Assembly: GCA_937983055.1 (NCBI GenBank) | Contig: CALJLA010000068.1 | Location: 784-64,783 of the forward strand | Direction: 5' to 3' | Length of the DNA stretch: 64,000 nucleotides | Source: an uncultured Pseudomonadota bacterium | GTDB lineage: Bacteria > Pseudomonadota > Gammaproteobacteria > Burkholderiales > Eutrophovitaceae | Shown here: positions 1 through 64,000 of the stretch, one piece after another | Layout: every line of letters begins with the position of its first letter | Position numbering within the stretch: the stretch's first letter is position 1 | The notes under the pieces: generated by a model | The model's database searches: none | Seen by the model: only the letters and a program-made list of their open reading frames with translations | What the model was told of the DNA's origin: nothing | Program-made: the position numbers and the translations under genes

Positions 1-56
1 CCATGATGTGCCGATCCCGAACACGGCTTACATTTTTCGTGTGAACCAGCAGGCCT

Positions 57-1115
57 CTATTCACGCTGCGCAACGAGCGGCCGTGTCGGTGCCGGACGAT
101 GACTGAACAGGAACTGAAACGGGAGATGGCTGCGCAGGGCCCACGCCTTTTCGTTGTGGTGCGCGCCGGGGAACGCGAAATACTGAAGGTTGCCACCATG
201 GGAGTAGCCCCGGGTCGATAGCAGCGCTTGCATGTCGCGGGTGACCTCGTAGTTGTCCTGTGGCCAGCCGCTGTCGAGGTAGATGCGTATGTCGCGGGAC
301 GGTTCCGCAGCGATCCTCAAGAGCAGGTCGTCCCGCCAGCCGAAGGTGCTCGACAGACACGCGGCCATGCCGAAAACGCCTGGCCACTGCCAGGCCAGAT
401 ACAGTGATACGACGCCGCCGAGGGACGAACCCATCACGGCCGTATCTCGAGCGCTGTCGAGCGTGCGATAATCCCGGTCTATCCGCGCCTTCAGCGTCTG
501 TGCCACCACCTGGCCGTAGCTCTCGTATCCTGGCAGCGTGTAATCTTTCTCACGACTTTGCGGATAGATCCCGACGGCAATCACCTTGTCGATCACGTTC
601 ATGTCATTGAGCAACGACAGGGTCTCCCGGATTCGCCAGTCCGCACCACTGAACGATTCGCTGGGGAAGAACACATTCTGCCCGTCCTGCAAGTACAGCA
701 CAGGATAGCGCTTCAGCGTGTTCTCGCCGTAACCGGGCGGTGTGAATACGCGAAAGGCATAGTGCGCTGAGGCATCGGGTGTCGCCAGTTGTTCAACATC
801 GCAGACCGTGCAGCCGCGATCTTCGAAAAAGTAAGGGTAAACACTTTGCTCGCGCGGCCCATGCGCAAGCAACAAGTAATTTTTCCCCTGCGCCCATTGC
901 CGCGCGTTCCCCTGTGCCAGGACGGGCTTGTAGTAGCGGAAGGGTCTGTCCAGGCTGACGCGGAACACGGTGCATTGAGCGTCACTGGATAGGCTGCTGG
1001 CCTCGATGTCAGCGTCCCAGTCTGAATCGCAGCGCAACACGATACGCCCGTCAGTGATGGGGTAGTGAACGCGTAGCACCGTTTCCGTGTGTGCCGTGTC
1101 TCTTTTGGCGGTCAT
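57..1115 (-). CDS. putative esterase (alpha/beta hydrolase, esterase-D/enterochelin-esterase-like)
   Basis: 352-aa ORF with PVLYLQDGQNVF and the nucleophile elbow GSSLGG typical of the putative-esterase fold. It is the last gene of a four-gene minus-strand string. Confidence 0.7.
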   Translation of the reverse strand: MTAKRDTAHTETVLRVHYPITDGRIVLRCDSDWDADIEASSLSSDAQCTVFRVSLDRPFRYYKPVLAQGNARQWAQGKNYLLLAHGPREQSVYPYFFEDRGCTVCDVEQLATPDASAHYAFRVFTPPGYGENTLKRYPVLYLQDGQNVFFPSESFSGADWRIRETLSLLNDMNVIDKVIAVGIYPQSREKDYTLPGYESYGQVVAQTLKARIDRDYRTLDSARDTAVMGSSLGGVVSLYLAWQWPGVFGMAACLSSTFGWRDDLLLRIAAEPSRDIRIYLDSGWPQDNYEVTRDMQALLSTRGYSHGGNLQYFAFPGAHHNEKAWALRSHLPFQFLFSHRPAPTRPLVAQRE

Positions 1116-1127
1116 TGCATCCGTCGA

Positions 1128-1886
1128 TCAGTCATCGCGCGTCCTGCCGGCACCTGCGTTGTCATTTCCATCTGGCGCCGTTGATGGTGTGGCGGCGAGC
1201 GGTCGCGACCAGGTGATGTGTTCGTAGGCGCTTGACCAGAGGAAGCCAAGCGATAGCGCGAAGAGAATCTCTTCAATGGGAACACCCAGCAGCAGAATCC
1301 CGGAAATGCCGGTCAAGTTCCAGACGTGCTCGACGTATTCTGGGTAGGACAGAACGAGGGATAAGAAGAATACGAAATAGAAGAGCCCGAACAGCGCCGC
1401 TCCAGCCAGCATTCTGCGCCACAGATCTGGACGGCAGTAGCCGGCAAACAGACCACCGATGCCTAACGCCAGAATTGCCGAATAAATCGGATTGAACCAG
1501 TCCAGCGCATAGAGCACAAAGAAACTCACCATCGGAGAACTGATTGCGATACGATGCCAGCGATGTCCGGGCAGATGACGATGGTCCGACTCAATGGTGC
1601 CGTGATGCGCCGGGCGTATCCGATCGTACAGCGTGCTGGCGAGACCGCCGACGGCGAACGAAAAGCCCAGGCTCTCGAGATCGAAGCCGGTGGACTCAGC
1701 CAGGTCAAAAAGAGTCGGCGGATTCCAGTAGTCGGGTACAAACAGCGGTTCTGTCAGGCCGAGCGGCATAGTCAGCAGACTGGTGGTCAGCATCTTCCGC
1801 CGGCTCCAGCGATTGCGCAATCCCATGAACACAATCAACCACACGAGGCTCAGTATGGCGGTCCAAACGGCGTAGGCGTACGGCAT
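1128..1886 (-). CDS. polytopic membrane protein, lycopene-cyclase-domain-like
   Basis: 252-aa hydrophobic ORF. The PIEEILFALSLGF motif resembles the PxEE motif of CrtYc/d-type lycopene cyclase domains. The family assignment is tentative. Confidence 0.4.
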   Translation of the reverse strand: MPYAYAVWTAILSLVWLIVFMGLRNRWSRRKMLTTSLLTMPLGLTEPLFVPDYWNPPTLFDLAESTGFDLESLGFSFAVGGLASTLYDRIRPAHHGTIESDHRHLPGHRWHRIAISSPMVSFFVLYALDWFNPIYSAILALGIGGLFAGYCRPDLWRRMLAGAALFGLFYFVFFLSLVLSYPEYVEHVWNLTGISGILLLGVPIEEILFALSLGFLWSSAYEHITWSRPLAATPSTAPDGNDNAGAGRTRDD

Positions 1887-1921
1887 TACGTCTCAGCGCC
1901 CGCGCCGGCCAGTGCCCACGG

Positions 1922-2680
1922 TCATGCCCGCGATCCCGCCGCTGATGTGACGCTCGGCGCCTTGAGAAACCACAATTGCCACAGCGACACGACGATCTGT
2001 ACCAGCAGGCTCGCGCCGAGCAGACCGCCACCCACGACGACGACGTAGGCATACACCGGGTCCCACTTGGTCAGAAACCAGGCCAGGATGTCGGCGAGCA
2101 TCGCTGCAAACGGCAGTACGATCAGCGTCACTTTGAGCCAGCGCCGCATCAGGGACAATCTGAAGATCAAGCCGATCGCCAATGCCAGGATGCCGATACC
2201 GAACAGATGGATGTGCGACAGCCTCATCAGCGTGTGCAGTGACTGGCCCAGATCCACCTCGGCAACCTGCTGAACGGCGGCAAAGTTCGTCAGGTCCGGC
2301 ACGTCCAGGCCTGATTCCGGATTGTGGCACACGGTACAGGATGTGCTCAGGATCGGTTCAATCGTGGTGGCGTACTCGGCTTCGCCGGCACCGCCTTTCA
2401 GCCACGCGACGATTTCGTTCCGGTTATCCAACTGGATGTAGGCCGCCATGGGCCCGCGTAAGGCGGCCTCCAGGCGCGTTCCGCTCCGGTTGCCGTAATA
2501 CGTGTCGGCGATGTCTTGGATGGACACGCCCGGCCGCCCGTCGTGACCCTCGTGGCTCGTATACAGGTAGGTCATTGCCATCAGGTAGCCCATAGCGACA
2601 ATCAACAAGAAGCTGGTGAACAGCACTTTCTCGCTGAGCGTGCAGTCGTAGAATCGGCGGTCGCGCGGCGTCGCTTGCAT
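1922..2680 (-). CDS. membrane protein with a single CxxCH haem-c motif
   Basis: 252-aa ORF with an N-terminal TM segment, a soluble segment containing CTVCH, and then about 3 TM helices. I did not recognise a named family. Confidence 0.5.
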   Translation of the reverse strand: MQATPRDRRFYDCTLSEKVLFTSFLLIVAMGYLMAMTYLYTSHEGHDGRPGVSIQDIADTYYGNRSGTRLEAALRGPMAAYIQLDNRNEIVAWLKGGAGEAEYATTIEPILSTSCTVCHNPESGLDVPDLTNFAAVQQVAEVDLGQSLHTLMRLSHIHLFGIGILALAIGLIFRLSLMRRWLKVTLIVLPFAAMLADILAWFLTKWDPVYAYVVVVGGGLLGASLLVQIVVSLWQLWFLKAPSVTSAAGSRA

Positions 2681-2701
2681 GATTACCCGATGCTTCGCGG
2701 A

Positions 2702-3757
2702 CTAGGTTGGACCGGTCTGTGGCGTGGCGAAGAAGTCCGCGGTGACGCCGAGCGCACGGTCGGTCGCGGCGATGGAGCGAGCCGCGTCGCGCTCCATGCC
2801 GGTCAGCGCTCGGATGGCGTCGATGGTCTCCGGCACGACGATCGCCTGGTTGAAGACCTGGTAGGTGTAGAACGCCTCCTTGCCTTCGACGGCAACACCG
2901 TCCTCCCAGAGCGCGACTTCCCACAAATCGCCTCGCGGCCGGCCGATATCGAGCATGAGTTCGGTGGTGGCATTGAGCGCCACCAGCCCGTCGTCCATGC
3001 GCAGGAATGCAATCCGCGGCGCCGCGCGAAACGCGGCCAGAACCTCATCGCGCGTCGCTTCTTGCGTCAATTCGACCCACCAGGTGTGTAGATGGCTGGA
3101 GTTGTGCGCGGCTTTCACGGCCGTCGTCACGACGTCCAGGGACGGATCGACCGTTTGCGCGTCCGGGCCCTGATGGCTCGGAATCACTTTCTCGGGAACG
3201 ACCGTATTCATGATGCCTTCCGCGTGGCCTTCCCACGGATCCGAAGCACGTCGCACGAGGGTACCCCGGGCACGTTTCAGCAGCCCTGCGGACTTCAGCG
3301 CGCCCAGGGTCCGCACAATCGAGGTCGTATTACAGGAAACCACGCGCGTGCAGTCCCGGTCCAGCGCACTGGCATAGTTGGCCTGGGCGACGAAGGAGTG
3401 CCCGGTGAGCGCATGCGACTCACCGCCCTGGAAGATCGATTTGATCTTGGCCGCGTCGTATCTTGCCCGGTTGCCGGCCGCTACGTGCTTGGGCGTGCAG
3501 TCGACAACGACCGCGGCCTCCGCCAAGAGCTCGTCGAGGGTGCCCGCACTGGCGATATCGTGCGCCGCGAAGGTCGACCGGGCCTCCGGACTCGCCGCGT
3601 ACAGGGGGATGTCCAGGCGATTGGCGGTTCGGGTGCGGTAGTCGGCGACCACGTCGGCAACACCGACCAGCGTCATGTCCGCTTGTTGCTGAACGGCATC
3701 GGCGATGCGCTTGCCGATCACCCCGTATCCGTTGATTGCGACCTTGACTCGACTCAT
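2702..3757 (-). CDS. gap: type II (archaeal-type) glyceraldehyde-3-phosphate dehydrogenase
   Basis: MSRVKVAINGYGVIGKR Rossmann N-terminus and the VVSCNTTS active-site motif of class II GAPDH. The start was moved to the internal ATG at 3757 from the ORF-track start at 3823. Confidence 0.85.
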   Translation of the reverse strand: MSRVKVAINGYGVIGKRIADAVQQQADMTLVGVADVVADYRTRTANRLDIPLYAASPEARSTFAAHDIASAGTLDELLAEAAVVVDCTPKHVAAGNRARYDAAKIKSIFQGGESHALTGHSFVAQANYASALDRDCTRVVSCNTTSIVRTLGALKSAGLLKRARGTLVRRASDPWEGHAEGIMNTVVPEKVIPSHQGPDAQTVDPSLDVVTTAVKAAHNSSHLHTWWVELTQEATRDEVLAAFRAAPRIAFLRMDDGLVALNATTELMLDIGRPRGDLWEVALWEDGVAVEGKEAFYTYQVFNQAIVVPETIDAIRALTGMERDAARSIAATDRALGVTADFFATPQTGPT

Positions 3758-3832
3758 GTTGTTACTCGCTTGTCCGAATGGCGGTGAAGGCGCGCACCCG
3801 GACCATGCCCGGTGCCTGACCACGAAGGTTCA

Positions 3833-3865
3833 ACCGTACGACCTGTACCCAACTGTCAGGTCAAG
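3833..3865 (-). promoter_or_regulatory. MerR-type promoter/operator (TTGACC-N20-TACGGT) facing the gap operon
   Basis: The reverse complement reads CTTGACCTGACAGTTGGGTACAGGTCGTACGGT, with a 20-bp spacer and the dyad GACCTG-N11-CAGGTC. It is an exact inverted copy of the site at 3909-3937. Confidence 0.55.
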
Positions 3866-3908
3866 GCCCGGTGCTCGACGAGGATCGGGCGTCGTTCGAC
3901 CGCGTCGG

Positions 3909-3941
3909 CTTGACCTGACAGTTGGGTACAGGTCGTAGTCT
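3909..3941 (+). promoter_or_regulatory. MerR-type promoter/operator (TTGACC-N20-TAGTCT) facing the SDR-HMBD operon
   Basis: CTTGACCTGACAGTTGGGTACAGGTCGTAGTCT, located 59 bp upstream of the ATG at 4000. It has the same dyad as 3837-3865. Confidence 0.55.
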
Positions 3942-3999
3942 TCCCCGTTTAGCCATCGACGCTTGGCGCTCGATGTCGTTCTGGACCAGGGGATTCAAT

Positions 4000-5331
4000 A
4001 TGCCATCGCATACCGGCGCAGTCTTGATTACGGGCGCCAACGGCCGCATCGGCTCCGCCGTCATGAAGCGTCTTCGCCAACAATTCAGTGACGTGGTGGG
4101 CTTTGATCGACAAGCGTCGTCGCCGCCGCCGGCGGACTGTGTCTTCATACCGGTCGACATCACCTCGGACGCCGACGTGGAGGAGGGTCTTCGGACGCTC
4201 GGCGAGCACCATGGCCGTCGGATCGCGTCGGTGATTCACCTGGCGGCGTACTATGACTTTTTGGGCCGCGCGAGCCCAAAGTACGATGCGATTACCGTCG
4301 AGGGTACGCGACGCCTGTTGCGCGGCTTGAAGTCGTTCGAGGTCGAGCAGTTCATTTTTTCCAGCACCATGTTGGTGCACGCGCCGGGCGAACCCGGGGA
4401 GTTCATCAACGAAGATTGGCCCATTGGGCCAACCTGGGCCTACCCGGAATCCAAGGTGTGCACGGAAGCGGTGATCCATGAAGAGCGGGGCAGTATTCCT
4501 GCGGTGATCCTGCGGCTGGCCGGCGTGTACGACGATGTGTGTCATTCGCCGCCACTGGCGCACCAGATTCAGCGCATCTACGAGCGACAACTGGCCGGTC
4601 ACCTGTACTCCGGCGAGACCTCGCACGGCCAGGCATTCGTTCACCTCGACGACGTCGTGGACGCCATCGAGGCGGCGGTGATGCGACGATCGGAGCTGCC
4701 CGCCGAGGTCCCCATACTCATCGGTGAGCCGGATACGCTGAGCTACGACGAGCTGCAGCACACCTTCATGCGCCTGATCCATGGCAAGTCGTCGGAAACA
4801 CACAATGTGCCCGGGCTCATCGCCAAGGTCGGCGCCTGGCTTCAGAACCTGATGCCCGGCAAGAAACCGTTCATCAAACCCTGGATGATCGATCGCGCCA
4901 ACGACCACTACGCGCTCGACATCACGCGAGCTCGTTCATTGCTGGATTGGCTGCCCAAGCATACGCTGCGGCAAACCCTGCCGAGGATGGTTGCTGCCCT
5001 GCAGGCCGATCCGATCGCCTGGTATCGCGAGCACGGCCTCGAGCCGAGCACCGCCGTCAGAGAACAGGCGCGGCAGGCCGCGCCGGAACCCGTCGCCACA
5101 GCGGCAATCGACCGCAAAAAGCCGCACAGCTGCCCGCTGCACCCGGGAGTTTGTCAATCATCGCCCGGCAATTGTCCGCGTTGCGGGACGGCACTCGAAC
5201 CGCTTGGCGCGCCAGCGACTGCGTATAGCTGCCCCATGCATCCCGAGGTCGTGAGCAAGGAACCCGGTCGCTGCCCGAAGTGCGGCATGCCGCTGGAACG
5301 ATGTGACATCCCGGAGGAAGGCCATGCATGA
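4000..5331 (+). CDS. NAD(P)-dependent epimerase/dehydratase-family SDR fused to two C-terminal heavy-metal-binding (HMBD) zinc-ribbon-like motifs
   Basis: TGANGRIG Rossmann motif and YPESK catalytic YxxxK. The C-terminus carries [24 protein letters not shown] and [24 protein letters not shown]. The start was set at the ATG at 4000. Confidence 0.75.
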
Positions 5332-6913
5332 CCATCATGCCGGGCACGGACACACCACGGCGGCAGACTCCGCTGACGAGTACACCTGCCCCATGCACCC
5401 GGAGGTGGTGCAGAACGAACCGGGGGACTGTCCGAAATGCGGCATGACCCTGGTGTTGCGCGATTCGGCCAAACCGGCGGCTGGACACGGCGACATGATG
5501 GTCGAGAGCCACCGCAATATGCTCTGGCCGCATTATCTCAACCTGATGCTCGGCCTCTGGTTGCTGTTGAGCCCGTTCACGCTCGGTTACATGAGCGATT
5601 TCGTGCCCGATGCCAAGCAGCTCTGGGTTATGGCCGATCGCGGATTGCCGCCGTTCGAGCTGCGCAATCTGTGGATGACCTGGAGCGATGTGATCAGCGG
5701 CATCCTGGTCATCGTCTTCAGCGTCCTGTCAGCCGATGCCTGGCGGCGCAATCCCTGGGCGCAATGGGCCAACGCCTTCGTCGGCGTGTGGCTGTTGTTG
5801 GCGCCGCTGGTGTTCTGGACACCCCTGCCTGAGGCCTATGCCAACGGTACCCTGGTCGGCGGTCTGGTCATCGCGCTCTCGGTGCTCATCCCGATGATGC
5901 CGGGGATGAGCATGGCCGGCATGATGGGCAAGCCGGATGTGCCGCCGGGCTGGGCCTACACGCCGTCGAGCTGGTTGCAGCGCATGCCGATTGGTGTACT
6001 CGCCCTGATTGGCTTTCTTATCGCGCGCGTGCTCGGCGCCTATCAGCTCGGCCACATCGATACCGTCTGGGAGCCGTTTTTCGCCGGTGTCGGCGAGAAC
6101 AAGGACGTGATGAACGGCACCGAGTCCATCATCACCTCGGACGTCTCCAAGGCCTGGCCGATCGCCGACGGCGCGCTGGGCGCTATCGTCTACACGCTCG
6201 AACTGGCCATGACCTGGATGGCCGGCAAGGACCGCTGGCGCACCATGCCCTGGATGGTGCTCGGGCTGGCAGTGCTGATCGTACCGCTGGGCGTGGTCAG
6301 CATCTATTTCATTATCATCCAGCCGATCGATATCGGTACCTGGTGCACGTTGTGCCTGATTGCCGCACTGGCGATGGCGGTGATGATTCCGTATTCGCTC
6401 AACGAGTTCGTCGCCATGGGACAGTTCCTGGTCTGGTCGCGCAGGCAGGGCAAGCCGTTCTGGCGCACCTTCTGGACCGGCGACGCCATGGACGGCGGTA
6501 GCGACGATGATGCCAGGGGGCTTGTAGCCAGCCCGCGGGAGCAATGGGCGCAGGCCACGCGCGGCGTGACCTATCCCTGGACCTTGAATCTCAGCATCGG
6601 CATCGGTGTCTGGCTCACGTTCACGCGCCTGACCTTCGGCAATGCGGGCGCCATGGCCAATAGCGATCACCTGATCGGTGCGCTGGTGGTGACGTTCTCG
6701 ATCATGGCCTGGGCCGAGGTCGGACGCGCGGTGCGCTTCATCAACGTGCCCTTCGGCGCATGGTTGATCGCCGCGCCCTGGTTGCTCGACGGCGCAGGGT
6801 CGTCACTGGCTGCCTGGAACGGCGTTATTGCCGGCATACTGCTCATCGTGCTGGCCATCCCTCGAGGCACGATCAAGGAGTCTTACGCAGGCTGGGATCG
6901 GCACATTGTCTAG
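5324..6913 (+). CDS. membrane protein: N-terminal HMBD + SPW-repeat-like segments + VKOR-like core
   Basis: [24 protein letters not shown] is followed by [14 protein letters not shown] and [13 protein letters not shown] (SPW-like). A polytopic core carries WCTLCLIAA (CxxC in a TM helix, as in VKOR). A GGAGGAAG RBS lies before the ATG at 5324, and there is an 8-nt overlap with the upstream gene. Confidence 0.65.
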
Positions 6914-7036
6914 CGTCGACGGCTCCGGTACCGGCGTCCGGCTCGAACGCAAGTGTCTGGCCAGTCTCCCCGAACCGTTAACGCGCCGGCACTCAAGGCC
7001 GGGGCGGCGCCCGGATTCAGCAAAGGAGGATCCACA

Positions 7037-8047
7037 ATGCAACTAGGAATGTTTGGTCTGGGGCGCATGGGCAGCAACATGGTGCGGCGGCTCATGAACG
7101 ACGGGCACGAGTGCGTGGTCTACAACCGCAGCGAAGGCGCCGTTCGACAGCTGCAAAGCGAAGGCGCACTTGGGGTGTTTTCGCTCGAGGAACTGATTGT
7201 CCGCCTGGAGCGCCCCCGCCGCATCTGGTTGATGATTCCGGCTGCCGTCGTCGATGACGTTCTGGCGCGCCTGGTGCCGTTGCTCGACAGCGACGACATC
7301 GTGATCGACGGCGGCAACTCGAATTACCGCGACGATATACGCCGCGGTACCGAACTCGGACAGCAAGGTGTTCATTATCTCGACGTCGGCACCAGCGGCG
7401 GGGTGGCCGGGCTGGAACGCGGCTACTGCCTGATGATCGGCGGCGACACGGACGTCGTCTCGCAGCTCAGCCCGATTTTCGCAAGCCTCGCGCCGGGTGT
7501 CGCGGCGGCAACGAAGACCCCGGGCCGAGGCCCGGGCACGGCGGAGCAGGGCTATCTGCACTGCGGTCCGCACGGCGCAGGGCATTTCGTCAAGATGGTG
7601 CACAACGGCATCGAGTACGGCGTGATGCAGTCCTATGCGGAAGGCTTCAACATTTTGCGCAACGCCAATATCGGCAAGCGCCAGCACGATGTCGATGCTG
7701 AGACCGCGCCAACGCAGGATCCGGCACATTACGCCTACGACTTCGACCTGGCAGAGATCGCCGAGTTGTGGCGCCGCGGCAGCGTTATCGCCTCCTGGCT
7801 GCTCGATCTCACGGCGGCCGCGCTGTTGCGTGATCCGGCCTTGCAGCGTTACGCGGGCCGGGTTTCGGACTCCGGCGAAGGCCGCTGGACCATCACTGCG
7901 GCGATCGAAGAAGGCGTTCCGGCGCCCGTGTTGAGTGCGGCGCTTTATGCCCGGTTCAGCTCACGCGGTGAGGCGGAGTTCGCAAACCAGGTGCTCTCGG
8001 CAATGCGCGAGGGCTTTGGCGGTCACGTCGAAAAGCCGGACGATTGA
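7037..8047 (+). CDS. gnd: 6-phosphogluconate dehydrogenase, decarboxylating (short form)
   Basis: MQLGMFGLGRMGSNMVRRL NAD(P)-binding N-terminus, with YLDVGTSGG and HFVKMVHNGIEYG motifs. An AAAGGAGGA RBS lies upstream. Confidence 0.85.
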   Translation: MQLGMFGLGRMGSNMVRRLMNDGHECVVYNRSEGAVRQLQSEGALGVFSLEELIVRLERPRRIWLMIPAAVVDDVLARLVPLLDSDDIVIDGGNSNYRDDIRRGTELGQQGVHYLDVGTSGGVAGLERGYCLMIGGDTDVVSQLSPIFASLAPGVAAATKTPGRGPGTAEQGYLHCGPHGAGHFVKMVHNGIEYGVMQSYAEGFNILRNANIGKRQHDVDAETAPTQDPAHYAYDFDLAEIAELWRRGSVIASWLLDLTAAALLRDPALQRYAGRVSDSGEGRWTITAAIEEGVPAPVLSAALYARFSSRGEAEFANQVLSAMREGFGGHVEKPDD

Positions 8048-8049
8048 GC

Positions 8050-9432
8050 ATGGACACCCACGACGCCGATGCACTGGTCATATTCGGGGTCACCGGCGAC
8101 CTGGCGTACAAGAAGATCTTTCCGGCCCTGCAGGCGTTGTTCGAGCGCGGCGATCTGAGCCTGCCCGTCGTCGGCGTGGCACGGGGCGGCTGGACCCTGG
8201 AGCGGCTGCGCGAGCGGGTGCGGGCGAGCCTTCGGGAGCATGGCAGCGTCGATGCTGACGCGTTCGCGCGCCTGTCGGCGCAACTGCGCTACGTCGACGG
8301 CGACTATCGCGATCCAGCCACCTACGACCGACTGAAGCAGGCACTGCACGACAGCCAGCGGCCACTGCACTACCTGGCGATCGCGCCGGGGATGTTCGAG
8401 ACCGTGGTGCGGGGGCTGGCGAGCGCCGACTGTTCCCGCCACGCACGCGTCGTGGTCGAGAAGCCGTTTGGCCGCGACCTGGCCTCAGCCCGTGCGCTCA
8501 ACCGCACGCTGCATCAGGTATTCCCGGAAACCGCGGTGTTTCGCATCGATCATTACCTGGGCAAGGAGGCGGTTCAAAACCTGTTGTACTTCCGCTTTGC
8601 CAACACCTTCCTCGAGCCGATTTGGAATCAGCATCACGTCGCTGCTATTCACGTGACCATGGCCGAACGGTTCGGCGTGCAGGGTCGTGGCAAATTTTAC
8701 GAGGAGGTGGGCGCCATTCGCGACGTGGTGCAAAACCACCTGCTGCAGGTCATCGCGCTGCTGACGATGGATGCGCCGACGGGTCGCGATCCGCAAGCGA
8801 CGCGCGCGGAGAAGCTGCGCATTTTGCGTGCGATGCGGCCGGTCGATCCCTCGCAGCTCGTGCGCGGGCAATATCGTGGCTATCGTGACGAGCCCGGCGT
8901 CGCGGGCGACTCCGACGTTGAGACCTTCGCCGCATTTCGCTTGTACATCGACACCTGGCGCTGGTCCGGTGTGCCGATCGTGGTGCGTACCGGCAAATGC
9001 CTGCCGCTGACGGTCACGGAGGTGATCGTGCAGCTGTGCCAGCCGCCGCTCGCCATTTTCGATCCAGTCACGCCGGCAGCGGCAAACTACTTTCGCTTCC
9101 GCTTGAGCCCGGAGGTCGTCATCGCGGCCGGCACGCGCGTCAAGCAACCGGGGGACACCATGCGGGGCGAAGCCGCGGAGTTGATCGCCCGTCACGCACG
9201 CGCCGGGGCCGACCTGCCCTATGAACGGCTATTACGCGATGCCATCCGCGGTGACCCGGCACTGTTTACCCAGGACGAAAGCGTGGAGGCGGCCTGGCAG
9301 GTCGTCGAACCGATGCTCAGGGCGGGTGTGTCGGTAACGGAGTACGAGCCGGACACCTGGGGACCGACCAGGCTGGCGCCACAACCGGAGGGATGGCGAA
9401 ATCCCGAAGCGGAGGCGAGCAAACCGTGTTAA
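8050..9432 (+). CDS. zwf: glucose-6-phosphate 1-dehydrogenase
   Basis: IFGVTGDLAYKKIFPAL and RIDHYLGKE signature motifs. The start overlaps or abuts the gnd stop. Confidence 0.9.
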   Translation: MDTHDADALVIFGVTGDLAYKKIFPALQALFERGDLSLPVVGVARGGWTLERLRERVRASLREHGSVDADAFARLSAQLRYVDGDYRDPATYDRLKQALHDSQRPLHYLAIAPGMFETVVRGLASADCSRHARVVVEKPFGRDLASARALNRTLHQVFPETAVFRIDHYLGKEAVQNLLYFRFANTFLEPIWNQHHVAAIHVTMAERFGVQGRGKFYEEVGAIRDVVQNHLLQVIALLTMDAPTGRDPQATRAEKLRILRAMRPVDPSQLVRGQYRGYRDEPGVAGDSDVETFAAFRLYIDTWRWSGVPIVVRTGKCLPLTVTEVIVQLCQPPLAIFDPVTPAAANYFRFRLSPEVVIAAGTRVKQPGDTMRGEAAELIARHARAGADLPYERLLRDAIRGDPALFTQDESVEAAWQVVEPMLRAGVSVTEYEPDTWGPTRLAPQPEGWRNPEAEASKPC

Positions 9433-9507
9433 TCACGAAGACACAACACGCGCGGGCTCGGGTTCGCGGCCGGCGTGGGTAAGCGGTAGTTGAGTTAAGG
9501 AGTCAAG

Positions 9508-9672
9508 ATGGACTGGCTGGCAGAGAATTGGTTTTGGGTGCTGATCGGTATTGTGTTTGTCGCGATGCACCTGTTCGGACATGGTGGCCATGGTGGCCGC
9601 GGCGGGCATGCCGGTCACGGCGGCTCGCGGGATGCTGAGCGCGGCGATCAGAAGCAGCAACACCGGCATTGA
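9508..9672 (+). CDS. small membrane/His-rich peptide, DUF2933-like
   Basis: 54-aa ORF below the ORF-track cutoff: MDWLAENWFWVLIGIVFVAMHLFGHGGHGGRGGHAGHGGSRD.... An AAGGAG RBS sits 6 nt upstream. It lies immediately 5' of a P1B ATPase, which is the usual DUF2933 context. Confidence 0.5.
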   Translation: MDWLAENWFWVLIGIVFVAMHLFGHGGHGGRGGHAGHGGSRDAERGDQKQQHRH

Positions 9673-9690
9673 CCGGTCAACGGGACAATC

Positions 9691-12060
9691 ATGAGCAAAT
9701 CTACTATTGAAGTCGCGGGACTGCTGTCCGCGTCAAGCGCGGCCGGCGTCGAAAAGCAATTGATGCGACTGCGCGGCGTACGCAAAGCCGAAGTCAATTA
9801 TGTGGCTGGCAGCGCGACCGTCACCTACGACGAAAACGTCATCGATCTCGCGGCAATCAAGGCACAAATTCATGCCTGCGGGTACCACTGCCGGGGGGAG
9901 ATGGTGCCGAAACACATCTGCGCCCCGGCCAATCCGGCCGACGGGCCAACGGCTGCGGTCGCCGATCATCCGGCAACCCATCATCATGACACGCACGCTG
10001 CGCCCGAAGCACAAGGCGACGAGACGGCGGGCATGGCGCACGAAATGGGCCACGGTGGCGGGATGGACATGCAGGCCATGGTGCGCGATATGCGCAAGCG
10101 CTTCTGGGTCTGTTTGGCGTTCACCGTGCCGATCTTCATTTACTCGCCGATGGGGGGGCTGTTCACACCGCCAGCGCCGCCCTTCGGCCTGGACCTCAAC
10201 CTGTGGCTTTTCTTGTTGGCCAGTATCGCGGTCATCTGGCCAAGCTGGCCATTCTTCGTGGCCGCCTGGCGGGCGCTGAAAAACGGTGTCCTCAACATGG
10301 CGGTGCTGGTGGTGCTGTCGGTCGGTACCGGCTACTTGTTCAGTCTCGGGGCGACGTTTTTTTTCGACGGTGTGCAATTCTTCGAGGCGGTGGCGGTACT
10401 GCTGGTGTTCATCCTGCTCGGGCACTGGTTGGAGATGCGCGCTCGCGCCGGCGCCTCCGATGCGATTCGCTCTCTGATGGATCTCGCGCCGCCCAAGGCC
10501 ACCGTGCTGCGCGATGGCCGGGAACTGGAGATACCGACGGCGGAGGTGGCCAAAGACGACATCGTCGTGATCCGGCCCGGCAACAAGATCCCGGTGGACG
10601 GCGAGGTGCTCGAAGGCGAATCCCAGGTGGATGAGTCCATGCTCACCGGCGAATCCATGCCGGTCGGCAAGAAGCCCGGCGACACGGTGATCGGCGCCAC
10701 GATCAACAAAAGCGGCAGTTTCAAGTACCAGGCGACCAAGGTGGGCGCCGATACCGCCCTGGCACAGATCGTCAAGCTGGTACAGGAAGCACAGAACTCC
10801 AAGGCCCCCGCCCAGTTGCTGGCGGACAAAGCCTCGCAATGGCTGGTGGTGATCGCGATTGTCATTGGTCTGCTGACGTTTGCGGCCTGGTTCTGGTGGC
10901 TCGGTCAGACCTTGCTGTTTGCCGTCACTCTTACGATCACGGTATTCGTCATCGCCTGCCCGGATGCTCTGGGCCTCGCCACACCCATGGCGGTGATGGT
11001 AGGCACGGGCCTTGGTGCGAAGAACGGCATTCTGTTCAAGAATGCTTCCGCCCTCGAAGAGGCCACCAAGCTCGATATCGTCGTTTGCGACAAGACCGGT
11101 ACGTTGACCATGGGTGAACCGCAAGTCGTGGAGGTCGTCGCCGGCGATGCCGGCGAGGATGCCGTTCTTAGCCTCGCCGCCACCGTGGAACAAGGCTCGG
11201 ACCATCCACTGGCCCAGGCCATTCAGCGTCGCGCCGAGGGACTCACGCTCTCGCCGCTGCGTGGCTTTGAGAACATTGAGGGCAAGGGTGCGCGCGCCGA
11301 GGTGGACGGTCAAACCGTGTTCCTCGGTAATCGGCGTTTGATGGACGAGGAGGGTGTTGACCTGGCAAGCCTCGCAGACGAGGCGGCTCGCCTGCAGGGC
11401 GCCGGTCAGACCGTGGTGCACATTGCCCACGGCGGCCGCCTGGTGGGACTGATCGCGATCGCCGATGCGCCACGACCGACGGCGGCAGCGATGGTGGCAA
11501 AAATGCGCGAGCGGGGTGTGGAGGTTGCCATGCTCACCGGCGACAATCAGGCGACCGCCGAGCGTATTGCGGGGGAACTCGGTATACAGACGGTGATAGC
11601 CGACGTGTTACCCGCGCAAAAAGCCGACAAGATCAAGGAACTGCAAGCGCAAGGCAAGAAGGTCGGGATGGTCGGCGACGGCGTCAACGATGCGCCAGCA
11701 TTGACCCAGGCGGAGGTTGGATTCGCGATCGGCGCCGGTACCGACGTTGCCATGGAAAGCGCTGACGTCGTGCTCATGAAAAGCGATCCCTATGACGTGC
11801 TTGGCGCTATCGAACTGTCGCGTGCCACGCTGCGCAAGATGCACCAGAATTTGTTCTGGGCGGTGGCGTACAACGTGATTGCCTTTCCGGCGGCGGCTGG
11901 GGTTTTCTATCCACTGGTGATCAGTCCTGAAGTGGCGGCACTTGCGATGTCGGGCAGCTCGGCGTTGGTGGCAGTGAACGCGTTGCTGCTGAAACGCACG
12001 CGCCTGGAGGGCATCCGAACCGTGCGGTCCGCTACCAGCATAGATCCGCAAAGCGACTGA
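9691..12060 (+). CDS. heavy-metal P1B-type ATPase, CopB-like (His-rich N-terminus, CPD transmembrane motif)
   Basis: [15 protein letters not shown], YNxxxxP and MSGSS motifs. The TM motif reads [12 protein letters not shown]. The N-terminal HMA-like fold has SASS in place of CxxC and is followed by a His/Met-rich stretch. Confidence 0.9.
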
Positions 12061-12090
12061 AGATTGCACCGTCAATTCCCTGGTCACCGC

Positions 12091-12122
12091 TTGACGTGTG
12101 TCGGACATACACGTTGTAGAGT
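12091..12122 (+). promoter_or_regulatory. candidate MerR-type promoter (TTGACG-N20-TAGAGT) with ACGTGT/ACACGT dyad
   Basis: TTGACGTGTGTCGGACATACACGTTGTAGAGT lies between the ATPase stop and pgm. It has a long spacer and a dyad ACGTGT-N9-ACACGT. Confidence 0.4.
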
Positions 12123-12281
12123 CCGCGGGTAGACCGAAGAAGCGTACTCGAGGCTGGCCATGACTCCTGTAAGTTCAGTATCTTGCTGCCGCTACTGCGT
12201 TCCATCGCAGGGTGCCACCGAATTAGCGAGTTGCCGCGGCGGCATCGACACGCGCGCCGTCGGTCTGCACGAGATTGATTC

Positions 12282-13997
12282 GTGAGTGGCGTCGCCGAGT
12301 CAGCCACAGACACGAGCGTAGTCGCAGGGAAACCCGCGTCACGCGAGATGCTGATTGACGTATCGAAGCTCGTAGAGGCGTACCACGCCGAGCGGCCCAA
12401 TCCTCGTGTTGCGGCCGAACGAGTCGCGTTCGGGACGTCGGGCCACCGGGGTTCGGCGCTTTCCAGGAGTTTCAACCAGAACCACATTCTCGCCATCAGC
12501 CAGGCCATTTGTGACTACCGACGGACACAGGAGTTCGACGGGCCACTGTTTATTGGCATGGACACCCATGCCCAGTCCGAGCCAGCGTTTGCCACGGCGC
12601 TCGAGGTGCTGGCGGCGAATGGCGTCCAGGCTATGATCGCCGGCGACGAAAAATACACTCCTACGCCCGCCATCTCTCACGCTATCTTGCAGTACAATCG
12701 CACCGGCCCAGCAGGTCTGGCCGACGGCATCGTCATTACCCCATCACACAACCCGCCCGACAGCGGCGGCTTCAAGTACAACCCACCGACCGGCGGACCG
12801 GCGAACACGTCAGTGACGGACTGGATCGAAGCCAGGGCCAACGAGCTGTTGCAACAGGACCTGGTCGGCGTGCAGCGGATGCCGATCGAAAAGGCGCTGC
12901 GTGTCAGCACAACCCATCGCTACGATTACCTCAATACCTATGTCAACGACCTCGATCAGGTCGTTGACATGGCAACAATCCGCGCCGCCGGGATCCGCAT
13001 CGGGGTCGACCCCCTGGGCGGCGCCGGGGTCAACTACTGGCCGGCAATTGCGGAGCGATATGGCCTGGATCTGGACGTCGTCAATGCGGTCGTGGACCCG
13101 ACCTTTAGTTTCATGACGCTGGATTGGGATGGGCAGATCCGTATGGACCCGTCGTCAGAGTACGCGATGCAACGGCTAATCGCGTTCAAGGACCACTACG
13201 ACGTTGCGCTCGGCTGCGATCCTGACCATGACCGGCACGGCATCGTCGTGCCGGATGAGGGTTTGATGCCGGCAAATCACTATCTGGCGGTTGCCATCGC
13301 CTATCTTTACCGTCACCGGCCGGGCTGGCGCTTCCCCGCAGCCGTGGGCAAAACCATCGTCAGCAGCCAGATGATTGACCGGGTGGCCGAGAGTGTCGAG
13401 CGGCGCGTCTATGAAGTGCCGGTCGGCTTCAAGTGGTTCGTGGCAGGCCTCAAGGATGGATCGCTGGGGTTTGCCGGCGAAGAGAGTGCCGGGGCGTCAT
13501 TCGCGCGACGTGACGGACACGTCTGGACCACGGACAAAGATGGCCTGGTGCCGGCGCTGCTCGCCGCCGAGATGACTGCGCGAAGGGGTCGAAACCCTGG
13601 CGAAGCCTATCGCGAACTGGTGCAGGCGTTCGGTGCTTGCGCCTACACCCGCATTGAAGCCCCGGCTACGGCCGCGGAGAAATCGATCATCGCCAACCTC
13701 ACAGCGGAACAGGTTCAAGCGACCGAGCTCGCCGGCACAGCTGTCGACGGCGTCCTGACCCGTGCGCCGGCCAACAACGCATCCATCGGCGGCTTGAAGG
13801 TTACGACGGCACAGGGCTGGTTTGCTGCGCGTCCGTCCGGCACAGAAGCCCTGTACAAAATCTACGCCGAGAGTTTTCGCAACACGGATCACCTGCAACG
13901 TATCGTCAACGAAGCACAACATCTGATTGGCGAAGTACTCGCAGCCGCCGCAGGGTCCGGCCCGTCGGCTGCGACATCGGCAAGGAAGGCCCCGTGA
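12282..13997 (+). CDS. pgm: phosphoglucomutase (alpha-D-glucose phosphate-specific)
   Basis: FGTSGHRGSA and TPSHNPPDSGGFKYN motifs. By recall it is collinear with E. coli Pgm along its whole length. Confidence 0.9.
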   Translation: MSGVAESATDTSVVAGKPASREMLIDVSKLVEAYHAERPNPRVAAERVAFGTSGHRGSALSRSFNQNHILAISQAICDYRRTQEFDGPLFIGMDTHAQSEPAFATALEVLAANGVQAMIAGDEKYTPTPAISHAILQYNRTGPAGLADGIVITPSHNPPDSGGFKYNPPTGGPANTSVTDWIEARANELLQQDLVGVQRMPIEKALRVSTTHRYDYLNTYVNDLDQVVDMATIRAAGIRIGVDPLGGAGVNYWPAIAERYGLDLDVVNAVVDPTFSFMTLDWDGQIRMDPSSEYAMQRLIAFKDHYDVALGCDPDHDRHGIVVPDEGLMPANHYLAVAIAYLYRHRPGWRFPAAVGKTIVSSQMIDRVAESVERRVYEVPVGFKWFVAGLKDGSLGFAGEESAGASFARRDGHVWTTDKDGLVPALLAAEMTARRGRNPGEAYRELVQAFGACAYTRIEAPATAAEKSIIANLTAEQVQATELAGTAVDGVLTRAPANNASIGGLKVTTAQGWFAARPSGTEALYKIYAESFRNTDHLQRIVNEAQHLIGEVLAAAAGSGPSAATSARKAP

Positions 13998-16540
13998 GCG
14001 AGCAAATTATTGCTGACGATCTGGCTTACAGTCTGTTGCCCTTCGGCATCGAGGGTGTGGATGCGCTGGTTGAGTTGGCCCTGGATTTACGGTCCTCGTG
14101 GCATCACGGCACCGATACGCTGTGGCAGCAGCTCGATCCTGAGCTTTGGCAAGCCACCCAGAATCCCTGGGTCGTGCTGCAGACAGTCTCGCGGGAGCGG
14201 CTGGAACGCTGTCTGGCCGACGATGCTTTTCGTAAACACGTCGATAAGCTGGTCCGGAGCAGACGGGATGCGGCACGCGCCCCCGCGTGGTTCCAACAAC
14301 ACCATGCGCAAGCCCCGTTGAACGCCGCTGCCTATTTCAGCATGGAGTTCATGTTGAGCGAGGCGCTCCCCATCTACTCGGGCGGGCTCGGCAACGTGGC
14401 GGGCGATCAGCTGAAAGCGGCGAACGATCTCGGCGTGCCCGTGATTGGCGTGGGCTTGCTATACCAACAAGGCTATTTTCGCCAACTGATAGGCCCGGAC
14501 GGCATCCAACAGGCGGCGTATCCCTACAACGATCCCGGACAGCTGCCTGTGACGCCGTTGCGCCATGCCAACGGTGAGTGGCTGCGACTGAAGCTGGACC
14601 TGCCGGGTCATTCGATCTGGCTGCGTGCCTGGCAAGCCCGGGTCGGTCGTTTGAAACTGTATTTGTTGGACACCAACGATGCGGCCAATCATCCGCCCTA
14701 TCGCGGCATTACCAGCGAACTGTATGGCGGGGGATCGGAATTGCGCCTGATGCAGGAAATGGTGCTGGGCATCGGCGGTTGGCGTTTGCTGTCGACGCTC
14801 GGTGTCCAACCCGACGTCTGCCACCTCAATGAAGGGCACGCGGCACTGGTGGTGCTCGAACGCGCGCGCCAGTTCATGCTTGACACCGGTGCGAGCTTCG
14901 CTGTGGCGCTCGCCGCAACGCGCGCCGGTAACCTGTTCACCACGCACACGGCGGTGCCCGCTGGCTTCGACCGCTTCACCTCGGCGCAGATGGAGCACTG
15001 CCTGGGCACCTACGCCGAGACGCAGCTCGGTATTGCTCGCGATGAGTTGTTGGCTCTGGGCCGTCAGCGTCCCGATGACGTTACCGAGCCGTTCAATATG
15101 GCCTATCTCGCGATTCGCGGTTGCGGCGCGGTCAACGGGGTAAGCTGGCTGCACGGCCGGGTCAGCCGTCGCTTGTTCGCTGCCTTGTTTCCGCGCTGGG
15201 CCGAGCCGGAAGTGCCGATCGGACACATCACCAATGGTGTGCACACACCGACCTGGGATTCCGCGCAGGCGGACGCCTTGTGGACCGAGGCCTGCGGCCA
15301 GGAACGCTGGCTGGGCACCACCGAAGCGCTGGGGCGCGACATCTGCTGTGTCTCGGATGCGGAGCTTTGGCAGTTCCGCAGCGCCGCCAGCGCAGCGCTG
15401 GTTGATTACGTTCGCGAGCGTCTGTCGCAACAACGGGCTGCCGCCGGCCCGACACCGAATGCGATCGAGAGCGGCGCGCAGCCGCTCGATCCGGGGACGC
15501 TCACCATCGGCTTCGCGCGCCGTTTTGCGACCTACAAGCGACCGGACCTGCTGCTGCACGATCCGGCGCGATTGTTGAAGTTGCTCACGGACCCCGAGTG
15601 CCCGGTGCAACTGGTCATTGCCGGCAAGGCGCATCCGGCAGACGCCGCCGGGCAGGCGCTGATCCGGCGCTGGATCGAATTCGCACAGTGGCCCGACGCG
15701 AAGGATCGCGTGGTCTTTCTCAGCGACTACGACATGCACATGGCTGAGCATCTGGTGCAGGGCGTTGACGTCTGGCTCAACACGCCGCGACGGCCGTGGG
15801 AAGCCAGCGGCACGAGCGGCATGAAGGTGTTGGTGAACGGTGGGCTCAATATCTCCGAACTGGATGGCTGGTGGGCGGAAGCCTACACGCCGGAGGTGGG
15901 CTGGGCGCTGGGCGACGGTCAGGAACACGGTGACGATCCGGCCTGGGATGCGACTGAGGCCGAAGCGCTTTATGACCTTCTGGAACACAAGGTCGCTCCA
16001 GAATTCTACCAGCGAGACGAGCACGGCATCCCGCGCGCCTGGGTGGCGCGCATGCGCAACAGCATGGCGGAGTTGACGCCGCGGTTTTCCACCAATCGCA
16101 CGGTACGCGAATACACCGAACGCTATTACCTACCGGCTGCCGCCGCGTACCGCGCCCGCGCGGCGAATTCGGGGCAGTTGGCGGAGAGCATCGTGAACTG
16201 GCGTCGCCGGCTGGACGATCACTGGCCGACCCTGCAATTCGGCGAACTCACCGTTGCAACGAGCCACGAGCAGCACGACTTTTCGATTGAGCTCGATCTG
16301 GGCGAGTTGGGTGCGGACGATATCACGGTCGAACTTTACGCCGAGCCGCAGGAGGACCAGGCACCGGTGCGTGTACCCATGACACCCGGTGAGACGTCGA
16401 ACGGTACCGACAAGCGTTGGCTGTACGCCGCCTCGGTACCCGCCGAACGACCACCCGAGCACTACACAGCACGAGTGGTGCCGCGGTATCCCGACGTGGC
16501 GGTGCCGCTGGAAGCGCTGCCTATCCTTTGGCAGCGATGA
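13994..16540 (+). CDS. glgP: alpha-glucan (glycogen/maltodextrin) phosphorylase, GT35
   Basis: 848-aa ORF with GGLGNVAGDQLKA and EASGTSGMK (PLP-lysine region). The GTG start overlaps the pgm stop (GTGA). Confidence 0.9.
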   Translation: MSEQIIADDLAYSLLPFGIEGVDALVELALDLRSSWHHGTDTLWQQLDPELWQATQNPWVVLQTVSRERLERCLADDAFRKHVDKLVRSRRDAARAPAWFQQHHAQAPLNAAAYFSMEFMLSEALPIYSGGLGNVAGDQLKAANDLGVPVIGVGLLYQQGYFRQLIGPDGIQQAAYPYNDPGQLPVTPLRHANGEWLRLKLDLPGHSIWLRAWQARVGRLKLYLLDTNDAANHPPYRGITSELYGGGSELRLMQEMVLGIGGWRLLSTLGVQPDVCHLNEGHAALVVLERARQFMLDTGASFAVALAATRAGNLFTTHTAVPAGFDRFTSAQMEHCLGTYAETQLGIARDELLALGRQRPDDVTEPFNMAYLAIRGCGAVNGVSWLHGRVSRRLFAALFPRWAEPEVPIGHITNGVHTPTWDSAQADALWTEACGQERWLGTTEALGRDICCVSDAELWQFRSAASAALVDYVRERLSQQRAAAGPTPNAIESGAQPLDPGTLTIGFARRFATYKRPDLLLHDPARLLKLLTDPECPVQLVIAGKAHPADAAGQALIRRWIEFAQWPDAKDRVVFLSDYDMHMAEHLVQGVDVWLNTPRRPWEASGTSGMKVLVNGGLNISELDGWWAEAYTPEVGWALGDGQEHGDDPAWDATEAEALYDLLEHKVAPEFYQRDEHGIPRAWVARMRNSMAELTPRFSTNRTVREYTERYYLPAAAAYRARAANSGQLAESIVNWRRRLDDHWPTLQFGELTVATSHEQHDFSIELDLGELGADDITVELYAEPQEDQAPVRVPMTPGETSNGTDKRWLYAASVPAERPPEHYTARVVPRYPDVAVPLEALPILWQR

Positions 16541-16574
16541 GCGCGGCAGGACAGACAAGAAGGGGCTACTGACA

Positions 16575-17252
16575 ATGCAAGACTACATCGCCCATTCGGG
16601 TACCTGGGCCTTGGCGCTGATCATGATCGTAATCGCCTCCTGGCTGCTGTATCGCTTCCTGGCGCCGAAGAGCTGGCGGGAGTGGGCAAGCGCCGGTCTG
16701 GTGCAGGCCTTCATCATCGCCCTGTACGCGGAAATGTACGGCTTCCCGCTGACGATTTATCTGCTGGTCCGCTTCTTTGGCATGGACAGAATCAATCTGA
16801 ACGCCAATTTGTGGTCGACATTACTCGGTATGGGTGAGACCGGCATGATGATCGCGATGCTGCTGGGCTACGGCCTGCTGTTTATCGGCATCGGCCTGTT
16901 TATCCAGGGGTGGCGCGAGCTCTACCGCGCACGCAAGGAAAACCGGCTCGCAACGGATGGCCTGTACGGCCTAGTGCGCCATCCACAGTACTCGGGACTG
17001 TTTCTCGCATTATTCGGCGAGGGGGTCGTGCATTGGCCGACCGTGTTTTCCATTACCGTGTTTCCGTTGATCGTCGTGGCTTACGTGCTGCTCGCACGAC
17101 GCGAGGAGAAAAAAGTGATCGCCGAGTTCGGCGATGCGTACCGCGCCTATCGGCGCCAGGTACCGATGTTCTTTCCGCGTGCGGGCCAGTGGAAGCAACT
17201 CATTGCGCGCTCCAATATTTCAGAGCCAGGACGCCATGACCGTCCAGGATGA
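16575..17252 (+). CDS. isoprenylcysteine carboxyl methyltransferase (ICMT)-family membrane methyltransferase (CzcN-like)
   Basis: LATDGLYGLVRHPQYSGLFLALFG motif and a polytopic profile. The start was set at the ATG at 16575 (MQDYIAH). Confidence 0.7.
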   Translation: MQDYIAHSGTWALALIMIVIASWLLYRFLAPKSWREWASAGLVQAFIIALYAEMYGFPLTIYLLVRFFGMDRINLNANLWSTLLGMGETGMMIAMLLGYGLLFIGIGLFIQGWRELYRARKENRLATDGLYGLVRHPQYSGLFLALFGEGVVHWPTVFSITVFPLIVVAYVLLARREEKKVIAEFGDAYRAYRRQVPMFFPRAGQWKQLIARSNISEPGRHDRPG

Positions 17253-17296
17253 GGCTTGTCGACGGTGTCGGTGACCACGGCAGGCTAACGTCGCGC

Positions 17297-17328
17297 TTGA
17301 CTTGAGTCCGGCATACAGGTCCTAAAGT
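17297..17328 (+). promoter_or_regulatory. MerR-type promoter (TTGACT-N20-TAAAGT)
   Basis: TTGACTTGAGTCCGGCATACAGGTCCTAAAGT with dyad GACTTG-N11-CAGGTC, located 55 bp upstream of the HMA gene. Confidence 0.5.
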
Positions 17329-17382
17329 TACCAAGAATCGCACGGCTTGCGCGCAACCTTTCCGGCAACCAGGAGTCTCACG

Positions 17383-17634
17383 ATGCAAACCGAACGCTTG
17401 TCCATTCGCGGCATGACGTGCAGTGGCTGCGTGAATACGGTGACCCGCGCTCTGCGCACGATTGATGGCGTCCACGATACCGATGTCTCGCTCGAATCGG
17501 GCACGGCGGTCGTACAGTTCGACCCGGCGTCGATTTCGATCGAGGACCTGGGCCTCGCCGTGCGGCACGCGGGCTACGACACCACAGGCGAGCCCGGTCC
17601 GCCGCAATCCGACCGTCGTTGTTGCTGCGGATAG
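17383..17634 (+). CDS. heavy-metal-associated (HMA) domain protein with a C-terminal CCCG tail
   Basis: IRGMTCSGCVNTVTRAL HMA motif. The C-terminus ends in RRCCCG. Confidence 0.8.
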   Translation: MQTERLSIRGMTCSGCVNTVTRALRTIDGVHDTDVSLESGTAVVQFDPASISIEDLGLAVRHAGYDTTGEPGPPQSDRRCCCG

Positions 17635-17689
17635 CGCTAATCGATCATCCTCTGTTGCGGTCGGCGCCGCGCTGCGAGCCGCATCACTA

Positions 17690-18154
17690 TCACGAGTCTC
17701 GATGATCCAGAGGATGGCGCTGCGTTTCCAGTGGCCAGTAACGACGCATCGCGAGGAACGTGAACGACGTTGACCAGCCGATGAGCACCAGGCCGTTCAA
17801 TGCCTCAATGCCGCTGATCACGCGCAGATGTCCATCCGGAAATACATCGCCGAGACCCAGCGATGTATACATGACCGTGGAGTAATACAGGTAGTCCATG
17901 AAGCCTTCGGCCGGTTGACCGAGAATTGTTCCCACCGCAAAGCCGCGTTCCAGGACAAAAAAGGCCCCGGCGTACAGGCTGACCTCAAGCATGTGGGCTG
18001 AGAAGGCACCGATCACCACGACCAGCACCCGCGATTGTCCGGCCGGCCTGCACCGCGGCAACAATGCCGAGGTACGACGCAAGACCTCAAAGTGAATCAG
18101 CATGGTGGCGAGCACCAGCAGAAAACTCAAGCTCATGGCGATCAGCATCAACAC
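17690..18154 (-). CDS. two-TM ion channel family protein (K+-channel-like pore)
   Basis: 154-aa ORF whose pore-loop-like YSTVMYTSLGLGD resembles the TxGYGD filter region. Confidence 0.55.
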   Translation of the reverse strand: MLMLIAMSLSFLLVLATMLIHFEVLRRTSALLPRCRPAGQSRVLVVVIGAFSAHMLEVSLYAGAFFVLERGFAVGTILGQPAEGFMDYLYYSTVMYTSLGLGDVFPDGHLRVISGIEALNGLVLIGWSTSFTFLAMRRYWPLETQRHPLDHRDS

Positions 18155-18200
18155 ATCTCCTGGCTAACAATGACGGGGAAGCTCCCCCGAGGTCCTGCGC

Positions 18201-18232
18201 TTGACTTGTTAGTTACGTGCAGGTTTTACGCT
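18201..18232 (+). promoter_or_regulatory. MerR-type promoter (TTGACT-N20-TACGCT)
   Basis: TTGACTTGTTAGTTACGTGCAGGTTTTACGCT with dyad GACTTG-N11-CAGGTT, in the divergent gap between the channel gene and cfa. Confidence 0.45.
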
Positions 18233-18317
18233 TGCAATGCAACGACGCGGCCAGGGGTCGCACTGATTTCGATTGTCAAGGATACATGGGCGAGATTATG
18301 AGCGTAGGAGCAGCATC

Positions 18318-19550
18318 ATGAGCACCTCAACCACACACCTCACGCACGCGTTGGAAAAAGCACCACGGGGACGGCTACAGGCGCTGCTGGCTGATTGCGG
18401 CGTGACCGTGAACGGCACCCGCGCGTTCGATATTCAGGTTCACGAGCCGCAAGCCATGCAGCGTATGCTTCGCCATGGATCGCTTGGGCTGGGTGAGTCG
18501 TACATGGACGGCCAGTGGGACTGCGAGCGTATTGATCAACTGGTCGAACGCCTGCTCCGCGGCGCCCTGAATCAACGCTTTGCGAATACGCGCGCCTCTC
18601 GCTGGCTGACCTGGGTGTCGCGTGTGCAAAACCTGCAGACACGCGCGCGGGCGCGAATCGTCGGTGAACAGCATTACGATGTGGGCAATGCATTATTCGA
18701 GTCGATGCTGGACCCGTACATGAACTACTCCTGTGCGTACTGGGAACGGGCCGAGTCGCTGGAGCAGGCGCAACTCGACAAAATGGAGCTCATTTGTCGA
18801 AAACTCGAGTTAGAGCCGGGCATGACGCTGCTCGACATTGGTTGTGGCTGGGGCGGCCTGGCCCGGTATGCCGCCGAGCAGTACGGTGTGAGCGTGGTCG
18901 GTCTTACTATCTCAAAACAGCAACACGCATGGGCGGTATCGCGTCTGCAGGATCTACCGGTCGAGATTCGCTGCCAGGACTACCGGGATGTGCGCGGCCG
19001 ATTCGACCGCGTGGTATCGGTCGGCATGTTTGAACACGTTGGCTACAAGAACTACGACACGTTCTTTCGCAAGTGCCGTAGCGTGTTGCGGGACGATGGG
19101 CTCATGCTGTTGCACACGATCGGCAGCAATACATCGGTGCATTCGACGGATCCGTGGCTGCACCGGTACATATTTCCCTATGGCATGCTGCCGTCTATCG
19201 CGCAGATTGGCCAGGCTATCGAACCCTGCTTTGTGATGGAGGACTGGCACAATTTCGGGACCGACTACGATCGGACCTTGATGGTGTGGCATGAACGCGT
19301 CAATAGAGCCTGGAATGGGCTTGGCGACCGCTACGACGATCGATTTCGACGCATGTGGAATTTCTACCTGCTCGCCTGTGCGGGCGCATTCCGCGCGCGC
19401 AACGTGCAATTGTGGCAAATCGTACTCGGCAAGGGCGATCGCGCGCGCAGCTACCGACGGCCCGCACTGTCGGCTTCTGCGGTCGACCAGGCGGTTGCGC
19501 GCCGCGGCGCCACGGCGCATGACGAATCCCGGAATGCTCTCAGAGATTGA
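18318..19550 (+). CDS. cfa: cyclopropane-fatty-acyl-phospholipid synthase
   Basis: LGLGESYMDGQWDC N-terminal region and LLDIGCGWGGLA SAM motif. AGGAG RBS upstream. Confidence 0.85.
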   Translation: MSTSTTHLTHALEKAPRGRLQALLADCGVTVNGTRAFDIQVHEPQAMQRMLRHGSLGLGESYMDGQWDCERIDQLVERLLRGALNQRFANTRASRWLTWVSRVQNLQTRARARIVGEQHYDVGNALFESMLDPYMNYSCAYWERAESLEQAQLDKMELICRKLELEPGMTLLDIGCGWGGLARYAAEQYGVSVVGLTISKQQHAWAVSRLQDLPVEIRCQDYRDVRGRFDRVVSVGMFEHVGYKNYDTFFRKCRSVLRDDGLMLLHTIGSNTSVHSTDPWLHRYIFPYGMLPSIAQIGQAIEPCFVMEDWHNFGTDYDRTLMVWHERVNRAWNGLGDRYDDRFRRMWNFYLLACAGAFRARNVQLWQIVLGKGDRARSYRRPALSASAVDQAVARRGATAHDESRNALRD

Positions 19551-19658
19551 TCCGCGGCGTCTGGGTTTACGTAGATCGTTCCCCGATATGCCTTGAAGGA
19601 TCCACAAGAACTAGTGGCAGAAACATCTCGCTGTGCGTCTTTGATCAATGCAGTCTTT

Positions 19659-19682
19659 GCGTTCGATCGACGATGCGAACGC
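19659..19682. terminator. candidate bidirectional hairpin between convergent cfa and the sensor kinase
   Basis: GCGTTCG-N10-CGAACGC, flanked by T-rich (TCTTT / TTATTG) sequence. Confidence 0.35.
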
Positions 19683-19693
19683 TTATTGCGGCT

Positions 19694-21130
19694 TTATTCG
19701 CTACTTAGGTCGGACACCGAATGCGCCGGTAGCGTAATCACGAACTGTGTACAGCCGTTGTCAGACACGACATCGATTCGCCCATCGTGCGCGTTGACGA
19801 TCGACTTGACGATGGCGAGCCCCAACCCGACACCTTCATCGCTTTGTTGACGGGACCGATCGATGCGATAGAAGCGATCGAACAATCTCGGCAAATGCTC
19901 CGCGGGTATCGTCGGACCTGGGTTGGCGATAGAAATGCGGGTTTCACCGGTCTCGGTCACATTGAGGTTGACGCGAATCGTGGCGCCCGGCGGCGAGTGA
20001 CGGATAGCGTTTGACAGCAGATTGCTCAAGGCCCGTCGTAGCATCCGACGGTCGCCGGTGGTTTTGGCGGTACCCGTTAAGTCCAACTTCACATCACACT
20101 CATCTGCCCAACCCTCGTAGAATTCGAACAAGTCGTGGAACTCGTTCGTCAGCTCAAACTCGGCAATGCTTCCTTCCTGCTGACGATTGTCCGATTGCGC
20201 GAGAAACAGCATATCGCCAACCATCTGCGCCATACGCTGATATTCTTCCATGTTCGAATAGAGTATTTCGCGGTACTCATCGGCTGTGCGGGCGCGGGAC
20301 AGACCCACCTCAGTTTGGGTCATCAGATTCGCTATGGGCGTACGCAGCTCATGAGCAATATCGGCATTGAAATCCGAGAGTCGGTGAAAGGCCTCATCCA
20401 CACGCTCCAGCATCTCATTAAAGGAGATGGCCAGTTCAGTGAGTTCGGCCGGCACGTCATCCGGCGACAGGCGAACGGCCAATTCATCCGCTCGGATATG
20501 GCGGATTTGCTCGACGATGCCATGCAGCGGAACATGCCCCTGGCGCACTGCAATCCAGCCCATCAGGCTCATGAGCGCAATGCTTCCCACGATCAGTAAC
20601 GATAGGTTGCGGCGGAAGCTCGCGAGAAACCGCACATGGTCATCGATTGGTACGGCAACCGCAAAAGCATACGGTCCGCTGGTAGTTTCCGCACGCTTGT
20701 ACACGGACTCGGTTAGCACGCGGTAGCTGCGATCGGCGTCGTTCCATGCGCGTACGCTGTTGGCTGCGGACCCATTGGGTACCGGACGAAGGACAGCGGA
20801 CAGGTCCGGGCCTTCGCTTGCGTAGAGGGCCTTCCCATCGGGTCCAGCGACATACAGCGAGGCGTCATGGTGCCCAACCAGGATATCGGCGAATCGCGGT
20901 TCGAGGAACGTAATGTCTTGCGGCGTACGGATTTCCAATAACGCTGCTTGAACGGCATCTGCAATGACCACGAGTTCGTCGCCGTCTTGCTCTTTGAAGT
21001 GATTTTCCGTCGACTGGACGATGACCCAACCGAAAGCCGAGAAGGCGATGGCCGCGGAGATGCTGAACAGCAGTGTCAGACGTAGAGCAAGCGATAACGG
21101 ACGGCGCACAGTGGGTTCAAGTCCCGTCAT
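19694..21130 (-). CDS. cusS: heavy-metal sensor histidine kinase (CusS/CopS family)
   Basis: Two N-terminal TM segments, a HAMP-like region, the H-box [13 protein letters not shown], and the N/G boxes [10 protein letters not shown] and [10 protein letters not shown]. Confidence 0.85.
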
Positions 21131-21800
21131 TGGATTCGAGCATGTAGCCCATACCGCGCACCGTGTGGATCAACTTGCGCTCGAACGCATCGTCGATCTT
21201 GGCCCGCAACCGGCGAATCGCCACATCGATGACGTTCGTGTTGCTATCGAAGTTCATGTCCCAAACCTGGGAGGCGATCAGGGAGCGGGGCAGCACCTCG
21301 TTTTGATGGCGTATCAGCAATTCCAGCAGCGCAAACTCCTTGGCCGTGAGTGAGATGCGCTGCCCGGCCCGCGTCACCCGTCGACGCATCAGGTCGAGTT
21401 CAAGGTCGGCCACTATTAGACTCGTTTCGATCGCGGGAGCCGCCCCGCGCCGCAGCAGCGTCCGCACGCGCGCCAGCAACTCAGCGAAGGCAAACGGTTT
21501 GATGAGATAGTCGTCGGCACCCAATTCCAGTCCCTTGACGCGATCATCGACGCCGTCGCGGGCGGTAAGAAACAACACGGGAACCGTGTTTCCGGCATCG
21601 CGCATCGCTTCCAGTATTTTCCAACCGTCAATGCGCGGCAGCATCACGTCGAGGATCACTAAATCGTACGACTCGGTCATGGCCCGGTGATGGCCATCCA
21701 GGCCGTTGCGGGCGAGATCGACCATGAAACCGGCTTCGCTCAGGCCCTGGCGAAGATATTCACTGATTTTGGTCTCGTCTTCGACGATCAGTATTTTCAT
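21117..21800 (-). CDS. cusR: heavy-metal response regulator (CusR/CopR, OmpR family)
   Basis: MKILIVEDE receiver domain with [10 protein letters not shown], and a winged-helix C-terminus ending TVRGMGY. It overlaps the kinase gene by 14 nt. Confidence 0.9.
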
Positions 21801-21906
21801 ACACGGTGTGCCTATTGCGTGGTGCGTCAGGCGCGGCGAACTCCGCGTATCACCCCACTCCTTGACCCAGACTACTCCTCGCCGGCTGGCACCAACATGA
21901 CGCCAT

Positions 21907-21924
21907 CATTACGACATTGTAATG
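21907..21924. promoter_or_regulatory. palindrome CATTAC-N6-GTAATG, candidate CopR/CusR box
   Basis: CATTACGACATTGTAATG lies in the cusR / MerR-paralog intergenic region. It contains the TGTAAT half-site that I recall from cop/pco boxes. Confidence 0.35.
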
Positions 21925-22191
21925 GTTATGTCACGTTTGAGTCAGGGCTCGCTGGCTAGAGTGTGAACAGGCTAGCTGCCGGGCGGCGTGTTAGGCCGGC
22001 GAGTGATCCGGGGCGCACTCAATCCGCGGCATGGCGATTCCCTGGGCCATTGGTGCCGAAGAACTGGATCGGTTCGACGTGCTTCGCCCCCGGTGATCGG
22101 CCGGGCTCGTGGCCAGGCTGTGCATGTCACTGGGAGCGGCCGAAAAACAACGTGGCGTTCAAGTCTCAATCAAGAAACCGCGAGGGACAAC

Positions 22192-22746
22192 ATGCTTAAC
22201 CAATCAACCAAGCCTTTAGGCTCGTTACATGTGGGAGAATTGGCCCGCAAGGCCAACGTGACACCCGCCGCCGTTCGATATTATGCGCGTACCGGACTGA
22301 TTCATCCCGGCCGCGAACCCGACAATGGCTATCGGTGTTTCTCCGGAGGTGATGTTCGGCGGATCGCGTTCATTCGGCGGGCTCAAGCGCTCGGTCTCAC
22401 TATCGGCGACATCAAGGCCATTCTGGATGCTGCGGACCAGGGTGAGGTGCCCTGTGATGAGGTGAAGACAATGGTGGAGCGACGGCTTACGCGGGTCAGA
22501 GACCATATCGCCGAGCTTGAAGCGAAGGAAGCGCGTATCCGCCGTGCGATTTCAGCGTGGGAGACAATGGACGAGCCGACACCCGTCGATGGAGAACTGT
22601 GCCCGCTCATCGAACGTCTGGATCGGCATAACGGCGAAGCACGGATCCAAGCACGTCGGCAACAGTCAACCGCAAACGGCGCTGGTCATCGGGGCGCTGG
22701 TCATCGGGTACGCATCAGTGACAACGCCGCGGGTGCGTCGGCTTGA
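22192..22746 (+). CDS. MerR-family regulator, paralog 1 (PCDEV / CPLIER cysteines)
   Basis: HVGELARKANVTPAAVRYYARTGL HTH, a dimerisation helix, and one Cys each in PCDEV and ELCPLIERL. The start was set at the ATG at 22192. Confidence 0.8.
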   Translation: MLNQSTKPLGSLHVGELARKANVTPAAVRYYARTGLIHPGREPDNGYRCFSGGDVRRIAFIRRAQALGLTIGDIKAILDAADQGEVPCDEVKTMVERRLTRVRDHIAELEAKEARIRRAISAWETMDEPTPVDGELCPLIERLDRHNGEARIQARRQQSTANGAGHRGAGHRVRISDNAAGASA

Positions 22747-23006
22747 GGGAAGGCCAACGCGAGCGTGATCGTTGAGGCGACAAAGCCGGACTCAGAACGA
22801 CCGTAAATTGAACGGGTCAAATTTCGGCGGCATCCGATAGAGTTCGACCACAAGATCCTTTGTTTGAAGGAAGGGACGCCGCTGGGAAAAGTTGGAGGAT
22901 CAAACGCAACACGCGATACGTGAACCCGCCAGAGACCCGCGTGATCCCGTTGTGCCCACCGTTGGATCGCGATCGAATCGGGACCGACGCCGGACCAAGA
23001 GACCTT

Positions 23007-24761
23007 ATGGACGCGATCCAATCCACGTATTCGGAACTCAATCAATCTCCGGGCCTCGAGAACTACAACACGTTCTTGAGCGACAACGCGCTGCGCGCGG
23101 CTCTGCGGCGTGAGGGTGCCGGTTGGGCTACGGATGAACTGACCGTTTACGGCGCATTGACGGGGCGCGGCGAATTCATTCGCCTGGGATTTCAAGCGAA
23201 TGAATATCGACCGCGATTGAGCACCCATGACGCCAAGGCACGTCGCGTTGATCTGGTGGAATACCATCCCGCCTACCACGAACTCCTCGGTGGTGCGATC
23301 CGTCACGGGCTACATTCACGACCTTGGACTGAGCAACGAGCGGGCTCGCACGTGGCGCGCGCTGCGTTCAATTATTTGCAGACGCAGGTAGAGGCAGGCC
23401 ACGGCTGTCCGCTGACGATGACGTTTGCGGCAATGCCGACGCTCAGAAAACAGCCGAAACTGGCGGCGCTGTGGGAGCCGTTGGTGACGGCGCGTGAGTA
23501 CGATCCGCGCAATGTGCCGGTGAGCGAAAAACCGGGGGTCACCATTGGTATGGCCATGACGGAGAAGCAGGGCGGATCGGACGTGCGCGCGAACACAACG
23601 CAGGCAACGCCGCTTGCATCGGCGGGGCCGGGCGAGCGCTACGTGCTCCGGGGTCACAAGTATTTCGTTTCCGCGCCGATGAGTGATGCCTTTCTGGTGC
23701 TGGCGCAAGCACCGGGTGGACTATCTTGTTTCCTGCTGCCGCGTTGGCTGCCCGACGGCACCAAAAACGCCATCGAGCTGCAGCAACTCAAACGCAAAAT
23801 GGGCAACGTCTCCAACGCGTCGGCGGAAGTGGAGTTGCGGGATGCCCATGCTTGGTTGGTGGGCGATGAAGGGCGCGGTGTCGCGAATATCCTGGAGATG
23901 GTCGCGCTTACCCGGTTCGATTGCATGGTGGCCTCCGCAGCGGGTATGCGCCAGGCGGTGGCACAGGTGACGCATCATGCGGCGTATCGACAGACCTTTG
24001 GCAAGCGCCTGGATCAGCACCCATTGATGCAGAACGTTCTGGCGGATCTGGCCATGGAGTCGGAGGCCGCGCTGGCGTTGAGCTTTAGAACGGCGCGTGC
24101 ATTAGATCACTTGGCAGACGATAGCGAAGCCGCGCTGTTTCGGCTGTTGACGCCGATCGGTAAATACTGGGTTTGCAAACGAGCCCCGGCACATGCGTAT
24201 GAGGCCATGGAATGTCTGGGTGGTAGCGGCGCCATCGAAACGTCAATCCTGTCGCGGCTCTACCGGGAAGCCCCGATCAACGCGATTTGGGAGGGAAGCG
24301 GCAATATCCAGTGCCTGGATCTGTTTCGCGCCATTCAGCGTCAACCCGATGGATTGGACGCCGTGATCGAGGAGCTGAATGCGGCGGCGGGGATGAACGA
24401 CCTATACGATCGCCACCGCCGGCACCTGGGCACGCTACTGATGAGCGCCAGACAGCATAGCGATGCACCCAGGTCGGTCTATGAAGGACGTCAGCTGATG
24501 CAGTCACTGGCACTCGGCTTACAGGCAAGCCTGCTGTTGCGCGGCGACAACGCCGCGGTGGCCGAGGCTTTCTGCCAGGGGCGTTTGTCCTCAGGTGCCT
24601 CGGGATTGTTCGGTGCGTTGCCGCAGGGCGTGCCGAGTGCGGCGATTATCGAGCGTGCCCGGCCGCTGCTGTCCGCCAAACAAGAGCCGTCGGCGGTGGC
24701 GGTCGAGCCCGACACGCCGCCGCCTCACGGAGTCGCAGGACGCTGCGGGAACCGGGACTGA
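23007..24761 (+). CDS. AidB-like acyl-CoA dehydrogenase family protein
   Basis: The N-terminus NQSPGLENYNTFLSDNALR and MTEKQGGSDV are typical of AidB-type ACADs. A C-terminal extension of about 40 aa is present. Confidence 0.8.
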   Translation: MDAIQSTYSELNQSPGLENYNTFLSDNALRAALRREGAGWATDELTVYGALTGRGEFIRLGFQANEYRPRLSTHDAKARRVDLVEYHPAYHELLGGAIRHGLHSRPWTEQRAGSHVARAAFNYLQTQVEAGHGCPLTMTFAAMPTLRKQPKLAALWEPLVTAREYDPRNVPVSEKPGVTIGMAMTEKQGGSDVRANTTQATPLASAGPGERYVLRGHKYFVSAPMSDAFLVLAQAPGGLSCFLLPRWLPDGTKNAIELQQLKRKMGNVSNASAEVELRDAHAWLVGDEGRGVANILEMVALTRFDCMVASAAGMRQAVAQVTHHAAYRQTFGKRLDQHPLMQNVLADLAMESEAALALSFRTARALDHLADDSEAALFRLLTPIGKYWVCKRAPAHAYEAMECLGGSGAIETSILSRLYREAPINAIWEGSGNIQCLDLFRAIQRQPDGLDAVIEELNAAAGMNDLYDRHRRHLGTLLMSARQHSDAPRSVYEGRQLMQSLALGLQASLLLRGDNAAVAEAFCQGRLSSGASGLFGALPQGVPSAAIIERARPLLSAKQEPSAVAVEPDTPPPHGVAGRCGNRD

Positions 24762-24780
24762 ATTGCCTCAGCGATTGGCC

Positions 24781-24812
24781 TTGACCTGGCAGTAGGGTAC
24801 AGCTTGCACAAT
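24781..24812 (+). promoter_or_regulatory. MerR-type promoter (TTGACC-N20-CACAAT)
   Basis: TTGACCTGGCAGTAGGGTACAGCTTGCACAAT shares the GGGTACAG core with the 3.9-kb, 28.7-kb and 37.1-kb sites. It lies 73 bp upstream of hflK. Confidence 0.5.
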
Positions 24813-24884
24813 AGCCATTACGGTTGGCGCTCGGATGCCATCGAGCGCCGAGCCATCATTGCAAGATTTTTTGAGAGTCACGAC

Positions 24885-25871
24885 ATGGCCACGCAGCGCG
24901 GCGCGCCCGACCTGAGTCAGATACCCCTACCACGCGGGATCGTCCCGCTGGCGATCGCCGGCGCACTGGTAGTGTGGCTGCTGTATTCAGCCCTGTTTAC
25001 CGTGCCGGCCGAATCCGTGGGTGTGATTCAGCGCTTTGGGCACTACCACAGTGAGGTTGAGCCCGGCTTGCACATCAAGTGGCCATTCGGCATTGACCGG
25101 GTCACTTTGGTGCCCGTGAAACGGCAGCTGAAAGAGGAGTTCGGCTTCAGTACGCCGGGCGCCACATTTGGCGATCAGGCGTCCGCACCCAACCAGTGGG
25201 TACTCGAGACCACCATGGTCACCGGTGACCTCAACACCGCTTTGGTCGAGTGGATCATTCAATTTCGTATCGAGGTGCCATTCGATTTTCTGTTCAATGT
25301 TCGCGATCCGGGTGACACGCTCCGCGATGTGTCCGAATCAGTGATGCGCGAAGTCATCGGCGACCGAACGGTCGATGAAGTGCTCACGATTGGGCGCCAG
25401 GACATCGAATCCACCGCCCAAGTCAAGCTCCAGGACGTGGTAAACAAGTACGAAATGGGGCTTCGGATCGACCAGATTCAGCTGAAGAACGTCAATCCTC
25501 CGGAGCCCGTGCAGGAATCATTCGACCGGGTGAACGAAGCGCAGCAAGAACGTGAGCGGATGATCAACGATGCACGCGGTGAATACAACAAAGCGGTGCC
25601 GCGCGCACGCGGTGAAGCCGATCAGGGCATTCAGGCGGCGGAGGGCTATGCCATCCAGCGAGTGAACAAAGCCGAGGGCGACGTGCAACGATTCAACGCG
25701 TTGCTGGCCGAGTACCTCAAAGCCCCCGAGGTCACCAAACGACGGCTGTACCTGGAGACCCTGAATGAGGTGCTACCACGGGTGGACGCCAAGGTCATCG
25801 TTGATGAATCGGCGTCCTCGGTCTTGCCGCTGTTGCAGTTGGACACCGCGAAGTCGAGGGTCGAGCAATGA
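24885..25871 (+). CDS. hflK: FtsH protease modulator HflK (band-7/SPFH)
   Basis: An N-terminal TM segment followed by an SPFH domain (VGVIQRFGHYHSEVEPGLHIKWPFGID). ATGA overlap with hflC. Confidence 0.85.
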   Translation: MATQRGAPDLSQIPLPRGIVPLAIAGALVVWLLYSALFTVPAESVGVIQRFGHYHSEVEPGLHIKWPFGIDRVTLVPVKRQLKEEFGFSTPGATFGDQASAPNQWVLETTMVTGDLNTALVEWIIQFRIEVPFDFLFNVRDPGDTLRDVSESVMREVIGDRTVDEVLTIGRQDIESTAQVKLQDVVNKYEMGLRIDQIQLKNVNPPEPVQESFDRVNEAQQERERMINDARGEYNKAVPRARGEADQGIQAAEGYAIQRVNKAEGDVQRFNALLAEYLKAPEVTKRRLYLETLNEVLPRVDAKVIVDESASSVLPLLQLDTAKSRVEQ

Positions 25872-26830
25872 AAAGTCTGAACATGGCGTCCGCGGTGATC
25901 CTGGTGTTGCTGGTGCTGGCCGGCATCGTGGCGAGCCAGGCGCTCTACACCGTGGATGAAACAGAACGCGTCATCATTACTCAATTTGGTCGACCCGTCG
26001 GCGACGTTATCGATGAGGCCGGCTTGAAAATGAAGGTGCCGTTTATCCAAACCGTAAATCGAATCGAGAAACGTATTCTCGTTTGGGACGGCTCGGCCAA
26101 CGACATGCCCACCAAAGACAAACTCTACATCACGGTGGACACCTTCGGTCGGTGGCGTATCAAAGACTCCTTGCAGTACTTTTTGCGCCTGCGCGATGAG
26201 CGCAGTGCGCAATCACGCCTCGAAGATATTCTCGGTAGCGAAACCCGCAATGCCGTCGCGAAACACGAACTCATCGAGATTGTGCGTACCAGCAAAGACC
26301 GATCGCCCGAAGTTGACCCGATGCTGGCTGACGTGGATATCAGTACGCTGCTGCCGATCACCAAAGGCAGACAGAGTATCGAAGCAGACATCTTTGATGC
26401 GGCGTCCGGTAAGTTGGCCGAATTTGGCATCGAGCTGCTGGACATCCGCTTCAAGCGGATCAATTACAACGAGAGTGTGCGGCAGAAGATTTACGCGCGC
26501 ATGATCAGTGAACGCGATCAAATCGCTGAGCGGTTTCGATCGGAAGGCGCTGGTGAGGCCGCCCGCATCAACGGAGACAAAGAGCGTGATTTGCAGAAAA
26601 TCACCTCCGAGGCCTATCGCAAAATTCAAACAATACAAGGCCAAGCGGATGCCAAAGCCACCGATATTTATGCGCGTAGCTACAATCAGTCACCAGCGGC
26701 TGCCGACCTGTATGAATTTGTGAAGACTCTGGAAACGTATCAATCGGTGATCGACTCGAACACCACGCTGGTATTGTCAACCGACAGTGACCTGATGCGA
26801 CTCGTCAAGACGATGGGGGCGGCAGAGTGA
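25868..26830 (+). CDS. hflC: FtsH protease modulator HflC (band-7/SPFH)
   Basis: SPFH domain (LYTVDETERVIITQFGRPV). Translationally coupled to hflK. Confidence 0.85.
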   Translation: MKSLNMASAVILVLLVLAGIVASQALYTVDETERVIITQFGRPVGDVIDEAGLKMKVPFIQTVNRIEKRILVWDGSANDMPTKDKLYITVDTFGRWRIKDSLQYFLRLRDERSAQSRLEDILGSETRNAVAKHELIEIVRTSKDRSPEVDPMLADVDISTLLPITKGRQSIEADIFDAASGKLAEFGIELLDIRFKRINYNESVRQKIYARMISERDQIAERFRSEGAGEAARINGDKERDLQKITSEAYRKIQTIQGQADAKATDIYARSYNQSPAAADLYEFVKTLETYQSVIDSNTTLVLSTDSDLMRLVKTMGAAE

Positions 26831-26953
26831 CCGGTACGGCGTTGCCCGTGACCGTCAGAATCGGTCACTGCAGTCGTTTAACGACGCTAAACGAGCGATA
26901 GAGGCAGCGTGCAGCCCGCATGCCGTTGCTGCCCCTGACGTTACTGCGTGGCG

Positions 26954-27430
26954 CTAAATATCGCGGATTCGGTTGCTCTGTTGGGCCAGCCGGATGGTTT
27001 CGTGTTGCTCCATCTCCAGTAACGATTCGATCAAGTCCCGTGCCTCCGGTATCTCGGCTCTGCCCAACAGGTAACGATACAGCTCCGTTACCTGGTTGTG
27101 CAGATCAAATACCGATTGGTATATCTCCTCGAAGGTCATGCTCGCATAGGGCGCGTCACACGCCCGATGGGGGTCAATCGGTTCATGCTTGAGATAATCG
27201 TACACCCACGTATTTAACGCCTTTGGGTCGGCGCGCTTCTCGAAGCCTTCGACGATTTTTTCCAAATTCGATTCGTGTTCGGCCAGATAAGTCAGAAGCC
27301 ACTGAGCCTGAAGCCGCTCGGCGTGTGTCGAGCAGTGCGACAGACACTCGGCCAGGCGATGGTGAAGCGCTCGAGTCCAATCGATAAGATCCGCAAAGGT
27401 TGTCACTTTCATCGTACGCAGTTTCTCCAC
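26954..27430 (-). CDS. hypothetical helical cytoplasmic protein
   Basis: 158-aa ORF with no recognised family. It is preceded by a long-spacer promoter-like element. Confidence 0.5.
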   Translation of the reverse strand: MEKLRTMKVTTFADLIDWTRALHHRLAECLSHCSTHAERLQAQWLLTYLAEHESNLEKIVEGFEKRADPKALNTWVYDYLKHEPIDPHRACDAPYASMTFEEIYQSVFDLHNQVTELYRYLLGRAEIPEARDLIESLLEMEQHETIRLAQQSNRIRDI

Positions 27431-27445
27431 ACAGGTTGCGGCGTA

Positions 27446-27476
27446 AGTCTAGCGGTGTATCCAAGGTACAGGTCAA
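27446..27476 (-). promoter_or_regulatory. candidate MerR-type promoter (TTGACC-N19-TAGACT)
   Basis: The reverse complement reads TTGACCTGTACCTTGGATACACCGCTAGACT, located 16 bp upstream of the ORF start at 27430. Confidence 0.35.
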
Positions 27477-27649
27477 CGTGTTCTGCGCGTCGCCGCGGGA
27501 TTTCCGATTGGAGTGCGGCGAAAACCGCCGATTCTCGCGGTATCCCACGGGTGCCTACGCAGTATTACGTATGGAACGTGTTGTCACGGTTGAGATACTG
27601 ACCGTGCAGTAGTGGGTTATCCACGACCACCAACGGAACGGCACGCCAC

Positions 27650-28045
27650 ATGACCCTATTGGCCAGCATCAGACACCAGCATCGCTCGGCGGCCGTGCTC
27701 AGCGTGATGGTGCTGGCGTGGTTCGGAATCCTCGTCACGCCCTGTGCGACAACCTTCGCTGCGGTTGCACCGCCGGCGGAATTGGCGGCTGCCCCGCACG
27801 ATGACTGCCCGAATGCCGACGCGCAGGCGCCAATGTCCGAGGCGGATTGCTGTTGCGATCTGGGCGCCGTTCTGACAGCTCGAAAGCCAGAACTGCCCAA
27901 GCTCGACCTGAATTTGGCCCTACCGGTCGCACCTGATGTGCTGAGACCGGTGGTGTTGGTTGACGGCGCGCCTCCACTACCGACGACACTGCGACACAGA
28001 GCCGCACCGCCAGTCTATCTCTTGACGGAACGCCTGCGCATTTAG
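27650..28045 (+). CDS. exported Cys-rich protein (DUF2946/CopL-like), paralog A
   Basis: Signal-like N-terminus with DDCPNADAQAPMSEADCCCD. It resembles 45704-46129 in architecture. Confidence 0.5.
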   Translation: MTLLASIRHQHRSAAVLSVMVLAWFGILVTPCATTFAAVAPPAELAAAPHDDCPNADAQAPMSEADCCCDLGAVLTARKPELPKLDLNLALPVAPDVLRPVVLVDGAPPLPTTLRHRAAPPVYLLTERLRI

Positions 28046-28139
28046 GCCACCTTCAGTGCAACCACTGCCGCCACAGGGCGGATGAGAGTGACAGGGCTTA
28101 GACCTGCCGTTCAGCTACCCATTGAAGGAGTCCCAAATC

Positions 28140-28694
28140 ATGTCAACCCAATCCTTGTCGGCACCACCGTACGGCGCATTGCACGTTGCCGACGTTGCCA
28201 AACGCGCCAATGTAACCCCCGCGACCGTTCGCTATTACGCGCGGTCCAAGTTGTTAAGTCCAAGACGTGACCCGGAAAATGGCTATCGTTGTTTTTCATT
28301 GGCCGACGTACATCGCGTCGAGTTTATCCGCCAGGCGCAAGCGCTCGGACTTACGATTGGTGACATCAAGGGCATCCTCGAAACCGTGGATCGGGGTGCG
28401 ACGCCGTGTGACGAGGTCAAGTCGCTCGTCAAGCGGCGGCTTGAGCGCGTACAAACGCAGATCGCTGAATTGCAAGCAACGGAAGCCCGTATGACCAAGG
28501 CAGTCAGGCTGTGGCGGACCATGGACGAGCCGGTGCCGCAGGACGGGGAATACTGCCCCCTGATTGAGCGGGTCGAGGTCGAGATCTGCGGCAGTCCGGA
28601 TAGCGCCCGGCGTCAGACGCGCCGAAACCCACAACCAACCCCCTGTCATTGTCCACAGCCCAGCGAGGCGAGTCGACAGGCCTTGTCTGACTAG
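28140..28694 (+). CDS. MerR-family regulator, paralog 2
   Basis: HVADVAKRANVTPATVRYYARSKL HTH, with PCDEV, YCPLIERV and a Cys-containing tail (ICGSP, PCHCP). An AAGGAG RBS precedes the ATG at 28140. Confidence 0.8.
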   Translation: MSTQSLSAPPYGALHVADVAKRANVTPATVRYYARSKLLSPRRDPENGYRCFSLADVHRVEFIRQAQALGLTIGDIKGILETVDRGATPCDEVKSLVKRRLERVQTQIAELQATEARMTKAVRLWRTMDEPVPQDGEYCPLIERVEVEICGSPDSARRQTRRNPQPTPCHCPQPSEASRQALSD

Positions 28695-28699
28695 CACCC

Positions 28700-28734
28700 G
28701 CAAGCTCTGCTGGCGCTGATCAGCATGAGCTTGC
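28700..28734 (+). terminator. hairpin after MerR paralog 2
   Basis: GCAAGCTCTGCTG-gcgctgat-CAGCAtGAGCTTGC (13-bp interrupted stem). No T-tract follows. Confidence 0.35.
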
Positions 28735-28759
28735 CCATCGCCGCCGTGTCCGCCGAATC

Positions 28760-28791
28760 TTGACCTTGATGTTGGGTACAGGTTGCAGACT
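28760..28791 (+). promoter_or_regulatory. MerR-type promoter (TTGACC-N20-CAGACT) upstream of copAB
   Basis: TTGACCTTGATGTTGGGTACAGGTTGCAGACT matches the 37086 site at 29 of 32 positions. Confidence 0.55.
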
Positions 28792-29053
28792 GACGGCACG
28801 GTGATCTGCTAGGCCCACACGACTCAGGGATTCGACGTGACGGTGGAGTTCCCCCGCCACGGGTACGGTACGTCTATCGGAAAACCAATACGGGTCGGCG
28901 TATCCGTTGGTTTTTCGCAGCCGTCCTGAGGCGCCGGCGCAGCTGCGGACCGCGTCGGCGCGGCATGTATTGCGTCCGGATTCACTAATCTTACGGACCA
29001 CACCCCACCACGCCTTGCTGTTGATCTTGACGACACGACGAAAAAGGAGACTC

Positions 29054-30853
29054 ATGCCACAACAACACCGACCAGGACGTCGCCAATTCTTGAAAAGTGC
29101 CGGCGCAGCGGGCGTCGTATTGGCCTTTGATGCGTGGATACCCGCCTGGGCGAGAAACACGGCGGTCACGCGATCCGAACCCGCCGATGCGCAATCAGCA
29201 CTGGTCTTCGATCTGGCCATTCGCGAACAGGCGTTCGATATCGCCGGTGGTCGAGGCAATGCCATGACCATCAACGACAGTGTGCCGGGACCGCTACTGG
29301 AATGGTACGAAGGGCGGGACGTGGTGCTGAATGTCACCAATCACATGCGCCACTCCACGTCGATTCATTGGCACGGCATCCTGTTGCCGTTCGAGATGGA
29401 CGGTGTGCCGGGCGTCACCTTTCGCGGCATTGAGCCGGGCACCACGTTCCAGTATCGCTTTCCGGTCAAACAAAGCGGCACGTACTGGTACCACAGTCAT
29501 TCCGGCCTGCAGGAGCAGTCCGGTGTCTATGGCCCGCTGGTCGTACATCCGCAGACTGCGGATCCCATGCATTACGACCGCGACTACGTCGTAATGCTCT
29601 CGGACTGGACGTTCGAGGACCCGCATGACGTAATGGCCAAGCTCAAGAAAATGAGCGACTACTACAACTACCAGCAGTTCACGCTGACGGATTTGTATGG
29701 CAAGCCCCGAATGTCGCGAAGTGAGGCCTGGTCGCAGAAACTCGCCTGGGACCGCATGCGCATGATGCCGACGGACATTGCCGACATCACCGGCGCCACC
29801 TACACCTACCTGATGAACGGGTTGCATCCGGCTGGCAACTGGACTGGCCTTTTCGAGCACGGTGAGCGTGTGCGTCTGCGTTTCATCAATGGTTCGGCGA
29901 TGTCGTACTTCAACGTCCGCATCCCCGGACTGCCAATGACCGTGGTGGCCGCAGACGGCCAGAACGTCAAGCCCGTCGAGACCGATGAGTTTCAGATCGG
30001 GGTTGCCGAGACCTATGACGTCATTGTCGAGCCCGGAACCGACCAAGCTTATACCGTGATGGCGGAGTCCATGGATCGCAGCGGTTATGCCGCCGGCACT
30101 CTGGCGACCCGGCCCGGTCTTCGTGCCCCTGTTCCCCCGCTTCGCGAGCGACCGCTATTGACGATGGTGGACATGGGCATGGACATGGCGGACATGGACG
30201 GCATGGATCACGCCGCGATGGGTGCGATGAACAGCGCCGGCGGGAGTGGGCAGGATTCGAGCCACGGCATGGCCCACGGCGACCATGGCGCCGGCGCCAA
30301 CATGGTCATGCAAGGCTCGACCGGACCGATCATTGCGCGCCACGGACCGGATACCCACGGCCCGGGCAACATCAGTGTCGCCCAGGTGCAGCGCGACCGG
30401 CTCGGCGAACGCGGCACGGGCCTCGCCGAAGTCGAACACCGGGTGCTGGTCTACAACGACCTTAAACGACTGGACGATGACTATGACGATCGGCCACCGG
30501 CACGAGAAATCGAATTGCATCTGACAGGCCACATGGAGCGTTACATGTGGTCCTTCGACGGCAAGCAGTTCCACGAAGTGGACGGACCGATCGAGTTTCA
30601 CTACGGCGAGCGGCTGCGGCTGATCATGGTGAACGACACCATGATGAATCATCCGATTCATCTGCACGGCATGTGGATGGAGCTCGACAACGGGCACGGT
30701 CGGGAGATTCCGCGCAAGCACACCATCAATCTGATGCCGGCGGCTCGGGTCTCGGCCTTGATTACCGCCGATGCGCCGGGCCGTTGGGCGTTTCATTGTC
30801 ATCTGCTCTATCACATGGACATGGGTATGTTCCGTGTGGTCCGCGTCAGCTAG
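29054..30853 (+). CDS. copA: copper-resistance multicopper oxidase CopA/PcoA
   Basis: Tat signal RRQFLKSAGAAG; copper ligand motifs HWHG, HSH, HPIHLHGM and HCHLLYHMDMGM; and a Met/His-rich insert MVDMGMDMADMDGMDH. Confidence 0.9.
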   Translation: MPQQHRPGRRQFLKSAGAAGVVLAFDAWIPAWARNTAVTRSEPADAQSALVFDLAIREQAFDIAGGRGNAMTINDSVPGPLLEWYEGRDVVLNVTNHMRHSTSIHWHGILLPFEMDGVPGVTFRGIEPGTTFQYRFPVKQSGTYWYHSHSGLQEQSGVYGPLVVHPQTADPMHYDRDYVVMLSDWTFEDPHDVMAKLKKMSDYYNYQQFTLTDLYGKPRMSRSEAWSQKLAWDRMRMMPTDIADITGATYTYLMNGLHPAGNWTGLFEHGERVRLRFINGSAMSYFNVRIPGLPMTVVAADGQNVKPVETDEFQIGVAETYDVIVEPGTDQAYTVMAESMDRSGYAAGTLATRPGLRAPVPPLRERPLLTMVDMGMDMADMDGMDHAAMGAMNSAGGSGQDSSHGMAHGDHGAGANMVMQGSTGPIIARHGPDTHGPGNISVAQVQRDRLGERGTGLAEVEHRVLVYNDLKRLDDDYDDRPPAREIELHLTGHMERYMWSFDGKQFHEVDGPIEFHYGERLRLIMVNDTMMNHPIHLHGMWMELDNGHGREIPRKHTINLMPAARVSALITADAPGRWAFHCHLLYHMDMGMFRVVRVS

Positions 30854-30863
30854 GGAGGCCATC

Positions 30864-31604
30864 ATGAGACGACGACATCTATTGGCCGCCGCAGCGCTCC
30901 TCGCGAGCCCATGGGCGTGGGGCTACGAACCGGCCGGCACGCCCGAGGACTGGCCCAATCCGATTCCGGACCAGAAACCCTTCTGGATGGTCTTGAGCGA
31001 TCGTCTCGAGACGCGCTTTGCCGACGAGGTCGATACCTACGTCTGGGACTTGCAGGGGTGGTACGGCGGCGATTTCAATCGCCTGTGGATCAAGACCGAG
31101 GGCGAGGGTGAACAAGGCAAGTCGCCGGAAAGTGCTGAGCTGCAGGCACTCTTCAGCCGGCGATTCGCCCCGTTCTGGGACTGGCAGCTCGGCGTGCGTC
31201 ACGATTTCGAGCCGAATCCGTTCCGCAGCCATCTGGTACTCGGCCTACAGGGCGTCGTGCCCTACGAATTCGAATGGGACAGCGCGTTGTTCGTCAGCGA
31301 CGAAGGCGATGTCACGGCGCGCATTGAGGCAGAGTACGACCTCAGGATCACGCAGCGCCTGATCGTGCAGCCGCGCCTCGAACTGAATGCGGCGGGCTCC
31401 GACATTCCCGAACTGGGGCTCGGCAGCGGTCTCAACAGCACGGAGCTGGGTATTCGGTTGCGCTATGAGTTCAAGCGCGAATTCGCACCCTACATCGGTG
31501 TGTCCTGGGAAAAACTCTACGGCGATACCGCCGATTTCTCGCGACTCGACGGCGAACCGACGTCGGTGACGTCGCTGGTCATCGGCATTCGCGCTTGGTT
31601 TTAG
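30864..31604 (+). CDS. copB: copper-resistance protein B (outer membrane) CopB/PcoB
   Basis: Signal peptide, the REFAPYIGVSWEKLYGDTAD motif of the CopB family, and a C-terminal aromatic residue (AWF). Confidence 0.85.
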   Translation: MRRRHLLAAAALLASPWAWGYEPAGTPEDWPNPIPDQKPFWMVLSDRLETRFADEVDTYVWDLQGWYGGDFNRLWIKTEGEGEQGKSPESAELQALFSRRFAPFWDWQLGVRHDFEPNPFRSHLVLGLQGVVPYEFEWDSALFVSDEGDVTARIEAEYDLRITQRLIVQPRLELNAAGSDIPELGLGSGLNSTELGIRLRYEFKREFAPYIGVSWEKLYGDTADFSRLDGEPTSVTSLVIGIRAWF

Positions 31605-31645
31605 TACATTGACACAGAGGGAGGCACAAGGAGAGGAGATCCAAA

Positions 31646-31720
31646 ATGCGTGAATACTTGGCCCAAGCCCGATATGTTGCGACGATGATCACCGGAAACT
31701 ACCGCGGCGGACCGCCATGA
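31646..31720 (+). CDS. candidate 24-aa upstream small ORF
   Basis: GGAGAGGAG RBS 6 nt upstream. The peptide is MREYLAQARYVATMITGNYRGGPP. ATGA overlap with the next small ORF. Confidence 0.2.
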   Translation: MREYLAQARYVATMITGNYRGGPP

Positions 31721-31842
31721 GTCCCCTCGCGCAATACGCTATCTTGTTCGGGTTGATGCTCAGTACTGTCGGACTGGTGGTTCCCTGGGCTAAGTATCGG
31801 CGGCAAAGCACCCTCGCTCTCCGACAATCAATACGCCACTAG
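31717..31842 (+). CDS. candidate 41-aa single-TM small protein
   Basis: MSPLAQYAILFGLMLSTVGLVVPWAKYRRQSTLALRQSIRH, with one hydrophobic helix and a basic tail. It is coupled to the preceding small ORF. Confidence 0.3.
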   Translation: MSPLAQYAILFGLMLSTVGLVVPWAKYRRQSTLALRQSIRH

Positions 31843-31890
31843 CGTGGCATAAGGCGCAGAGCGCACGACGAACAGTAAAGTATCAATCGC

Positions 31891-33222
31891 ATGAGCAGTA
31901 CATACGAATCGGGGAGCCTTAGCCTGACCGCCACGGTAGCCATGGGCACTGGGGTCATGATCGGCGCCGGAATTTTCGCACTCACCGGACAGGTCGCCGA
32001 GTATGCCGGCGATCTGTTTCCATTGGCCTTTCTGCTCGCCGCGATCATCAGCGGCTTCAGTGCCTACACCTATATAAGAGTCACGAGCAAATACCCGTCT
32101 GCCGGCGGGATCGCGATGATCCTTGAGAAGGCCTACGGCAATACCATGATGACCGGCGCCTGTGCGCTGTTGATGGCCTTCTCGATGATCATCAACGAAA
32201 GCCTGGTGGCGCGAACCTTCGGCACTTACACTCTGCAATTGTTCAGAGTGGACAACCCCGCCTGGCAGGTGCCGGTGCTTGCCGTCGGCCTGATCGTGCT
32301 CGCTTTTCTGGTCAACATCGCCGGCAACAAGCTGATCGGTGCCATTTCGAAGATCACCGCGGCGATCAAGATTTTCGGGATTCTAGGGTTTGCGCTTGCA
32401 GCGCTATGGGCGGCAGGCTGGTCATTCCAGCCGGCCGCGGGTGGGCTGGCCGATAATACGTCCGCTACCGGCTTTCTGGCCGGCGTGGCGCTCGCCATTC
32501 TGGCTTACAAAGGCTTCACGACGATCACGAACAGTGGCGGCGAGGTGGAGAATCCGCACAAGAACGTGGGGCGGGCGATCATGATCTCGCTCGTCATTTG
32601 TGTCGTGGTGTACATGCTGGTGGCACTCGGTGTCGGCTCTACTTTGACCGTCGATCAAATCGTGAAGGCCAAGGATTACTCCCTGGCAGAAGCATCCCGG
32701 CCGGCGCTCGGCGATTACGGTGTCTGGTTTACCGTCGCCATCGCCATTGTGGCGACCTCATCCGGCGTGCTGGCAAGCATTTTCGCCGTGTCCCGAATGC
32801 TTGCCATGTTGACGGACATGAACATCATTCCGCACCGCCACTTCGGCATGCCCGGGGATATTCAGAAGCATACGCTGGTTTACACGGTGGTGACTGCAGC
32901 GTTTCTGGCGGCGTTTTTCGATCTAAGTCGCATCGCCTCGCTGGGTGCGATCTTCTATCTGGTCATGGACATTGCCATTCACTGGGGGGTCTTGCGACAT
33001 CTGCGTGAGGATGTGCAAGCGAAGGCTTGGGTGCTCATGTCCGCCATTGCAATGGACGCGGCGGCGCTGGTTGCATTCTTGATCATCAAAGGCGCCGCCG
33101 ACCCGATGATCGTGGTGATTGCCGTTGCCGCGATTGCGGCGATATTTGTCTTTGAGAGGTTCTACCTGGCGCGGCGCCGCAGCGTCGAGCCGGCGCACGA
33201 GACCGGCGCGCATGGTCACTGA
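31891..33222 (+). CDS. APC-superfamily amino acid permease, paralog A
   Basis: 443-aa polytopic ORF with the GTGVMIGAGIFALTGQ motif. It is highly similar to 44308-45612. Confidence 0.85.
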   Translation: MSSTYESGSLSLTATVAMGTGVMIGAGIFALTGQVAEYAGDLFPLAFLLAAIISGFSAYTYIRVTSKYPSAGGIAMILEKAYGNTMMTGACALLMAFSMIINESLVARTFGTYTLQLFRVDNPAWQVPVLAVGLIVLAFLVNIAGNKLIGAISKITAAIKIFGILGFALAALWAAGWSFQPAAGGLADNTSATGFLAGVALAILAYKGFTTITNSGGEVENPHKNVGRAIMISLVICVVVYMLVALGVGSTLTVDQIVKAKDYSLAEASRPALGDYGVWFTVAIAIVATSSGVLASIFAVSRMLAMLTDMNIIPHRHFGMPGDIQKHTLVYTVVTAAFLAAFFDLSRIASLGAIFYLVMDIAIHWGVLRHLREDVQAKAWVLMSAIAMDAAALVAFLIIKGAADPMIVVIAVAAIAAIFVFERFYLARRRSVEPAHETGAHGH

Positions 33223-33331
33223 CTCCGTCCTGTACAACGCAGCAGACACGTTGAGTCGTCGGAAGAGAACGCTGCGATTGCGCGCAACCGGCACATGAAC
33301 AGCCTGCACCGTCGTGGTTATCGCGTTGCCA

Positions 33332-34036
33332 TTAGCGTTTGTTCGTTAGCCACTGACGGTACAACGGCGGCAGAACGGTCAAGTGGTCTTCCACCGCAGC
33401 AACACCGGCGACCGATTCCGTCGCGATACGAATTTCGTCTTTCTGCGCCTCGGAAAGCGCCGTCCCCCACAGATGGACAACGCGATCGGAAACCGTCGCG
33501 TTCAGTGAGGCCAGCCCTACCCCCGCTTCGTTGCGCAGCCGGTTCAATACGGCCGCACGAAGTTCGCGATCGTCCTCGCTGGGCGGTGACGTCGGATCTG
33601 CAGACGCCAAGCCATGCAGCAAATTCGCGCGGCTCACAATGCCAACAACGCTGGAATGACGGAGGACCGGTACCCGCTTGATACGGTGTGCCTCCAGCAG
33701 ATTGGCGATGTCCGCCACGCTGGTGTCTTCTTCCACCGTCACCACCGATCGTGTCATGACGTCCTTGGCAAGATGACCGTGCGATTTCACATAGTCGGTT
33801 GCGCGCTCATCCGCATCGCCCAACGCCGCAAGCCACCAGGGCAGTGCCCGGTCGGTCTGCGTTTCAACACGACGCACGAGATCCCCCTCGCTCACGATCC
33901 CGACGAGGCGTTCCTTCGCATCGACGACAGGCACGGCGCTGATGCGCCACTTTAGCAAGGTGGTTGCGATTTCGGGCACCGTAGTGTCTTCGCTGACTGA
34001 AATCACGTTGGGCGTCATGACATCTTGCGCTTTCAC
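33332..34036 (-). CDS. CBS-pair + BON domain protein
   Basis: Two CBS repeats (DVMTPNVISV..., DVMTRSVVTV...) and a C-terminal BON-like segment (VSDRVVHLWGTALSEAQKDE). Confidence 0.8.
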   Translation of the reverse strand: MKAQDVMTPNVISVSEDTTVPEIATTLLKWRISAVPVVDAKERLVGIVSEGDLVRRVETQTDRALPWWLAALGDADERATDYVKSHGHLAKDVMTRSVVTVEEDTSVADIANLLEAHRIKRVPVLRHSSVVGIVSRANLLHGLASADPTSPPSEDDRELRAAVLNRLRNEAGVGLASLNATVSDRVVHLWGTALSEAQKDEIRIATESVAGVAAVEDHLTVLPPLYRQWLTNKR

Positions 34037-34126
34037 TGCATCCTCCTTGGGGGTCCACCGTTTTTTCCTGGCGGAGAGTTCGCTTTGGCTGTAACTTCTT
34101 ATGGCCTGGTTAGAGCCGGCCAGTGA

Positions 34127-34552
34127 TCAATGTCGGGACTCTTCGGGCCACGCCGCGATCAATTTCGCAATGCCACGGCCTGTGGGCGCCCCTCGCGGCA
34201 ACGATTCCCATTCGTGAATGAAGCGCGTTAAGCGGTGCTCAACCCGTTTCAGCGCTCTTATTCTTTTTCGCAATGCGCCAAGACGTGCTTGAAACAACGC
34301 AACGATCTCCGGATGTGATACGCGAGATTTGTGTGCAGCCCTGATTATCGTCTGCACATCATTGATGGACATCCCCAGCGCGCGGGCGTCGCGGATGAAC
34401 AGCAGTTGGGTATAGTCCTCCTCGTTGAACAGTCTGTACGAGGATCGATGATCGCGAGTCGGCGTCAGAAGTCCCAATCGTGTGTAGTAGCGGACGGTTT
34501 CCGGTGAGACGTCCGCTCGTCGCGCAATATCGATGACGCGCATGTCGGTCAA
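34127..34552 (-). CDS. MerR-family regulator without cysteines
   Basis: IDIARRADVSPETVRYYTRLGLL HTH. The protein contains no Cys at all. Confidence 0.8.
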   Translation of the reverse strand: MTDMRVIDIARRADVSPETVRYYTRLGLLTPTRDHRSSYRLFNEEDYTQLLFIRDARALGMSINDVQTIIRAAHKSRVSHPEIVALFQARLGALRKRIRALKRVEHRLTRFIHEWESLPRGAPTGRGIAKLIAAWPEESRH

Positions 34553-34575
34553 TCCTGTGTCGGCATCCTTTACGC

Positions 34576-34607
34576 ATCTTAAAAGGTATGTGCTGCATAT
34601 AGGTCAA
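34576..34607 (-). promoter_or_regulatory. candidate MerR-type promoter (TTGACC-N20-TAAGAT) with TATATGC-A-GCACATA dyad
   Basis: The reverse complement reads TTGACCTATATGCAGCACATACCTTTTAAGAT, about 24 bp upstream of the MerR start. Confidence 0.35.
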
Positions 34608-34641
34608 TCATTGTCCAGGACATCACGCGGCTAGGCAGCGC

Positions 34642-35445
34642 CTAGGGTTGATCGTCAACGATGACGACGGACTTCGGCCGGTCGGTCGAAAACAGCGCCG
34701 ACGGCGCAAAACCGAACATGCGGCGAAACGCGTGACTCATATGCGCAGAATCCGAGAATCATGCGGCATGAGCCGCCTCGGTCAGACTGGAACCCTTGAG
34801 CGCGTCTTCTATGACGGCCCGCAATCGCGACCAAACGATGAAACGGCGAACCGGTACACCCAAATCGCGCTTGAACAAGTGGCGCAAGCGGCTGGGTGAC
34901 AGACTGACAAGGTCCGCAAGCTCTTGACCGGTGTAGGTCCGATGGGGTTGGCTGCGAATCCGTTCGACCACGGTTTGGATGCGGGCATCCGTGAGGATCG
35001 ATTGGTGATGTGTGCTGAGGCGGAGTGCCGATGCGCATACCGACCACGCGCGGTCAGCATCGACTTGACGATCTATCAGCGACCGGAGCGTGTCACATGC
35101 ACTGGTGGTCAACGAGAGGGGCTGCACCGTGTGCGCCGCGTCCTTCAGTGGATAGTCGTCGCTTTCAGGTTCCCAATACAACGCCAGAATACGTGCGCTG
35201 CCGGAGTCGAGTTGGTGCGGATGGTCCGGCGGGATAAGGACGCCCAAACCGGTTGACCAGCGCGAATGCGAATCGGTACGGTAACGAAGCGGTTCACCCA
35301 ACGAGACGCACAGTTGCGCCGCGTGATGACTGTGTACATCGTTGTCCGGACTCAACCCTAGATAAAGGGCACGGTGAGACCACAGGTAGAGACGAAAGGC
35401 GGGCGGGGCTGTCATCGTGCGCGCAGCCTTGCCTGCGACAGACAC
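34642..35445 (-). pseudogene. AraC-family regulator interrupted by one in-frame TGA in the second HTH
   Basis: The ORF stops at ...LTEAAHAA(TGA). The same frame then continues FSDSAHMSHAFRRMFGFAPSALF... to TAG at 34642-34644. The stop sits where AraC proteins carry the conserved Gly of GFxDxSHF. Confidence 0.7.
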
Positions 35446-35518
35446 CGCTATTCACCGGCTGCCGTCAAGCTCGAGGACGTCACCACAATGTGATCAAGAC
35501 CGGTCAACACGGCCCCCG

Positions 35519-36772
35519 TCAGTCAAATAACGCGATTGGAAAGGCCGCCGTGTTGACGGTAGAGTCATCCTCCGAGGTGTCGGTCCAGGCGAACACGAGA
35601 CGATCACCGTGGCGCACCATTTGTGGAAACCCCGACGGCCGTGCGGCGCTGGTTTCAGCGATCACTTGCAGATCACCCAGGTCGCCGTCGCGGGATATTG
35701 ACCGCGCGACCACCTCGCCTTGACCACGCGCGTCTTTGCGCAGCCAGCTGACCACGGCCTGGTTATCGGCTAGGAACTCAACGTCCACGCGCCCAATGGG
35801 CTGCTCGACATCGAGATCGATGGGCGCGGAGAAGGTGGCCCCACCGTCCGTTGAACGGGCCATACGTACTTGAGCGGCGTTGTTGGCGGCGGTAAACCAC
35901 GCAACGGCCACCGCGTCCCCGTTAGCGGTAATCGCCGGCCCGTTGACCGGACAACCGCTGATATCCCAGCCATCGTCGGCCACGGGCATGCCGGTTTGCC
36001 AGCTCCCGTCGACGTACCGCGCGACATAGATATCGCGGATTTCGTCCTGGGTCCGATTCCGGTAGACGGTGACCGGCCCGTCTGCGGTCATGGCTATGTC
36101 CGTTTGGCAGCAGTCGCACACCAGTTCATCGATCAGTTGGGGCTGAGTGACCACGGCAGCCGGTGTGATCAGGGCAGAGCGCAAGGTCATTCCGCCTGCC
36201 TGGGTGCCGTGGCCACCTTCGGTCATGTTGCGCCCGTCCAGCCAGATCGCACCGACGCCGTCCTCCCAGGGGAAAAGGCTCACGAAACCGTGCTCGGTGG
36301 CGGTGTCATCATCATGAGGCGTGATGGATTGATTCCAGGACCGACCCCCATCGTTGGAGAGGGCAACGGCGACATCGTACGCGTAGCTGCCACCGGGTCG
36401 CTTGACCAGCCAGTGGGCTGCCCAGAAATCGCGTGAAACGGGCGTCACGGACGGAAAGTCGGCCCAATTGACGAACCAGTTCGCGCCTTGTGCCACCGTC
36501 CGGGCAGGACCCCATTGATCATCGGCGAGGATGGAATAGCGTAGTGCATGCTCGTCCCCCTCGGGTTCCAGCCAGCTCAGGACCAAGGTGTTGGCATCGG
36601 GGCTGTGCGCGAGGTGCGGTTCTGCGCTGCCGGGACCGGCCGGCGATGCGATGACCGTGACGGCCGGCGGTTCGCTGCAAGCGGTCAACGTATGGGCGGT
36701 AACAAGCAACCCAAGCATTAGGCTCCAGGTAGGTTGGCAGTCTGCCTGGGCCAGGGGTCTGTTTTTTCTCAT
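35519..36772 (-). CDS. BNR/Asp-box repeat (exo-alpha-sialidase-like) lipoprotein
   Basis: Lipobox LTAC and Asp-boxes SNDGGRSW and STDGGATF. Confidence 0.7.
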   Translation of the reverse strand: MRKNRPLAQADCQPTWSLMLGLLVTAHTLTACSEPPAVTVIASPAGPGSAEPHLAHSPDANTLVLSWLEPEGDEHALRYSILADDQWGPARTVAQGANWFVNWADFPSVTPVSRDFWAAHWLVKRPGGSYAYDVAVALSNDGGRSWNQSITPHDDDTATEHGFVSLFPWEDGVGAIWLDGRNMTEGGHGTQAGGMTLRSALITPAAVVTQPQLIDELVCDCCQTDIAMTADGPVTVYRNRTQDEIRDIYVARYVDGSWQTGMPVADDGWDISGCPVNGPAITANGDAVAVAWFTAANNAAQVRMARSTDGGATFSAPIDLDVEQPIGRVDVEFLADNQAVVSWLRKDARGQGEVVARSISRDGDLGDLQVIAETSAARPSGFPQMVRHGDRLVFAWTDTSEDDSTVNTAAFPIALFD

Positions 36773-37085
36773 AAGGGTCTGGCTCTAAGGACTGGGATCG
36801 CGGTCATTTAGCAGGATCACGTCCAGCATACAAGACATTAGCGACGGCGTGGGGCGCTCAGCGTCGCGCGGTTCTTCAGACTCGACGAGGCGGAGGTTGC
36901 TGCAGCAGTGGCGAACTGACGTCACCTGGCCCGTGTTCACCGGTACCCCGCCGGCGAGATTGCCCGTATGGCGAGCGTGTTCGAGCACGACGACATTGAA
37001 CTCGGGACCAGTGCGTTACTCCCAGAACGGTCGGCGCGGTTCAGTATTGCATGGGTCGGCACCAGTTGTCGGGTTATGCCAAAGT

Positions 37086-37117
37086 TTGACCTTGATGCGG
37101 GGTACAGGTTGTAGGCT
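37086..37117 (+). promoter_or_regulatory. MerR-type promoter (TTGACC-N20-TAGGCT)
   Basis: TTGACCTTGATGCGGGGTACAGGTTGTAGGCT. About 297 nt of leader lie before the cytochrome c ATG. Confidence 0.55.
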
Positions 37118-37414
37118 GCCGCAAAAGGGTTCCTGGCTTGAAATCGACGAATCCACCCATCGACGACTGACACGCAGCGATCGATCGTCGTGCCAGCCGG
37201 GACGGACCAGGTAATCGGGCCACAGTATGATGGCACCTGGACAACCTGGAATCAGCTGGCGCCGCCCGGACGTGAATGACATGCGGGTGTCGTGCCCATT
37301 GGCACTAGTGACACGCAGCCCGCACAAACGAGGGTGTTCTCGCGGGCGGTTTGTGGTGCGGGGTGGAGGTCCCATGATCACGAATACAGCAGAACAACAA
37401 CCGCGGAGAAGTCA

Positions 37415-38125
37415 ATGAAACTACTGATGACACTACTTGGTGTGATCGTGCTCATCGCCGTCGGAGCCATAGGGTTCGCGCATTCCGGCATCTATGATGT
37501 CAGCGCCAGCGCGTCTCACAGTGGTCCTGTTAGCTGGCTGCTATCGACGACGTCACATGCCTCTATTAAACGACGCGCCGGCGCAGTGGACGTTCCGGAT
37601 TTGACTGACGAATCACTCGTGCGCGCTGGCGTGAACGACTTTGATACGATGTGTGCGGGCTGTCATGGCGCCCCCGGTCGGGTACCCGAGGCGGTGGGTC
37701 AGGGTCTCAATCCACCGGCACCGGATCTAGCCGAATCCGCGGCGCATATGAGTTCCGCAGAGCTTTTCTGGGTCACAAAGCACGGCATCAAGATGACCGG
37801 CATGCCTGCTTGGGGGGCGACACACGACGATGACGCCTTGTGGCCGGTGGTCGCCTTCATGAGCTCACTTCCCGATCTTGACGCCGAAGGCTATCAGGCG
37901 CTCCTCGCCAGTGCGCAAGGGATGGGGCACCATGCGGCAGACGACAACGGCCCACATGCCCACGGTGAGAATGACTCCGTATCGCCGGCGGATGAGCACG
38001 ACCATGGGGGTTCAACCACCGAGCACAACCCCACCAGCGACGGTCACGACGATCACACCCACGACGAACCAATGGCTGATCAGACAGAGCCTCCAGATGA
38101 TGACGGACACGACCATGAGCACTGA
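37415..38125 (+). CDS. membrane-anchored mono-haem c-type cytochrome with His/Asp-rich tail, paralog A
   Basis: N-terminal TM segment, CAGCH haem motif, a GMPAWG Met-ligand region, and a tail ending GHDHEH. Confidence 0.75.
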   Translation: MKLLMTLLGVIVLIAVGAIGFAHSGIYDVSASASHSGPVSWLLSTTSHASIKRRAGAVDVPDLTDESLVRAGVNDFDTMCAGCHGAPGRVPEAVGQGLNPPAPDLAESAAHMSSAELFWVTKHGIKMTGMPAWGATHDDDALWPVVAFMSSLPDLDAEGYQALLASAQGMGHHAADDNGPHAHGENDSVSPADEHDHGGSTTEHNPTSDGHDDHTHDEPMADQTEPPDDDGHDHEH

Positions 38126-38251
38126 CCGCCGGTTTGTGCCAAGCGGCTGGGCAATCTGACGCCGCCCGGTACCCGCCCGGTCCGCTCAAGACACAAAGCT
38201 TGATCGTGAAAGGCGCGCCGTTTCGATGACTTGTACAGCGAGAGGAAAAAG

Positions 38252-38641
38252 ATGAGTTACTATTTTGCGAAGATTCTGTCTGAGGAGCACTTTGACGACG
38301 TGGTTGCCCGCGTGACCGACGCTCTGCGGGACGAGGGATTTGGCATCCTGACCGAGATAGACGTTCGTGCCACGATGAAAAAGAAGCTCGACAAGGACGT
38401 CCACGACTACCGTATCCTTGGTGCTTGTAATCCGCCGCTGGCGTATCAGGCGCTACAGGCGGAGGACAAAATTGGCACCATGCTGCCCTGCAACGTCATC
38501 GTAAGAACAACCGACGACGGCCATGTCGAGGTTGCTGCGGTCGATCCCGCAGCATCGATGCAGGCGGTCGACAATGCTGATCTGACGGCCATCGCAGAAA
38601 CGGTTCGCGACAAGCTCAAACGCGTCATCAACGCACTCTAG
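38252..38641 (+). CDS. DUF302 domain protein
   Basis: GFGILTEIDVRATMKKKL and YRILGACNP motifs typical of DUF302. Confidence 0.75.
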   Translation: MSYYFAKILSEEHFDDVVARVTDALRDEGFGILTEIDVRATMKKKLDKDVHDYRILGACNPPLAYQALQAEDKIGTMLPCNVIVRTTDDGHVEVAAVDPAASMQAVDNADLTAIAETVRDKLKRVINAL

Positions 38642-38840
38642 CCGCGGTTACGGACGATCAGAAAAGCCGCAGGCCCTGCCGATCCCCAGTATTGTGAAGG
38701 CCTCTCAGCAATGCAGGCCCCATGTTGGCGGTTCTTCAGATATTACACCTGCGGCCCTGGCGGGAAATGCCAGTGACAATAGGTCGGTGACGTCGACGAT
38801 GCATAGTACAGATGCTTGTTCTTTAGCGCGCCGTAGCCAT

Positions 38841-39497
38841 TCAATTCGTGTGTGGTTTGCTCGCGGTAAGCAATGTCAACGTGCCGAAAACGGTCGCAAA
38901 CCTCGCTGTTTCATCCACACTGTCTGCACCCGCTTCCTTGAGCATCGCCGCAATCCGGCCTTGGACGTTGTCGCGGGTATTGGCAAAACCATCCAAGACT
39001 CTGACGGGAAAGAATAGCAGGCGCATGAGCCAATTCTCCGGCGTGCCCCAGTCTGCGATGTGCAATTCGCCCCCGGGCGCCAGCACGCGCATGATCTCAA
39101 TAAACGCTCGGCGTTTTCCGTCGCGCTGCAGATGATGGAAGAACAAACTGGACACCACGCGGTCGGCGAACGCGTCGTCAAACGGCAAGGCAGTGGCGTT
39201 GCCTTCGACCAATGTAATATTGACAGCTGCTTTACGGGCCTTGACCTCGGCCAGCCGTAGAATGGCCGGATCTGCATCGAGCCCGATCACCTGCGCCGAT
39301 GGATGCCGCTGTTTCAAGCGGATGGCAAGTGTGCCGGTACCACAGCCAACATCGATCACGGTTGCGTTCTCAGGTACCTGCGCGGCATCGATGAGCGCTT
39401 GCTTCACCGTTGAGTCGCGGGTGGTGAGTTGCACGATGGGATCGTAGAATCGCGTCAATGCCTTGAACCGGAGCGCGGGTATAAAGTCACCGGTCAT
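38841..39497 (-). CDS. class I SAM-dependent methyltransferase
   Basis: VIDVGCGTGTLAIRL motif I and LAPGGELHIAD post-II region. Confidence 0.8.
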   Translation of the reverse strand: MTGDFIPALRFKALTRFYDPIVQLTTRDSTVKQALIDAAQVPENATVIDVGCGTGTLAIRLKQRHPSAQVIGLDADPAILRLAEVKARKAAVNITLVEGNATALPFDDAFADRVVSSLFFHHLQRDGKRRAFIEIMRVLAPGGELHIADWGTPENWLMRLLFFPVRVLDGFANTRDNVQGRIAAMLKEAGADSVDETARFATVFGTLTLLTASKPHTN

Positions 39498-39799
39498 ACC
39501 GAATCCCCTGATTGTTACCAGGAAAGAGGGTATCGCACGGCGCCGACGGAGGCTTGTAACAACTGGCTGTATTCAAGATCTTTCACCCACTGGGTATCGC
39601 CGCCGGCCAAGCGACCTCCCGCCAAATTCCGGGCAGTTTCCAACCTGTCCGGGCTGGCGACTCTCGGCAGTTGCTTTACAACAATAATCTGCTGCAAGAC
39701 GACGAAGTACTAGATATCTCAACAGACCCACGAGCGCGGGTCTAGTGCTTGTTAGGATACGACTTCTGCTTTAATCAATGATCGAACAAAGGAAGGGCA

Positions 39800-40720
39800 G
39801 TGCACACTCATGATTTAGCCGCGTGGCAACACGACCATATCTTTCGACACGACGAAGAGAAGTCCGGTGAACGGCCCACCCTGTGGGTGGTGGTGCTAAC
39901 GGCCATCATGATGGTGATCGAGCTCGTCACCGGTGTGGCGTACGGATCCATGGCATTGCTCGCCGATGGCTTGCATATGGCTTCGCACACAACGGCGCTC
40001 GGTATCGCGCTGCTCGCCTATGTGCTCGCAAGACGGTTTGCAGCAGACCCCCGGTTTGCCTTTGGCGTTGGCAAGGTCAACAGCTTGGCCGGTTTCGCCA
40101 GTGCCGTATTACTTTTGGGGTTCGCTGGCATCATGGTGACGGAGAGCGTGAGCCGCTTCATTGCGCCGCGCGCGATCGCATTCGACCAGGCATTGATCGT
40201 TGCGGTCGTTGGTCTGGTCGTGAACGGAGTCAGCGCCTGGATACTGATGTCCACGCCACATGACCATGGTCATGGTGATTCGCACGACCACCATCATCAT
40301 GACCACAATCTCCGAGCGGCATATTTGCATGTGATCGCGGACGCTCTGACATCCTTGCTGGCGATCGCCGCGCTCTTGGCCGGCAAGCACTGGGGCGCCA
40401 ACTGGCTCGATCCCGCCATGGGCATCGTCGGGGCGATACTGGTGGCGCGTTGGTCTCTTGGACTAATCCGCGAATCATCACGGGTACTCTTAGACCGACA
40501 AGCAGATGATGCTGTCTTGTCTTCCGTCCGGAGATCTGTCGAGGTCGAGTCGTCGGATCGAGTGACCGACCTACACGTTTGGCGGATTGGTCATGGGATC
40601 TACTCAATTGAACTGGCCGTGGTCAGCCACGATCCACAACCACCCGAACACTACAAAGGTCTGATCCCGTCTGCACTGAACGTAGTGCACGCTACGGTCG
40701 AAGTGCATCGGTGTTCGTAA
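39800..40720 (+). CDS. cation diffusion facilitator, DmeF/CzcD-like
   Basis: LLADGLHMASH and AYLHVIADALTS motifs, a His-rich loop HDHGHGDSHDHHHHDHN, and a GTG start. Confidence 0.85.
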   Translation: MHTHDLAAWQHDHIFRHDEEKSGERPTLWVVVLTAIMMVIELVTGVAYGSMALLADGLHMASHTTALGIALLAYVLARRFAADPRFAFGVGKVNSLAGFASAVLLLGFAGIMVTESVSRFIAPRAIAFDQALIVAVVGLVVNGVSAWILMSTPHDHGHGDSHDHHHHDHNLRAAYLHVIADALTSLLAIAALLAGKHWGANWLDPAMGIVGAILVARWSLGLIRESSRVLLDRQADDAVLSSVRRSVEVESSDRVTDLHVWRIGHGIYSIELAVVSHDPQPPEHYKGLIPSALNVVHATVEVHRCS

Positions 40721-41196
40721 CGAAGAACTTTCCGACATATTGTGAATTGGACGGCGCGACGGAAGCACTGCGGACCGCAACAAACCGAGCTGATCTCGTC
40801 TTCATCGCAGAAGCATATGTTTCGGTCGCAGACACGCAGCACGCCTCTGCTCTATACATCACCCCACCAGTCGCACGGCCACGGCAAATCGAGCGGTGAG
40901 CAGCGAAAAGGTCGGCACGGGCGGAAAGTAGCTAACCATCAACGGTGTTTAACGAAAGCGTTTCAAGTGCTGCGCCTCCAATTGGTCAGTTGGGTGCAGC
41001 GGGCCGACCGGACAATGATGCACCTTCATCGGAATGGAGCGACAGGAATCTAAAGGGCATCAGGTCTGGCGACTGGGCATGGAAAATACTGGGACAGCTG
41101 ACGGATCAACGCAGCGATCTCGCCGCATACGCAACTCAACGGAACAACGGACCTCGTGACGTCTTCTGACCTTGCCTATCACCCGCCTGCCCTAGG

Positions 41197-41529
41197 GTAC
41201 AGCTGGATATCGTCGATGCAGGGGCGATGCCTTGCGACAAGGTGAGATCGCTGGTCAAGCGACGCCTCGAGCGTGTGCGGGCCCGGATTGCCGAATTGCA
41301 GACGATGGAATCCCGAATGGCCGATGCAGTCCAGCAGTGGCGGACCATTGACGACCCGGCAAGGCGCGACGACGAGTTGTGCCCGTTGATCGAAAGGGTT
41401 GAAGTGCGTGATTGCGGTGGCCCGGAGACCGGTCGCCGCGAAACGCGCCGCAACCCGAACCCGACCGCCTGCCATTGCGCGCGACCGGGAGCAGCGAGTC
41501 AGCCGGCCGAGTCCGGTCAGCGCTATTGA
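41197..41529 (+). pseudogene. 5'-truncated MerR paralog 3 (C-terminal effector half only)
   Basis: LDIVDAGAMPCDKVRSLVKRRLERV...ELCPLIERVEVRDCGGP...TACHC aligns with residues about 80 to the end of the 28140 paralog. No HTH-encoding sequence lies upstream. Confidence 0.6.
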
Positions 41530-41600
41530 CGTTGCGCAACTCGTCGGAGCATGGACGGCCAATTACGAGTGTCGCGCAGCGTGTCATGCACAAAAAAAGC

Positions 41601-41631
41601 TTGACCTTCCCATAAGGGGAAGGTTTATCGT
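41601..41631 (+). promoter_or_regulatory. CueR-type promoter/operator (TTGACC-N19-TATCGT)
   Basis: TTGACCTTCCCATAAGGGGAAGGTTTATCGT, with the dyad ACCTTCCC-N5-GGGAAGGT as in E. coli PcopA. Confidence 0.7.
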
Positions 41632-41671
41632 AATGCCTGCCCTACCAGGGCTTTTTCTGGAGGATCAGGCC

Positions 41672-42067
41672 ATGAACATTGGTCAGGCGGCGGCCGCCAC
41701 CGGCGTTACCGCCAAGCGTATTCGTTATTACGAGCAGATCGGCCTCATCGAGCCGGCCGGGCGCACGGGCTCGGGTTACCGCCATTTCGACGAACGCGAC
41801 CTGCACACCTTGCGCTTCATCCAGCGTGCGCGACATCTCGGCTTCCCGATGCCGAAGATCGCGAACCTGCTGGCGCTGTGGCGCGACCAGAATCGCAGCA
41901 GCGCCGACGTCAAGCGGCTGGCCAAGGAACACATTGCAGAACTCGAGCAAAAGATCGCCGAGCTGCAGTCAATGGTCGACACGCTGAAGCACCTGGCGCA
42001 CCAGTGCAGCGGCGACGAGCGGCCCGATTGCCCGATCATCGCCGGCTTCGAAGGAGAACAATCATGA
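41672..42067 (+). CDS. cueR: Cu(I)-responsive MerR-family regulator CueR/HmrR
   Basis: [28 protein letters not shown] and the C-x8-C metal loop [16 protein letters not shown] overlap with copA. Confidence 0.85.
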
Positions 42068-44286
42068 GCGCGACCTGGACCTGCCCGATGCACCCCGAGG
42101 TGCAGTCGGACAAACCGGGCTCCTGCCCCAAGTGCGGTATGGCGCTCGAGCGCGCCGATGTGCCGGTACGCAAGACGCAGTACACGTGCCCGATGCACCC
42201 GGAAATCGTTCGCGATCATCCCGGCAGCTGCCCGATCTGCGGCATGGCGCTGGAACCGGTCGTCGCGAGCGCCGAGGAAGACACCAGCGAACTCGACGAC
42301 ATGACGCGGCGCTTCTGGGTCAGCGCAGTGCTGACCTTGCCGCTGTTCGTCTACGCGATGGCCGAGATCATCCCTGGCCACCCGCTGGAGCACCTGTTGC
42401 CGGGCGCGTGGCGCCAGTGGGCGCAACTCGCATTGGCAGCGCCCGTGGTGCTTTGGGGCGGTTGGCCGTTCTTCGTGCGTGGCTGGAACTCGGTTCGAAC
42501 GATGAACCTGAACATGTTCACGCTGATTGCGCTCGGCGTCGGCGTCGCCTTTGTCTACTCGGTCGTCGCAGTCGCAATGCCGGGCATCTTTCCGCAGGCA
42601 TTTCAGAATGCCGCGGGCGAGGTGGCCGTGTACTTCGAGGCGGCCGCCGTCATCACGACGCTGGTGTTGCTCGGCCAGGTGCTCGAACTGAGGGCTCGCA
42701 GCCAAACGTCGGGCGCGATACGTGCGTTGCTCGAACTCGCGCCGCCAACCGCGCTCAGGATTTCACCCGATGGTAGCGAGCAGGAAGTATCGCTCGACGA
42801 TCTCGCACCGGGTGACCGCCTGCGCGTCAAGCCGGGCGAGAAGGTTCCGGTCGACGGATCGGTCGTCGACGGTCACAGTTCTGTCGACGAGTCGATGGTC
42901 AGTGGTGAGCCTATTCCGGTCGAGAAGCGTGCGGGCGACAAGCTTATCGGCGGTACCGTCAACGGGACCGGCAGCCTCATCATGGAGGTTACCCGGGTCG
43001 GGGACGATACCTTGTTGTCACAGATCGTGCGCATGGTCGCCGAAGCGCAGCGCAGCCGGGCACCGATTCAGAAGCTGGCCGATCTCGTTGCGGCGTGGTT
43101 TGTACCGGCCGTCGTCGTCATCGCGATCATTACGTTCATCGTCTGGTCGATCTGGGGGCCCGCGCCCGCGATGGCTTACGCCATCGTCAACGCCGTTGCG
43201 GTTCTGATCATTGCCTGTCCCTGTGCGCTCGGCCTCGCCACACCGATGTCGATCATGGTCGGTACCGGCAAAGGTGCGCAGAACGGTATCCTGATCAAGA
43301 ATGCCGAAGCACTCGAGACCTTCGAGAAGGTGGACACCGTCGTCGTCGACAAGACAGGTACGCTGACGGAGGGCCGGCCGAAGCTGGTCATGGTCGAAGC
43401 GGCCGGTGGGCACGACGAGAATGAAATGTTGCGCCTCGTCGCATCTGTCGAGCGAGCCAGCGAACACCCGCTGGCCGAGGCCATCGTCGAGGGCGCCGCG
43501 GCTCGATCACTGGAGATCGCGTCCGCCAGCGACTTCGAATCGGTAACCGGCGAAGGCGTCAAGGCCCAAGTTGGCGGCGCCGCCGTTGCAATCGGCAACA
43601 GCAAGTTTATGAAGCGGCTCGGCGCCGAGGATTTCGCGCTCGCGGACGCCGCCGAAAAGCACCGTGCCGACGGTCAAACGGTCATGTTCGTCGCAATCGA
43701 CGGCAGGCCTGCCGGCATCGTTGGCGTGGCCGACCCGATCAAGGAGTCGACGCCGGAGGCCATACGCATGCTGCACCAGGCCGGCCTCAAGGTCGTGATG
43801 TTGACAGGCGACAGTCGTGGCACCGCCGAAGCCGTTGCACGCCAGATCGGCATCGACGAGGTGCATGCCGACGTCTCGCCGGAGGACAAGAATCGCGTCG
43901 TCCGCGAACTGCAGGCAGCCGGCTCTGTCGTCGCCATGGCTGGCGACGGCATCAACGACGCGCCGGCACTCGCACAAGCTGACGTTGGCATAGCGATGGG
44001 TACGGGTACCGATGTCGCAATGGAAAGCGCCGGCGTCACGCTCGTGCGCGGCGACCTGATGGGCGTCGCCAGGGCACGTTTGCTGAGCCGGGCAACCATG
44101 CGCAATATTCGAGAGAATCTTTTTTTCGCGTTCGCGTACAACACCGCCGGTGTGCCGATTGCGGCAGGCGTGCTGTACCCGGTCTTCGGATTGCTGCTGA
44201 GCCCGATGATTGCCGCCGCGGCGATGAGCCTGAGCTCGGTCTCGGTCATCGGCAACGCGCTTCGTCTGCGCAGGTTGAAGTTGTAG
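42064..44286 (+). CDS. copA: Cu(I)-translocating P1B-1 ATPase with two N-terminal HMBD motifs
   Basis: [24 protein letters not shown] and [24 protein letters not shown], with CPC ([12 protein letters not shown]), [15 protein letters not shown], YNxxxxP and MSLSS motifs. Confidence 0.9.
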
Positions 44287-44307
44287 CCGGAATAAAGAGA
44301 CAGGAAT

Positions 44308-45612
44308 ATGGAATCGAGCAACGACTACAAATCCGGCAGCCTGACGCTGACTGCGACGGTGGCAATGGGTACCGGGGTCATGATCGGTGCGGGCATCTTC
44401 GCGCTAACCGGACAGGTCGCGGAGTACGCGGGACCCATGTTCCCGCTGGCATTTTTGCTCGCTGCGGTTATCAGTGCCTTCAGCGCCTACACCTATATAA
44501 AGGTAACGAGCAAGTATCCGTCCGCCGGCGGCATCGCGATGATCCTGCAAAAAGCCTACGGCAAGACCATGATGACCGGCGCCTGCGCCCTGCTGATGGC
44601 ATTCTCGATGATCATCAACGAGAGCCTGGTCGCTCGAACCTTCGGTACCTATACCCTGCAGCTCTTCGACGCGGGAGATCAGGCATGGCTGGTTCCCTTG
44701 CTGGCCGTCGGCCTGATCGTCGTCGCGTTCCTGATCAATATCGCCGGCAATCGCCTGATCGGCGCGGTATCCAAGGTCACGGCAGCAATCAAGATCCTGG
44801 GCATCGTCGGGTTCGCGGCGGCAGCCTTGTGGGCCGCGGGCTTCACATTTGAGCCGGCAACGACGGGCGTCGTTGACGACACGTCGGCAACAGGATTTCT
44901 CGCCGGCGTTGCCCTCGCGATTCTCGCGTACAAGGGCTTTACAACAATCACTAACAGTGGCGGCGAAGTCGTCGAGCCGCACAAGAATGTCGGTCGAGCA
45001 ATAATGATATCGCTCGGAATCTGCGTCGCTGTTTACATGCTTGTAGCGTTCGGCGTGGGTTCTACGCTGACAATCGACGAGATCGTGCGAGCGAAGGACT
45101 ATTCGCTCGCCGAAGCAGCACGCCCAGCACTCGGTGACAATGGCGTCTGGTTCACGGTGGCCATTGCCATCATCGCCACCAGCTCGGGTCTGCTGGCGAG
45201 CGTTTTTGCGGTGTCGCGAATGCTCGCGATGCTGACGAATATGAATATCATTCCGCACCGGCATTTCGGCATGCCGGGCGGCATCCAGAAGCACACGCTG
45301 GTATATACCGTGGTACTTGCCGCTGTGCTGGCGGCGTTCTTCGATCTGAGCCGGATCGCGTCGCTCGGTGCGATTTATTACCTCGTCATGGACATCGCTG
45401 TTCACTGGGGCGTCTGGCGTCACCTTCGGGACGACGTCGGTGCCCGTGCCTGGGTGCTGATTGTCGCGATGCTTCTCGATGCACTGGCCCTGGTTGCCTT
45501 CCTGGTCATCAAGGGAGGAGCGGACCCGCTGATCGTTGGCATAGCCGCTGGTTCGATCGCCCTTATATTCGGATTTGAAAAATACTACCTGGCGAGGCGG
45601 CGCGGGCAGTGA
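44308..45612 (+). CDS. APC-superfamily amino acid permease, paralog B
   Basis: 434-aa ORF that is collinear and highly similar to 31891-33222. It starts 21 bp after the copA stop. Confidence 0.85.
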   Translation: MESSNDYKSGSLTLTATVAMGTGVMIGAGIFALTGQVAEYAGPMFPLAFLLAAVISAFSAYTYIKVTSKYPSAGGIAMILQKAYGKTMMTGACALLMAFSMIINESLVARTFGTYTLQLFDAGDQAWLVPLLAVGLIVVAFLINIAGNRLIGAVSKVTAAIKILGIVGFAAAALWAAGFTFEPATTGVVDDTSATGFLAGVALAILAYKGFTTITNSGGEVVEPHKNVGRAIMISLGICVAVYMLVAFGVGSTLTIDEIVRAKDYSLAEAARPALGDNGVWFTVAIAIIATSSGLLASVFAVSRMLAMLTNMNIIPHRHFGMPGGIQKHTLVYTVVLAAVLAAFFDLSRIASLGAIYYLVMDIAVHWGVWRHLRDDVGARAWVLIVAMLLDALALVAFLVIKGGADPLIVGIAAGSIALIFGFEKYYLARRRGQ

Positions 45613-45703
45613 AATCAATGATATACAAACTGTGTAAAATGCCAGGAAGAATTCGTAAGCACCCCGTTTGTGCTCTGCAATCGAAAGAGCTAGCCTTATA
45701 GCA

Positions 45704-46129
45704 ATGATGCGAGCGCGAAAATCCATTGCCGGCCTGTTCGCCATAGTCCTCGTCTTGTCTGCTTGGACCGGGGCAGGGGCTATGTGCGAAATGGATGCGG
45801 CGCTGACCACCGCGTCCGCCTCCGCAAGTACGGATGCCCACGCGCATCACGCCACCAACACGGCTTCGCAAGATCACCAGGGCATGGATCACAGCAAACA
45901 TCTCGCTGCTAGCGGCGGCGAGGCAGAACAGGGATCCTCGGTCGAGTGCCCGTGTTGCGGCAGTTGCGCCTCGATGTGTGTACTTTCGAGCGGCAGCCCG
46001 ATCGTAACGTCGGTCGCTACCGGCCTTTTTTCGGTTGGCGCAGGCGCTGAGCGTTCACCGAAGGCAGATGCGTTTCGGGCTGGCCCGACGCCTCACGCAC
46101 CCTACCGACCTCCAATTCTCTCTGCGTAG
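45704..46129 (+). CDS. exported Cys/His-rich protein (DUF2946/CopL-like), paralog B
   Basis: Signal peptide with DAHAHHATN, VECPCCGSCASMC and a C-terminal PYRPPILSA. Confidence 0.5.
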   Translation: MMRARKSIAGLFAIVLVLSAWTGAGAMCEMDAALTTASASASTDAHAHHATNTASQDHQGMDHSKHLAASGGEAEQGSSVECPCCGSCASMCVLSSGSPIVTSVATGLFSVGAGAERSPKADAFRAGPTPHAPYRPPILSA

Positions 46130-46253
46130 TTAAGCCGCCCTCCGGGGCCGGCTGGCCGTTCATCGTTTGATAACGATGAATGGTCGTGGGTTCTCGCATT
46201 CGACTCCGGCCGAATGCGAATCAGCGACACCATTTAACTCTCAGAGATTTGCC

Positions 46254-46937
46254 ATGAAAACTCTACTCAAGCTCGCCGCCGTGCTGGTGATCGGTGTCGT
46301 CGGCATTATCGCGTTCGCGTATTCCGGCCTTTACGATGTCAGCGCAAGCGCACCGCATAGCGGCGCAGTCCACTGGCTGCTGTCGACGACCTCCCATGCA
46401 TCCATCGAACGGCGTGCAAGGAAAATCGATGTGCCCGACCTGAGCGATGAGTCACTCGTTCGTGCGGGCGTAAACGACTTCGAAGCCATGTGCGTCGGCT
46501 GCCATGGCGCGCCGGGCAAGGCCGCCGAAGCTATGGGCCAGGGCCTCAATCCACCGGCGCCGGATCTCGCCGAGTCGGCTGCGCGCATGACCCCGGCGGA
46601 ATTGTTCCAGGTGACGAAGCACGGCATCCGGATGACCGGCATGCCGGCCTGGGGCGCGACACACGACGACGATGCGATCTGGCCCGTGGTTGCATTCATG
46701 ACCCGGCTCCCGACACTCGACGCTGACGAATACGACGCGTTTTTGGCTAGCGCTGCCGGCATGGGCCACCACGCGGGTGACGAGCACGGCGCCGGTGCTC
46801 ATGACCACGCAATGGAACCCGCGTCCGGGCAGGCTGACAAAGCCGTTGAGCACGACCACAGCACGCACTCGCATGGTGACGATCCACCACAACCCGACGC
46901 AGACGAATCCCATGACGGCCACGATCATGAGCACTGA
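46254..46937 (+). CDS. membrane-anchored mono-haem c-type cytochrome with His/Asp-rich tail, paralog B
   Basis: CVGCH haem motif and GMPAWG, with a tail ending HDGHDHEH. It is collinear with 37415-38125. Confidence 0.75.
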   Translation: MKTLLKLAAVLVIGVVGIIAFAYSGLYDVSASAPHSGAVHWLLSTTSHASIERRARKIDVPDLSDESLVRAGVNDFEAMCVGCHGAPGKAAEAMGQGLNPPAPDLAESAARMTPAELFQVTKHGIRMTGMPAWGATHDDDAIWPVVAFMTRLPTLDADEYDAFLASAAGMGHHAGDEHGAGAHDHAMEPASGQADKAVEHDHSTHSHGDDPPQPDADESHDGHDHEH

Positions 46938-48606
46938 ATTGCGCAACGACATTTCTGCAGAGCGCCGTCCCCTGGCGCGTGAATCGCAACGGACCGGTGT
47001 GCGATTCCGGCGCCCGTTCGCATTGGTTGCGGTCGTACTGCTCGGCGGCTGTAGCAGCATCCCGGCAGACCTGGGACGCGGCGAGGTCAACGAACTGGTT
47101 ACGGCACGCGGCCAGCCCGTCGATGCGAGAACCGACGAATTGCTCGCGAGATTGACGTCAGCCCCTTTGTCGGCGGAGAGCGCGATCCGCATTGCGCTCA
47201 TCAACAATCCGGAGCTGCAGGCCAGTTATGCAAGCCTCGGTTTCGCTGCAGCCGACGTGTACGAAGCCGGCCGCATAAGAAACCCGATCCTGAGTGGCGT
47301 ATTCCTGGATACGAACGCCGCCGGCGAGCGGGACCAGGTAACGTATGGCCTGGTCGTGTCGTTCACCGACCTGATCACGCTGCCGGCACGCAAGCGCCTG
47401 TCGCGCGGCGCATTCGCGGCGATGAAGCACCGGGTTGGCGCCGATGTGCTCGGCGTGTCGGCGGCTGCCGAGAAGGTTTATTACGACTACGTCGGCGCAC
47501 AGCAGGTGGCAGCCCTCAGGGCCCAGATCGCCAAAGCCGGCGAACTTTCCGCACGGCTGGCGCAGCGATTCTTCGATGCCGGCAATCTTGCGCCACGCGA
47601 GTTGGCGATGGAGCGAGCGACGGCGTCGGAGGCGCGACTGAACGCGCTGGAGGCGGCCAAAGCATCCTTCGCTGCGAGGACCGCCCTGGCAACCGTGCTG
47701 GGGTTGTCGGTCGGCGAGCCCTGGACGGCACCGGCGGCATTGCGGTTGCCGGTCGCCACCGAAGACGATCTCGATGAGTTGCTGGCGCTCGCCCGTAATT
47801 CCCGGCTCGACCTTGCTGCCGCACACACGAATGCCGATGTACTGGCGGATCGCCTCGGCGTCGTGAACTGGACCCGATGGCTGGGCGATCTCGACGTCGG
47901 TTTCGAGCGCGAGCGGGACACTGACGGCTCGCGGCTTTCGGGTCCTACGGTCGACTGGGAGGTACCGATCTTCAACCAGCATCGCGACGCACTGCTGCGA
48001 GCCGACGCGGAATTACAGGTAGCAGTCAGCAACGTGCGTCGCGTGACACTCGACGTCGACAACAGTGTGCGCCTTGCACACGCAGCGCTGCAGAACGCGC
48101 GCGCAAGAATCGACGAGTACCGAACGACACTGTTACCGCAACGAGTCGAAACGGTCGCGCGCGCACAAGAGGAAGTGAACTTCATGTTGATTGGCATTTT
48201 CGAGCTGATCGCCCTGAAGCAGGACGAGTATGACGCTTACCAGGGCTATCTCGAAGCCATACGTGACTATTGGCTGGCACGCGCAGAGCTGGCGCTCGCC
48301 GTCGGCACGTCACTGCCGAGTGCGGCCAGCATCGGCGACGAACGCATCGACGTGGAGGAATTCGTCCGGCCGGCAGAGAGCGGCGGTGATCACACTGGAC
48401 ATGGCGGCATGCACGACGACATGGCAATGCCGGAGAACGGCGAAAAAGAGTCGGCCATGCCGATGGATCATTCCGGTCACCGGATGAATAAGGACGACGG
48501 CGCGCACCAGTCGCCGCAGCACGAAAAGCCGAAAGACAACCGACCCGACCCGGGCAGTAGCGCAGATCAAAATCAGCACGAGCACGATCACGGAGGTGCA
48601 CAATGA
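46927..48606 (+). CDS. TolC/CusC-family outer-membrane lipoprotein with His/Met-rich C-terminal extension
   Basis: Lipobox LLGGCSS and two OEP-type repeats. About 90 aa of tail follow (HTGHGGMHDDMAMP...MPMDHSGH...QHEHDHGGAQ). The start overlaps the cytochrome stop by 11 nt. Confidence 0.8.
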   Translation: MSTELRNDISAERRPLARESQRTGVRFRRPFALVAVVLLGGCSSIPADLGRGEVNELVTARGQPVDARTDELLARLTSAPLSAESAIRIALINNPELQASYASLGFAAADVYEAGRIRNPILSGVFLDTNAAGERDQVTYGLVVSFTDLITLPARKRLSRGAFAAMKHRVGADVLGVSAAAEKVYYDYVGAQQVAALRAQIAKAGELSARLAQRFFDAGNLAPRELAMERATASEARLNALEAAKASFAARTALATVLGLSVGEPWTAPAALRLPVATEDDLDELLALARNSRLDLAAAHTNADVLADRLGVVNWTRWLGDLDVGFERERDTDGSRLSGPTVDWEVPIFNQHRDALLRADAELQVAVSNVRRVTLDVDNSVRLAHAALQNARARIDEYRTTLLPQRVETVARAQEEVNFMLIGIFELIALKQDEYDAYQGYLEAIRDYWLARAELALAVGTSLPSAASIGDERIDVEEFVRPAESGGDHTGHGGMHDDMAMPENGEKESAMPMDHSGHRMNKDDGAHQSPQHEKPKDNRPDPGSSADQNQHEHDHGGAQ

Positions 48607-49904
48607 CTTCACGACGCGAGTTCCTTGGGTACACGGGCGCTGTCGCGACCGCAGTGGGTACGGTAGCCAACGGGGTAAACGCCCAGGAAGCGCCGCGGGC
48701 TCCGGTGGCAGGAAACAGTTCCTCGTATCGGCCTGTGAGAACCCTCAACGGCTGGACGCTGCCATACACGATGAAAAACGGCGTAAAAGAGTTTCACCTG
48801 GTCGCCGAGGAGGTCGAGCACGAGTTCGCGCCGGGCAGCCGCGCCAAGTGCTGGGGTTATAACGGCACGACGCCGGGCCCGACGATCGAGGCTGTCGAGG
48901 GCGACCGGGTGCGCATACTCGTTACGAACAATCTGAAGGAGCACACGACCATACACTGGCACGGCCTGATCCTGCCGAGCGGGATGGACGGAGTCGGCGG
49001 CCTTAACCAGCCGCACATCAATCCGGGGGAGACCTTCGCCTACGAGTTCACGCTGAAGCAACACGGCAGCCACATGTATCACCCGCACGCGGACGAAATG
49101 GTGCAGATGGCTGTCGGCATGATGGGCATGTTTATCATTCACCCGAAGAACGGCGAAGCGGTACCTGTCGATCGCGACTACTGTTTCCTGCTGCACAACT
49201 GGGCAATGCACCCGGGTACGTACCGGCCGGACCCTGCGATCATGCAGGACTTCGATCTATGGACGTTCAACAGCAAGGTTTTTCCGGCTATTGACCCGGT
49301 GGTCGCCCGCACCGGCGAGCGTGTGCGGGTGCGCATGGCCAACCTGTCGATGTGGAACCACCCGATACACATGCACGGCGTGCAGTACTGGGTGACCGGG
49401 TCCGACGGAGGGCGCTGGCCGAGAAGCCAGTGGCGCACGGAAACGACGGAAATCGTCGGCGTCGGCCAGATTCGCGACATCGAGTTCGTCGCGGTGCCGG
49501 GCGACTGGGCGTTCCACTGCCACATGGCGCACCACACGATGAATGCGATGGGCCACGACGTCCCGAACCCGATCGGCGTCGACCAGCGCGGTATAGAAAA
49601 CGAGATCAAGAAGATTCTGCCGGGCTACCTAGCGATGGGCGAATACGGCATGGCCGAACACCAGGACCACATCGACATGGGTCATCACGGCGGCCCGCGA
49701 AACACGCTGCCGATGATGACCGGCAAAGGTCCGTACGGAAATATCGAAATGGGCGGCATGTTCACGACCGTCAAGGTCCGCGACAACCTGGCGCGCAACG
49801 ATTTCAGTGACCCGGGCTGGTATGAACCGCCACAGGGAACAGTTGCGTACCGTATCAGCGAGGACCCGGAGTTTGGAACACCACACCGGCGGAAGCCGGC
49901 CTGA
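48603..49904 (+). CDS. multicopper oxidase (compact, Tat-exported)
   Basis: Tat signal SRREFLGYTG, with HWHG, HPHADE, HPIHMHG and HCHMAHHTMNAM copper ligand motifs. ATGA overlap with the TolC-like gene. Confidence 0.85.
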   Translation: MTSRREFLGYTGAVATAVGTVANGVNAQEAPRAPVAGNSSSYRPVRTLNGWTLPYTMKNGVKEFHLVAEEVEHEFAPGSRAKCWGYNGTTPGPTIEAVEGDRVRILVTNNLKEHTTIHWHGLILPSGMDGVGGLNQPHINPGETFAYEFTLKQHGSHMYHPHADEMVQMAVGMMGMFIIHPKNGEAVPVDRDYCFLLHNWAMHPGTYRPDPAIMQDFDLWTFNSKVFPAIDPVVARTGERVRVRMANLSMWNHPIHMHGVQYWVTGSDGGRWPRSQWRTETTEIVGVGQIRDIEFVAVPGDWAFHCHMAHHTMNAMGHDVPNPIGVDQRGIENEIKKILPGYLAMGEYGMAEHQDHIDMGHHGGPRNTLPMMTGKGPYGNIEMGGMFTTVKVRDNLARNDFSDPGWYEPPQGTVAYRISEDPEFGTPHRRKPA

Positions 49905-49975
49905 TGAATTGGGTGCCGAAAAACCCAACTGGATTGGGGAGCCGATGCCCGGTTTCAAGACAAGCGAGGTGAACT

Positions 49976-50488
49976 ATGAACAAGATGTACGCACGTAGAT
50001 TATCGAATTACTTGGCAACGCTGGTACTCGTCCCGTGCTTGTTTGTGTCGGCTGAACTGCGGGCCGATTCCACGGACGAGTCACGCATCGTCGAGATCAT
50101 CGATGCGATAGAGCGGGGCTGGGAGACCGCGGACGGTACGCCGTTTCGGGAGCATTTTCTCGATTTCGATGGCGCCCGATACATAGAAAGCGGCGGCCAG
50201 AACGCCGGCCTGAGCGATCTCATCGACAATCATGTCGAACCGGAAGGCGACGCGCTCGATTCGCTGGAGCTGAACTTTTCGAACATCGAGGTGCATTGGG
50301 AGGGGCCCTTCGCCTGGGCTGTCGCCGATACGGAAGTGATCGCCGTCGTCAAAGCCGACAAGCGGCGCATTCACAATCGTGGCTATCAGACATTTCTGTT
50401 TCGTGCCGTCGACGACGACTGGAAGGTAATTCACACGCACAGCTCGTCGCGACCGGTCAAAAAAGAGGGCGACAATCATGAACACTGA
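49976..50488 (+). CDS. exported SnoaL/DUF4440-like (NTF2-fold) protein with C-terminal NHEH
   Basis: Signal peptide, and the pattern IIDAIERGWETAD...WKVIHTHSS typical of DUF4440/SnoaL-like proteins. The tail reads EGDNHEH. Confidence 0.55.
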   Translation: MNKMYARRLSNYLATLVLVPCLFVSAELRADSTDESRIVEIIDAIERGWETADGTPFREHFLDFDGARYIESGGQNAGLSDLIDNHVEPEGDALDSLELNFSNIEVHWEGPFAWAVADTEVIAVVKADKRRIHNRGYQTFLFRAVDDDWKVIHTHSSSRPVKKEGDNHEH

Positions 50489-50566
50489 AGTTCGGCGATA
50501 TGTGTGACGAGCCTGTTCGGAACCTAGCCAAGCCGTCGATGCAGCAGAACTCGAGGAGGGCAACGA

Positions 50567-51166
50567 ATGAGAAACAAGCCCAAGCAATTGAGTAGCCCAT
50601 CCGGGCTGACGGCCGTGTCGGCCGCCTTCGTGGAACACAGCGCGTTCCTCAGGAAGTACCTGGCGCGCTACTTCTCGGATCGGCAGGATATTGAAGATGT
50701 GGCGCAAGAGGCCTATTTGCGTGCCTACGTCGCCGAGCAGCAAAAGGACATCGAGCAGCCGAAAGCCTTTCTCTTTCGTATCGCGAAGAACGTTGCGCTT
50801 ACGAAACTGACCAGGAAGTCAAGACAAATCACCGATTATCTTGAGGAAACGGGCGCTTCGCTGGTTATAGACTGTGAAAGTTCCGCGGAACAGGCGGCGA
50901 CGGCCGAAGAATCGCTGGGCCTTTACTGCGAGGCGGTGGCATCGCTGCCAGACAAGTGCAGGCAGGTATACTTGCTGCGCAAAGTCCATGGCCTGGCTCA
51001 CAAGGAGATTGCGGAAAGAATGTCCCTGTCGGTAAGTTCAGTGGAGAAGTACCTGCTGCGCGGCGTTCTGGAGTGCCGGGCGTTCGTGCTGGCTCGTGGA
51101 GGCGATGAGACATTGGTAGGCAGGAATCAGGGTGTACCGACCAGGTGCAAGAAGGGTGCGCAATGA
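50567..51166 (+). CDS. ECF sigma factor (FecI-like)
   Basis: Region 2 (DIEDVAQEAYLRAY; FLFRIAKNVAL) and region 4 (HKEIAERMSLSVSSVEKYL). Confidence 0.85.
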   Translation: MRNKPKQLSSPSGLTAVSAAFVEHSAFLRKYLARYFSDRQDIEDVAQEAYLRAYVAEQQKDIEQPKAFLFRIAKNVALTKLTRKSRQITDYLEETGASLVIDCESSAEQAATAEESLGLYCEAVASLPDKCRQVYLLRKVHGLAHKEIAERMSLSVSSVEKYLLRGVLECRAFVLARGGDETLVGRNQGVPTRCKKGAQ

Positions 51167-52290
51167 CTGACCGAATTGTCGAGTTTCCCGATCGCCGCGC
51201 AATTGCCGAGGAGGCTGCGACATGGCTGATTCGCCTGGATGCCGACGATGCGCCGACCCAGGTAGACATCGCGGCGCTTCAGGAGTGGCTGAGCCGCAGT
51301 CCCGTGCATCGCGAGGAACTCCAGAGCCTCGCGGTACTGTGGGAAAAGATGAACGTCCTGACCGAGCTTGCTGTGCCGCTGGCCAGGCCCGCCGGCCAAT
51401 CGGCGAGCCATACTCGATTGTTGTCTGTGCAGGCTGCGCTGGCGTCAGTGGCATTCGTCGCATTTGTGATATCGATCGGGATTGCTGCCCTGTTCTGGCA
51501 AAGCACGTCATCTTTTCACGAATCGAACGGCCTGTTCGCGACCGCGATCGGCCAGCAGCAGACGACAACACTGTCCGACGGCTCCGTCGTTGTCCTCAAT
51601 ACCGACAGCCAGATCGAGGTCAACTATCATGCAGAATTCCGCGACATTCGCTTGCTGCGTGGCGAAGCGCATTTTACGGTTGCTGATAACAGCGACCAAC
51701 CGTTTCGTGTATTCGCCGGCACCGGCCGGGTGCAGGCGATTGGCACGGCATTCTCTGTGTATCTGAAAGAACAGAGCATTGATGTAACCGTTACGGACGG
51801 TCGGGTTTCGTTGGCTACACTAAACGAACACCGCGCCGCTAGCGGGTTGTCGACAGTTGTTGATCATGTGGAACCACAGGCGTCAGGATCGGTTGAGACA
51901 GAGATCGACGACTACCTCGAGGCGGTTGTAGCGCTGAGCGCCGGGCAAAGCGCGACGATAAAGACCGGTCCGGACTCCGAATCGAACGCCCGGAGTATTC
52001 AGGAAAGCGTGCGGACGATCCCATCTCAGGATCTGGCCAAGAAACTGGCGTGGCGCGATGGCATGCTGTCCTTCGCAGGAGATCCACTGGAATTGGTCGT
52101 CAGCGAGATCAGCCGATACACGCCAATCACGATCGAAATTGCCGATCCGGCAATCCGTGCAACGCGCATCGGTGGGCAGTTTCCGGTCGGACAGACGGAG
52201 GCCATGTTCGACGCGCTCGAGGCAAATTTCGGGTTGCGTGTTACGCGTTTGAGCCGTGATCGTGTCGTGCTATCTGCCGCAAACGAGTAA
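51163..52290 (+). CDS. FecR-family anti-sigma factor
   Basis: The N-terminus AATWLIRLDADD...LQEWL, one TM segment and a periplasmic FecR domain. ATGA overlap with the sigma gene. Confidence 0.85.
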   Translation: MTDRIVEFPDRRAIAEEAATWLIRLDADDAPTQVDIAALQEWLSRSPVHREELQSLAVLWEKMNVLTELAVPLARPAGQSASHTRLLSVQAALASVAFVAFVISIGIAALFWQSTSSFHESNGLFATAIGQQQTTTLSDGSVVVLNTDSQIEVNYHAEFRDIRLLRGEAHFTVADNSDQPFRVFAGTGRVQAIGTAFSVYLKEQSIDVTVTDGRVSLATLNEHRAASGLSTVVDHVEPQASGSVETEIDDYLEAVVALSAGQSATIKTGPDSESNARSIQESVRTIPSQDLAKKLAWRDGMLSFAGDPLELVVSEISRYTPITIEIADPAIRATRIGGQFPVGQTEAMFDALEANFGLRVTRLSRDRVVLSAANE

Positions 52291-52411
52291 CACCGGGTCG
52301 TCGAACGATACGGAGCTGCGTCCGGCTCGCCAGCCGCGGACCTTGTCGCGTCTGCACATCGACGGCTGGCGAACGGTCAAGAACCCTGGTTCCTGGGCTC
52401 GCAGAGAAAAA

Positions 52412-55400
52412 ATGTTCAAGTTTTATTGCGGCTTTCCGGTCCTCGGTAGTTATCTGATTGACAAGTCCGATCGGGTACATCGACAGAGGAACTGCGTGTC
52501 CGGACGGGTTGTTGGGGGAACGCAACATCGGGCTGCCCGCGTGACGCGATGGTTGGCGAGTTGGCTGATGGTGGCCATGCTGAGTACCGCGAGCATCGCC
52601 GCCGAGCCGTCCGGTGAGCCGTTGTTTGACATTGACATACCGCCCTTGAATGCGGCGGAGGCGTTGAACCGCCTTGCCAAACAAACCGGCGCAATCATGC
52701 TTTTCCCCTACGACCTGGCTGAATCTCGACAAGCCAACGCAGTATCGGGTCGATATTCGTTGAGCGATGCTTTGGAGCTGCTCCTGCGGGACTCGGGACT
52801 CTCGAGCGGACTGTCGGACAAACGTGTGATTCAGATCTACGTTGCTGAAGAGACAGAACGTGACACCGAGGTGGGGGACGACATGAATACGAGAAAGAAG
52901 ACAGGTTTGGTAGCGATGCTGGCGAGCGTGTTCAGCGTCAGTGCGAGCGCACAGGATTCGGGGACCCTGGCGGGCGATGGCAATACCGTCGAAGAAGTGG
53001 TCGTGACGGGCAGTCGCATTGCCCGAAAAGACCTCAACAGCGTCGGGCCCATGACGATAATCGGCGCTCCGGAAATCGAAGCGACGGGCGTCACGTCGCT
53101 CGAAGTGCTGCTGCAGCGACTACCGTCATCGGCTGGCTTTGGCGGCAATCAGACATCGGCGTACTGGGTGTCGAACGGCTGGGGTACGCCACAGATCAAC
53201 CTGCGGGGCATGGGCATCAACCGCACGCTGGTTCTGCTGAACGGAAGACGAATCGTCGCCGGCGGGACCGGTGCGAATACCTCCGTGGATCTGAGCATGA
53301 TCCCGGTTTCGATCATCGAGCAGATCGAGGTGCTCAAGGACGGCGCATCGGCCATCTATGGCGCTGACGCGGTCGCCGGCGTTGTCAATATCATTACCAA
53401 GAAGAACTTCGAGGGCGTCGAAGCCGCGGTCAAGGCCGGTGCGGCGTTCGAGGGCGATGGCGAGGAGTTACAGCTCGACCTGACCTGGGGCGTCACAAAC
53501 GAACGTGGCAGCCTGATGGCCAACATCAGCTATCAGGATGCAGACGAGGTTTACATGCCTGACCGTGTCGACTGCCCCCGGTCCGAGGTCAATGGCCAGC
53601 TCGTTTGCTTCGGCAGCAGCAGTACTACGGGCGGCCGGGCGCTCTTGCCCGACGGAACGCGCATAAACTTCAACCAGGATCCCAATGGCAGCGGTGACGA
53701 TTTCGCAATTTACGATCCGTTGATTCACAACTTCGACTTCAATCAGTCGTTCAACGCCGTCAATCCCCTGGAACGCCTGTCGTTTTCGGCATTCGGCAAT
53801 CACGAGTTGACGGACCGGGTCGGCATATTCGGCGAGGTCATGTACACAAATCGACAGACCGACCAGCCTGCCTCACCGACCACTATCAGGAACATCTTTT
53901 TCGACGCCAGCCACCCGACCAATCCGACCGGCGAGGACGTATTCCTGGAAAATCGGCGCATCGCCGAAAGTGGCGACCGGCAGTTTTTCCAGGAAACAGA
54001 TACCTGGCGCGTGGTTGCCGGGCTCGATGGCGAGTTCTCCGATACGTGGAGCTGGGATGTTTCCTACAACTGGGGGCGCAATACCGGTATCGATGGCTCA
54101 ACGAACATCGTCAATCTGCTAAGGCTCAACGAAACGCTGGATACCTCGATCTGTGGAACGGGCGGTATCCCCTGTGCCGATATCCTGGGCCTCGGCGACG
54201 TAACACAGGAGGTCATGGACTACATTCTGTTCACGATGGTCGGTACCGGTGGCAACGAGCAGACGAGCATCTCGGCCAACGTGTCGGGCGAATTGTTCGA
54301 TCTGCCGGCCGGCCCGGTATTGCTCGCCGCTGGCTACGAGAACAGGAACGACAAGGGCTGGCGCAACCCGGATTCACTGGTAATTATTGGCGCCGCCAAT
54401 ACGAATGCGGCCGACCCGATTTCGGGTACGGTCAAGTCCGACGAGTTCTACGTGGAAGCGAGCTTGCCGATTCTCGTCGATGCGCCGCTTGCCCGAAACC
54501 TCAACCTCGACTTGGCGTTTCGATTCTCGGACTATGAAACCTTTGGCAGCGACGACAACTTCAAGATCGGCCTCAACTGGCAGATCATTGATGATCTGAA
54601 GATTCGTGCGAATCTGTCGACCGCGTTCAGAGTGCCGAACGTCAATGAACTGTTCGGCGGCGTCGCTGAGGGCAACCTGACGACGACCGATCCATGTTCG
54701 GGCTGGAGCGATCTGGATCCCAGTAACGTCGTCTACCAGAATTGCCAGGCCGACGGCGTTCCTGTGGGCTTCATGCAGCTCGGCAACACGATCCTGACAA
54801 CGGTGGGTGGCAATACTGCGCTCGAACCCGAGAGTGCCGACACGTTTACTCTTGGAGTCGTCTATGAACCGTCGTTCCTGGAAGGTCTGGCGCTGACACT
54901 CGACTACTATGACATCGAAATCGAGGACGCGATTACGCAAATTCCCGGTTCGACCAAGCTCGATGTTTGCTACAACACGCCGAATCTTGCGCATGAATTT
55001 TGTTCGCCAGCGCACTTTACGCGGAGCTCGTTGAGCGGAGACGTCAATTTCCTGTCGGCGCAACCCGTCAACTCGGGGCTGGAAACCATCAAGGGCATTG
55101 ATTTCGGGCTGACCTACAACTTCGACCTGATGGATTTGCCTGCTGCTTTCGATTTCAAGACGACGCTGTTGAACGAGTACGAGATCACGCCGTTTTCCGG
55201 TGCGGCACCTATCGTTCTGGATGGACACATTGGTGGCGGTAACGGAGGCTATTCTCGTTTTCGCTCTTACATGTCGCTGAATGTCGGTGCGGAAAGATGG
55301 GGCGGAACCTATTCCGTACAGGTCATCGGTGATGGTGACGACTTCAATGCTGAGCCACCAGCGATCGGTGCGGAGATCGATTCCGTTGTCTACCATTATT

Positions 55401-55573
55401 TGCAGGCGACGTATGAATTCTCTGACAGCATGCGGCTTGCAGTCGGAATCGACAATCTGTTCGACGAGGGCGCCCCTTACGTCGCGTCCTGGACGGATGC
55501 CAATACCGATACGATGACCTACGACCTCACCGGGCGGCGTGGCTACGCTCGGCTGACGTACCGCTGGCAGTAA
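52412..55573 (+). CDS. TonB-dependent transducer (STN signalling domain + plug + 22-strand barrel)
   Basis: STN region (IPPLNAAEALNRLAKQTGAIMLFPYD) and plug (VVVTGSRI...IEVLKDGASAIYGADAVAGVVNIITKK), with a C-terminal barrel ending TYRWQ. The start is uncertain. Confidence 0.85.
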   Translation: MFKFYCGFPVLGSYLIDKSDRVHRQRNCVSGRVVGGTQHRAARVTRWLASWLMVAMLSTASIAAEPSGEPLFDIDIPPLNAAEALNRLAKQTGAIMLFPYDLAESRQANAVSGRYSLSDALELLLRDSGLSSGLSDKRVIQIYVAEETERDTEVGDDMNTRKKTGLVAMLASVFSVSASAQDSGTLAGDGNTVEEVVVTGSRIARKDLNSVGPMTIIGAPEIEATGVTSLEVLLQRLPSSAGFGGNQTSAYWVSNGWGTPQINLRGMGINRTLVLLNGRRIVAGGTGANTSVDLSMIPVSIIEQIEVLKDGASAIYGADAVAGVVNIITKKNFEGVEAAVKAGAAFEGDGEELQLDLTWGVTNERGSLMANISYQDADEVYMPDRVDCPRSEVNGQLVCFGSSSTTGGRALLPDGTRINFNQDPNGSGDDFAIYDPLIHNFDFNQSFNAVNPLERLSFSAFGNHELTDRVGIFGEVMYTNRQTDQPASPTTIRNIFFDASHPTNPTGEDVFLENRRIAESGDRQFFQETDTWRVVAGLDGEFSDTWSWDVSYNWGRNTGIDGSTNIVNLLRLNETLDTSICGTGGIPCADILGLGDVTQEVMDYILFTMVGTGGNEQTSISANVSGELFDLPAGPVLLAAGYENRNDKGWRNPDSLVIIGAANTNAADPISGTVKSDEFYVEASLPILVDAPLARNLNLDLAFRFSDYETFGSDDNFKIGLNWQIIDDLKIRANLSTAFRVPNVNELFGGVAEGNLTTTDPCSGWSDLDPSNVVYQNCQADGVPVGFMQLGNTILTTVGGNTALEPESADTFTLGVVYEPSFLEGLALTLDYYDIEIEDAITQIPGSTKLDVCYNTPNLAHEFCSPAHFTRSSLSGDVNFLSAQPVNSGLETIKGIDFGLTYNFDLMDLPAAFDFKTTLLNEYEITPFSGAAPIVLDGHIGGGNGGYSRFRSYMSLNVGAERWGGTYSVQVIGDGDDFNAEPPAIGAEIDSVVYHYLQATYEFSDSMRLAVGIDNLFDEGAPYVASWTDANTDTMTYDLTGRRGYARLTYRWQ

Positions 55574-55587
55574 GGACACGGGTAGCG

Positions 55588-55613
55588 TGCGGGGCGGCGG
55601 CTGCCGCCCCGCA
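55588..55613 (+). terminator. GC-rich hairpin after the receptor gene
   Basis: TGCGGGGCGGC-ggct-GCCGCCCCGCA, an 11-bp perfect stem with no clear T-tract. Confidence 0.45.
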
Positions 55614-55681
55614 GTGAGCGAAGTGCGCTCTGCTGCGTGGGTACCAAGCGTGAGTCACACAATGCAATCAGGAATAAAATC

Positions 55682-56446
55682 ATGAAAGCGCCGTTTCTTG
55701 CGCGCAAGGCCCACAAGTGGCTCGCATTGATTGTCGGTATTCAGGCCATGTTCTGGATGGTCAGCGGCGCTTACATGGCAACGGTGGACATCGACTTCAT
55801 CCATGGCGATCCCCTGGTCAAGAACGTCGTTGAGCCTGTCGGAAAGGATCTGGCCGAGCTCTATCCCATGAGCGACATTCTCGAACGATATCCGCAGGCC
55901 ACCCGGGTTCAGTTCATAGCGCGACGCGGCGACCCGCACTATATCGTCAAGACTGCGCAGGGCAGTACCCTTCTGGACGCCACAACTGGAGCGGAACGCA
56001 CGCCGATCGATCGCAGTGAGGCCATGGCGCTGGCCACGCACTACTACGCCGGCGATGGCGAGATCATTGCTGCTGTATTGCTTGACGACAGTGATGCCCG
56101 GCCAACCGAGATCCAGTCACGGCCATTGCCGCTCTGGCAGGTGCGATTCGACGACCGGATTGAAACGACTTTCTATGTATCGCCGACGACAGGAGAGCTG
56201 ATTACTCGCCGCCACACATTCTGGCGGCTATACGATTTCTTGTGGATGTTCCACATCATGGATTACGAGAATCGAACGGACTTCAATAATAATTTACTCA
56301 GAGTGGCCGCGTTCGTCGGACTCCTGTTTGCGTTGACCGGTGTCTGGCTCCTGTTCTACAGCCTGAAGAAGCGCCAGCAGGCGGTCATACCGGTCGATGA
56401 CTCGAACATTGGTGATAGAAGTGATCTGGTTCCGAAGACTCCATAA
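55682..56446 (+). CDS. PepSY-domain membrane protein (PepSY_TM-like, 2 TM)
   Basis: N-terminal AHKWLALIVGIQAMFWMVSG helix, a periplasmic domain of about 170 aa, and a C-terminal FLWMFHIMDY...TGVWLLFYSL helix. Confidence 0.65.
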   Translation: MKAPFLARKAHKWLALIVGIQAMFWMVSGAYMATVDIDFIHGDPLVKNVVEPVGKDLAELYPMSDILERYPQATRVQFIARRGDPHYIVKTAQGSTLLDATTGAERTPIDRSEAMALATHYYAGDGEIIAAVLLDDSDARPTEIQSRPLPLWQVRFDDRIETTFYVSPTTGELITRRHTFWRLYDFLWMFHIMDYENRTDFNNNLLRVAAFVGLLFALTGVWLLFYSLKKRQQAVIPVDDSNIGDRSDLVPKTP

Positions 56447-58274
56447 GTGGATCGGACTTGCGATCGGAATCCAGGTGGGCATCTGGATGTTGAGTGGTCT
56501 TATGATGGGCCTGCTCGACCACGAACACGTTCAGGGACATCACTACCAGGCGGTCGCCGACGTCATGCCGGTTTCGGCATCTTCGCGCAATGTGCTGAGC
56601 GTCGGCGATATTCTCGAGCGAGCCGCTTCGGCTGCGCCGATCTTCGATATTTCACTGAGATCGCATCTTGGTCGTGCTGCATACCAGGTAAAAAATGCCG
56701 GCGGATCGCAGCTGTTCGATGCAACGTCCGGCAGCCGAATCGTCGTTACAGCCGAGGATGCCGCGGCACTGGCGGGGCAGGACTACTCGGGGCCCGGACA
56801 GATCGTGTCGATCGAACCGGTTCAGGCACCGAGCATGGAGATCCGCCGGCATTCGGGCGACGCATGGCGCGTTGCGTTCGACGACGATGACGCGACGACG
56901 TTATACATCGCGGCCGATGACGGGAGAATTCTCGAGCGTCGCAATGATACGTGGCGACTTTTTGATGTGTTCTGGATGCTGCACATCATGGACTACAAGG
57001 AGCGGGAAGATTTCAATAATGCCCTCGTCATTCTGGTTTCACTGATTGCTGCCTGGTTCTCGATCACGGGCGTGGTCCTGTTCTTCGATAGCTTTCGACG
57101 CGAGGATTTTCTTGCATTGGTGCCGGGCGGTTGGTGGCGATCTCCGGCGCAAATCGCGGTGTGCGCGCCGCACGGCGAGGTTGTCGCACGCGTGAGTTCG
57201 CACGTCGGTGGCCGTCTCTACGACGAATTGGCCAGGGACGACATTGTATTGCCGTCAAACTGCGGAGGTGGCGGAACGTGCGGGCTCTGCGTCGTAAACC
57301 TCGGACCGGACTGGCCTGAGTCGGCGGCCGATCGTCGCTTGTTGTCAGAGTCGCAACGAAAAAAGGGAATCCGGTTGTCCTGTCAAGCCGAAGTTGCGAG
57401 CGATATGGTTGTTGGAATATCCGACGACGTGCTGTCGGCACAGGAACTCACAGCCGAGGTAGCCGAATGTCGTTTCCTGACGCCGTTTATCCGCGAAATT
57501 CGTCTGCGGCTACCTGAGAACGACTTTGACTATGCGGCCGGTTCCTATGTCCACGTAATAATTCCACGGTACAAGCTTGAGTACGCGAAGCTAGGGTTGA
57601 CGTCCGAAGCTAGCAGATCGTGCGAGGCGGTCGGTGCCCAGGTCACCAACGTCAACAAGTCCGAAACTCGGCGGGCATACTCTTTGGCGACACCGTGCGA
57701 GCAGGAGCGCGGAACGATCGTGCTCAATGTACGACTGATGGTGCCGCCGGAGGGTAGCCAGGCGCTGCCGGTGGGCGTCGGATCCACATATATGTGGTCA
57801 CTCCAGCCCGGGGACAAATTGGACATCGTCGGCCCACTGGGCGATTTCAGGGCTCGAGAGTCCAATGCGGATATGATCTTTGTTGGTGGCGGCGCCGGCA
57901 TGGCACCGCTTCGTGCCATTATACGAAGCGAGCTCCTGTACAAGCAGAGCGGCAGAAAAATTGACTTCTGGTACGGTGCCCGCACCCGGGCAGATCTATT
58001 CTACGCAAGAGAATTCGATGAGCTACAAGGTCAACACCCGAATTTCCGATGGCAACCCGTGCTGTCGGAGCCACTGTCGGTGGACGGCTGGCAGGGCCCC
58101 ACAGGATTCGTCCATGCCGTTGCCCTGCAGGATCTGATCGGCCAGGACCGGGACTTCGGAGCCTGTGAATTCTATGTTTGCGGCCCGCCGCCGATGCTCG
58201 CGGCAACCCGTAGAATGCTGGCTGAAAAAGGGGTTCCAGAGAACAGCGTCTTTTTCGACGATTTCGGGATCTAG
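56397..58274 (+). CDS. fusion protein: PepSY_TM-like module + plant-type 2Fe-2S ferredoxin + FAD/NAD(P)H reductase (NqrF-like)
   Basis: The N-terminal half is paralogous to 55682-56446 (LHKWIGLAIGIQVGIWMLSG; VFWMLHIMDY). It is followed by CGGGGTCGLC...LSCQ, RAYSLAT and FVGGGAGMAPL. The true start may be a GTG around 56412-56421. Confidence 0.75.
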   Translation: MTRTLVIEVIWFRRLHKWIGLAIGIQVGIWMLSGLMMGLLDHEHVQGHHYQAVADVMPVSASSRNVLSVGDILERAASAAPIFDISLRSHLGRAAYQVKNAGGSQLFDATSGSRIVVTAEDAAALAGQDYSGPGQIVSIEPVQAPSMEIRRHSGDAWRVAFDDDDATTLYIAADDGRILERRNDTWRLFDVFWMLHIMDYKEREDFNNALVILVSLIAAWFSITGVVLFFDSFRREDFLALVPGGWWRSPAQIAVCAPHGEVVARVSSHVGGRLYDELARDDIVLPSNCGGGGTCGLCVVNLGPDWPESAADRRLLSESQRKKGIRLSCQAEVASDMVVGISDDVLSAQELTAEVAECRFLTPFIREIRLRLPENDFDYAAGSYVHVIIPRYKLEYAKLGLTSEASRSCEAVGAQVTNVNKSETRRAYSLATPCEQERGTIVLNVRLMVPPEGSQALPVGVGSTYMWSLQPGDKLDIVGPLGDFRARESNADMIFVGGGAGMAPLRAIIRSELLYKQSGRKIDFWYGARTRADLFYAREFDELQGQHPNFRWQPVLSEPLSVDGWQGPTGFVHAVALQDLIGQDRDFGACEFYVCGPPPMLAATRRMLAEKGVPENSVFFDDFGI

Positions 58275-58764
58275 CGGGGTTCGAAATTTGGCCGGCGCTG
58301 GAAGATGCGTCCCTCAAATTTCGCGGAATGTCCGAAGCCCAAAAGCTGCAGAGTAGGGCAGTCGTATCGTGAATCAGCCCGCAACAAGCGGAACCCCGTT
58401 TGCTCGTGGGCGAACCGGTGCGTGAGATTTGCTTGGTTTGGTCATGCAGTTATGTGCACAATGCCGCGATTGCAACGGGCGTCCTGCCACATAATGGTAA
58501 ACAAAACATTTACTTACTGTTGATCTGGCGAACTCCGAAGGCAGGGGTCATAGGTTCGATCGGAGCGCGACGCAGTCGCGCGACAGACGCACGAACGCAG
58601 TGAGTGCGCCCGAAGGGCGAGGGCCGCAGATCCGAGTCAATCCTGTCGAGCGCGCCATTCTCTTCATGTAGGGCCTTAAGACCACGGTGACACGTCAGCT
58701 CGAGATTCCTCCGCCTCACTGCGAATGCCCTATGCGTAGATCGGAGAACTGCAAAGGAGCCTCC

Positions 58765-58795
58765 TTGACATGGAGTGAACTCCAGGTTGTAGGCT
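58765..58795 (+). promoter_or_regulatory. MerR-type promoter (TTGACA-N19-TAGGCT) with TGGAGT-GA-ACTCCA dyad
   Basis: TTGACATGGAGTGAACTCCAGGTTGTAGGCT. The -10 element ends 7 nt before the ATG at 58803. Confidence 0.5.
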
Positions 58796-58802
58796 GTTTC
58801 CA

Positions 58803-59192
58803 ATGAATATGGAGACACGAGAAACTCGCGTGACTTGGTTGGCGTTATTTGCGTCAACCGGCACCCTGATCTGTTGTGCGCTGCCAATCGCATTCGTTGC
58901 ACTCGGTCTCGGGGCGACAGTCGCGGCAATTTCATCCAGCTTTCCGATATTGGTTTCGATAGCCCAACACAAGGCCTGGGTCTTTACCGGCGCCGCCGTG
59001 CTTCTTGTATTGACGGGCTGGCTCCTGTTCCGCTCGGGTCGCGAGTGCCCCGCAGATCCAGAACTTCAGGCTGCGTGCGATCGAGTCCTGATGTGGAATC
59101 GTCGAATTTTCTGGATAGCCGTTGCCATCTGGGCGATCGGGTTTTTCGCGGCCTATGCAGCACTACCGCTGCGGATCTGGTTGGAAGGCTGA
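58803..59192 (+). CDS. MerT-like three-TM metal transporter
   Basis: TM1 carries a vicinal pair in LICCALP, as in the MerT CC motif. The loop between TM2 and TM3 has a second Cys pair (RECPADPELQAAC). Confidence 0.55.
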   Translation: MNMETRETRVTWLALFASTGTLICCALPIAFVALGLGATVAAISSSFPILVSIAQHKAWVFTGAAVLLVLTGWLLFRSGRECPADPELQAACDRVLMWNRRIFWIAVAIWAIGFFAAYAALPLRIWLEG

Positions 59193-59230
59193 TGACTCGA
59201 ATGAAAATCGAAATCGTATTGGAGAGTGAG

Positions 59231-59533
59231 ATGCGGAAGATAGTGCCGTTGGTGTTGAGTCTTGTCTTCATGTCGACGGTTGCCTTTGCCACAGAGCATC
59301 AGGTCGTGGAGATCGAGGTGACTGGGCTTGCGTGCCCGTTTTGTGCCTACAGCGTGGAGAAAAGCATCAAGAAGTTGCCGGGAGTTAATTGCGTCCAGGT
59401 TGATCTGGCAAACGGTGAGGTTCGAATTGAAATGCGGGCCGACCATACAGTCGATCTCGAGCAGGTCAAGCACGCGATCCTCAACGCCGGGTTCACTCCC
59501 GGTGAGGCGACAATGTCTACGGTCGACGAGTAG
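59231..59533 (+). CDS. periplasmic HMA-domain protein (MerP-like)
   Basis: Signal peptide followed by VTGLACPFCAYSVEKSI (CxxC HMA motif). A GGAGAG RBS lies upstream. Confidence 0.75.
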   Translation: MRKIVPLVLSLVFMSTVAFATEHQVVEIEVTGLACPFCAYSVEKSIKKLPGVNCVQVDLANGEVRIEMRADHTVDLEQVKHAILNAGFTPGEATMSTVDE

Positions 59534-60429
59534 TGCGCTACCGGAACACGTTGCTCGGAATTGCGCTTGGCCTGATTATCTTCGGCCCGGCTGTCGGCGC
59601 ACCGGTGACCTTTAATACGGCGTTGCCGGTCGGCGGCGACGAATTCGTTGCCCGAGGTCTGGTGGTGGTGAGTCAGTCGGGGGACGGTCCTGGTGCGGAC
59701 GACAGGGATCTGGCGAGCACGTCAGTCATCGCCGTATTGGGATATGGTCTGAATCACAGGCTCGCATTGTTTGGGGTTCTGCCCTATGTCGACAAGGAGC
59801 TCGATATCACGATGAACGGCAGTCGCGTCAACCGTTCGTCCAGTGGCCTCGGTGATGCAAGTGCTTTTCTTCGATACACGCTAGTGCAACGGGACCAGCC
59901 GGGGCACACGTTTCGTGTCGCGCCTTTCGCCGGACTCAAGGCGCCGACAGCCGACGATAACAGGAGCGACTCAATCGGTCGGTTGCCGCCTGGCCTGCAA
60001 TCCGGTTCCGGCGCGTGGGACGTGTTCGGCGGTGTTACCGCGACTTACCAAACACTGGACTTTCAGGCTGATGCACAGGCGAGTTATCGCGTAAGAAATG
60101 AAGCGAACGGCTTCGACCCGGGCGACGAATTCCGCCTGGATGGTTCCCTCCAATACCGATTGTGGCCCCAGTCGTTAGGCGACGGGGTTCCGGATTTCTT
60201 GTATGCGGTACTCGAAGCTAATCTCGTCCGTCGTGACAACAACCGTGTTAACGGCGCCGATGACCCGAACTCTGGCGGTACAACAATCTACCTGTCGCCC
60301 GGCGTACAATACGTGACAAGACGCTGGATTGTGGAGGGTGTCGTGCAATTACCTGTAGTACAGAATCTTCACGGCACGGCACTTGAAAACGACTATGTTG
60401 TTCGTGCCGGATTTCGATTCAATTTTTGA
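59533..60429 (+). CDS. outer-membrane beta-barrel, MetA-pathway/'transporter' family-like
   Basis: Signal peptide, alternating beta-strand pattern, GLGD and GSGAWD motifs, and a C-terminal RAGFRFNF. Confidence 0.6.
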   Translation: MRYRNTLLGIALGLIIFGPAVGAPVTFNTALPVGGDEFVARGLVVVSQSGDGPGADDRDLASTSVIAVLGYGLNHRLALFGVLPYVDKELDITMNGSRVNRSSSGLGDASAFLRYTLVQRDQPGHTFRVAPFAGLKAPTADDNRSDSIGRLPPGLQSGSGAWDVFGGVTATYQTLDFQADAQASYRVRNEANGFDPGDEFRLDGSLQYRLWPQSLGDGVPDFLYAVLEANLVRRDNNRVNGADDPNSGGTTIYLSPGVQYVTRRWIVEGVVQLPVVQNLHGTALENDYVVRAGFRFNF

Positions 60430-60431
60430 AT

Positions 60432-60695
60432 ATGACCGTTACGGTAGAATTGTTTACCTCGGGCGGCTGCCCTCACTGCGCCAGGGCAATGAAGCTATTG
60501 GCGCGAGTCGGTGAGTCTTTTGGTGCCGACCGGGTTGTGCTGCGACAGGTCGACGTCGTGACTGAAATCGACTATGCAGTGGCGCTCGGAGTGCTGTCCA
60601 CACCGGCGGTCGCGGTGGACGGAGAACTACTATTTACATCGCTGCCGCCTGAGAAAAAGCTACATGCGGAACTACTGAAACGAGTATCAACTTAA
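60432..60695 (+). CDS. small thioredoxin/glutaredoxin-like protein (CPHC)
   Basis: VELFTSGGCPHCARA...LSTPAVAVDGELLF matches the pattern of small thioredoxin-fold proteins. No signal peptide is present. Confidence 0.7.
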   Translation: MTVTVELFTSGGCPHCARAMKLLARVGESFGADRVVLRQVDVVTEIDYAVALGVLSTPAVAVDGELLFTSLPPEKKLHAELLKRVST

Positions 60696-60739
60696 CCTCG
60701 TAGTTCCGAGCAGCGATTTACTTGAACGAGCGTAATCAG

Positions 60740-61132
60740 ATGAACGAATACCTGATCGGTCAAGCAGCAAGTCGTGTTGGCCTGAGTGCCGACACGTTGC
60801 GTTACTACGAGAAGATTGGATTGTTGCCCACGGTGTCGCGCAACAGTGCCGGGCGACGAATGTACATAGATAGAGATATTTCGCGACTGAATTTCGTAAA
60901 GCGCGCCCAGCGAATGAACTTCACTTTAGCGGAGATCGCCCAGTTGCTGGAAATGCGAGAGAATCCACAGGGGGCACGAGAAGCAGTGCGGGCTGTAAGT
61001 CAACAAAAGTTGGTTCAGATTGAGGAGCAGCTCGAAGAATTGATGGTTTTAAAGAATGAGATGCAATTACTCATTAATCTTTGCCACGGAGCGGAAGACG
61101 GCTGTCCGATTATCGAGAGACTGGAAGGTTGA
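60740..61132 (+). CDS. MerR-family metal-responsive regulator (C-x6-C loop, CueR/CadR-like)
   Basis: IGQAASRVGLSADTLRYYEKIGLL HTH and the loop LCHGAEDGCPIIERL. There is no Cys at the helix-5 (position-79-like) site. Confidence 0.8.
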   Translation: MNEYLIGQAASRVGLSADTLRYYEKIGLLPTVSRNSAGRRMYIDRDISRLNFVKRAQRMNFTLAEIAQLLEMRENPQGAREAVRAVSQQKLVQIEEQLEELMVLKNEMQLLINLCHGAEDGCPIIERLEG

Positions 61133-61196
61133 ATCGATACTGGTCTTGCGCAGTCGCAGGGAGTTGTAATTGCACCTGCGTGACGGATCGTGGTGC

Positions 61197-61622
61197 TTAC
61201 ACTCGCGCTTCGGTATCCGGATCGAGTAGCGCATCGATAATTGGGCATTCGGGCACTTTGCTCCCCGTGCACTTCGCAGCTATCGAACGCAATGTAGCCC
61301 CAAGGCGTTGAAGGTCAGCTATCTTCGATTCCACGATGGCGGCGTGACCGAGCGTCAAATCGCGCACATCCGCACACGTGTAATCGTGTTCATCGACGAG
61401 CTCGAGCAGATTACCGATATCCCGCATCGAGAAGCCCAGTTGCCGGCACCGGACAATGAAGTTCAGTCGATTAAGGTCATCCTCTCTATAGACACGGTAG
61501 CCACCGGCCGTGCGCGGCGGCTTTGGCAGGATGCCGCTCTTCTCGTAGTAGCGGATCGTATCGACCTTGACGCCGGTTCGCTTCGATAGCTCACCGATCT
61601 GCATTTCGCCGGAATTCTTCAT
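61197..61622 (-). CDS. merR: Hg(II)-responsive MerR
   Basis: IGELSKRTGVKVDTIRYYEKSGIL HTH. Three Cys at positions 83, 118 and 126 (TCADV, KCTGS, ECPII) match the C82/C117/C126 spacing of MerR. The gene is divergent from a mer operon. Confidence 0.8.
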   Translation of the reverse strand: MKNSGEMQIGELSKRTGVKVDTIRYYEKSGILPKPPRTAGGYRVYREDDLNRLNFIVRCRQLGFSMRDIGNLLELVDEHDYTCADVRDLTLGHAAIVESKIADLQRLGATLRSIAAKCTGSKVPECPIIDALLDPDTEARV

Positions 61623-61631
61623 CGCTGACCC

Positions 61632-61662
61632 TTGACTCTGGAGTCACTCCAGGGTTGATACT
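61632..61662 (+). promoter_or_regulatory. mer operator/promoter (TTGACT-N19-GATACT) with CTGGAGT-C-ACTCCAG dyad
   Basis: TTGACTCTGGAGTCACTCCAGGGTTGATACT lies between divergent merR and orfX-merB. Confidence 0.6.
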
Positions 61663-61698
61663 CGGTCCATGCAACAACAATTGCAAGGAGGGATCGGC

Positions 61699-62211
61699 AT
61701 GGTTCGGATGATTTTCCTGAGTTGGATTATTGCGGCTGGCGCGCTGCTCGCGGGCCTTCCAGGCACGTCACATTCGGCTACTGCCGTTCCTGTGTTGGCG
61801 CTGGAGTTCGTGTACCAGCAATCCGAGCGTCGCTGGTTCCGGGACCGACCGGCGTTTTTCGAGACTTACCTGGGAACGGGCAACGGCCAGGCGACAGGCA
61901 GGCTCGAGGGCTGGGTCGGATGGGATTTGTACGAAGACCAAAAGCGCGACGACTTTCATCCGGCCCATTTCCACGGCTTCATCGAGCAGGACGGCCAACG
62001 ACACGAGTTTCAGATCATCGGCATCTATACGCCGATCAGCGACGACTCCGCCGTCACGCCAGACGGCAAGACACATCCAAAGCTCTGGGCACTGTCCGGC
62101 GCAATCGTGTTCGAGGATACGACAGTGCTGGGCGCACGGCATCTGCCCGTCACCGGCGTCGCCAACCTGGAAACCTGGACCGCATCCTACGAAGTGTGGG
62201 AAACGTCATGA
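61699..62211 (+). CDS. exported Cys-free hypothetical protein (first gene of the mer operon)
   Basis: An AAGGAGGG RBS precedes the ATG at 61699. It has a signal peptide (LLAGLPGTSHSA) and an ATGA overlap with merB. I did not recognise a family. Confidence 0.55.
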   Translation: MVRMIFLSWIIAAGALLAGLPGTSHSATAVPVLALEFVYQQSERRWFRDRPAFFETYLGTGNGQATGRLEGWVGWDLYEDQKRDDFHPAHFHGFIEQDGQRHEFQIIGIYTPISDDSAVTPDGKTHPKLWALSGAIVFEDTTVLGARHLPVTGVANLETWTASYEVWETS

Positions 62212-62894
62212 GTGCCAAATCAATCAGTCACCGGCTGACAACACTGTTTCCGCCACTTGATGCGACCGACGCGCGCATCGCTCTGAGCATTTATCGCTTG
62301 CTTGTAGGCAATGCGCCTGTCAATCCAGGCAATATCGCGAACGAGTCTGGTGAAGCGGAGGCGCATGTGCGTTATCTGCTCAATCACTGGCCTGGGGTAT
62401 ATCGCGATGACGATTCCAACATCATCGGCTTCTGGGGACTGGCTCGACCGGAAATGGGTTACGAACTATCGATCGCCGGTCAGGCGCGATTCGCCTGGTG
62501 CGCGTGGGATACGTTATTTCTTCCAGAGCTCCTGAACGCCGAAGTGCGAGTCGACGCGGCGACCGGCCTCGCACAAAAACCCGTTCATTTGACGGTCACG
62601 CCTGACGCCGTCATGCGCGAAATGCCAATCGATGACGAACTTTACGTCTCGTTCAACTTGCCGACCGACGAAAACTGGGAGGACAACGTCGTCGCGTCAT
62701 TTTGTCACCATGTCCATTTCCTTTATGCCGACGAAGTAACTGCCTGGCGTGAGCGAAACACCGGGGGAGTGGTCTTGACACTTCGGGAGGCATTCAGTGC
62801 GGGGAAATCCAAGAACCGGCATCAGTTCGGCTCGGTCATGCTCGATGCGGAATCCGATGCCGCATCGCCGGCTTCGCAATTACATCAGGCCTGA
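62208..62894 (+). CDS. merB: organomercurial lyase MerB
   Basis: AWCAWDTLFLPELL and SFCHHVHFL correspond to the catalytic Cys96/Asp99 and Cys159 regions of MerB (AWCALDTLIFP, SFCCHVHFF). Confidence 0.85.
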   Translation: MSAKSISHRLTTLFPPLDATDARIALSIYRLLVGNAPVNPGNIANESGEAEAHVRYLLNHWPGVYRDDDSNIIGFWGLARPEMGYELSIAGQARFAWCAWDTLFLPELLNAEVRVDAATGLAQKPVHLTVTPDAVMREMPIDDELYVSFNLPTDENWEDNVVASFCHHVHFLYADEVTAWRERNTGGVVLTLREAFSAGKSKNRHQFGSVMLDAESDAASPASQLHQA

Positions 62895-62897
62895 ATC

Positions 62898-63302
62898 ATG
62901 AATGAAACGAATCGAAACGCAGCAATGACGAACGGAAGCGCTACTCCGGAAACTGGCAACGGTCGGCAGAAGTTTCTCGCTGCCGGTAGCGTTCTCGGCG
63001 GTGTCCTCGCGTCAACGTGCTGCATCGCGCCACTGCTGCTCGTCACACTCGGCGTCGGCGGCGCGTGGATGGGCAGACTGACTGCGCTGGCGCCGTATCA
63101 ACCCTATTTCGTCGCTGCCACGCTGGCGTTCCTTGCCGGCGGTTTCTGGTATGTCTACTGGAAACCGCGGCGAGCCTGTGACGCAGATGGATACTGTGCG
63201 ACCGACACGGCCGACAGGGTCGTGAAAGTCGCACTCTGGGTCGCCACCGGCCTCGTCGCTCTGGCGCTCGGAGTGACCTACCTATTGCCTTACTTTTTGT
63301 AG
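62898..63302 (+). CDS. merT: mercuric ion transporter MerT
   Basis: LASTCCIAPLLLVTLG (CC in TM1), LAPYQPYF, and the cytoplasmic pair RACDADGYC. Confidence 0.85.
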   Translation: MNETNRNAAMTNGSATPETGNGRQKFLAAGSVLGGVLASTCCIAPLLLVTLGVGGAWMGRLTALAPYQPYFVAATLAFLAGGFWYVYWKPRRACDADGYCATDTADRVVKVALWVATGLVALALGVTYLLPYFL

Positions 63303-63312
63303 GAGAACTGCA

Positions 63313-63600
63313 ATGAATAGAATACTTCTGACGACGTCCGTTGTGCTGCTCATACTGGTGTCGGCTTTTGCCGTCGCCGAAGAGCGCACCGTCGTACTGA
63401 ACGTCGAGAAGATGCACTGCGCGCTGTGTCCTGTGACTGTGCGCAAAGCGATCGAGAAAGTCGATGGCGTCAAAAACGTTGTCGTGGACTTCGATCGCAA
63501 GACAGCAACTGTAATCTACGATGATGATGCGACGACGATCGAGAGGATCGCCGATGCATCAACAAACGTAGGCTATCCGGCTGCGCCGTCCCGGGAGTAA
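63313..63600 (+). CDS. merP: periplasmic mercury-binding protein MerP
   Basis: Signal peptide followed by VEKMHCALCPVTVRKAIE (HMA CxxC). Confidence 0.85.
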   Translation: MNRILLTTSVVLLILVSAFAVAEERTVVLNVEKMHCALCPVTVRKAIEKVDGVKNVVVDFDRKTATVIYDDDATTIERIADASTNVGYPAAPSRE

Positions 63601-63621
63601 CCTTCCGGTTGCTAACATTGA

Positions 63622-64000
<379 letters not shown>

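Follow-up and report, generated by a model that had tools for sequence, protein, structure and literature searches.

What could keep two operons at the same regulatory setting when they are transcribed away from each other? The question is raised by a 242-nt gap in a 64,000-nt stretch of DNA from an uncultured bacterium of the Pseudomonadota (hereafter the window), in which one 29-bp sequence occurs twice, in opposite orientations, between two groups of genes. A first-pass annotation, made from the letters alone, had placed a type II GAPDH (GAPDH-II) on one side and an SDR-HMBD/VKOR/gnd/zwf/ATPase operon on the other, an arrangement with which gene annotation agrees, and had read the two copies as promoters of the MerR type. 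Our analysis points to a 101-bp block composed of two complete back-to-back MerR-type promoters, which would co-induce both operons and whose arms are kept identical by concerted evolution; we give this reading a probability of about three in four.

Two promoters in one intergenic gap

The 29-mer CTTGACCTGACAGTTGGGTACAGGTCGTA lies at 3909-3937 on the forward strand and, across a gap of 43 nt, recurs at 3837-3865 as its exact reverse complement, so the perfect inverted duplication described in the first-pass annotation is borne out to the base, as are the TTGACC-N20-TAnnnT build of each copy (TAGTCT rightward, TACGGT leftward) and the dyad GACCTG-N11-CAGGTC inside each (Table 1). Identity runs from one base before the -35 element to the first two bases of the -10 element, and the inverted repeat extends weakly beyond this, to 42 nt at 86% (3837-3878 with 3896-3937). 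Dyad symmetry in the pair itself is confined to the outer 5-6 bp. Folded as a single strand, the block reaches -47.3 kcal/mol (z = -9). No further copy of the 29-mer with up to three mismatches was found in the rest of the window, or in 100 shuffles, and the zero-mismatch dyad occurs at only two places in the 4.47-Mb genome, both of them in the pair.

Long spacers of 19-20 bp that hold a palindrome are the signature of promoters controlled by the MerR family (PMC1526738, PMC8113463). Both copies have a -35/-10 spacing in this range instead of 17 bp, the dyad operator lies within the spacer and overlaps the 3' end of the -35 element, and the genome encodes linked candidate regulators of the family. 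Between positions 3650 and 4100, a consensus scan returned no promoter with a 16-18 nt spacer and no terminator-like site was found, which leaves the two long-spacer elements as the sole promoter-like signals of the 242-nt gap; an Rfam scan of positions 1-20000 returned no RNA family. Transcription is predicted to start near 3826 on the left and near 3948 on the right, which would place about 69 nt of leader before the GAPDH-II ATG (3757) and about 52 nt before the SDR-HMBD ATG (4000). The block is unlikely to be an assembly artefact, since it lies in the middle of a 69-kb contig and the same inverted pair is present in independently assembled MAGs (L015-L017).

Table 1. Features of the promoter pair, the flanking operons, the predicted regulon and the candidate regulators. 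Positions are those of the window unless a contig is named.
Feature	Position	Strand	Details
Leftward promoter copy	3833-3865	-	-35 TTGACC 3864-3859; 20-nt spacer 3858-3839; -10 TACGGT 3838-3833
Rightward promoter copy	3909-3941	+	-35 TTGACC 3910-3915; 20-nt spacer 3916-3935; -10 TAGTCT 3936-3941
Operator dyad, left copy	3840-3862		GACCTG-N11-CAGGTC, centre 3851
Operator dyad, right copy	3912-3934		GACCTG-N11-CAGGTC, centre 3923; 72 bp from left centre
Segment between the two -35 elements	3866-3908		43 nt; not conserved in relatives (87 nt in L016)
Left operon	57-3757	-	GAPDH-II first; same gene order in L016, L017, L019 and L022
Type II (archaeal-type) GAPDH	2702-3757	-	NCBIfam NF003251, 431 bits
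252-aa ORF	1922-2680	-	left operon
Lycopene-cyclase-domain protein	1128-1886	-	left operon
Esterase	57-1115	-	left operon
Right operon	4000-12060	+	SDR-HMBD, HMBD-VKOR-SPW, gnd, zwf, possibly P1B ATPase
SDR/epimerase with C-terminal HMBD motifs (SDR-HMBD)	4000-5331	+	right operon
HMBD-VKOR-SPW membrane protein	5303-6913	+	right operon
gnd	6953-8047	+	right operon
zwf	8044-9432	+	right operon
P1B heavy-metal ATPase	9691-12060	+	right operon membership possible
Regulon site before pgm-glgP	12091-12122	+	variant dyad ACGTGT-N9-ACACGT
Regulon site before 83-aa HMA (CopZ-like) gene	17297-17328	+	gene at 17383-17634
Regulon site before cyclopropane-fatty-acid synthase (cfa) gene	18201-18232	+	gene at 18273-19550
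Regulon site before pair of SPFH/Band-7 genes	24781-24812	+	
Regulon site before multicopper oxidase gene	28760-28791	+	directly after MerR paralog B gene; oxidase gene at 28907-30853
Weaker site before cysteine-free MerR (paralog C)	34576-34607	-	
Regulon site before cytochrome c gene	37086-37117	+	gene at 37292-38125, His-rich tail
Regulon site before DUF1232 protein gene	just left of window		
Regulon sites on contig C113	C113		targets DUF411/CopG and glgC
Regulon sites on contig C185	C185		targets porin and Rieske protein
MerR paralog A	22192-22746	+	helix TPAAVRYYARTGL; cysteines in GYRCF, PCDEV and CPLIE
MerR paralog B	28140-28694	+	helix TPATVRYYARSKL; ortholog arrangement kept in L095 and L096
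MerR paralog C	34127-34552	-	helix SPETVRYYTRLGL; no cysteine; own weaker site
MerR paralog D	contig C185		SPCPEV and SLCHLID

The same build across the genome and beyond it

Is this promoter build peculiar to the pair? We scanned the genome with the seed TTGACnTG-N9-TACAGGTC, allowing up to two mismatches, and then with a position matrix, on which 15 sites genome-wide scored above 26 bits (41.6 for the leftward and 43.8 for the rightward copy of the pair) and the reversed-matrix control reached at most 18.9. Twelve of the 15 lie on the window's contig and the rest on contigs C113 and C185. The -10 element TAnnnT was outside the seed pattern, yet it is kept at the 20-nt distance in every one of the 15, and all are oriented toward an ORF that starts 30-230 nt downstream. 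The target classes are copper handling, GAPDH-II, pentose-phosphate enzymes, glycogen enzymes and envelope proteins. Specificity resides in the full promoter and operator pattern alone: a search with the bare dyad at one mismatch gave 15 genome matches against 14 in the control.

Some of these promoters resemble each other closely. The sites at 28760-28791 and 37086-37117, 8.3 kb apart in direct orientation, differ at about 5 of 33 positions and have TTGACCTTGATG...GGGTACAGGTTG in common, and this near-duplication suggests that regulon promoters have spread by copying. Elsewhere, half-sites ACGTGT/ACACGT replace ACCTGT/ACAGGT, in both halves at 12091-12122 and in the right half only at C113:4274; these variants may mark the specificity of a different paralog.

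Beyond this genome, a search of 400 genomes of the same class with MerR paralog D as query found homologs in 55, and we examined the best 29 of the 55 loci, each about 3.4 kb long and each from a different genome. At least one site of the pair's build is present on the merR strand in 23 of the 29, mostly just upstream of merR or at most 61 nt after it, against a chance expectation below 0.03 sites. Commonly, merR is followed by the gene for a P1B ATPase that carries YHS/HMBD repeats; at other loci the next gene encodes a small thioredoxin-like, Met-rich periplasmic, CusC-like or Rieske protein. A matrix built only from the sites of the 23 other genomes, and thus independent of site discovery in our own, has the consensus CTTGACCTGTGTGTAACGCACAGGTTGTAGACT and recovers the same 15 sites in the genome studied here, with a control maximum of 17.9 bits. 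The operator of this family is a 9-3-9 palindrome, ACCTGTGTG-N3-CACACAGGT, set in the 20-bp spacer. The pair keeps its outer ACCTG/CAGGT and departs from the 9-3-9 consensus at the inner positions, and scores 28.1 bits (leftward) and 28.0 bits (rightward) on the external matrix, against 38 bits for the best sites of the genome. The MerR-type reading of the first-pass annotation is well supported at sequence level, both by the recurrence of the build at 15 promoters and by the recovery of the pair with a matrix drawn from the clade in other genomes.

The clade and its operator also occur on plasmids. On Alteromonas macleodii plasmid pAlt83_a (L193, 7926-8435) the motif, here with a 19-nt spacer, lies upstream of merR and a P1B ATPase gene, in the order site, merR, P1B ATPase, cupredoxin, DUF2933, ICMT. 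On a Methylophaga pinxianii plasmid (L194, 6067-12782) it follows merR directly, between glgP and glgX, the order being glgP, merR, site, several small ORFs, glgX; this is a second linkage of glycogen genes to this MerR clade. In the literature that we searched we found no described regulator with this operator and no MerR-controlled GAPDH/zwf islands, and within that literature the operator family and its MerR clade appear to be undescribed.

Candidate regulators

Which protein would bind the pair? The genome holds at least twelve MerR-family sequences, among them the two paralogs at 22192 and 28140 that had been proposed as regulators, here A and B, whose genes are both present. Paralogs A, B, C and D have near-identical recognition helices of the form VRYY[AT][RQ], where the CueR-, ZntR- and Hg-MerR-like proteins of the same genome have [IL]R[YF]YE instead, and the genes of B and D are each directly followed by a regulon site. 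In the earlier claim that both operons respond identically to one regulator, the equal response is a prediction from the operator and spacer that both copies share; the single regulator is the weaker part, given four paralogs with near-identical recognition helices, and the A/B pair that had been named is one option among four that could compete for the two promoters. We tried to assign the pair to A/B over D by the type of inner half-site (GGGTACAGGT, the type found in the window's pair, as against C[A/G]CACAGGT), and gave this up because the orthologous pairs in L019 and L022 carry the other type.

Paralogs A and B fall outside the named metal-sensor groups. They score 59-90 bits on the ZntR, MerR, CadR and CueR models, whose equivalog cut-offs are 143-168: on the CueR model TIGR02044, A reaches 62 and B 59 bits (cut-off 147), below membership of CueR/HmrR; on the ZntR models the two reach 82-87 bits (cut-offs 143 and 168), on the MerR (Hg) model 80-83 (cut-off 151) and on the CadR/PbrR model 65-68 (cut-off 151). 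The best match of paralog B among solved structures is the MerR of Bacillus megaterium (PDB 4UA1). In the alignment the equivalents of Cys79 and Cys123 are kept (in PCDEV and CPLIE) and that of Cys114 is missing, so A and B retain two of the three Hg-binding cysteines of MerR. The effector cannot be read from sequence, owing to this cysteine pattern, with A and B lacking the Cys114 equivalent and C lacking cysteine altogether; from the content of the regulon and the HMBD-rich ATPases beside members of the clade, we suspect copper or silver.

Several other MerR-related elements were seen on the way. At 41203-41514 lies a copy of a MerR-B-like gene that is truncated at its 5' end and matches residues 80-183 of B at 62% identity; a CueR-like paralog (41669-42040) comes next. 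On contig C263, the sequence CTTGACTCTGGAGCAGAGTCCAGAGTTTAGACT (C263:3674-3708, minus strand; 20-nt spacer) is a promoter of the classical ZntR type, divergent from a ZntR/CadR-like MerR gene (C263:3781-4161). About 1.5 kb to the right of the window's end, CTTGACCCGGTACTGCGGTACAGGGTGTAGTCT (C68:66342-66376, plus strand) resembles a firmicute-type MerR operator and is divergent from MerR paralog E (C68:66321-66007; helix SRETLRYYERAGL).

Two copies that change together

Why are the two arms identical? GAPDH-II stands beside the SDR-HMBD operon in only four lineages: the window, three closely related MAGs labelled Woeseiaceae or unclassified (L015-L017), a gammaproteobacterium of UBA7803 (L022) and a Pseudomonadales MAG (L019). 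Compared within a genome, the GAPDH-side and SDR-side promoter cores differ at 0 of 28 positions in the window, 0 of 28 in L016, 1 of 28 in L022 and 6 of 28 in L019; between genomes the core differs at 2-8 of 28. The L016 pair is again an exact inverted repeat, of 28 nt with arms 87 nt apart, and differs from that of the window at two positions, at which both L016 copies carry the same changes. In L022 the promoters are 1772 nt apart, with a cfa gene and its own site in between, and differ from the window at 5-6 positions, all in the central spacer. In L019 a gene for an MscK-like channel lies between the two promoters. As far as these comparisons go, the two copies evolve in concert, and homogenisation is not universal, as the 6/28 of L019 indicates. 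The earlier annotation had taken the identity as base-by-base conservation of each copy; concerted evolution fits better, since orthologous pairs differ between genomes and not within them. At 2345-2444 of L019, the SDR-HMBD promoter also stands back to back with a second site, with 38 nt between arms that are 77% complementary, and this second site is predicted to drive a 1171-aa MscK/KefA-like mechanosensitive channel gene.

The comparison rests on four lineages because no divergent GAPDH pair was found at the 80 metagenome loci returned by a protein scan of metagenome contigs with SDR-HMBD; one of the 80 (L113) has a related site upstream of its SDR-HMBD gene. A DNA search with the 242-nt intergenic region gave no meaningful match among 60 relatives and no match at all among 72,556 plasmids, the region being too diverged to be matched at DNA level.

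Could the arms have stayed identical without any exchange between them? Independent purifying selection on each promoter, with all 28-29 positions mattering, would account for the coincidence, in the window as in L016, of the identical stretch with the functional promoter core, and for a core that differs at only 2 of 28 positions between these two while their flanking intergenic DNA is unalignable. We nevertheless hold it unlikely. The central spacer, where the window and L022 differ at 5-6 positions, is freely variable across the remaining 13 sites of the genome, and every change between genomes is present in both copies; by simple counting, such parallel identical changes would arise by chance with a probability of about 3e-4 (L016) to 4e-8 (L022). 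Purifying selection on a fixed sequence thus fails on two counts, a spacer that is free to vary and lineage-specific changes that the copies share. The identity might instead reflect youth, that is, a recent one-off inverted duplication in this lineage, as perfect identity and the weak 13-nt extension of the palindrome would suggest, but L015-L017 and L022 have the same divergent pair, identical or nearly so internally and unlike that of the window, in relatives whose flanking proteins are only about 70-77% identical to the window's, which makes a recent origin very improbable.

The other doubts concern what the block is. It could be the operator of a non-MerR regulator, or an element for an alternative sigma factor, with the long spacer incidental; the palindrome arms of the pair are only 5-6 bp. 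Against this, in 23 of 29 unrelated genomes the motif adjoins a gene of a single MerR clade, TTGAC and TAnnnT are kept at a fixed 20-bp spacing, and the operator centre is placed as in the operators of CueR, ZntR and MerR (PMC1526738), so that we see little room for such a reading. Perfect 29-nt terminal inverted repeats around 43 nt also call to mind the ends of a miniature mobile element, or a site of recombinase inversion that would act as a phase-variable switch. This is the least credible of the readings considered: the block is a single locus with no other copy in the 4.47-Mb genome, its flanks CAACCG and GTCTTC are unmatched and show no direct duplication, so that neither the copy number nor the target-site duplication of a miniature inverted-repeat transposable element is seen, no recombinase gene lies nearby, and the block occupies the same position between the same two operons in other genomes.

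If the arms evolve in concert, as we favour, one is probably corrected against the other, most economically through template switching during replication at the quasipalindrome or through short-tract gene conversion between the inverted copies; selection for an equal response may contribute. That template switching turns imperfect inverted repeats into perfect ones has both experimental and comparative support in proteobacteria (PMC5941160, PMC7202029), and such a model suits arms that match inside each genome yet vary from one genome to the next. The documented cases are mostly short hairpins (terminators, REP-like), whereas here the arms are two promoters, and unlike those hairpins the L022 promoters are near-identical across 1.8 kb; over the 1772 nt between them, template switching would be plausible only if the cfa gene was inserted recently.

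Proposed mechanism and known MerR systems

How might the pair work? In the model that we propose, each arm would be a sigma-70-like promoter with one operator for a dimer of the VRYY[AT][RQ] MerR clade. Without inducer, the over-long spacer would hold both promoters off; once the inducer is present, which is probably Cu(I) or some similar thiophilic metal, dimers on the operators would distort and shorten the spacers, and RNA polymerase would then fire in both directions. The outcome would be co-induction of the GAPDH-II operon and the SDR-HMBD/VKOR/gnd/zwf operon, within a regulon of at least 15 promoters. Distortion and shortening of a 19-20 bp spacer by the regulator is the established activation mechanism of the family (PMC8113463, PMC8169799). 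Because operator and spacer are identical, the same affinity, torsional requirement and induction threshold are predicted at both promoters; output could still be unequal, as the -10 hexamers differ and so do the leaders (about 52 and 69 nt).

The operators compiled by Permina et al. (PMC1526738) provide a frame for comparison: ACCTTCCC-(5)-TGGAAGGT with a 19-bp spacer for CueR, ACTCTGGAGTCGACTCCAGAGT with a 20-bp spacer for ZntR, TCCGTAC-(4)-GTACGGA with a 19-bp spacer for proteobacterial MerR, and ACCGTGTAC-(4)-GTACAGGGT with a 20-bp spacer for firmicute MerR. Judged by spacer length and right half-site, the present operator family is closest to the firmicute type, yet distinct from it. The spacer is likewise 20 bp, the firmicute right half-site GTACAGG(G)T closely resembles the GGGTACAGGT of the pair (PMC1526738), and the likeness agrees with 4UA1 as the best structural relative of paralog B. 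However, the firmicute operator measures 22 bp with a core of ACCGTG, the present one 21 bp with a core of ACCTG; the Cys114 equivalent of the B. megaterium protein is absent from paralog B; and mer genes are absent from the targets, while another part of the contig holds a canonical mer operon with a dedicated MerR (paralog G).

The copper activators CueR/HmrR of E. coli and other proteobacteria, MerR-family proteins that act by spacer distortion (PMC8169799, PMC8113463), offer a second likeness. Their operator at PcopA has the same outer bases ACCT...AGGT and also overlaps the 3' end of TTGACC (PMC1526738), and their regulon, as here, includes a P1B ATPase, a multicopper oxidase and a chaperone. 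The present half-sites, however, are not those of CueR, whose operator reads ACCTTCC-N7-GGAAGGT, and the spacer has 20 bp against 19 bp for CueR; the CueR sensor has two loop cysteines and Ser at position 77, whereas here a single cysteine lies in the loop and another at the start of the helix; and the genome encodes CueR-like proteins besides (paralogs F and Y). Divergent transcription from a MerR operator in an over-long spacer is known from merR-merT of Tn21/Tn501, where two overlapping divergent promoters, that of merR among them, share one operator. In the present block each promoter has a full operator of its own, with 72 bp between the operator centres; no regulator gene lies behind either copy, and both divergent promoters are presumably activated, unlike those of mer. 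SoxR-SoxS of E. coli is a functional parallel, in that stress, sensed by a protein of the MerR family, leads in the end to more glucose-6-phosphate dehydrogenase and a larger supply of NADPH; control of zwf there is indirect, through SoxS and in response to redox-cycling agents, whereas here zwf and gnd lie directly behind a MerR-type promoter in a metal island.

What purpose would such a pair serve? Copper is reported to poison class I GAPDH and pentose-phosphate function in Gram-positive cocci (PMC6350627, PMC7733945, PMC10249872), and a metal-induced spare GAPDH together with zwf and gnd would make physiological sense, as a hypothesis. On a wider and more tentative reading, which we regard as possible without favouring it, the twin promoter forms a single unit, in evolution and in regulation, of a widespread, uncharacterised clade, present in about 14% of the sampled genomes of the class and normally guarding HMBD-rich copper ATPases, that captured central carbon metabolism; template-switched arms would give both operons an equal metal threshold, and their products would bypass copper-poisoned class I GAPDH and pentose-phosphate enzymes. 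If the predicted control of GAPDH-II, zwf and gnd by a metal-type promoter holds, resistance islands would carry replacement metabolic enzymes besides pumps, under the same switch. The promoter type itself is ordinary, and the lockstep evolution of the two arms is the unusual feature: the pair offers a clear natural case of promoters that evolve in concert, and bears on how co-regulation is kept exact. The presence of the clade and its operator on plasmids of culturable Alteromonas and Methylophaga opens the prediction to bench work.

Origin of the flanking operons

The genome also encodes a class I GAPDH, on contig C297, so the type II enzyme of the island is a second isozyme. GAPDH-II is absent from 150 other genomes of the same order and common in Burkholderiales, Nitrospira and Chloroflexi, which argues that the locus was acquired horizontally. 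On the other side of the pair, no matrix site precedes the P1B ATPase gene (9691-12060).

A separate group of GAPDH-II loci came to light in these searches. The 160 nt before the gene are virtually identical across many genera of Burkholderiales and Xanthomonadales (loci L047-L067; Achromobacter, Hydrogenophaga, Stenotrophomonas, Variovorax, Diaphorobacter and others). The MerR-type site is absent there, the GAPDH-II gene stands after another ORF in an operon, and the arrangement looks like a recently spread mobile element that carries GAPDH-II.

Follow-up and report, generated by a model that had tools for sequence, protein, structure and literature searches.

A family of ten promoter sites, each built around a common dyad, recurs across the window analysed here, a 64,000-nucleotide contig segment from an uncultured Pseudomonadota bacterium, and this shared predicted MerR operator appears to tie copper handling to glycogen and pentose-phosphate metabolism and to membrane maintenance. 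We consider it probable that all ten are MerR-type sigma-70 promoters, bound by two paralogous regulators, MerR_A and MerR_B, that respond to a soft-metal signal and govern a multi-function regulon. The host group with this wiring appears to be uncultured marine-type gammaproteobacteria.

The initial annotation had listed eight sites, all intergenic and directed at the downstream gene; each is present at its claimed coordinates and on its claimed strand, and the location and orientation hold for all eight, but the count was incomplete, missing sites at 12091-12122(+) and 34576-34607(-). The eight reported sites all combine a TTGACY -35 hexamer with a TAnnnT or CAnnnT -10 hexamer across a 20-bp spacer (19 bp in site 6), and the dyad operator lies within this spacer, which is the MerR-type promoter arrangement that had been described for them. 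The full operator is a 21-bp dyad, ACCTGTACC-N3-GGTACAGGT, whose first base is base 4 of the -35 hexamer TTGACC, a register shared with the CueR box at 41601. Similarity ends at the limits of the 32-nt site, the flanks being unrelated, and within the dyad the arms are kept while the centre varies; perfect palindromes of the form ACCTGTACC-N3-GGTACAGGT occur in L071, L097/L106 and L100 (L-numbers denote comparison loci outside the window). As at the PcopA/PcueO promoters of CueR, a dimeric MerR-family sensor of Cu(I)/Ag(I)/Au(I), the dyad spans 21 bp, starts with ACCT, ends with AGGT and begins at the fourth base of TTGACC, but its inner half-site is GTACC rather than TCC and its spacer 20 bp rather than 19 bp. 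As had been claimed, the sites differ from the CueR box at 41601. The PzntA spacer is likewise 20 bp and the CadR and PbrR operators have a 9-3-9 dyad geometry, although the operator sequence of ZntR and CadR is different.

Pattern searches and a weight matrix, set against shuffled and random sequences, showed the sites to be enriched in the window. With a 32-nt matrix built from 11 sites of other genomes only and a threshold of at least 8 bits, exactly the ten window sites were recovered against 0.48 expected; nine of the ten scored at least 25 bits, and the best score among 100 random sequences was 17.7. The pattern GACCTK-N11-CAGGTY, allowing at most one mismatch, gave 13 strand matches in the window against 0.89 expected (0 of 100 shuffles reached 13), TTGACYT-N10-TRCAS gave 10 against 1.08, and the exact 17-base core TTGACCT-N7-GGGTACAGGT occurred 4 times against 0.00. 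The idealised dyad was matched at 13 or more of its 18 positions six times (1.05 expected) and at 14 or more five times (0.12 expected), and all matches at the lower threshold fall in non-coding DNA, which makes up 13% of the window.

Metal, carbon and envelope genes lie downstream, as had been reported (bits below are scores on the other-genome matrix). Site 1 (TTGACCtgacagttgggtacaggtcgTACGGT; 3833-3864(-), 27.7 bits) precedes a type II GAPDH operon (57-3757(-)) that also encodes a CxxCH membrane protein, a lycopene-cyclase-domain protein and an esterase. Its divergent twin, site 2 (3910-3941(+), 26.3 bits), identical to it over 28 bases, precedes an operon (4000-12060(+)) encoding SDR-HMBD, HMBD-VKOR-SPW, 6-phosphogluconate dehydrogenase (gnd), glucose-6-phosphate dehydrogenase (zwf), a small His-rich ORF (9508-9672) and a P1B ATPase with a CPD motif. 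The island has the look of a horizontally mobile element, SDR-HMBD being ~70% identical between distant taxa. The variant site TTGACGtgtgtcggacatacacgttgTAGAGT (12091-12122(+), 25.8 bits) stands before an operon for phosphoglucomutase (PGM), a DUF3417-type glycogen phosphorylase (GlgP) and an ICMT-like methyltransferase (12282-17252(+)). Site 3 (17297-17328(+), 28.4 bits) precedes a CopZ-like HMA protein (ATG 17383), site 4 (18201-18232(+), 29.5 bits) cyclopropane fatty-acyl phospholipid synthase (cfa; ATG 18318), and site 5 (24781-24812(+), 31.9 bits), whose -10 hexamer is CACAAT, hflK-hflC (24885-26830(+), ATG 24885). Site 7 (28760-28791(+), 44.0 bits), 66 bp beyond the stop codon of merR_B, precedes copA (multicopper oxidase) and copB (28907-31604(+)), and site 8 (37086-37117(+), 38.7 bits) lies ~300 bp upstream of the start codon of a cytochrome c gene (ATG 37415) that is followed by DUF302. 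The other additional site (TTGACCtatatgcagcacataccttttAAGAT; 34576-34607(-), 31.7 bits) is found 32 nt upstream of the ATG of a third paralog, MerR_C. Site 6 (27446-27476(-), 11.9 bits), upstream of a 152-aa hypothetical gene and divergent from the hyp131-merR_B unit, is the weakest, with a perfect left half ACCTGTACC, a degenerate right half and 14/18 positions of the idealised dyad; a supporting ortholog was looked for and none was found.

The wiring is further supported by sites kept at orthologous promoters in several other uncultured genomes, whose MerR_B orthologs are 62-75% identical. Orthologous sites precede hflK in L001, L005, L007, L070, L084, L137 and L170; L001 has others at GlgP (the same variant as at 12091), HMA and cfa, L007 at cfa, and L070 at cytochrome c, there 76 bp upstream. 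Site 7 has orthologous sites in L004 and L007, the former carrying one site 3' of merR_B and another 5' of an HMA gene, the latter a divergent pair 5' of copA. The divergent pair formed by sites 1 and 2 between gapII and SDR-HMBD is kept in L171, and in the alignment of this locus with the window the two sites are conserved islands within a diverged, indel-rich spacer. Gene order is kept in the GAPDH operon of L171 and in the PGM/GlgP operon of L001 and L004, and a MerR gene of the clade lies directly 5' of a site in the window (site 7), L001, L004, L007, L137 and L170. Metagenome data yielded 90 distinct core matches, 16 with a -10 hexamer at 20 bp and 74 without, and 12 of the 16 lay on contigs with island-gene homologs against 3 of the 74 (Fisher p = 2.6e-9); such contigs carry additional sites beyond those picked by the search pattern, and further targets on other contigs include a CusC-like outer-membrane protein and HMBD-ATPases. 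When 596 Gb of genomes were searched for these 17 specified bases at the wrong spacing, only 58 single matches appeared, scattered over unrelated phyla, which we judge to be at chance level. Loci with more distant MerR homologs (L184-L186) have one moderate site apiece. L187-L189, from more distant taxa, contain the carbon/HMBD/HflKC gene module with the operator absent, and gene clustering alone is therefore no proof of MerR control.

The proteins encoded in the island at 22192 and 28140, to which the initial annotation had pointed, are products of MerR-family genes and most likely the regulators of the sites; they belong to a distinct two-cysteine MerR clade, whose genes usually lie directly 5' of a site. 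MerR_A (22192-22746(+)) adjoins divergent cusRS and lies upstream of an AidB-like dehydrogenase and hflKC; MerR_B (28140-28694(+)), directly 5' of site 7, has a C-terminal CHCP tail. A small protein rich in cysteine (DCCCD) and with a hydrophobic segment at its N terminus (27650-28045(+)), for which no Pfam family was matched, is conserved immediately 5' of merR_B-type genes. Both regulators contain MerR HTH and MerR-DNA-bind domains and align over their full length with the structurally solved MerR and CadR, the closest structure being Bacillus MerR (4ua1), whose ECPIIE aligns with YCPLIE. Cys139 (in GE-x-CPLIE) is invariant and Cys90 nearly invariant in the clade, and together they match two of the three Hg ligands of Bacillus MerR. 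The clade is without the middle cysteine of MerR, ZntR and CadR, and both proteins score under the NCBIfam cut-offs for CueR, ZntR, MerR and CadR (ZntR is the best match at 82-90 bits, with cut-offs of 143-168 bits; the CueR model gives 58-62 bits against 147), so that metal sensing is not assured. The metal-type label given earlier is tentative, coming from homology and target genes, and the sensor has only two of the three MerR cysteines.

Compared with MerR, the Cys79 equivalent is kept, but the third Hg ligand (Cys114/117) is missing and there are no mer genes. As in ZntR, CadR and PbrR, a cysteine stands at the start of the dimerisation helix; unlike in ZntR and CadR, the metal loop has one cysteine only, and the predicted targets are copper-type and metabolic genes, not a single ZntA/CadA pump. 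A copper ATPase and a multicopper oxidase are among the targets, as for CueR, yet the putative regulon is far broader, the first loop cysteine is absent, and cysteine replaces the serine of CueR at the residue 77 equivalent. Cysteine at the residue 77/79 equivalent is typical of divalent-ion sensors (ZntR), not of Cu(I) sensors (CueR), and fits poorly with copper-type targets. In addition, a second CopA ATPase in the window is served by a separate CueR-type box, the one at 41601.

In the model that we propose, the 21-bp dyad fills the over-long 20-bp spacer ahead of the TAnnnT/CAnnnT -10 hexamer and would be bound by dimers of MerR_A or MerR_B, whose recognition helices are nearly identical. 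By analogy with the family, the unliganded dimer would keep the promoter in a poor conformation, and the liganded dimer would untwist and kink the spacer, allowing RNA polymerase to use both hexamers. Cys90 from one subunit and Cys139 from its partner, at the dimer interface, would sense the metal. The signal is most likely a soft thiophilic metal; the targets suggest copper or silver, and a soft divalent metal is also possible. Among soft metals copper is probable, and thiol stress is the main rival. MerR_C (34127-34543(-)), 35% identical to MerR_B, is cysteine-less, both sensor cysteines being replaced, by His and Ala. It resembles MerD, the induced co-regulator of mer operons, as a sensor-dead paralog with the operator in its own promoter (34 bits on the MerD model, cut-off 104). 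Speculatively, it may be induced to compete with the sensors while blind to the signal and in this way reset the system, a MerD-like role that is hypothetical.

The predicted output would have three parts. Metal would be handled by the P1B ATPase, the CopZ-like protein, the CopA oxidase together with CopB, and cytochrome c together with DUF302; GlgP, PGM, Zwf and Gnd would lead from glycogen to NADPH, with an alternative archaeal-type GAPDH alongside; and Cfa, HflKC and a VKOR-type thiol oxidoreductase would serve the envelope and proteostasis. The copper response of E. coli includes induction of copA/cusF, of SoxRS genes (zwf among them), of envelope-stress genes and of hflK/hflC (PMC13618251), and since these functions are alike, the combination seen here would be physiologically coherent. 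The E. coli stimulon (CueR, CusRS, SoxRS and Cpx/RpoH) distributes the same functional mix over separate regulons and sensors, whereas here the genes themselves carry one common MerR-type operator. TLPQC, the transmissible locus of heat resistance of Pseudomonas aeruginosa clone C and enterobacteria, is an island likewise headed by a MerR-like regulator, and its membrane and proteostasis functions include FtsH, cardiolipin synthase and thioredoxin (PMC7685784). Unlike the window, it encodes sHsp and ClpG, responds to heat stress and has no metal or sugar-metabolism genes, and no common dyad operator of the window type has been described for it.

It is possible, though we regard it as somewhat doubtful, that the sites belong to two or three overlapping regulons, with MerR_A, MerR_B and MerR_C each serving an operator-variant subset and answering to different signals. 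The gene-specific variants are themselves conserved across genomes, with GGGTACAGGT at gap/SDR, hflK, copA and cytochrome c, CATACAGGTC or GCAGGTT at HMA and cfa, and ACATACACGT at PGM/GlgP. The paralogs also keep constant contexts, the A type always adjoining cusRS and the B type always following the DCCCD protein, and in L001 a 165-aa paralog lies 5' of HMA and cfa and a 184-aa B-type paralog 5' of hflKC. However, the HTH and wing of MerR_A and MerR_B are nearly identical (TPATVRYYAR versus TPAAVRYYAR), so that it is not obvious how they would tell operators this similar apart, and the variants might just as well grade the affinity of one regulator. The one MerR regulon suggested by the initial annotation is a tentative reading, given two near-identical sensor paralogs, a cysteine-less third whose own promoter carries a site, and conserved variants.

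A sensor with two of the three MerR cysteines could also respond to a thiol or redox signal, and we consider it unlikely that the same architecture and regulators serve thiol-oxidative or electrophile stress, with a Cys90-Cys139 intersubunit disulfide or modification activating the dimer. The clade has just two conserved cysteines, which would lie opposite one another across the dimer interface, and zwf/gnd (NADPH), a replacement GAPDH, the VKOR-type disulfide oxidoreductase, the AidB-like dehydrogenase by merR_A, cfa and hflKC are all classic oxidative-stress functions; zwf of E. coli is ultimately induced by SoxR, itself a redox sensor of the MerR family (PMC13618251). Set against this, the conserved core targets include copA/copB, the CopZ-like protein and P1B ATPases, joined on other contigs by the CusC-like protein and HMBD-ATPases, the CHCP tail of B-type paralogs suggests metal binding, and the nearest sequence relatives are metal sensors.

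That the sites are a promoter cassette or small mobile repeat duplicated within a horizontally acquired island, or an alternative sigma factor site, is very improbable, for despite the near-identity of sites 1 and 2, the mobile appearance of the island and an ECF sigma gene at 50567, similarity stops at the 32-nt site, the sites persist at orthologous promoters whose spacers have otherwise diverged, the wrong-spacing control gave scattered single matches, and the variable centre, kept arms and perfect palindromes point to a dimeric DNA-binding protein and not a sigma factor.

All eight operator sites proposed in the initial annotation were found exactly where it had placed them in the window, and the promoter architecture it described was borne out as well: at every site, 20 bp (19 bp at site 6) separate a TTGACY −35 hexamer from a −10 hexamer of the form TAnnnT or CAnnnT. 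A weight matrix located a ninth site, TTGACGtgtgtcggacatacacgttgTAGAGT at 12091(+), and a tenth lies at 34576-34607(−); in this extended set, nine sites share TTGACY, a 20-bp spacer and [TC]AnnnT, and site 6 has its 19-bp spacer. The sites thus have the arrangement of MerR-type promoters, with sigma-70-like hexamers at a supra-optimal distance of 19-20 bp and a dyad operator within the spacer that overlaps the −35 hexamer. MerR-family genes are nearby, as MerR_A (22192-22746 +), MerR_B (28140-28694 +) and MerR_C (34127-34543 −) all carry PF00376, PF13411 and PF09278 domains.

Against shuffled controls, GACCTK-N11-CAGGTY (≤1 mismatch) gave 13 strand matches in the window versus 0.89 expected, a count reached by 0 of 100 shuffles. 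A pattern with the −35 hexamer included gave 10 matches (1.08 expected), and the exact 17-base core TTGACCT-N7-GGGTACAGGT occurs 4 times (0.00 expected). An idealised dyad is matched at ≥13 of 18 bases at 6 positions and at ≥14 of 18 bases at 5 positions (1.05 and 0.12 expected, respectively); all of these matches fall within the 13% of the window outside gene calls. A matrix built solely from 11 sites of other genomes and then run over the window, a test that is only partly independent since those sites had themselves been found with a window-derived matrix, returned exactly ten matches at ≥8 bits versus 0.48 expected, nine of them at ≥25 bits, where the top score of 100 random sequences was 17.7. 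The independent element of this test is the location of the other-genome sites at orthologous promoters. The lowest score, 11.9 bits, belongs to site 6, which has a perfect left and a degenerate right half, and the tenth site scores 31.7 bits, with a 20-bp spacer, 32 nt upstream of the MerR_C gene.

The consensus of 19 sites, TTGACCTg..tGc.gggTACAGGT.GtA.a.T, is most constrained at the −35 hexamer and the promoter-proximal half-site, and in the aligned sites the flanks beyond the 32-nt unit are unrelated from site to site. Perfect palindromes of the form ACCTGTACC-N3-GGTACAGGT are present in the related contigs L071, L097/L106 and L100. The dyad begins at base 4 of TTGACC, in a register identical to that of the CueR-type box at 41601 (TTGACCTTCCCATAAGGGGAAGGTT-TATCGT, 19-bp spacer). 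The earlier distinction between the operator and the CueR box is nonetheless correct, as the inner half-site has GTACC in place of the CueR TCC and one extra base precedes the −10 hexamer.

The downstream genes span metal handling, carbon metabolism and the envelope. Site 1 (3833(−)) precedes genes for a type II (archaeal-type) GAPDH, a CxxCH membrane protein, a lycopene-cyclase-domain protein and an esterase, and the GAPDH (2702-3757 (−)) is assigned as phosphorylating by NF003251 (430 bits versus a cut-off of 185). Site 2 (3910(+)) precedes an SDR fused to a heavy-metal-binding domain (SDR-HMBD), an HMBD-VKOR-SPW protein, 6-phosphogluconate dehydrogenase, glucose-6-phosphate dehydrogenase, a small His-rich ORF and a P1B ATPase, with no promoter visible between zwf and the ATPase. 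The site at 12091(+) is followed by phosphoglucomutase (PGM), a DUF3417-type glycogen phosphorylase (GlgP) and an ICMT-like gene. We infer that GlgP, PGM, Zwf and Gnd together provide a complete route from glycogen to ribulose-5-phosphate, yielding two NADPH. Sites 3 (17297(+)), 4 (18201(+)) and 5 (24781(+)) precede a CopZ-like HMA protein, Cfa and HflK/HflC, respectively; site 6 (27446(−)) precedes a 152-aa protein with no family match, site 7 (28760(+)) the CopA multicopper oxidase and CopB, and site 8 (37086(+)) cytochrome c and DUF302. For gapII, SDR-HMBD, HMA, cfa, hflK and the 152-aa gene, a probable start codon preceded by a ribosome-binding site is found 32-85 nt past the −10 hexamer; for PGM, copA and cytochrome c it is farther away. 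A 121-aa ORF overlapping site 8 (36849-37214) has neither a family match nor similarity to the 120-aa gene at the counterpart position in locus L007 and was therefore treated as spurious.

The archaeal-type GAPDH sits in a gammaproteobacterial island, and in the membrane protein encoded by the next gene (1922-2680) the CxxCH motif is of the haem-binding type. The CopZ-like HMA protein (17383-17634 (+)) has a GMTCSGC metal site and, at its C-terminal end, a CCCG motif. The P1B ATPase of the zwf operon (9691-12060 (+)), preceded by a 54-aa His/Gly-rich membrane ORF (9508-9672 (+)), is atypical in that its transmembrane metal site is CPD, not CPC, and its N-terminal HMA fold is without CxxC and followed by a His/Met-rich stretch; it retains the copper-type YN and MxxSS motifs.

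MerR_A and MerR_B are paralogs with 54% overall identity and almost the same HTH and wing regions. Across 26 family members just two cysteines are conserved, Cys90 and Cys139 (within GE-x-CPLIE), which in an alignment to Bacillus MerR (4ua1) match Hg ligands one and three, with no counterpart of the middle ligand; B-type members additionally have a C-terminal CHCP tail. Their top family scores come from the ZntR models (TIGR02043 / PRK09514) at 82-90 bits, under cut-offs of 143-168, and membership there also calls for a Cys79/Cys114/Cys115/His119/Cys124 site, where these proteins have just two conserved cysteines. The mercury MerR model (TIGR02051) follows at 80-83 bits versus a cut-off of 150.85, and of the three Hg-binding cysteines that define it (79/82, 114/117, 123/126) the middle one is absent across the family as well as relative to 4ua1. 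CadR/PbrR (TIGR02047), defined by its curated cut-off and a Cys77/Cys112/Cys119 site, was rejected at 65-68 bits versus 151.45. For CueR (TIGR02044), defined by its curated cut-off, Ser at position 77 and a Cys112/Cys120 loop, the proteins score 58.6-62 bits versus 147.4 and have Cys at the residue-77 equivalent and one loop cysteine. For SoxR (TIGR01950) the scores are 37-46 bits versus 116.9, and the CX2CXCX5C [2Fe-2S] cysteine cluster is missing. By these profile scores and residue patterns, MerR_A and MerR_B are placed outside the CueR, ZntR, MerR, CadR and SoxR equivalogs, as a distinct two-cysteine clade in the metal-sensor branch of the MerR family.

MerR_C aligns to MerR_B ungapped at 35% identity, has His and Ala in place of the two cysteines, and scores far below the cut-offs of the MerD models. 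Because it is without sensor cysteines and has an operator site in its own promoter, we speculate that MerR_C may be an induced, signal-blind competitor analogous to MerD.

At all loci examined, merR_B-type genes are directly preceded by a small Cys-rich ORF, here called the DCCCD protein, which is located at 27650-28045 (+) in the window, and at L001 9508-9906, L004 9514-9906, L005 313-720, L007 9511-9909 and L184 9426-9911 in other genomes, where it is mostly uncalled as a gene. The protein is marked by a hydrophobic segment at its N terminus, a nearly invariant DCCCD and a C-terminal PPVYLxTQRLRI, and a Pfam scan (E up to 1) assigned it to no family.

On contigs with MerR_B orthologs, gene neighbourhood and operator sites are both retained. 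L001 (GCA_942490655.1; MerR_B identity 62%) has sites before GlgP, HMA, cfa and hflK; L004, a Wenzhouxiangellaceae MAG (74%), has a site before HMA and one after merR_B; L005 (64%) has a site before hflK; and L007 (64%) has sites before cfa and hflK plus a divergent pair before copA. A MerR-clade gene lies directly upstream of a site at no fewer than six loci (the window, L001, L004, L007, L137 and L170). The operator variant is gene-specific across genomes, being CATACAGGTC at HMA, GCAGGTT at cfa, ACATACACGT at GlgP/PGM and, with a CAnnnT −10 hexamer, GGGTACAGGT at hflK.

A scan of a metagenome collection with the correct core gave 90 distinct matches after removal of identical 32-mers, 16 of which are followed by a correctly spaced −10 hexamer. 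Island-gene homologs are on the contigs of 12 of these 16 matches versus 3 of the 74 without the hexamer (p = 2.6e-9). These metagenome sites lie at hflKC (L070, L084, L137, L170), the gapII/SDR-HMBD divergent pair (L171), HMBD-ATPases (L133, L138), a CusC-like outer-membrane protein (L097/L106) and a cfa-like gene (L182); L071 carries copB, from which its site points away, and in L087 the DUF302 gene is upstream of the site. The contigs also hold extra sites that the search pattern did not pick, one of them 76 bp before cytochrome c in L070. When the window is aligned with L171, the two sites stand out as nearly perfectly conserved blocks in a spacer that has otherwise diverged and acquired large indels. 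An N8-spaced version of the core, of use only as an incidental negative control, gave 58 single matches across unrelated phyla in the genome collection, none with the real motif. The island does not correspond to a known plasmid: megablast of 27.4-32 kb against a plasmid collection returned nothing beyond a match of 76% within one multicopper oxidase gene on a Novosphingobium plasmid.

The distribution of the operator is narrower than that of the genes it precedes. The SDR-HMBD/HMBD-VKOR pair (4000-6913 (+) in the window) has 5006 homologs at E ≤1e-30 and is ~70% identical across alpha-, beta- and gammaproteobacteria. In L188 (a Nevskiales MAG) and L189 (a 7.4-Mb genome) genes for glycogen phosphorylase, a protein with a lycopene-cyclase domain and phosphoketolase cluster around the pair, joined in L188 by HflKC, G6PD, PEP synthase and PFOR and in L189 by a universal stress protein (Usp). 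Given that the pair is widespread and that the distant SDR-HMBD loci L187, L188 and L189 have no operator site, the gene module is older and wider than the MerR wiring. The operator is restricted to a sub-lineage with affinity to Wenzhouxiangellaceae and Woeseia-like MAGs, and MAGs of Wenzhouxiangellaceae and Woeseia are the nearest named relatives of the source. FNR/Anr-type control of the wider module, and with it the oxygen-control idea, was dropped because L188 and L189 contain zero TTGAT-N4-ATCAA boxes. Two loci with distant MerR homologs, L185 and L186, gave nothing in a first dyad scan and one moderate matrix match each (24.6 and 28.6 bits). A moderate site of 32 bits with a 20-bp spacer is present at 2108-2139 of L184 (GCA_021773115.1), ~90 bp ahead of nqrA, which opens the Na+-NQR operon, and 8 kb from a distant MerR-clade homolog. 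On two contigs of 47% GC, L100 (6090-6121) and L183 (1132-1163), the perfect palindrome ACCTGTACC-TTG-GGTACAGGT in a 19-bp-spacer promoter precedes an unrelated MerR-family gene ~30% identical to MerR_A/B, so that more than one MerR lineage may make use of this half-site.

The proposal that a MerR regulon joins metal, carbon and envelope genes is, at the level of comparative genomics, largely supported. Given a dyad in an over-long spacer and an adjacent MerR-family gene, the family mechanism would be expected to apply: the regulator would occupy the operator in both states, and its effector-bound form would untwist the spacer and allow RNA polymerase to engage both hexamers. The targets CopA/CopB, the CopZ-like protein and the P1B ATPases, together with the neighbouring cusRS, point to copper or silver as the signal; Cys at the residue-77/79 equivalent is typical of divalent-ion sensors (ZntR versus CueR). 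The two-cysteine site at the dimer interface could alternatively act as a thiol switch, which would suit the NADPH, GAPDH, VKOR, cfa and hflKC targets. The response of E. coli to copper runs via separate regulons, through which efflux genes, envelope-stress genes, hflK/hflC and SoxRS genes such as zwf are induced (PMC13618251), and by this analogy the island's functional mix is coherent for copper stress, wired differently from E. coli. A joint reading would make the undescribed two-cysteine clade a single master switch on soft-metal/thiol stress that directly co-activates metal efflux/oxidation, an emergency glycogen-to-NADPH pathway (GlgP, PGM, Zwf, Gnd) with the archaeal-type replacement GAPDH, and membrane/proteostasis remodelling (Cfa, HflKC, HMBD-tagged VKOR), with the induced cysteine-less paralog as a MerD-like off switch and the conserved DCCCD membrane protein as a sensor partner; taken whole, we consider this reading possible but rather doubtful.

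MerR-family metal sensors have textbook narrow regulons, in which one sensor controls one or a few efflux or detoxification genes, and HflKC is a modulator of FtsH. Here, one operator stands directly before genes of glycogen mobilisation, the oxidative pentose-phosphate pathway, a replacement GAPDH, membrane lipid modification and HflKC, and this wiring is kept across several uncultured gammaproteobacterial lineages. If the regulon is real, metabolic compensation (NADPH supply and poisoned-enzyme replacement) and envelope repair would be hard-wired to a metal/thiol sensor, a functional mix for which E. coli uses four separate regulons. The regulon would further establish a new clade of sensors, whose unusual two-cysteine site bears on metal-selectivity rules and biosensor design, and would give functional handles on the uncharacterised SDR-HMBD, HMBD-VKOR-SPW and DCCCD proteins and the CPD-motif ATPase. 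The searchable literature holds no description of the operator or of a MerR regulon with hflK, cfa, zwf, glycogen phosphorylase or VKOR. In concept, the nearest parallels are CueR regulons, which pair a copper ATPase with a multicopper oxidase, the control of zwf by SoxR-SoxS, MerR/MerD and TLPQC, whose islands are headed by a MerR-like regulator and encode membrane proteostasis genes (PMC7685784).

Further regulatory and metal-related elements were observed in the window. A truncated B-type MerR paralog (41203-41529 (+)), 63% identical to MerR_B residues 80-183, keeps CPLIE and the CHC tail and has no DNA-binding domain; it is followed directly by the CueR-type box at 41601 and a second CopA-type ATPase (41878-44286), and no intact CueR gene is evident beside that box. 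In the cusR/merR_A intergenic region, the palindrome CATTACGACATTGTAATG (21905-21925 (+)) resembles a CopR/CusR-type box that would serve the divergent cusRS operon. Finally, the metal theme of the window extends to 46777-58274 (+), with genes for an efflux protein of the outer membrane, a second multicopper oxidase, this one two-domain, an ECF sigma factor accompanied by a FecR-like protein and a TonB-dependent receptor, and proteins of PepSY/ferric-reductase-like type.

Follow-up and report, generated by a model that had tools for sequence, protein, structure and literature searches.

Genes and features at the locus

The window analysed here, a stretch of 64,000 nucleotides from an uncultured Pseudomonadota bacterium, is a copper island in which CusRS, MCO, CopB, CDF, MerR and HMBD-CopA genes are present. 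Two of its genes, here called A and B, encode an extended SDR and a polytopic membrane protein. They are listed below with the features discussed in the text (positions are those of the window).

3837..3864, minus strand: promoter-operator copy facing the divergent type II GAPDH operon, TTGACCTGACAGTTGGGTACAGGTCGTA, an exact pattern match
3910..3937, plus strand: promoter-operator copy of the A-B operon, ending 63 nt before the gene A ATG
4000..5331, plus strand: gene A, 443 aa, an extended SDR (residues ~8-345) with two C-terminal HMBD copies (Pfam)
5131..5196, plus strand: HMBD copy 1 of gene A, degenerate (M to L, E to G, M to T), the second HMBD stretch in Pfam
5224..5298, plus strand: HMBD copy 2 of gene A, canonical (Pfam residues 409-433), matching LpCopA (PDB 8OVL, 3RFU)
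5324..6913, plus strand: gene B, 529 aa, with N-terminal cytoplasmic HMBD, SPW four-helix bundle, VKOR-like four-helix bundle and second SPW four-helix bundle (Pfam and AlphaFold2)
5381..5455, plus strand: HMBD of gene B (Pfam residues 20-44, E 7.4e-13), matching 8OVL and 3RFU
5891..5926, plus strand: Met-rich loop of gene B, residues 190-201, between helices 4 and 5, predicted cytoplasmic
5987..6397, plus strand: VKOR-like core of gene B, residues 222-358, helices 5-8 with a cap-like periplasmic loop (Pfam, Foldseek)
6344..6355, plus strand: CxxC of gene B (C341-T-L-C344, WCTLC), at the predicted periplasmic end of helix 8
7037..8047, plus strand: gnd-like 6-phosphogluconate dehydrogenase (NCBIfam NF007161 and TIGR00872, above cut-off; start taken from locus L001)
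8044..9432, plus strand: zwf, glucose-6-phosphate dehydrogenase (TIGR00871, 458.7 bits)
9691..12060, plus strand: HMA-type copper P1B ATPase (TIGR01511, TIGR01525), the last gene before the promoter copy at 12091
41878-44286: ORF of a second P1B ATPase (HMBD-CopA) with two HMBD copies

The 8-nt overlap of the two genes that had been seen in an earlier, sequence-only reading of this DNA is located at 5324-5331, where stop and start codons overlap in ATGCATGA with a GGAGGA Shine-Dalgarno sequence just upstream. That reading had also proposed to survey gene neighbourhoods for co-occurrence of SDR-HMBD and HMBD-VKOR genes, and SDR and VKOR-like partner were indeed found together: of 73 informative loci, 68 have an SDR gene immediately upstream of the gene B homologue in the same orientation. 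In 53 of these 68 loci both are joined in a single protein of ~850-920 aa, and in 11 of the 15 truly split pairs the stop and start codons overlap. Fusions of this kind are plentiful in metagenomes. More than 5800 homologues of gene B were found, and the family is carried by at least 449 species genomes, mostly in cop/cus/P1B-ATPase islands. Both pairing and fusion are maintained in three proteobacterial classes, and the pairing recurs in dozens of unrelated genomes; since the motifs also pass curated thresholds, the observation is not a matter of chance. The 53 natural fusions and the overlapping codons of the split pairs support the view that A and B form one conserved functional unit. Literature searches retrieved no publication addressing this SDR-SPW/VKOR family. 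An AlphaFold model of a fusion reached a pTM of 0.54 and did not resolve the docking of the domains.

The SDR is also found with cytochrome c. Natural SDR-HMBD-TM-cytochrome c fusions exist, a membrane-anchored cytochrome c gene lies directly downstream of the family gene in seven loci, and sphingomonads carry a cytochrome c/FTR1 gene beside it. Some SDR-cytochrome c fusions occur together with SPW proteins that have no VKOR domain, and therefore the VKOR core may be non-essential to the chemistry.

Gene A encodes an extended SDR

The Pfam family Epimerase matched residues 8-232 of gene A (E 2.5e-24). Further matches were obtained to 3Beta_HSD, GDP_Man_Dehyd and HMBD, with RmlD and NAD_binding_4 (fatty-acyl reductase) also among them. 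The TGxxGxxG motif is present as TGANGRIG at residues 11-18, and its T and three G are 100% conserved in 77 fused orthologues. The catalytic set is similarly kept in these orthologues, with S122 at 98%, T123 at 94%, and Y146 and K150 (YPESK) at 100%. Because TGxxGxxG and YxxxK are fully conserved, the SDR looks catalytically competent, and the complete extended SDR that had been recognised from the sequence is borne out by the Epimerase match and both motifs. By the general rules of SDR coenzyme specificity an Asp at the end of beta-2 hints at a preference for NAD(H). Asp36 of gene A occupies this position and is 100% conserved in the 77 orthologues, which suggests that the coenzyme is NAD(H) rather than NADPH. 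Of the NAD(P)H coupling envisaged earlier, the NADPH option is thus disfavoured.

None of the NCBIfam equivalogs reached its cut-off with gene A (GalE 54 vs 262 bits, HpnA 50 vs 368, OleD-type 41 vs 580). Structural neighbours of the SDR domain in a modelled fusion (P0017) were extended SDRs of the RmlB/GalE type, with target-normalised TM-scores of ~0.7-0.8. The closest relatives in both sequence and structure are nucleotide-sugar enzymes and lipid ketoreductases; known quinone reductases are not among them.

Gene B encodes an SPW-VKOR-SPW membrane protein

Gene B was modelled with AlphaFold2 as 12 confident helices (pLDDT 92.5, pTM 0.86). The hallmark of the SPW repeat family is a pair of transmembrane helices with an S/A-P-W/F motif, and gene B shows SPF in helix 1, APL in helix 3 and APW in helix 11, which belong to two four-helix bundles in the model. 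The combination of SPW-like helices with a VKOR-like core, as read from the sequence, holds at curated thresholds for both domains: 84.7 bits for SPW (PF03779; cut-off 31.5, three stretches) and 78.7 bits for VKOR (PF07884; cut-off 27.5). Foldseek searches with the model returned VKOR structures only, over ~177 columns (6wv3 with probability 0.89, 6wv6 with 0.80, 4nv5 with 0.57, and also 3kp9), and no likeness to any transporter fold. In an alignment of the family profile with human VKORC1, D282 aligns with N80 and C341/C344 with C132/C135; Y139, compared in the same way, is not conserved in the family. N80 is a residue that contacts the quinone, and its alignment with D282 supports a retained VKOR-type pocket in gene B.

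Five cysteines are encoded by gene B, three of them in the HMBD and the other two being C341 and C344. There is no cysteine between residues 40 and 340, so that the loop cysteine pair is absent, and the family has no other conserved cysteine. This census agrees with the earlier description of a core that retains WCTLC only. The CxxC is kept in about 85-95% of the orthologues. In 11 of the 77 fused orthologues it is replaced by S..A, and these proteins keep the SDR motifs and the Met-rich loop; one of them is encoded inside a canonical cop cluster. The Met-rich loop itself is invariant in alignment A1, with 78-100% conservation per position across the 77 fused orthologues. Its sidedness was assigned from helix count, fusion logic and the positive-inside rule, the bias of gene B being strong (22 vs 5 Lys/Arg). 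In the predicted topology both termini are shown to be cytoplasmic and the middle four helices to adopt the VKOR fold. The CxxC is predicted to face the periplasm, with the SDR across the membrane in the cytoplasm. The family alignment revealed neither a thiol relay nor a conserved set of haem-type histidines in the membrane that would link the SDR to the CxxC. No thioredoxin-like partner is fused to gene B and none was identified beside the pair in the window; redoxin/TlpA-like genes occur within 8 kb in 8 of 80 loci.

HMBD copies and the copper context

The HMBD (PF19335, cut-off 23.6) scored 59.3 bits in gene A (E 3.4e-16, two stretches) and 48.6 bits in gene B, and the HMBDs of both genes match the N-terminal domain of LpCopA in phmmer searches (PDB 8OVL and 3RFU). 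The HMM check proposed along with the sequence-only reading hence places both genes above the Pfam threshold, and it also returned the two copies described for gene A, the first of them degenerate. The second ATPase that had been credited with two HMBD copies is the HMBD-CopA ORF listed above. The HMBD was detected in only 23 of 80 family loci and is absent from 57. It is an accessory and not a defining part of the family. In the N-terminal HMBD of Legionella pneumophila LpCopA (PDB 8OVL, NMR), Cu(I) is bound through three sulfurs, and the domain was proposed to act as a copper sensor that relieves autoinhibition (Hu et al., FEBS J 2024, PMC11970713).

The genomic surroundings of the family are frequently those of copper resistance. 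A gene for a P1B ATPase, MCO, CusA/B, CopB, DUF326 or DUF411 protein was found within 8 kb in 34 of 53 long loci, about a third of the long loci having no copper gene within this distance, and annotated cop/cus clusters surround the family gene in Cupriavidus, Sphingobium and Stutzerimonas plasmids. Recurrent neighbours of lipid type include a CMAS (CFA-synthase-like) gene in eight loci, which in the window lies under a promoter of the A-B type, as well as genes for an ICMT/PEMT-like methyltransferase, a PLD/cardiolipin-synthase-like protein and a lycopene-cyclase-domain protein.

A CueR/MerR-type promoter-operator shared within the window

Promoters of the CueR/MerR type have -35 and -10 hexamers 19-20 bp apart and a dyad operator in the spacer. 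The copy upstream of gene A consists of a TTGACC -35 element, a 20-bp spacer with the dyad GACCTG..CAGGTC and the -10-like TAGTCT. The consensus in the window (TTGACC, 20 bp with GACCTGn-N7-nCAGGTC, then TAnnnT) meets this geometry, from which a promoter function of the motif is inferred. The pattern was matched nine times in the window compared to 0.14 matches expected, and eight good copies are located upstream of genes. The motif precedes gene A, GAPDH, PGM(-GlgP), a CopZ-like ORF, MCO-CopB, the genes for CMAS and a membrane cytochrome c, and an SPFH pair. Candidate sites for a MerR regulator at these copies read TTGACCTG-N11-CAGGTCGTA, and two MerR-family genes are present in the window. 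The copy at 12091-12118 carries a compensatory variant of the dyad (ACGTGT..ACACGT), and the GAPDH-facing copy at 3837..3864 is one arm of a 42-nt inverted repeat. In four syntenic genomes (L014, L026, L027 and L034) the motif is found 70-160 nt upstream of the SDR gene, and the divergent arrangement facing GAPDH is conserved in the same four. Island context and shared CueR-type promoter together make a strong case for copper as the metal linked to A-B. Of the Cu(I)- or Hg(II)-type metal suggested before, the copper part is therefore favoured, and nothing points to Hg(II).

Promoter copies flank the block 4000-12060 and none is found inside it. The 123-nt gap after gene B contains no terminator-like site and no promoter copy. 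The gnd-like gene and zwf are thus probable members of the A-B operon, and the operon proposed earlier (A-B-gnd-zwf-P-type ATPase) is plausible, all genes being on the same strand with promoters only at the flanks. However, only one lineage shows the link to gnd and zwf (about 5-6 of 73 loci), with gnd syntenic with the family genes in L014, L027 and L034 and synteny observed for zwf as well.

Proposed function and alternative explanations

The best explanation for these observations appears to be that A and B are the two halves of one membrane-bound oxidoreductase of the copper-stress response. For its reaction we tentatively favour a copper-induced, Cu(I)-tuned enzyme that uses NADH to reduce a quinone or similar lipid of the membrane and would pass reducing power to the outer face or to a periplasmic cytochrome c; we consider this a possible rather than a probable assignment. 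Copper stress would turn on the A-B operon, and in the sub-clade of the window Cu(I) on the three HMBD copies might tune or release the enzyme, as proposed for LpCopA. The SDR would oxidise NADH and pass the hydride on to a carbonyl group of an isoprenoid in the membrane. This acceptor would most likely be a quinone, and gene B would offer it at its highly conserved cytoplasmic face including the Met-rich loop. The quinol could then be used at, or released near, the VKOR-like pocket at the outer face and might reduce a periplasmic partner, be it the membrane-anchored cytochrome c whose gene is often a neighbour, the CxxC where present, or Cu(II). As the SDR is placed on one side of the membrane and the VKOR-type pocket on the other, quinone reduction would need a second, putative cytoplasmic site. 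The NAD(P)H itself would come from the glycogen, pentose-phosphate and GAPDH genes that are regulated together with A-B. Overall, NADH would drive the provision of quinol or reducing power for the envelope under copper stress, through a domain type that normally needs neither a flavin nor an Fe-S cofactor. A bolder form of this reading, to which we give only a slim chance, is that the module constitutes a new class of NADH dehydrogenase, a copper-switched NADH:quinone (to periplasmic cytochrome c) oxidoreductase gated in this clade by Cu(I) on the HMBDs. It would provide a copper-proof route by which both envelope and quinone pool stay reduced while Fe-S respiratory enzymes are poisoned by copper, and would be fuelled here by co-regulated glycogen and pentose-phosphate genes.

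Alternatively, the SPW/VKOR bundles might hold a lipid derived from a polyprenyl, hopanoid, sterol or fatty acid, on which the SDR would reduce or epimerise a keto or hydroxyl group, so that the function would be copper-induced membrane remodelling and not electron transfer. The best sub-threshold matches of the SDR include HpnA (hopanoid-associated), 3-beta-HSD, OleD-type 2-alkyl-3-oxoalkanoate reductases and NAD_binding_4, lipid enzymes recur nearby as described above, and loss of the CxxC in one clade would do no harm to such an enzyme. However, no lipid-family match attains a curated cut-off, the neighbourhood holds no complete lipid pathway, all other known cases of the VKOR fold involve substrates of quinone type, and the recurrent cytochrome c partners and fusions would be left unexplained. 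We regard lipid modification as unlikely, with a chance of roughly one in five. A generic nucleotide-sugar epimerase or dehydratase that was fused by chance to an unrelated membrane protein is far less credible and can be nearly dismissed. The Epimerase, GDP_Man_Dehyd and RmlD matches, the RmlB/GalE structural neighbours and some source annotations ('dTDP-glucose 4,6-dehydratase') would fit, but equivalog scores are far under cut-off (as for GalE), pairing and fusion are kept across three proteobacterial classes, and the neighbourhood survey found no glycosyltransferase or polysaccharide genes associated with family loci. The 'dehydratase' label is borne even by membrane-only proteins such as P0021 and is therefore an annotation carry-over.

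Two further explanations involve the CxxC. The membrane disulfide oxidoreductase suggested by the sequence-only reading could be a thiol-disulfide machine, in which electrons from NAD(P)H would pass via the CxxC to reduce or isomerise copper-damaged periplasmic disulfides (DsbD/ScsB-like), or a VKOR/DsbB-like generator of disulfides. Copper is a cause of periplasmic disulfide stress, against which Scs and DsbC systems protect, the CxxC is in exact VKOR register and 85-95% conserved, and TlpA/redoxin genes occur nearby in eight loci. On the other hand, both loop cysteines, the electron shuttles in every characterised VKOR, are missing, 11 of the 77 fused orthologues have Ser..Ala at the CxxC position but intact SDR motifs and Met-rich loop, neither thiol relay nor haem histidine set spans the distance between cytoplasmic SDR and periplasmic CxxC, and SDRs are not known to reduce disulfides. 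Since the CxxC is lost in ~15% of the orthologues and lies on the side opposite the SDR, an obligatory thiol-disulfide mechanism is unlikely, and the disulfide part of the earlier proposal is doubtful; we would give the thiol reading as a whole little more than one chance in ten. Slightly less likely still is a copper-handling membrane protein, i.e. a Cu(I) conduit or membrane chaperone with sites in the Met-rich loop, the CxxC and the HMBDs, whose SDR would not be an enzyme but a regulatory domain that senses NAD(H). It would be consistent with the invariant Met-rich loop, a CxxC inside a helix that recalls the CPC motif of P1B ATPases, the otherwise known occurrence of HMBDs on copper pumps and CusB, and the location in copper islands. 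But a domain with a regulatory role alone would not be expected to conserve the catalytic Tyr/Lys and the entire NAD-binding motif in full. One clade does without the CxxC, the HMBD is missing from 57 of 80 loci, and there is no obvious energy coupling and no likeness to a transporter fold.

Significance and comparison with known systems

Copper-resistance islands have been studied for decades, and the family gene is situated amid cop/cus clusters of Cupriavidus, Sphingobium, Stutzerimonas, Alteromonas and hundreds of further genomes. If the module is an NADH-driven quinone or envelope reductase, it would supplement efflux, oxidation and sequestration, the known arms of copper defence, with one for redox supply, and the VKOR fold would work with a hydride-donating SDR in place of a thioredoxin-like partner. 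The A-B pair offers a second protein context for testing the HMBD as a copper sensor. The CueR-type regulon would tie the detoxification of copper to membrane remodelling and to mobilising stored glucan, in a genome of chemolithotroph type. Cultured hosts with fused orthologues make these readings directly testable.

Among known systems, gene B resembles VKORs (Synechococcus VKOR-Trx 3KP9/4NV5, M. tuberculosis VKOR and human VKORC1 6WV3) in its four-helix fold and predicted membrane orientation. In both, the fourth helix of the core has the CxxC at its outer end and in equal register, the first helix is followed by a cap-like loop, and the position of N80 is taken by an acidic or amide residue. 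Unlike VKORs, gene B has no loop cysteine pair and, as a rule, no fused or adjacent periplasmic thioredoxin-like partner, and about 15% of the family orthologues have no CxxC. Its core is flanked by two SPW four-helix bundles and accompanied by a Met-rich cytoplasmic loop, its partner, joined covalently or by translational coupling, is a cytoplasmic NAD-dependent SDR, and its context is copper resistance rather than general disulfide formation. Gene A has the Rossmann TGxxGxxG, the S/T-Y-K set and the two-domain architecture of extended SDRs (GalE/RmlB; HpnA, 3-beta-HSD, OleD; structural-genomics entry 4ID9), but reaches no equivalog threshold, carries HMBD tails in this clade, and belongs to a family in which the SDR is joined, by fusion or coupling, to a polytopic membrane protein or a TM-anchored cytochrome c. 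The CPMHPE...PGxCPxCGM motif is common to the HMBDs of A, B and LpCopA, whereas here between one and three copies are found on a dehydrogenase and a membrane protein other than an ATPase, and most family members have none.

For DsbD/ScsB/CcdA only an analogy of role is possible (cytoplasmic reductant delivered to the periplasm under copper stress), and not homology. Pfam, NCBIfam and Foldseek gave no likeness of gene B to these proteins, the fold of A-B is unrelated, and the pair has SDR hydride chemistry and neither thioredoxin donor nor cysteine relay. NAD(P)H:quinone reductases such as bacterial NDH-2, WrbA and MdaB and eukaryotic FSP1 and NQO1 are two-electron, peripheral flavoproteins. 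They would resemble A-B in the proposed reaction from NAD(P)H to a membrane quinone and in the proposed protective role, whereas A-B would be a flavin-free SDR docked on a dedicated 12-helix scaffold of quinone-binding type.

Gene pair, domains and natural fusions

The two reading frames were confirmed where the sequence-only reading had placed them:

4000-5331 (+): gene A, 443 aa, extended SDR with two C-terminal HMBD (PF19335) stretches (Pfam)
5324-6913 (+): gene B, 529 aa, HMBD at residues 20-44, SPW repeats, VKOR at residues 222-358 (Pfam)

HMM searches recovered the SDR, HMBD, SPW and VKOR domains that had been proposed. Residues 8-232 of gene A matched Pfam Epimerase (E 2.5e-24), with further matches to 3Beta_HSD, GDP_Man_Dehyd and RmlD_sub_bind, and its SDR reached none of the NCBIfam equivalog thresholds. 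All three domains of gene B exceeded their Pfam gathering scores. Gene B encodes five cysteines in total, of which the HMBD contains three and WCTLC two, in agreement with the earlier statement that the protein has an intramembrane CxxC and no loop cysteines. The 8-nt overlap of the two genes, ATGCATGA, was likewise as described and is preceded by GGAGGA.

Gene B had more than 5800 homologues in a large protein collection, and many of the top matches were single proteins of about 890-920 aa with SDR, HMBD, SPW and VKOR domains, e.g. from Sulfuriferula, Acidithiobacillus and Sulfuricaulis. A scan with one genome per species revealed relatives in at least 449 genomes of Alpha-, Beta- and Gammaproteobacteria; cultured carriers include Stutzerimonas, Pseudomonas, Paracoccus, Sphingomonas, Mesorhizobium, Microvirga and Cupriavidus. 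An extended SDR was encoded directly upstream on the same strand in 68 of the 73 loci with upstream DNA, as an in-frame fusion in 53 (including seven contig-truncated fusions) and as a separate gene in 15. Stop and start codons overlap in 11 of these 15 split pairs, either as ATGA or by 8 nt as in the window. Since the two parts are so often fused in nature or translated from overlapping genes, it is very likely that genes A and B work together. The co-occurrence of SDR-HMBD and HMBD-VKOR proteins, for which a survey had been proposed, held for the SDR and the VKOR-type protein and did not extend to the HMBD, which was present in any form in just 23 of 80 loci. Its copy number ranges from none to three across the family, and the typical fusion of about 850 aa has no room for it.

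A classical SDR (PRK07109) encoded downstream in Pseudomonas and Stutzerimonas was considered as a general stand-in for a missing extended SDR and was rejected, because the same classical SDR, paired with GH15, also follows fused proteins.

A distant fused orthologue (about 44% identity) was found on pSymB of Sinorhizobium meliloti (L086:8427-10970; also NC_003078.1 16483-19447), where it is conserved across dozens of strains and flanked by a Gfo/Idh/MocA oxidoreductase and a ZIP metal transporter. A simple pattern search recognised no CxxC or Met loop in this protein. S. meliloti offers a genetically tractable carrier of a distant fused orthologue. Other fused orthologues are those of Cupriavidus oxalaticus (WP_151073253), Sphingobium cloacae (WP_066520820, no CxxC) and Alteromonas (WP_049587399).

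Constant and accessory parts

Among 77 fused orthologues the NAD-binding motif, the Asp at the end of beta-2 and the YxxxK catalytic pair were 100% conserved, and each position of the Met-rich loop was conserved at 78-100%. Many invariant polar residues were found on both membrane faces. The CxxC was kept in 85% of these proteins; 11 orthologues encoded WSTPAL or WSTLAL in its place, and CxxC-less proteins occur in Microvirga, Sphingomonas, Sphingosinicella, Novosphingopyxis, Erythrobacter and Falsiroseomonas. The plasmid copy of Sphingobium cloacae (WSTLAL) is located centrally in a copAB-copCD-cueR-ATPase cluster. Haem b as a transmembrane relay was rejected, because no conserved histidine set was present in the wider family.

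In CopA of Legionella, the N-terminal domain (PDB 8OVL and 3RFU) matches the HMBD motif of the pair. The NMR structure of this domain has been described with and without Cu(I), which is bound in a three-sulfur site, and the domain has been proposed to sense copper and thereby relieve autoinhibition, not to deliver ions (Hu et al., FEBS J 2024, PMC11970713). By analogy, the three HMBD copies of genes A and B would give the enzyme a response to Cu(I).

Structure and topology

The AlphaFold2 model of gene B (108-sequence alignment) had a pLDDT of 92.5, a pTM of 0.86 and twelve transmembrane helices. Foldseek searches of the PDB revealed no full-length structural analogue and none of the SPW bundles; the sole credible matches, confined to the four central helices, were VKOR structures (6wv3 with a probability of 0.89, then 4nv5 and 3kp9). 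Taken together, the helix model and these matches indicate a predicted architecture in which a VKOR-like bundle lies between two SPW bundles of four helices each. Because a cytoplasmic SDR precedes the N-terminus in the fused proteins, and because 22 Lys/Arg residues lie on predicted inner loops versus 5 on outer loops, both termini and the Met-rich loop are predicted to be cytoplasmic, with the VKOR cap loop and the CxxC periplasmic. This predicted orientation equals the canonical one of VKOR.

A PDB sequence search with the whole-family profile A2 gave SDR matches only, since the fused rows dominated the profile; residues were therefore mapped by aligning a local VKOR-region profile of the family to human VKORC1. 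C341/C344 presumably correspond to C132/C135 and D282 to N80, and Y139 presumably has no counterpart in the family profile; these equivalences are provisional. In the model of one natural fusion (P0017) both halves were well folded (pLDDT 85) and the SDR half resembled generic RmlB/GalE-type enzymes; with a pTM of 0.54, the docking of SDR and membrane part is not readable from it.

Copper-island context

Neighbouring genes in all 80 loci were clustered and their families confirmed by Pfam. The commonest neighbours were P1B ATPases, multicopper oxidases, CusA/CusB, CopB, DUF326 four-helix copper binders and DUF411, together with MerR regulators, CDF transporters and CusS-type kinases. Among the 53 loci of at least 12 kb, 34 had one or more strictly copper-related genes within 8 kb. 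Plasmid annotations from Cupriavidus oxalaticus, Sphingobium cloacae and Stutzerimonas stutzeri place the family gene within cop/cus clusters, and in Alteromonas it adjoins copD and a cytochrome oxidase operon carried on a plasmid. The window, too, is a copper island; it carries CusRS, two MerR regulators (at about 22.2 kb and 41.4-42.07 kb), two multicopper oxidases, CopB, CDF, two membrane cytochromes c, an outer-membrane factor and an HMBD-bearing CopA. Hg(II), named before as an alternative metal, was discarded, as the sole mercury-related gene found lies 55 kb from the pair and has no link to it:

61722-62894 (+): MerB-domain ORF, 390 aa, C-terminal alkylmercury lyase domain, long N-terminal part without assignment

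The island also encodes a complete route from glucan to NAD(P)H, in part behind the island promoter type. It comprises glgC, a CBM48 protein, GlgP, PGM, Zwf, a Gnd-like enzyme and a type II (archaeal-type) GAPDH:

2702-3757 (-), 7037-9432 and 12282-16540 of the window, and L001:34-1751: genes of the glucan-to-NAD(P)H route

The gnd/zwf/GAPDH/PGM/GlgP context was confined to a few related genomes (L014, L026, L027 and L034; partly L003, L004 and L022). In other lineages a GH15 trehalase-like enzyme and the PRK07109 classical SDR form a recurrent sugar-related pair beside the family gene, and a recurrent set, likewise beside this gene, combines a four-helix copper-binding protein, the GH15 trehalase-like hydrolase and a PRK07109 SDR with C-terminal TM helix:

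L084 (Stutzerimonas plasmid) 8375-13279: four-helix/GH15/PRK07109 set
L089 (Cupriavidus plasmid) 5457-11398: same set, also in L031, L038, L046, L047 and L051-L053

Elsewhere in the window, a fusion of PepSY_TM, 2Fe-2S ferredoxin, FAD-binding and NAD-binding domains (56397-58274, +) may be a membrane metal or siderophore reductase; it adjoins a second PepSY_TM protein (55637-56446, +) and is encoded downstream of a FecR/TonB-receptor pair. ORFs 35519-36772 (-, 417 aa) and 50081-50743 (-, 220 aa) had no Pfam match, and a 287-aa ORF after GlgP (16389-17252, +) had weak ICMT- and MddA-like methyltransferase matches only (NCBIfam).

A shared predicted promoter-operator

Between the divergent GAPDH and SDR genes lies a 42-nt inverted repeat made up of two copies of one predicted promoter-operator, each with TTGACC, a 20-bp spacer containing the dyad GACCTGn-N7-nCAGGTC, and TAnnnT. 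MerR-family promoters, E. coli PcopA among them, have this geometry. The operator sites, TTGACCTG-N11-CAGGTCGTA, occur island-wide in the pattern form TTGACCTG-N11-CAGGTYGTA; with a TAnnnT -10 at 20-bp spacing, this pattern had 9 matches in the window versus 0.14 expected.

Promoter-operator copies in the window
3837-3864 (-)
3910-3937 (+)
12091-12118, with compensating changes in both half-sites
17297-17324
18201-18228
24781-24808
28760-28787
37086-37113
17770-17797, weaker copy

Eight copies are directly upstream of gene A, the GAPDH operon, PGM-GlgP, a CopZ-like ORF, CMAS (CFA-synthase-like), an SPFH pair, multicopper oxidase-CopB and a membrane cytochrome c, respectively:

17347-17634 (+): small CopZ-like HMA copper chaperone ORF (GMTCSGC), directly behind one promoter copy

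These genes, with the GAPDH and SDR-VKOR-gnd-zwf-ATPase operons, appear to form a regulon defined by a CueR/MerR-type promoter-operator. Because the promoter is shared, the pair is predicted to be co-regulated with classical copper-detoxification genes. Upstream of the SDR the motif is kept in four syntenic genomes only. Within the window, the block 4000-12060 has promoter copies on both flanks and zero within, and no terminator-like site was found after gene B, which supports a single A-B-gnd-zwf-ATPase transcription unit. The earlier linkage of the pair to gnd and zwf stands for the window and a few related genomes, and not for the family at large.

Possible periplasmic redox partners

Haem proteins recur beside the family gene. 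A membrane-anchored monohaem cytochrome c is encoded directly 3' of the gene B relative in seven loci; the window's version is 38% identical and under the shared promoter. Sphingomonads carry a cytochrome c/FTR1 gene beside the family gene. Three metagenomic proteins (P0135, P0141, P0188) are SDR-HMBD-TM-cytochrome c fusions with two HMBDs and one TM helix. One such locus has no VKOR domain, and its neighbours comprise two standalone SPW proteins, a PLD-like gene and CMAS. Furthermore, the SDR-VKOR pair is accompanied in 7 related loci by an Aq_1264_TM protein, a possible membrane-anchored c-type cytochrome.

L087:8001-9944: SDR-HMBD-TM-cytochrome c fusion, neighbours at L087:5521-5955 and 7397-7969
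1922-2680 (-) of the window: Aq_1264_TM membrane protein of the divergent GAPDH operon, CxxCH motif (CTVCH) in a predicted periplasmic loop

The repeated presence of such haem proteins suggests a redox-active end of the module on the periplasmic side.

Potential function and comparison with known systems

We consider it probable that genes A and B constitute a single redox enzyme tied to copper homeostasis. What this enzyme does is a more tentative matter. The best-fitting of the readings compared, though at less than even odds, is a copper-induced NAD(H)-dependent membrane oxidoreductase: at the conserved cytoplasmic face of the gene B protein, a membrane quinone or a comparable isoprenoid carbonyl would receive hydride from the SDR. 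Its reduced form would then be used on the outer side, by the VKOR-like pocket, a cytochrome c, Cu(II) or, in proteins that keep it, the CxxC. In the clade of the window, the HMBDs would bring in an additional control by Cu(I). Against hydride transfer to quinone, the SDR and the VKOR pocket are predicted on opposite membrane sides and the cytoplasmic quinone site is putative; also, the relatives of the SDR are of sugar and lipid types.

A ketoreductase in lipid remodelling is an unlikely explanation, and a plain sugar-nucleotide enzyme is far less credible than any other reading. A thiol-disulfide relay seems improbable, as the loop cysteines it would employ are missing and an entire clade exists without the CxxC. 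Slightly more doubtful still is a copper conduit in which the SDR is merely regulatory, given that the catalytic residues of the SDR are perfectly conserved.

The sequence-only reading did not recognise the architecture as a described system, and this holds: a full-text literature search found no study of an SDR-VKOR or SPW-VKOR protein, and the database names are all generic ('vitamin K epoxide reductase family protein', 'NAD-dependent epimerase/dehydratase family protein', 'SPW repeat domain-containing protein'). A hypothetical VKOR on a Sulfobacillus metal-resistance plasmid is merely listed (PMC6803676). Compared with the VKOR family, gene B keeps the VKOR fold, whereas the known relay of thioredoxin and loop cysteines is replaced by an SDR in the gene A/B family. 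In this view, a VKOR-fold membrane protein taken into copper defence may have given up this relay in favour of a hydride-donating SDR.
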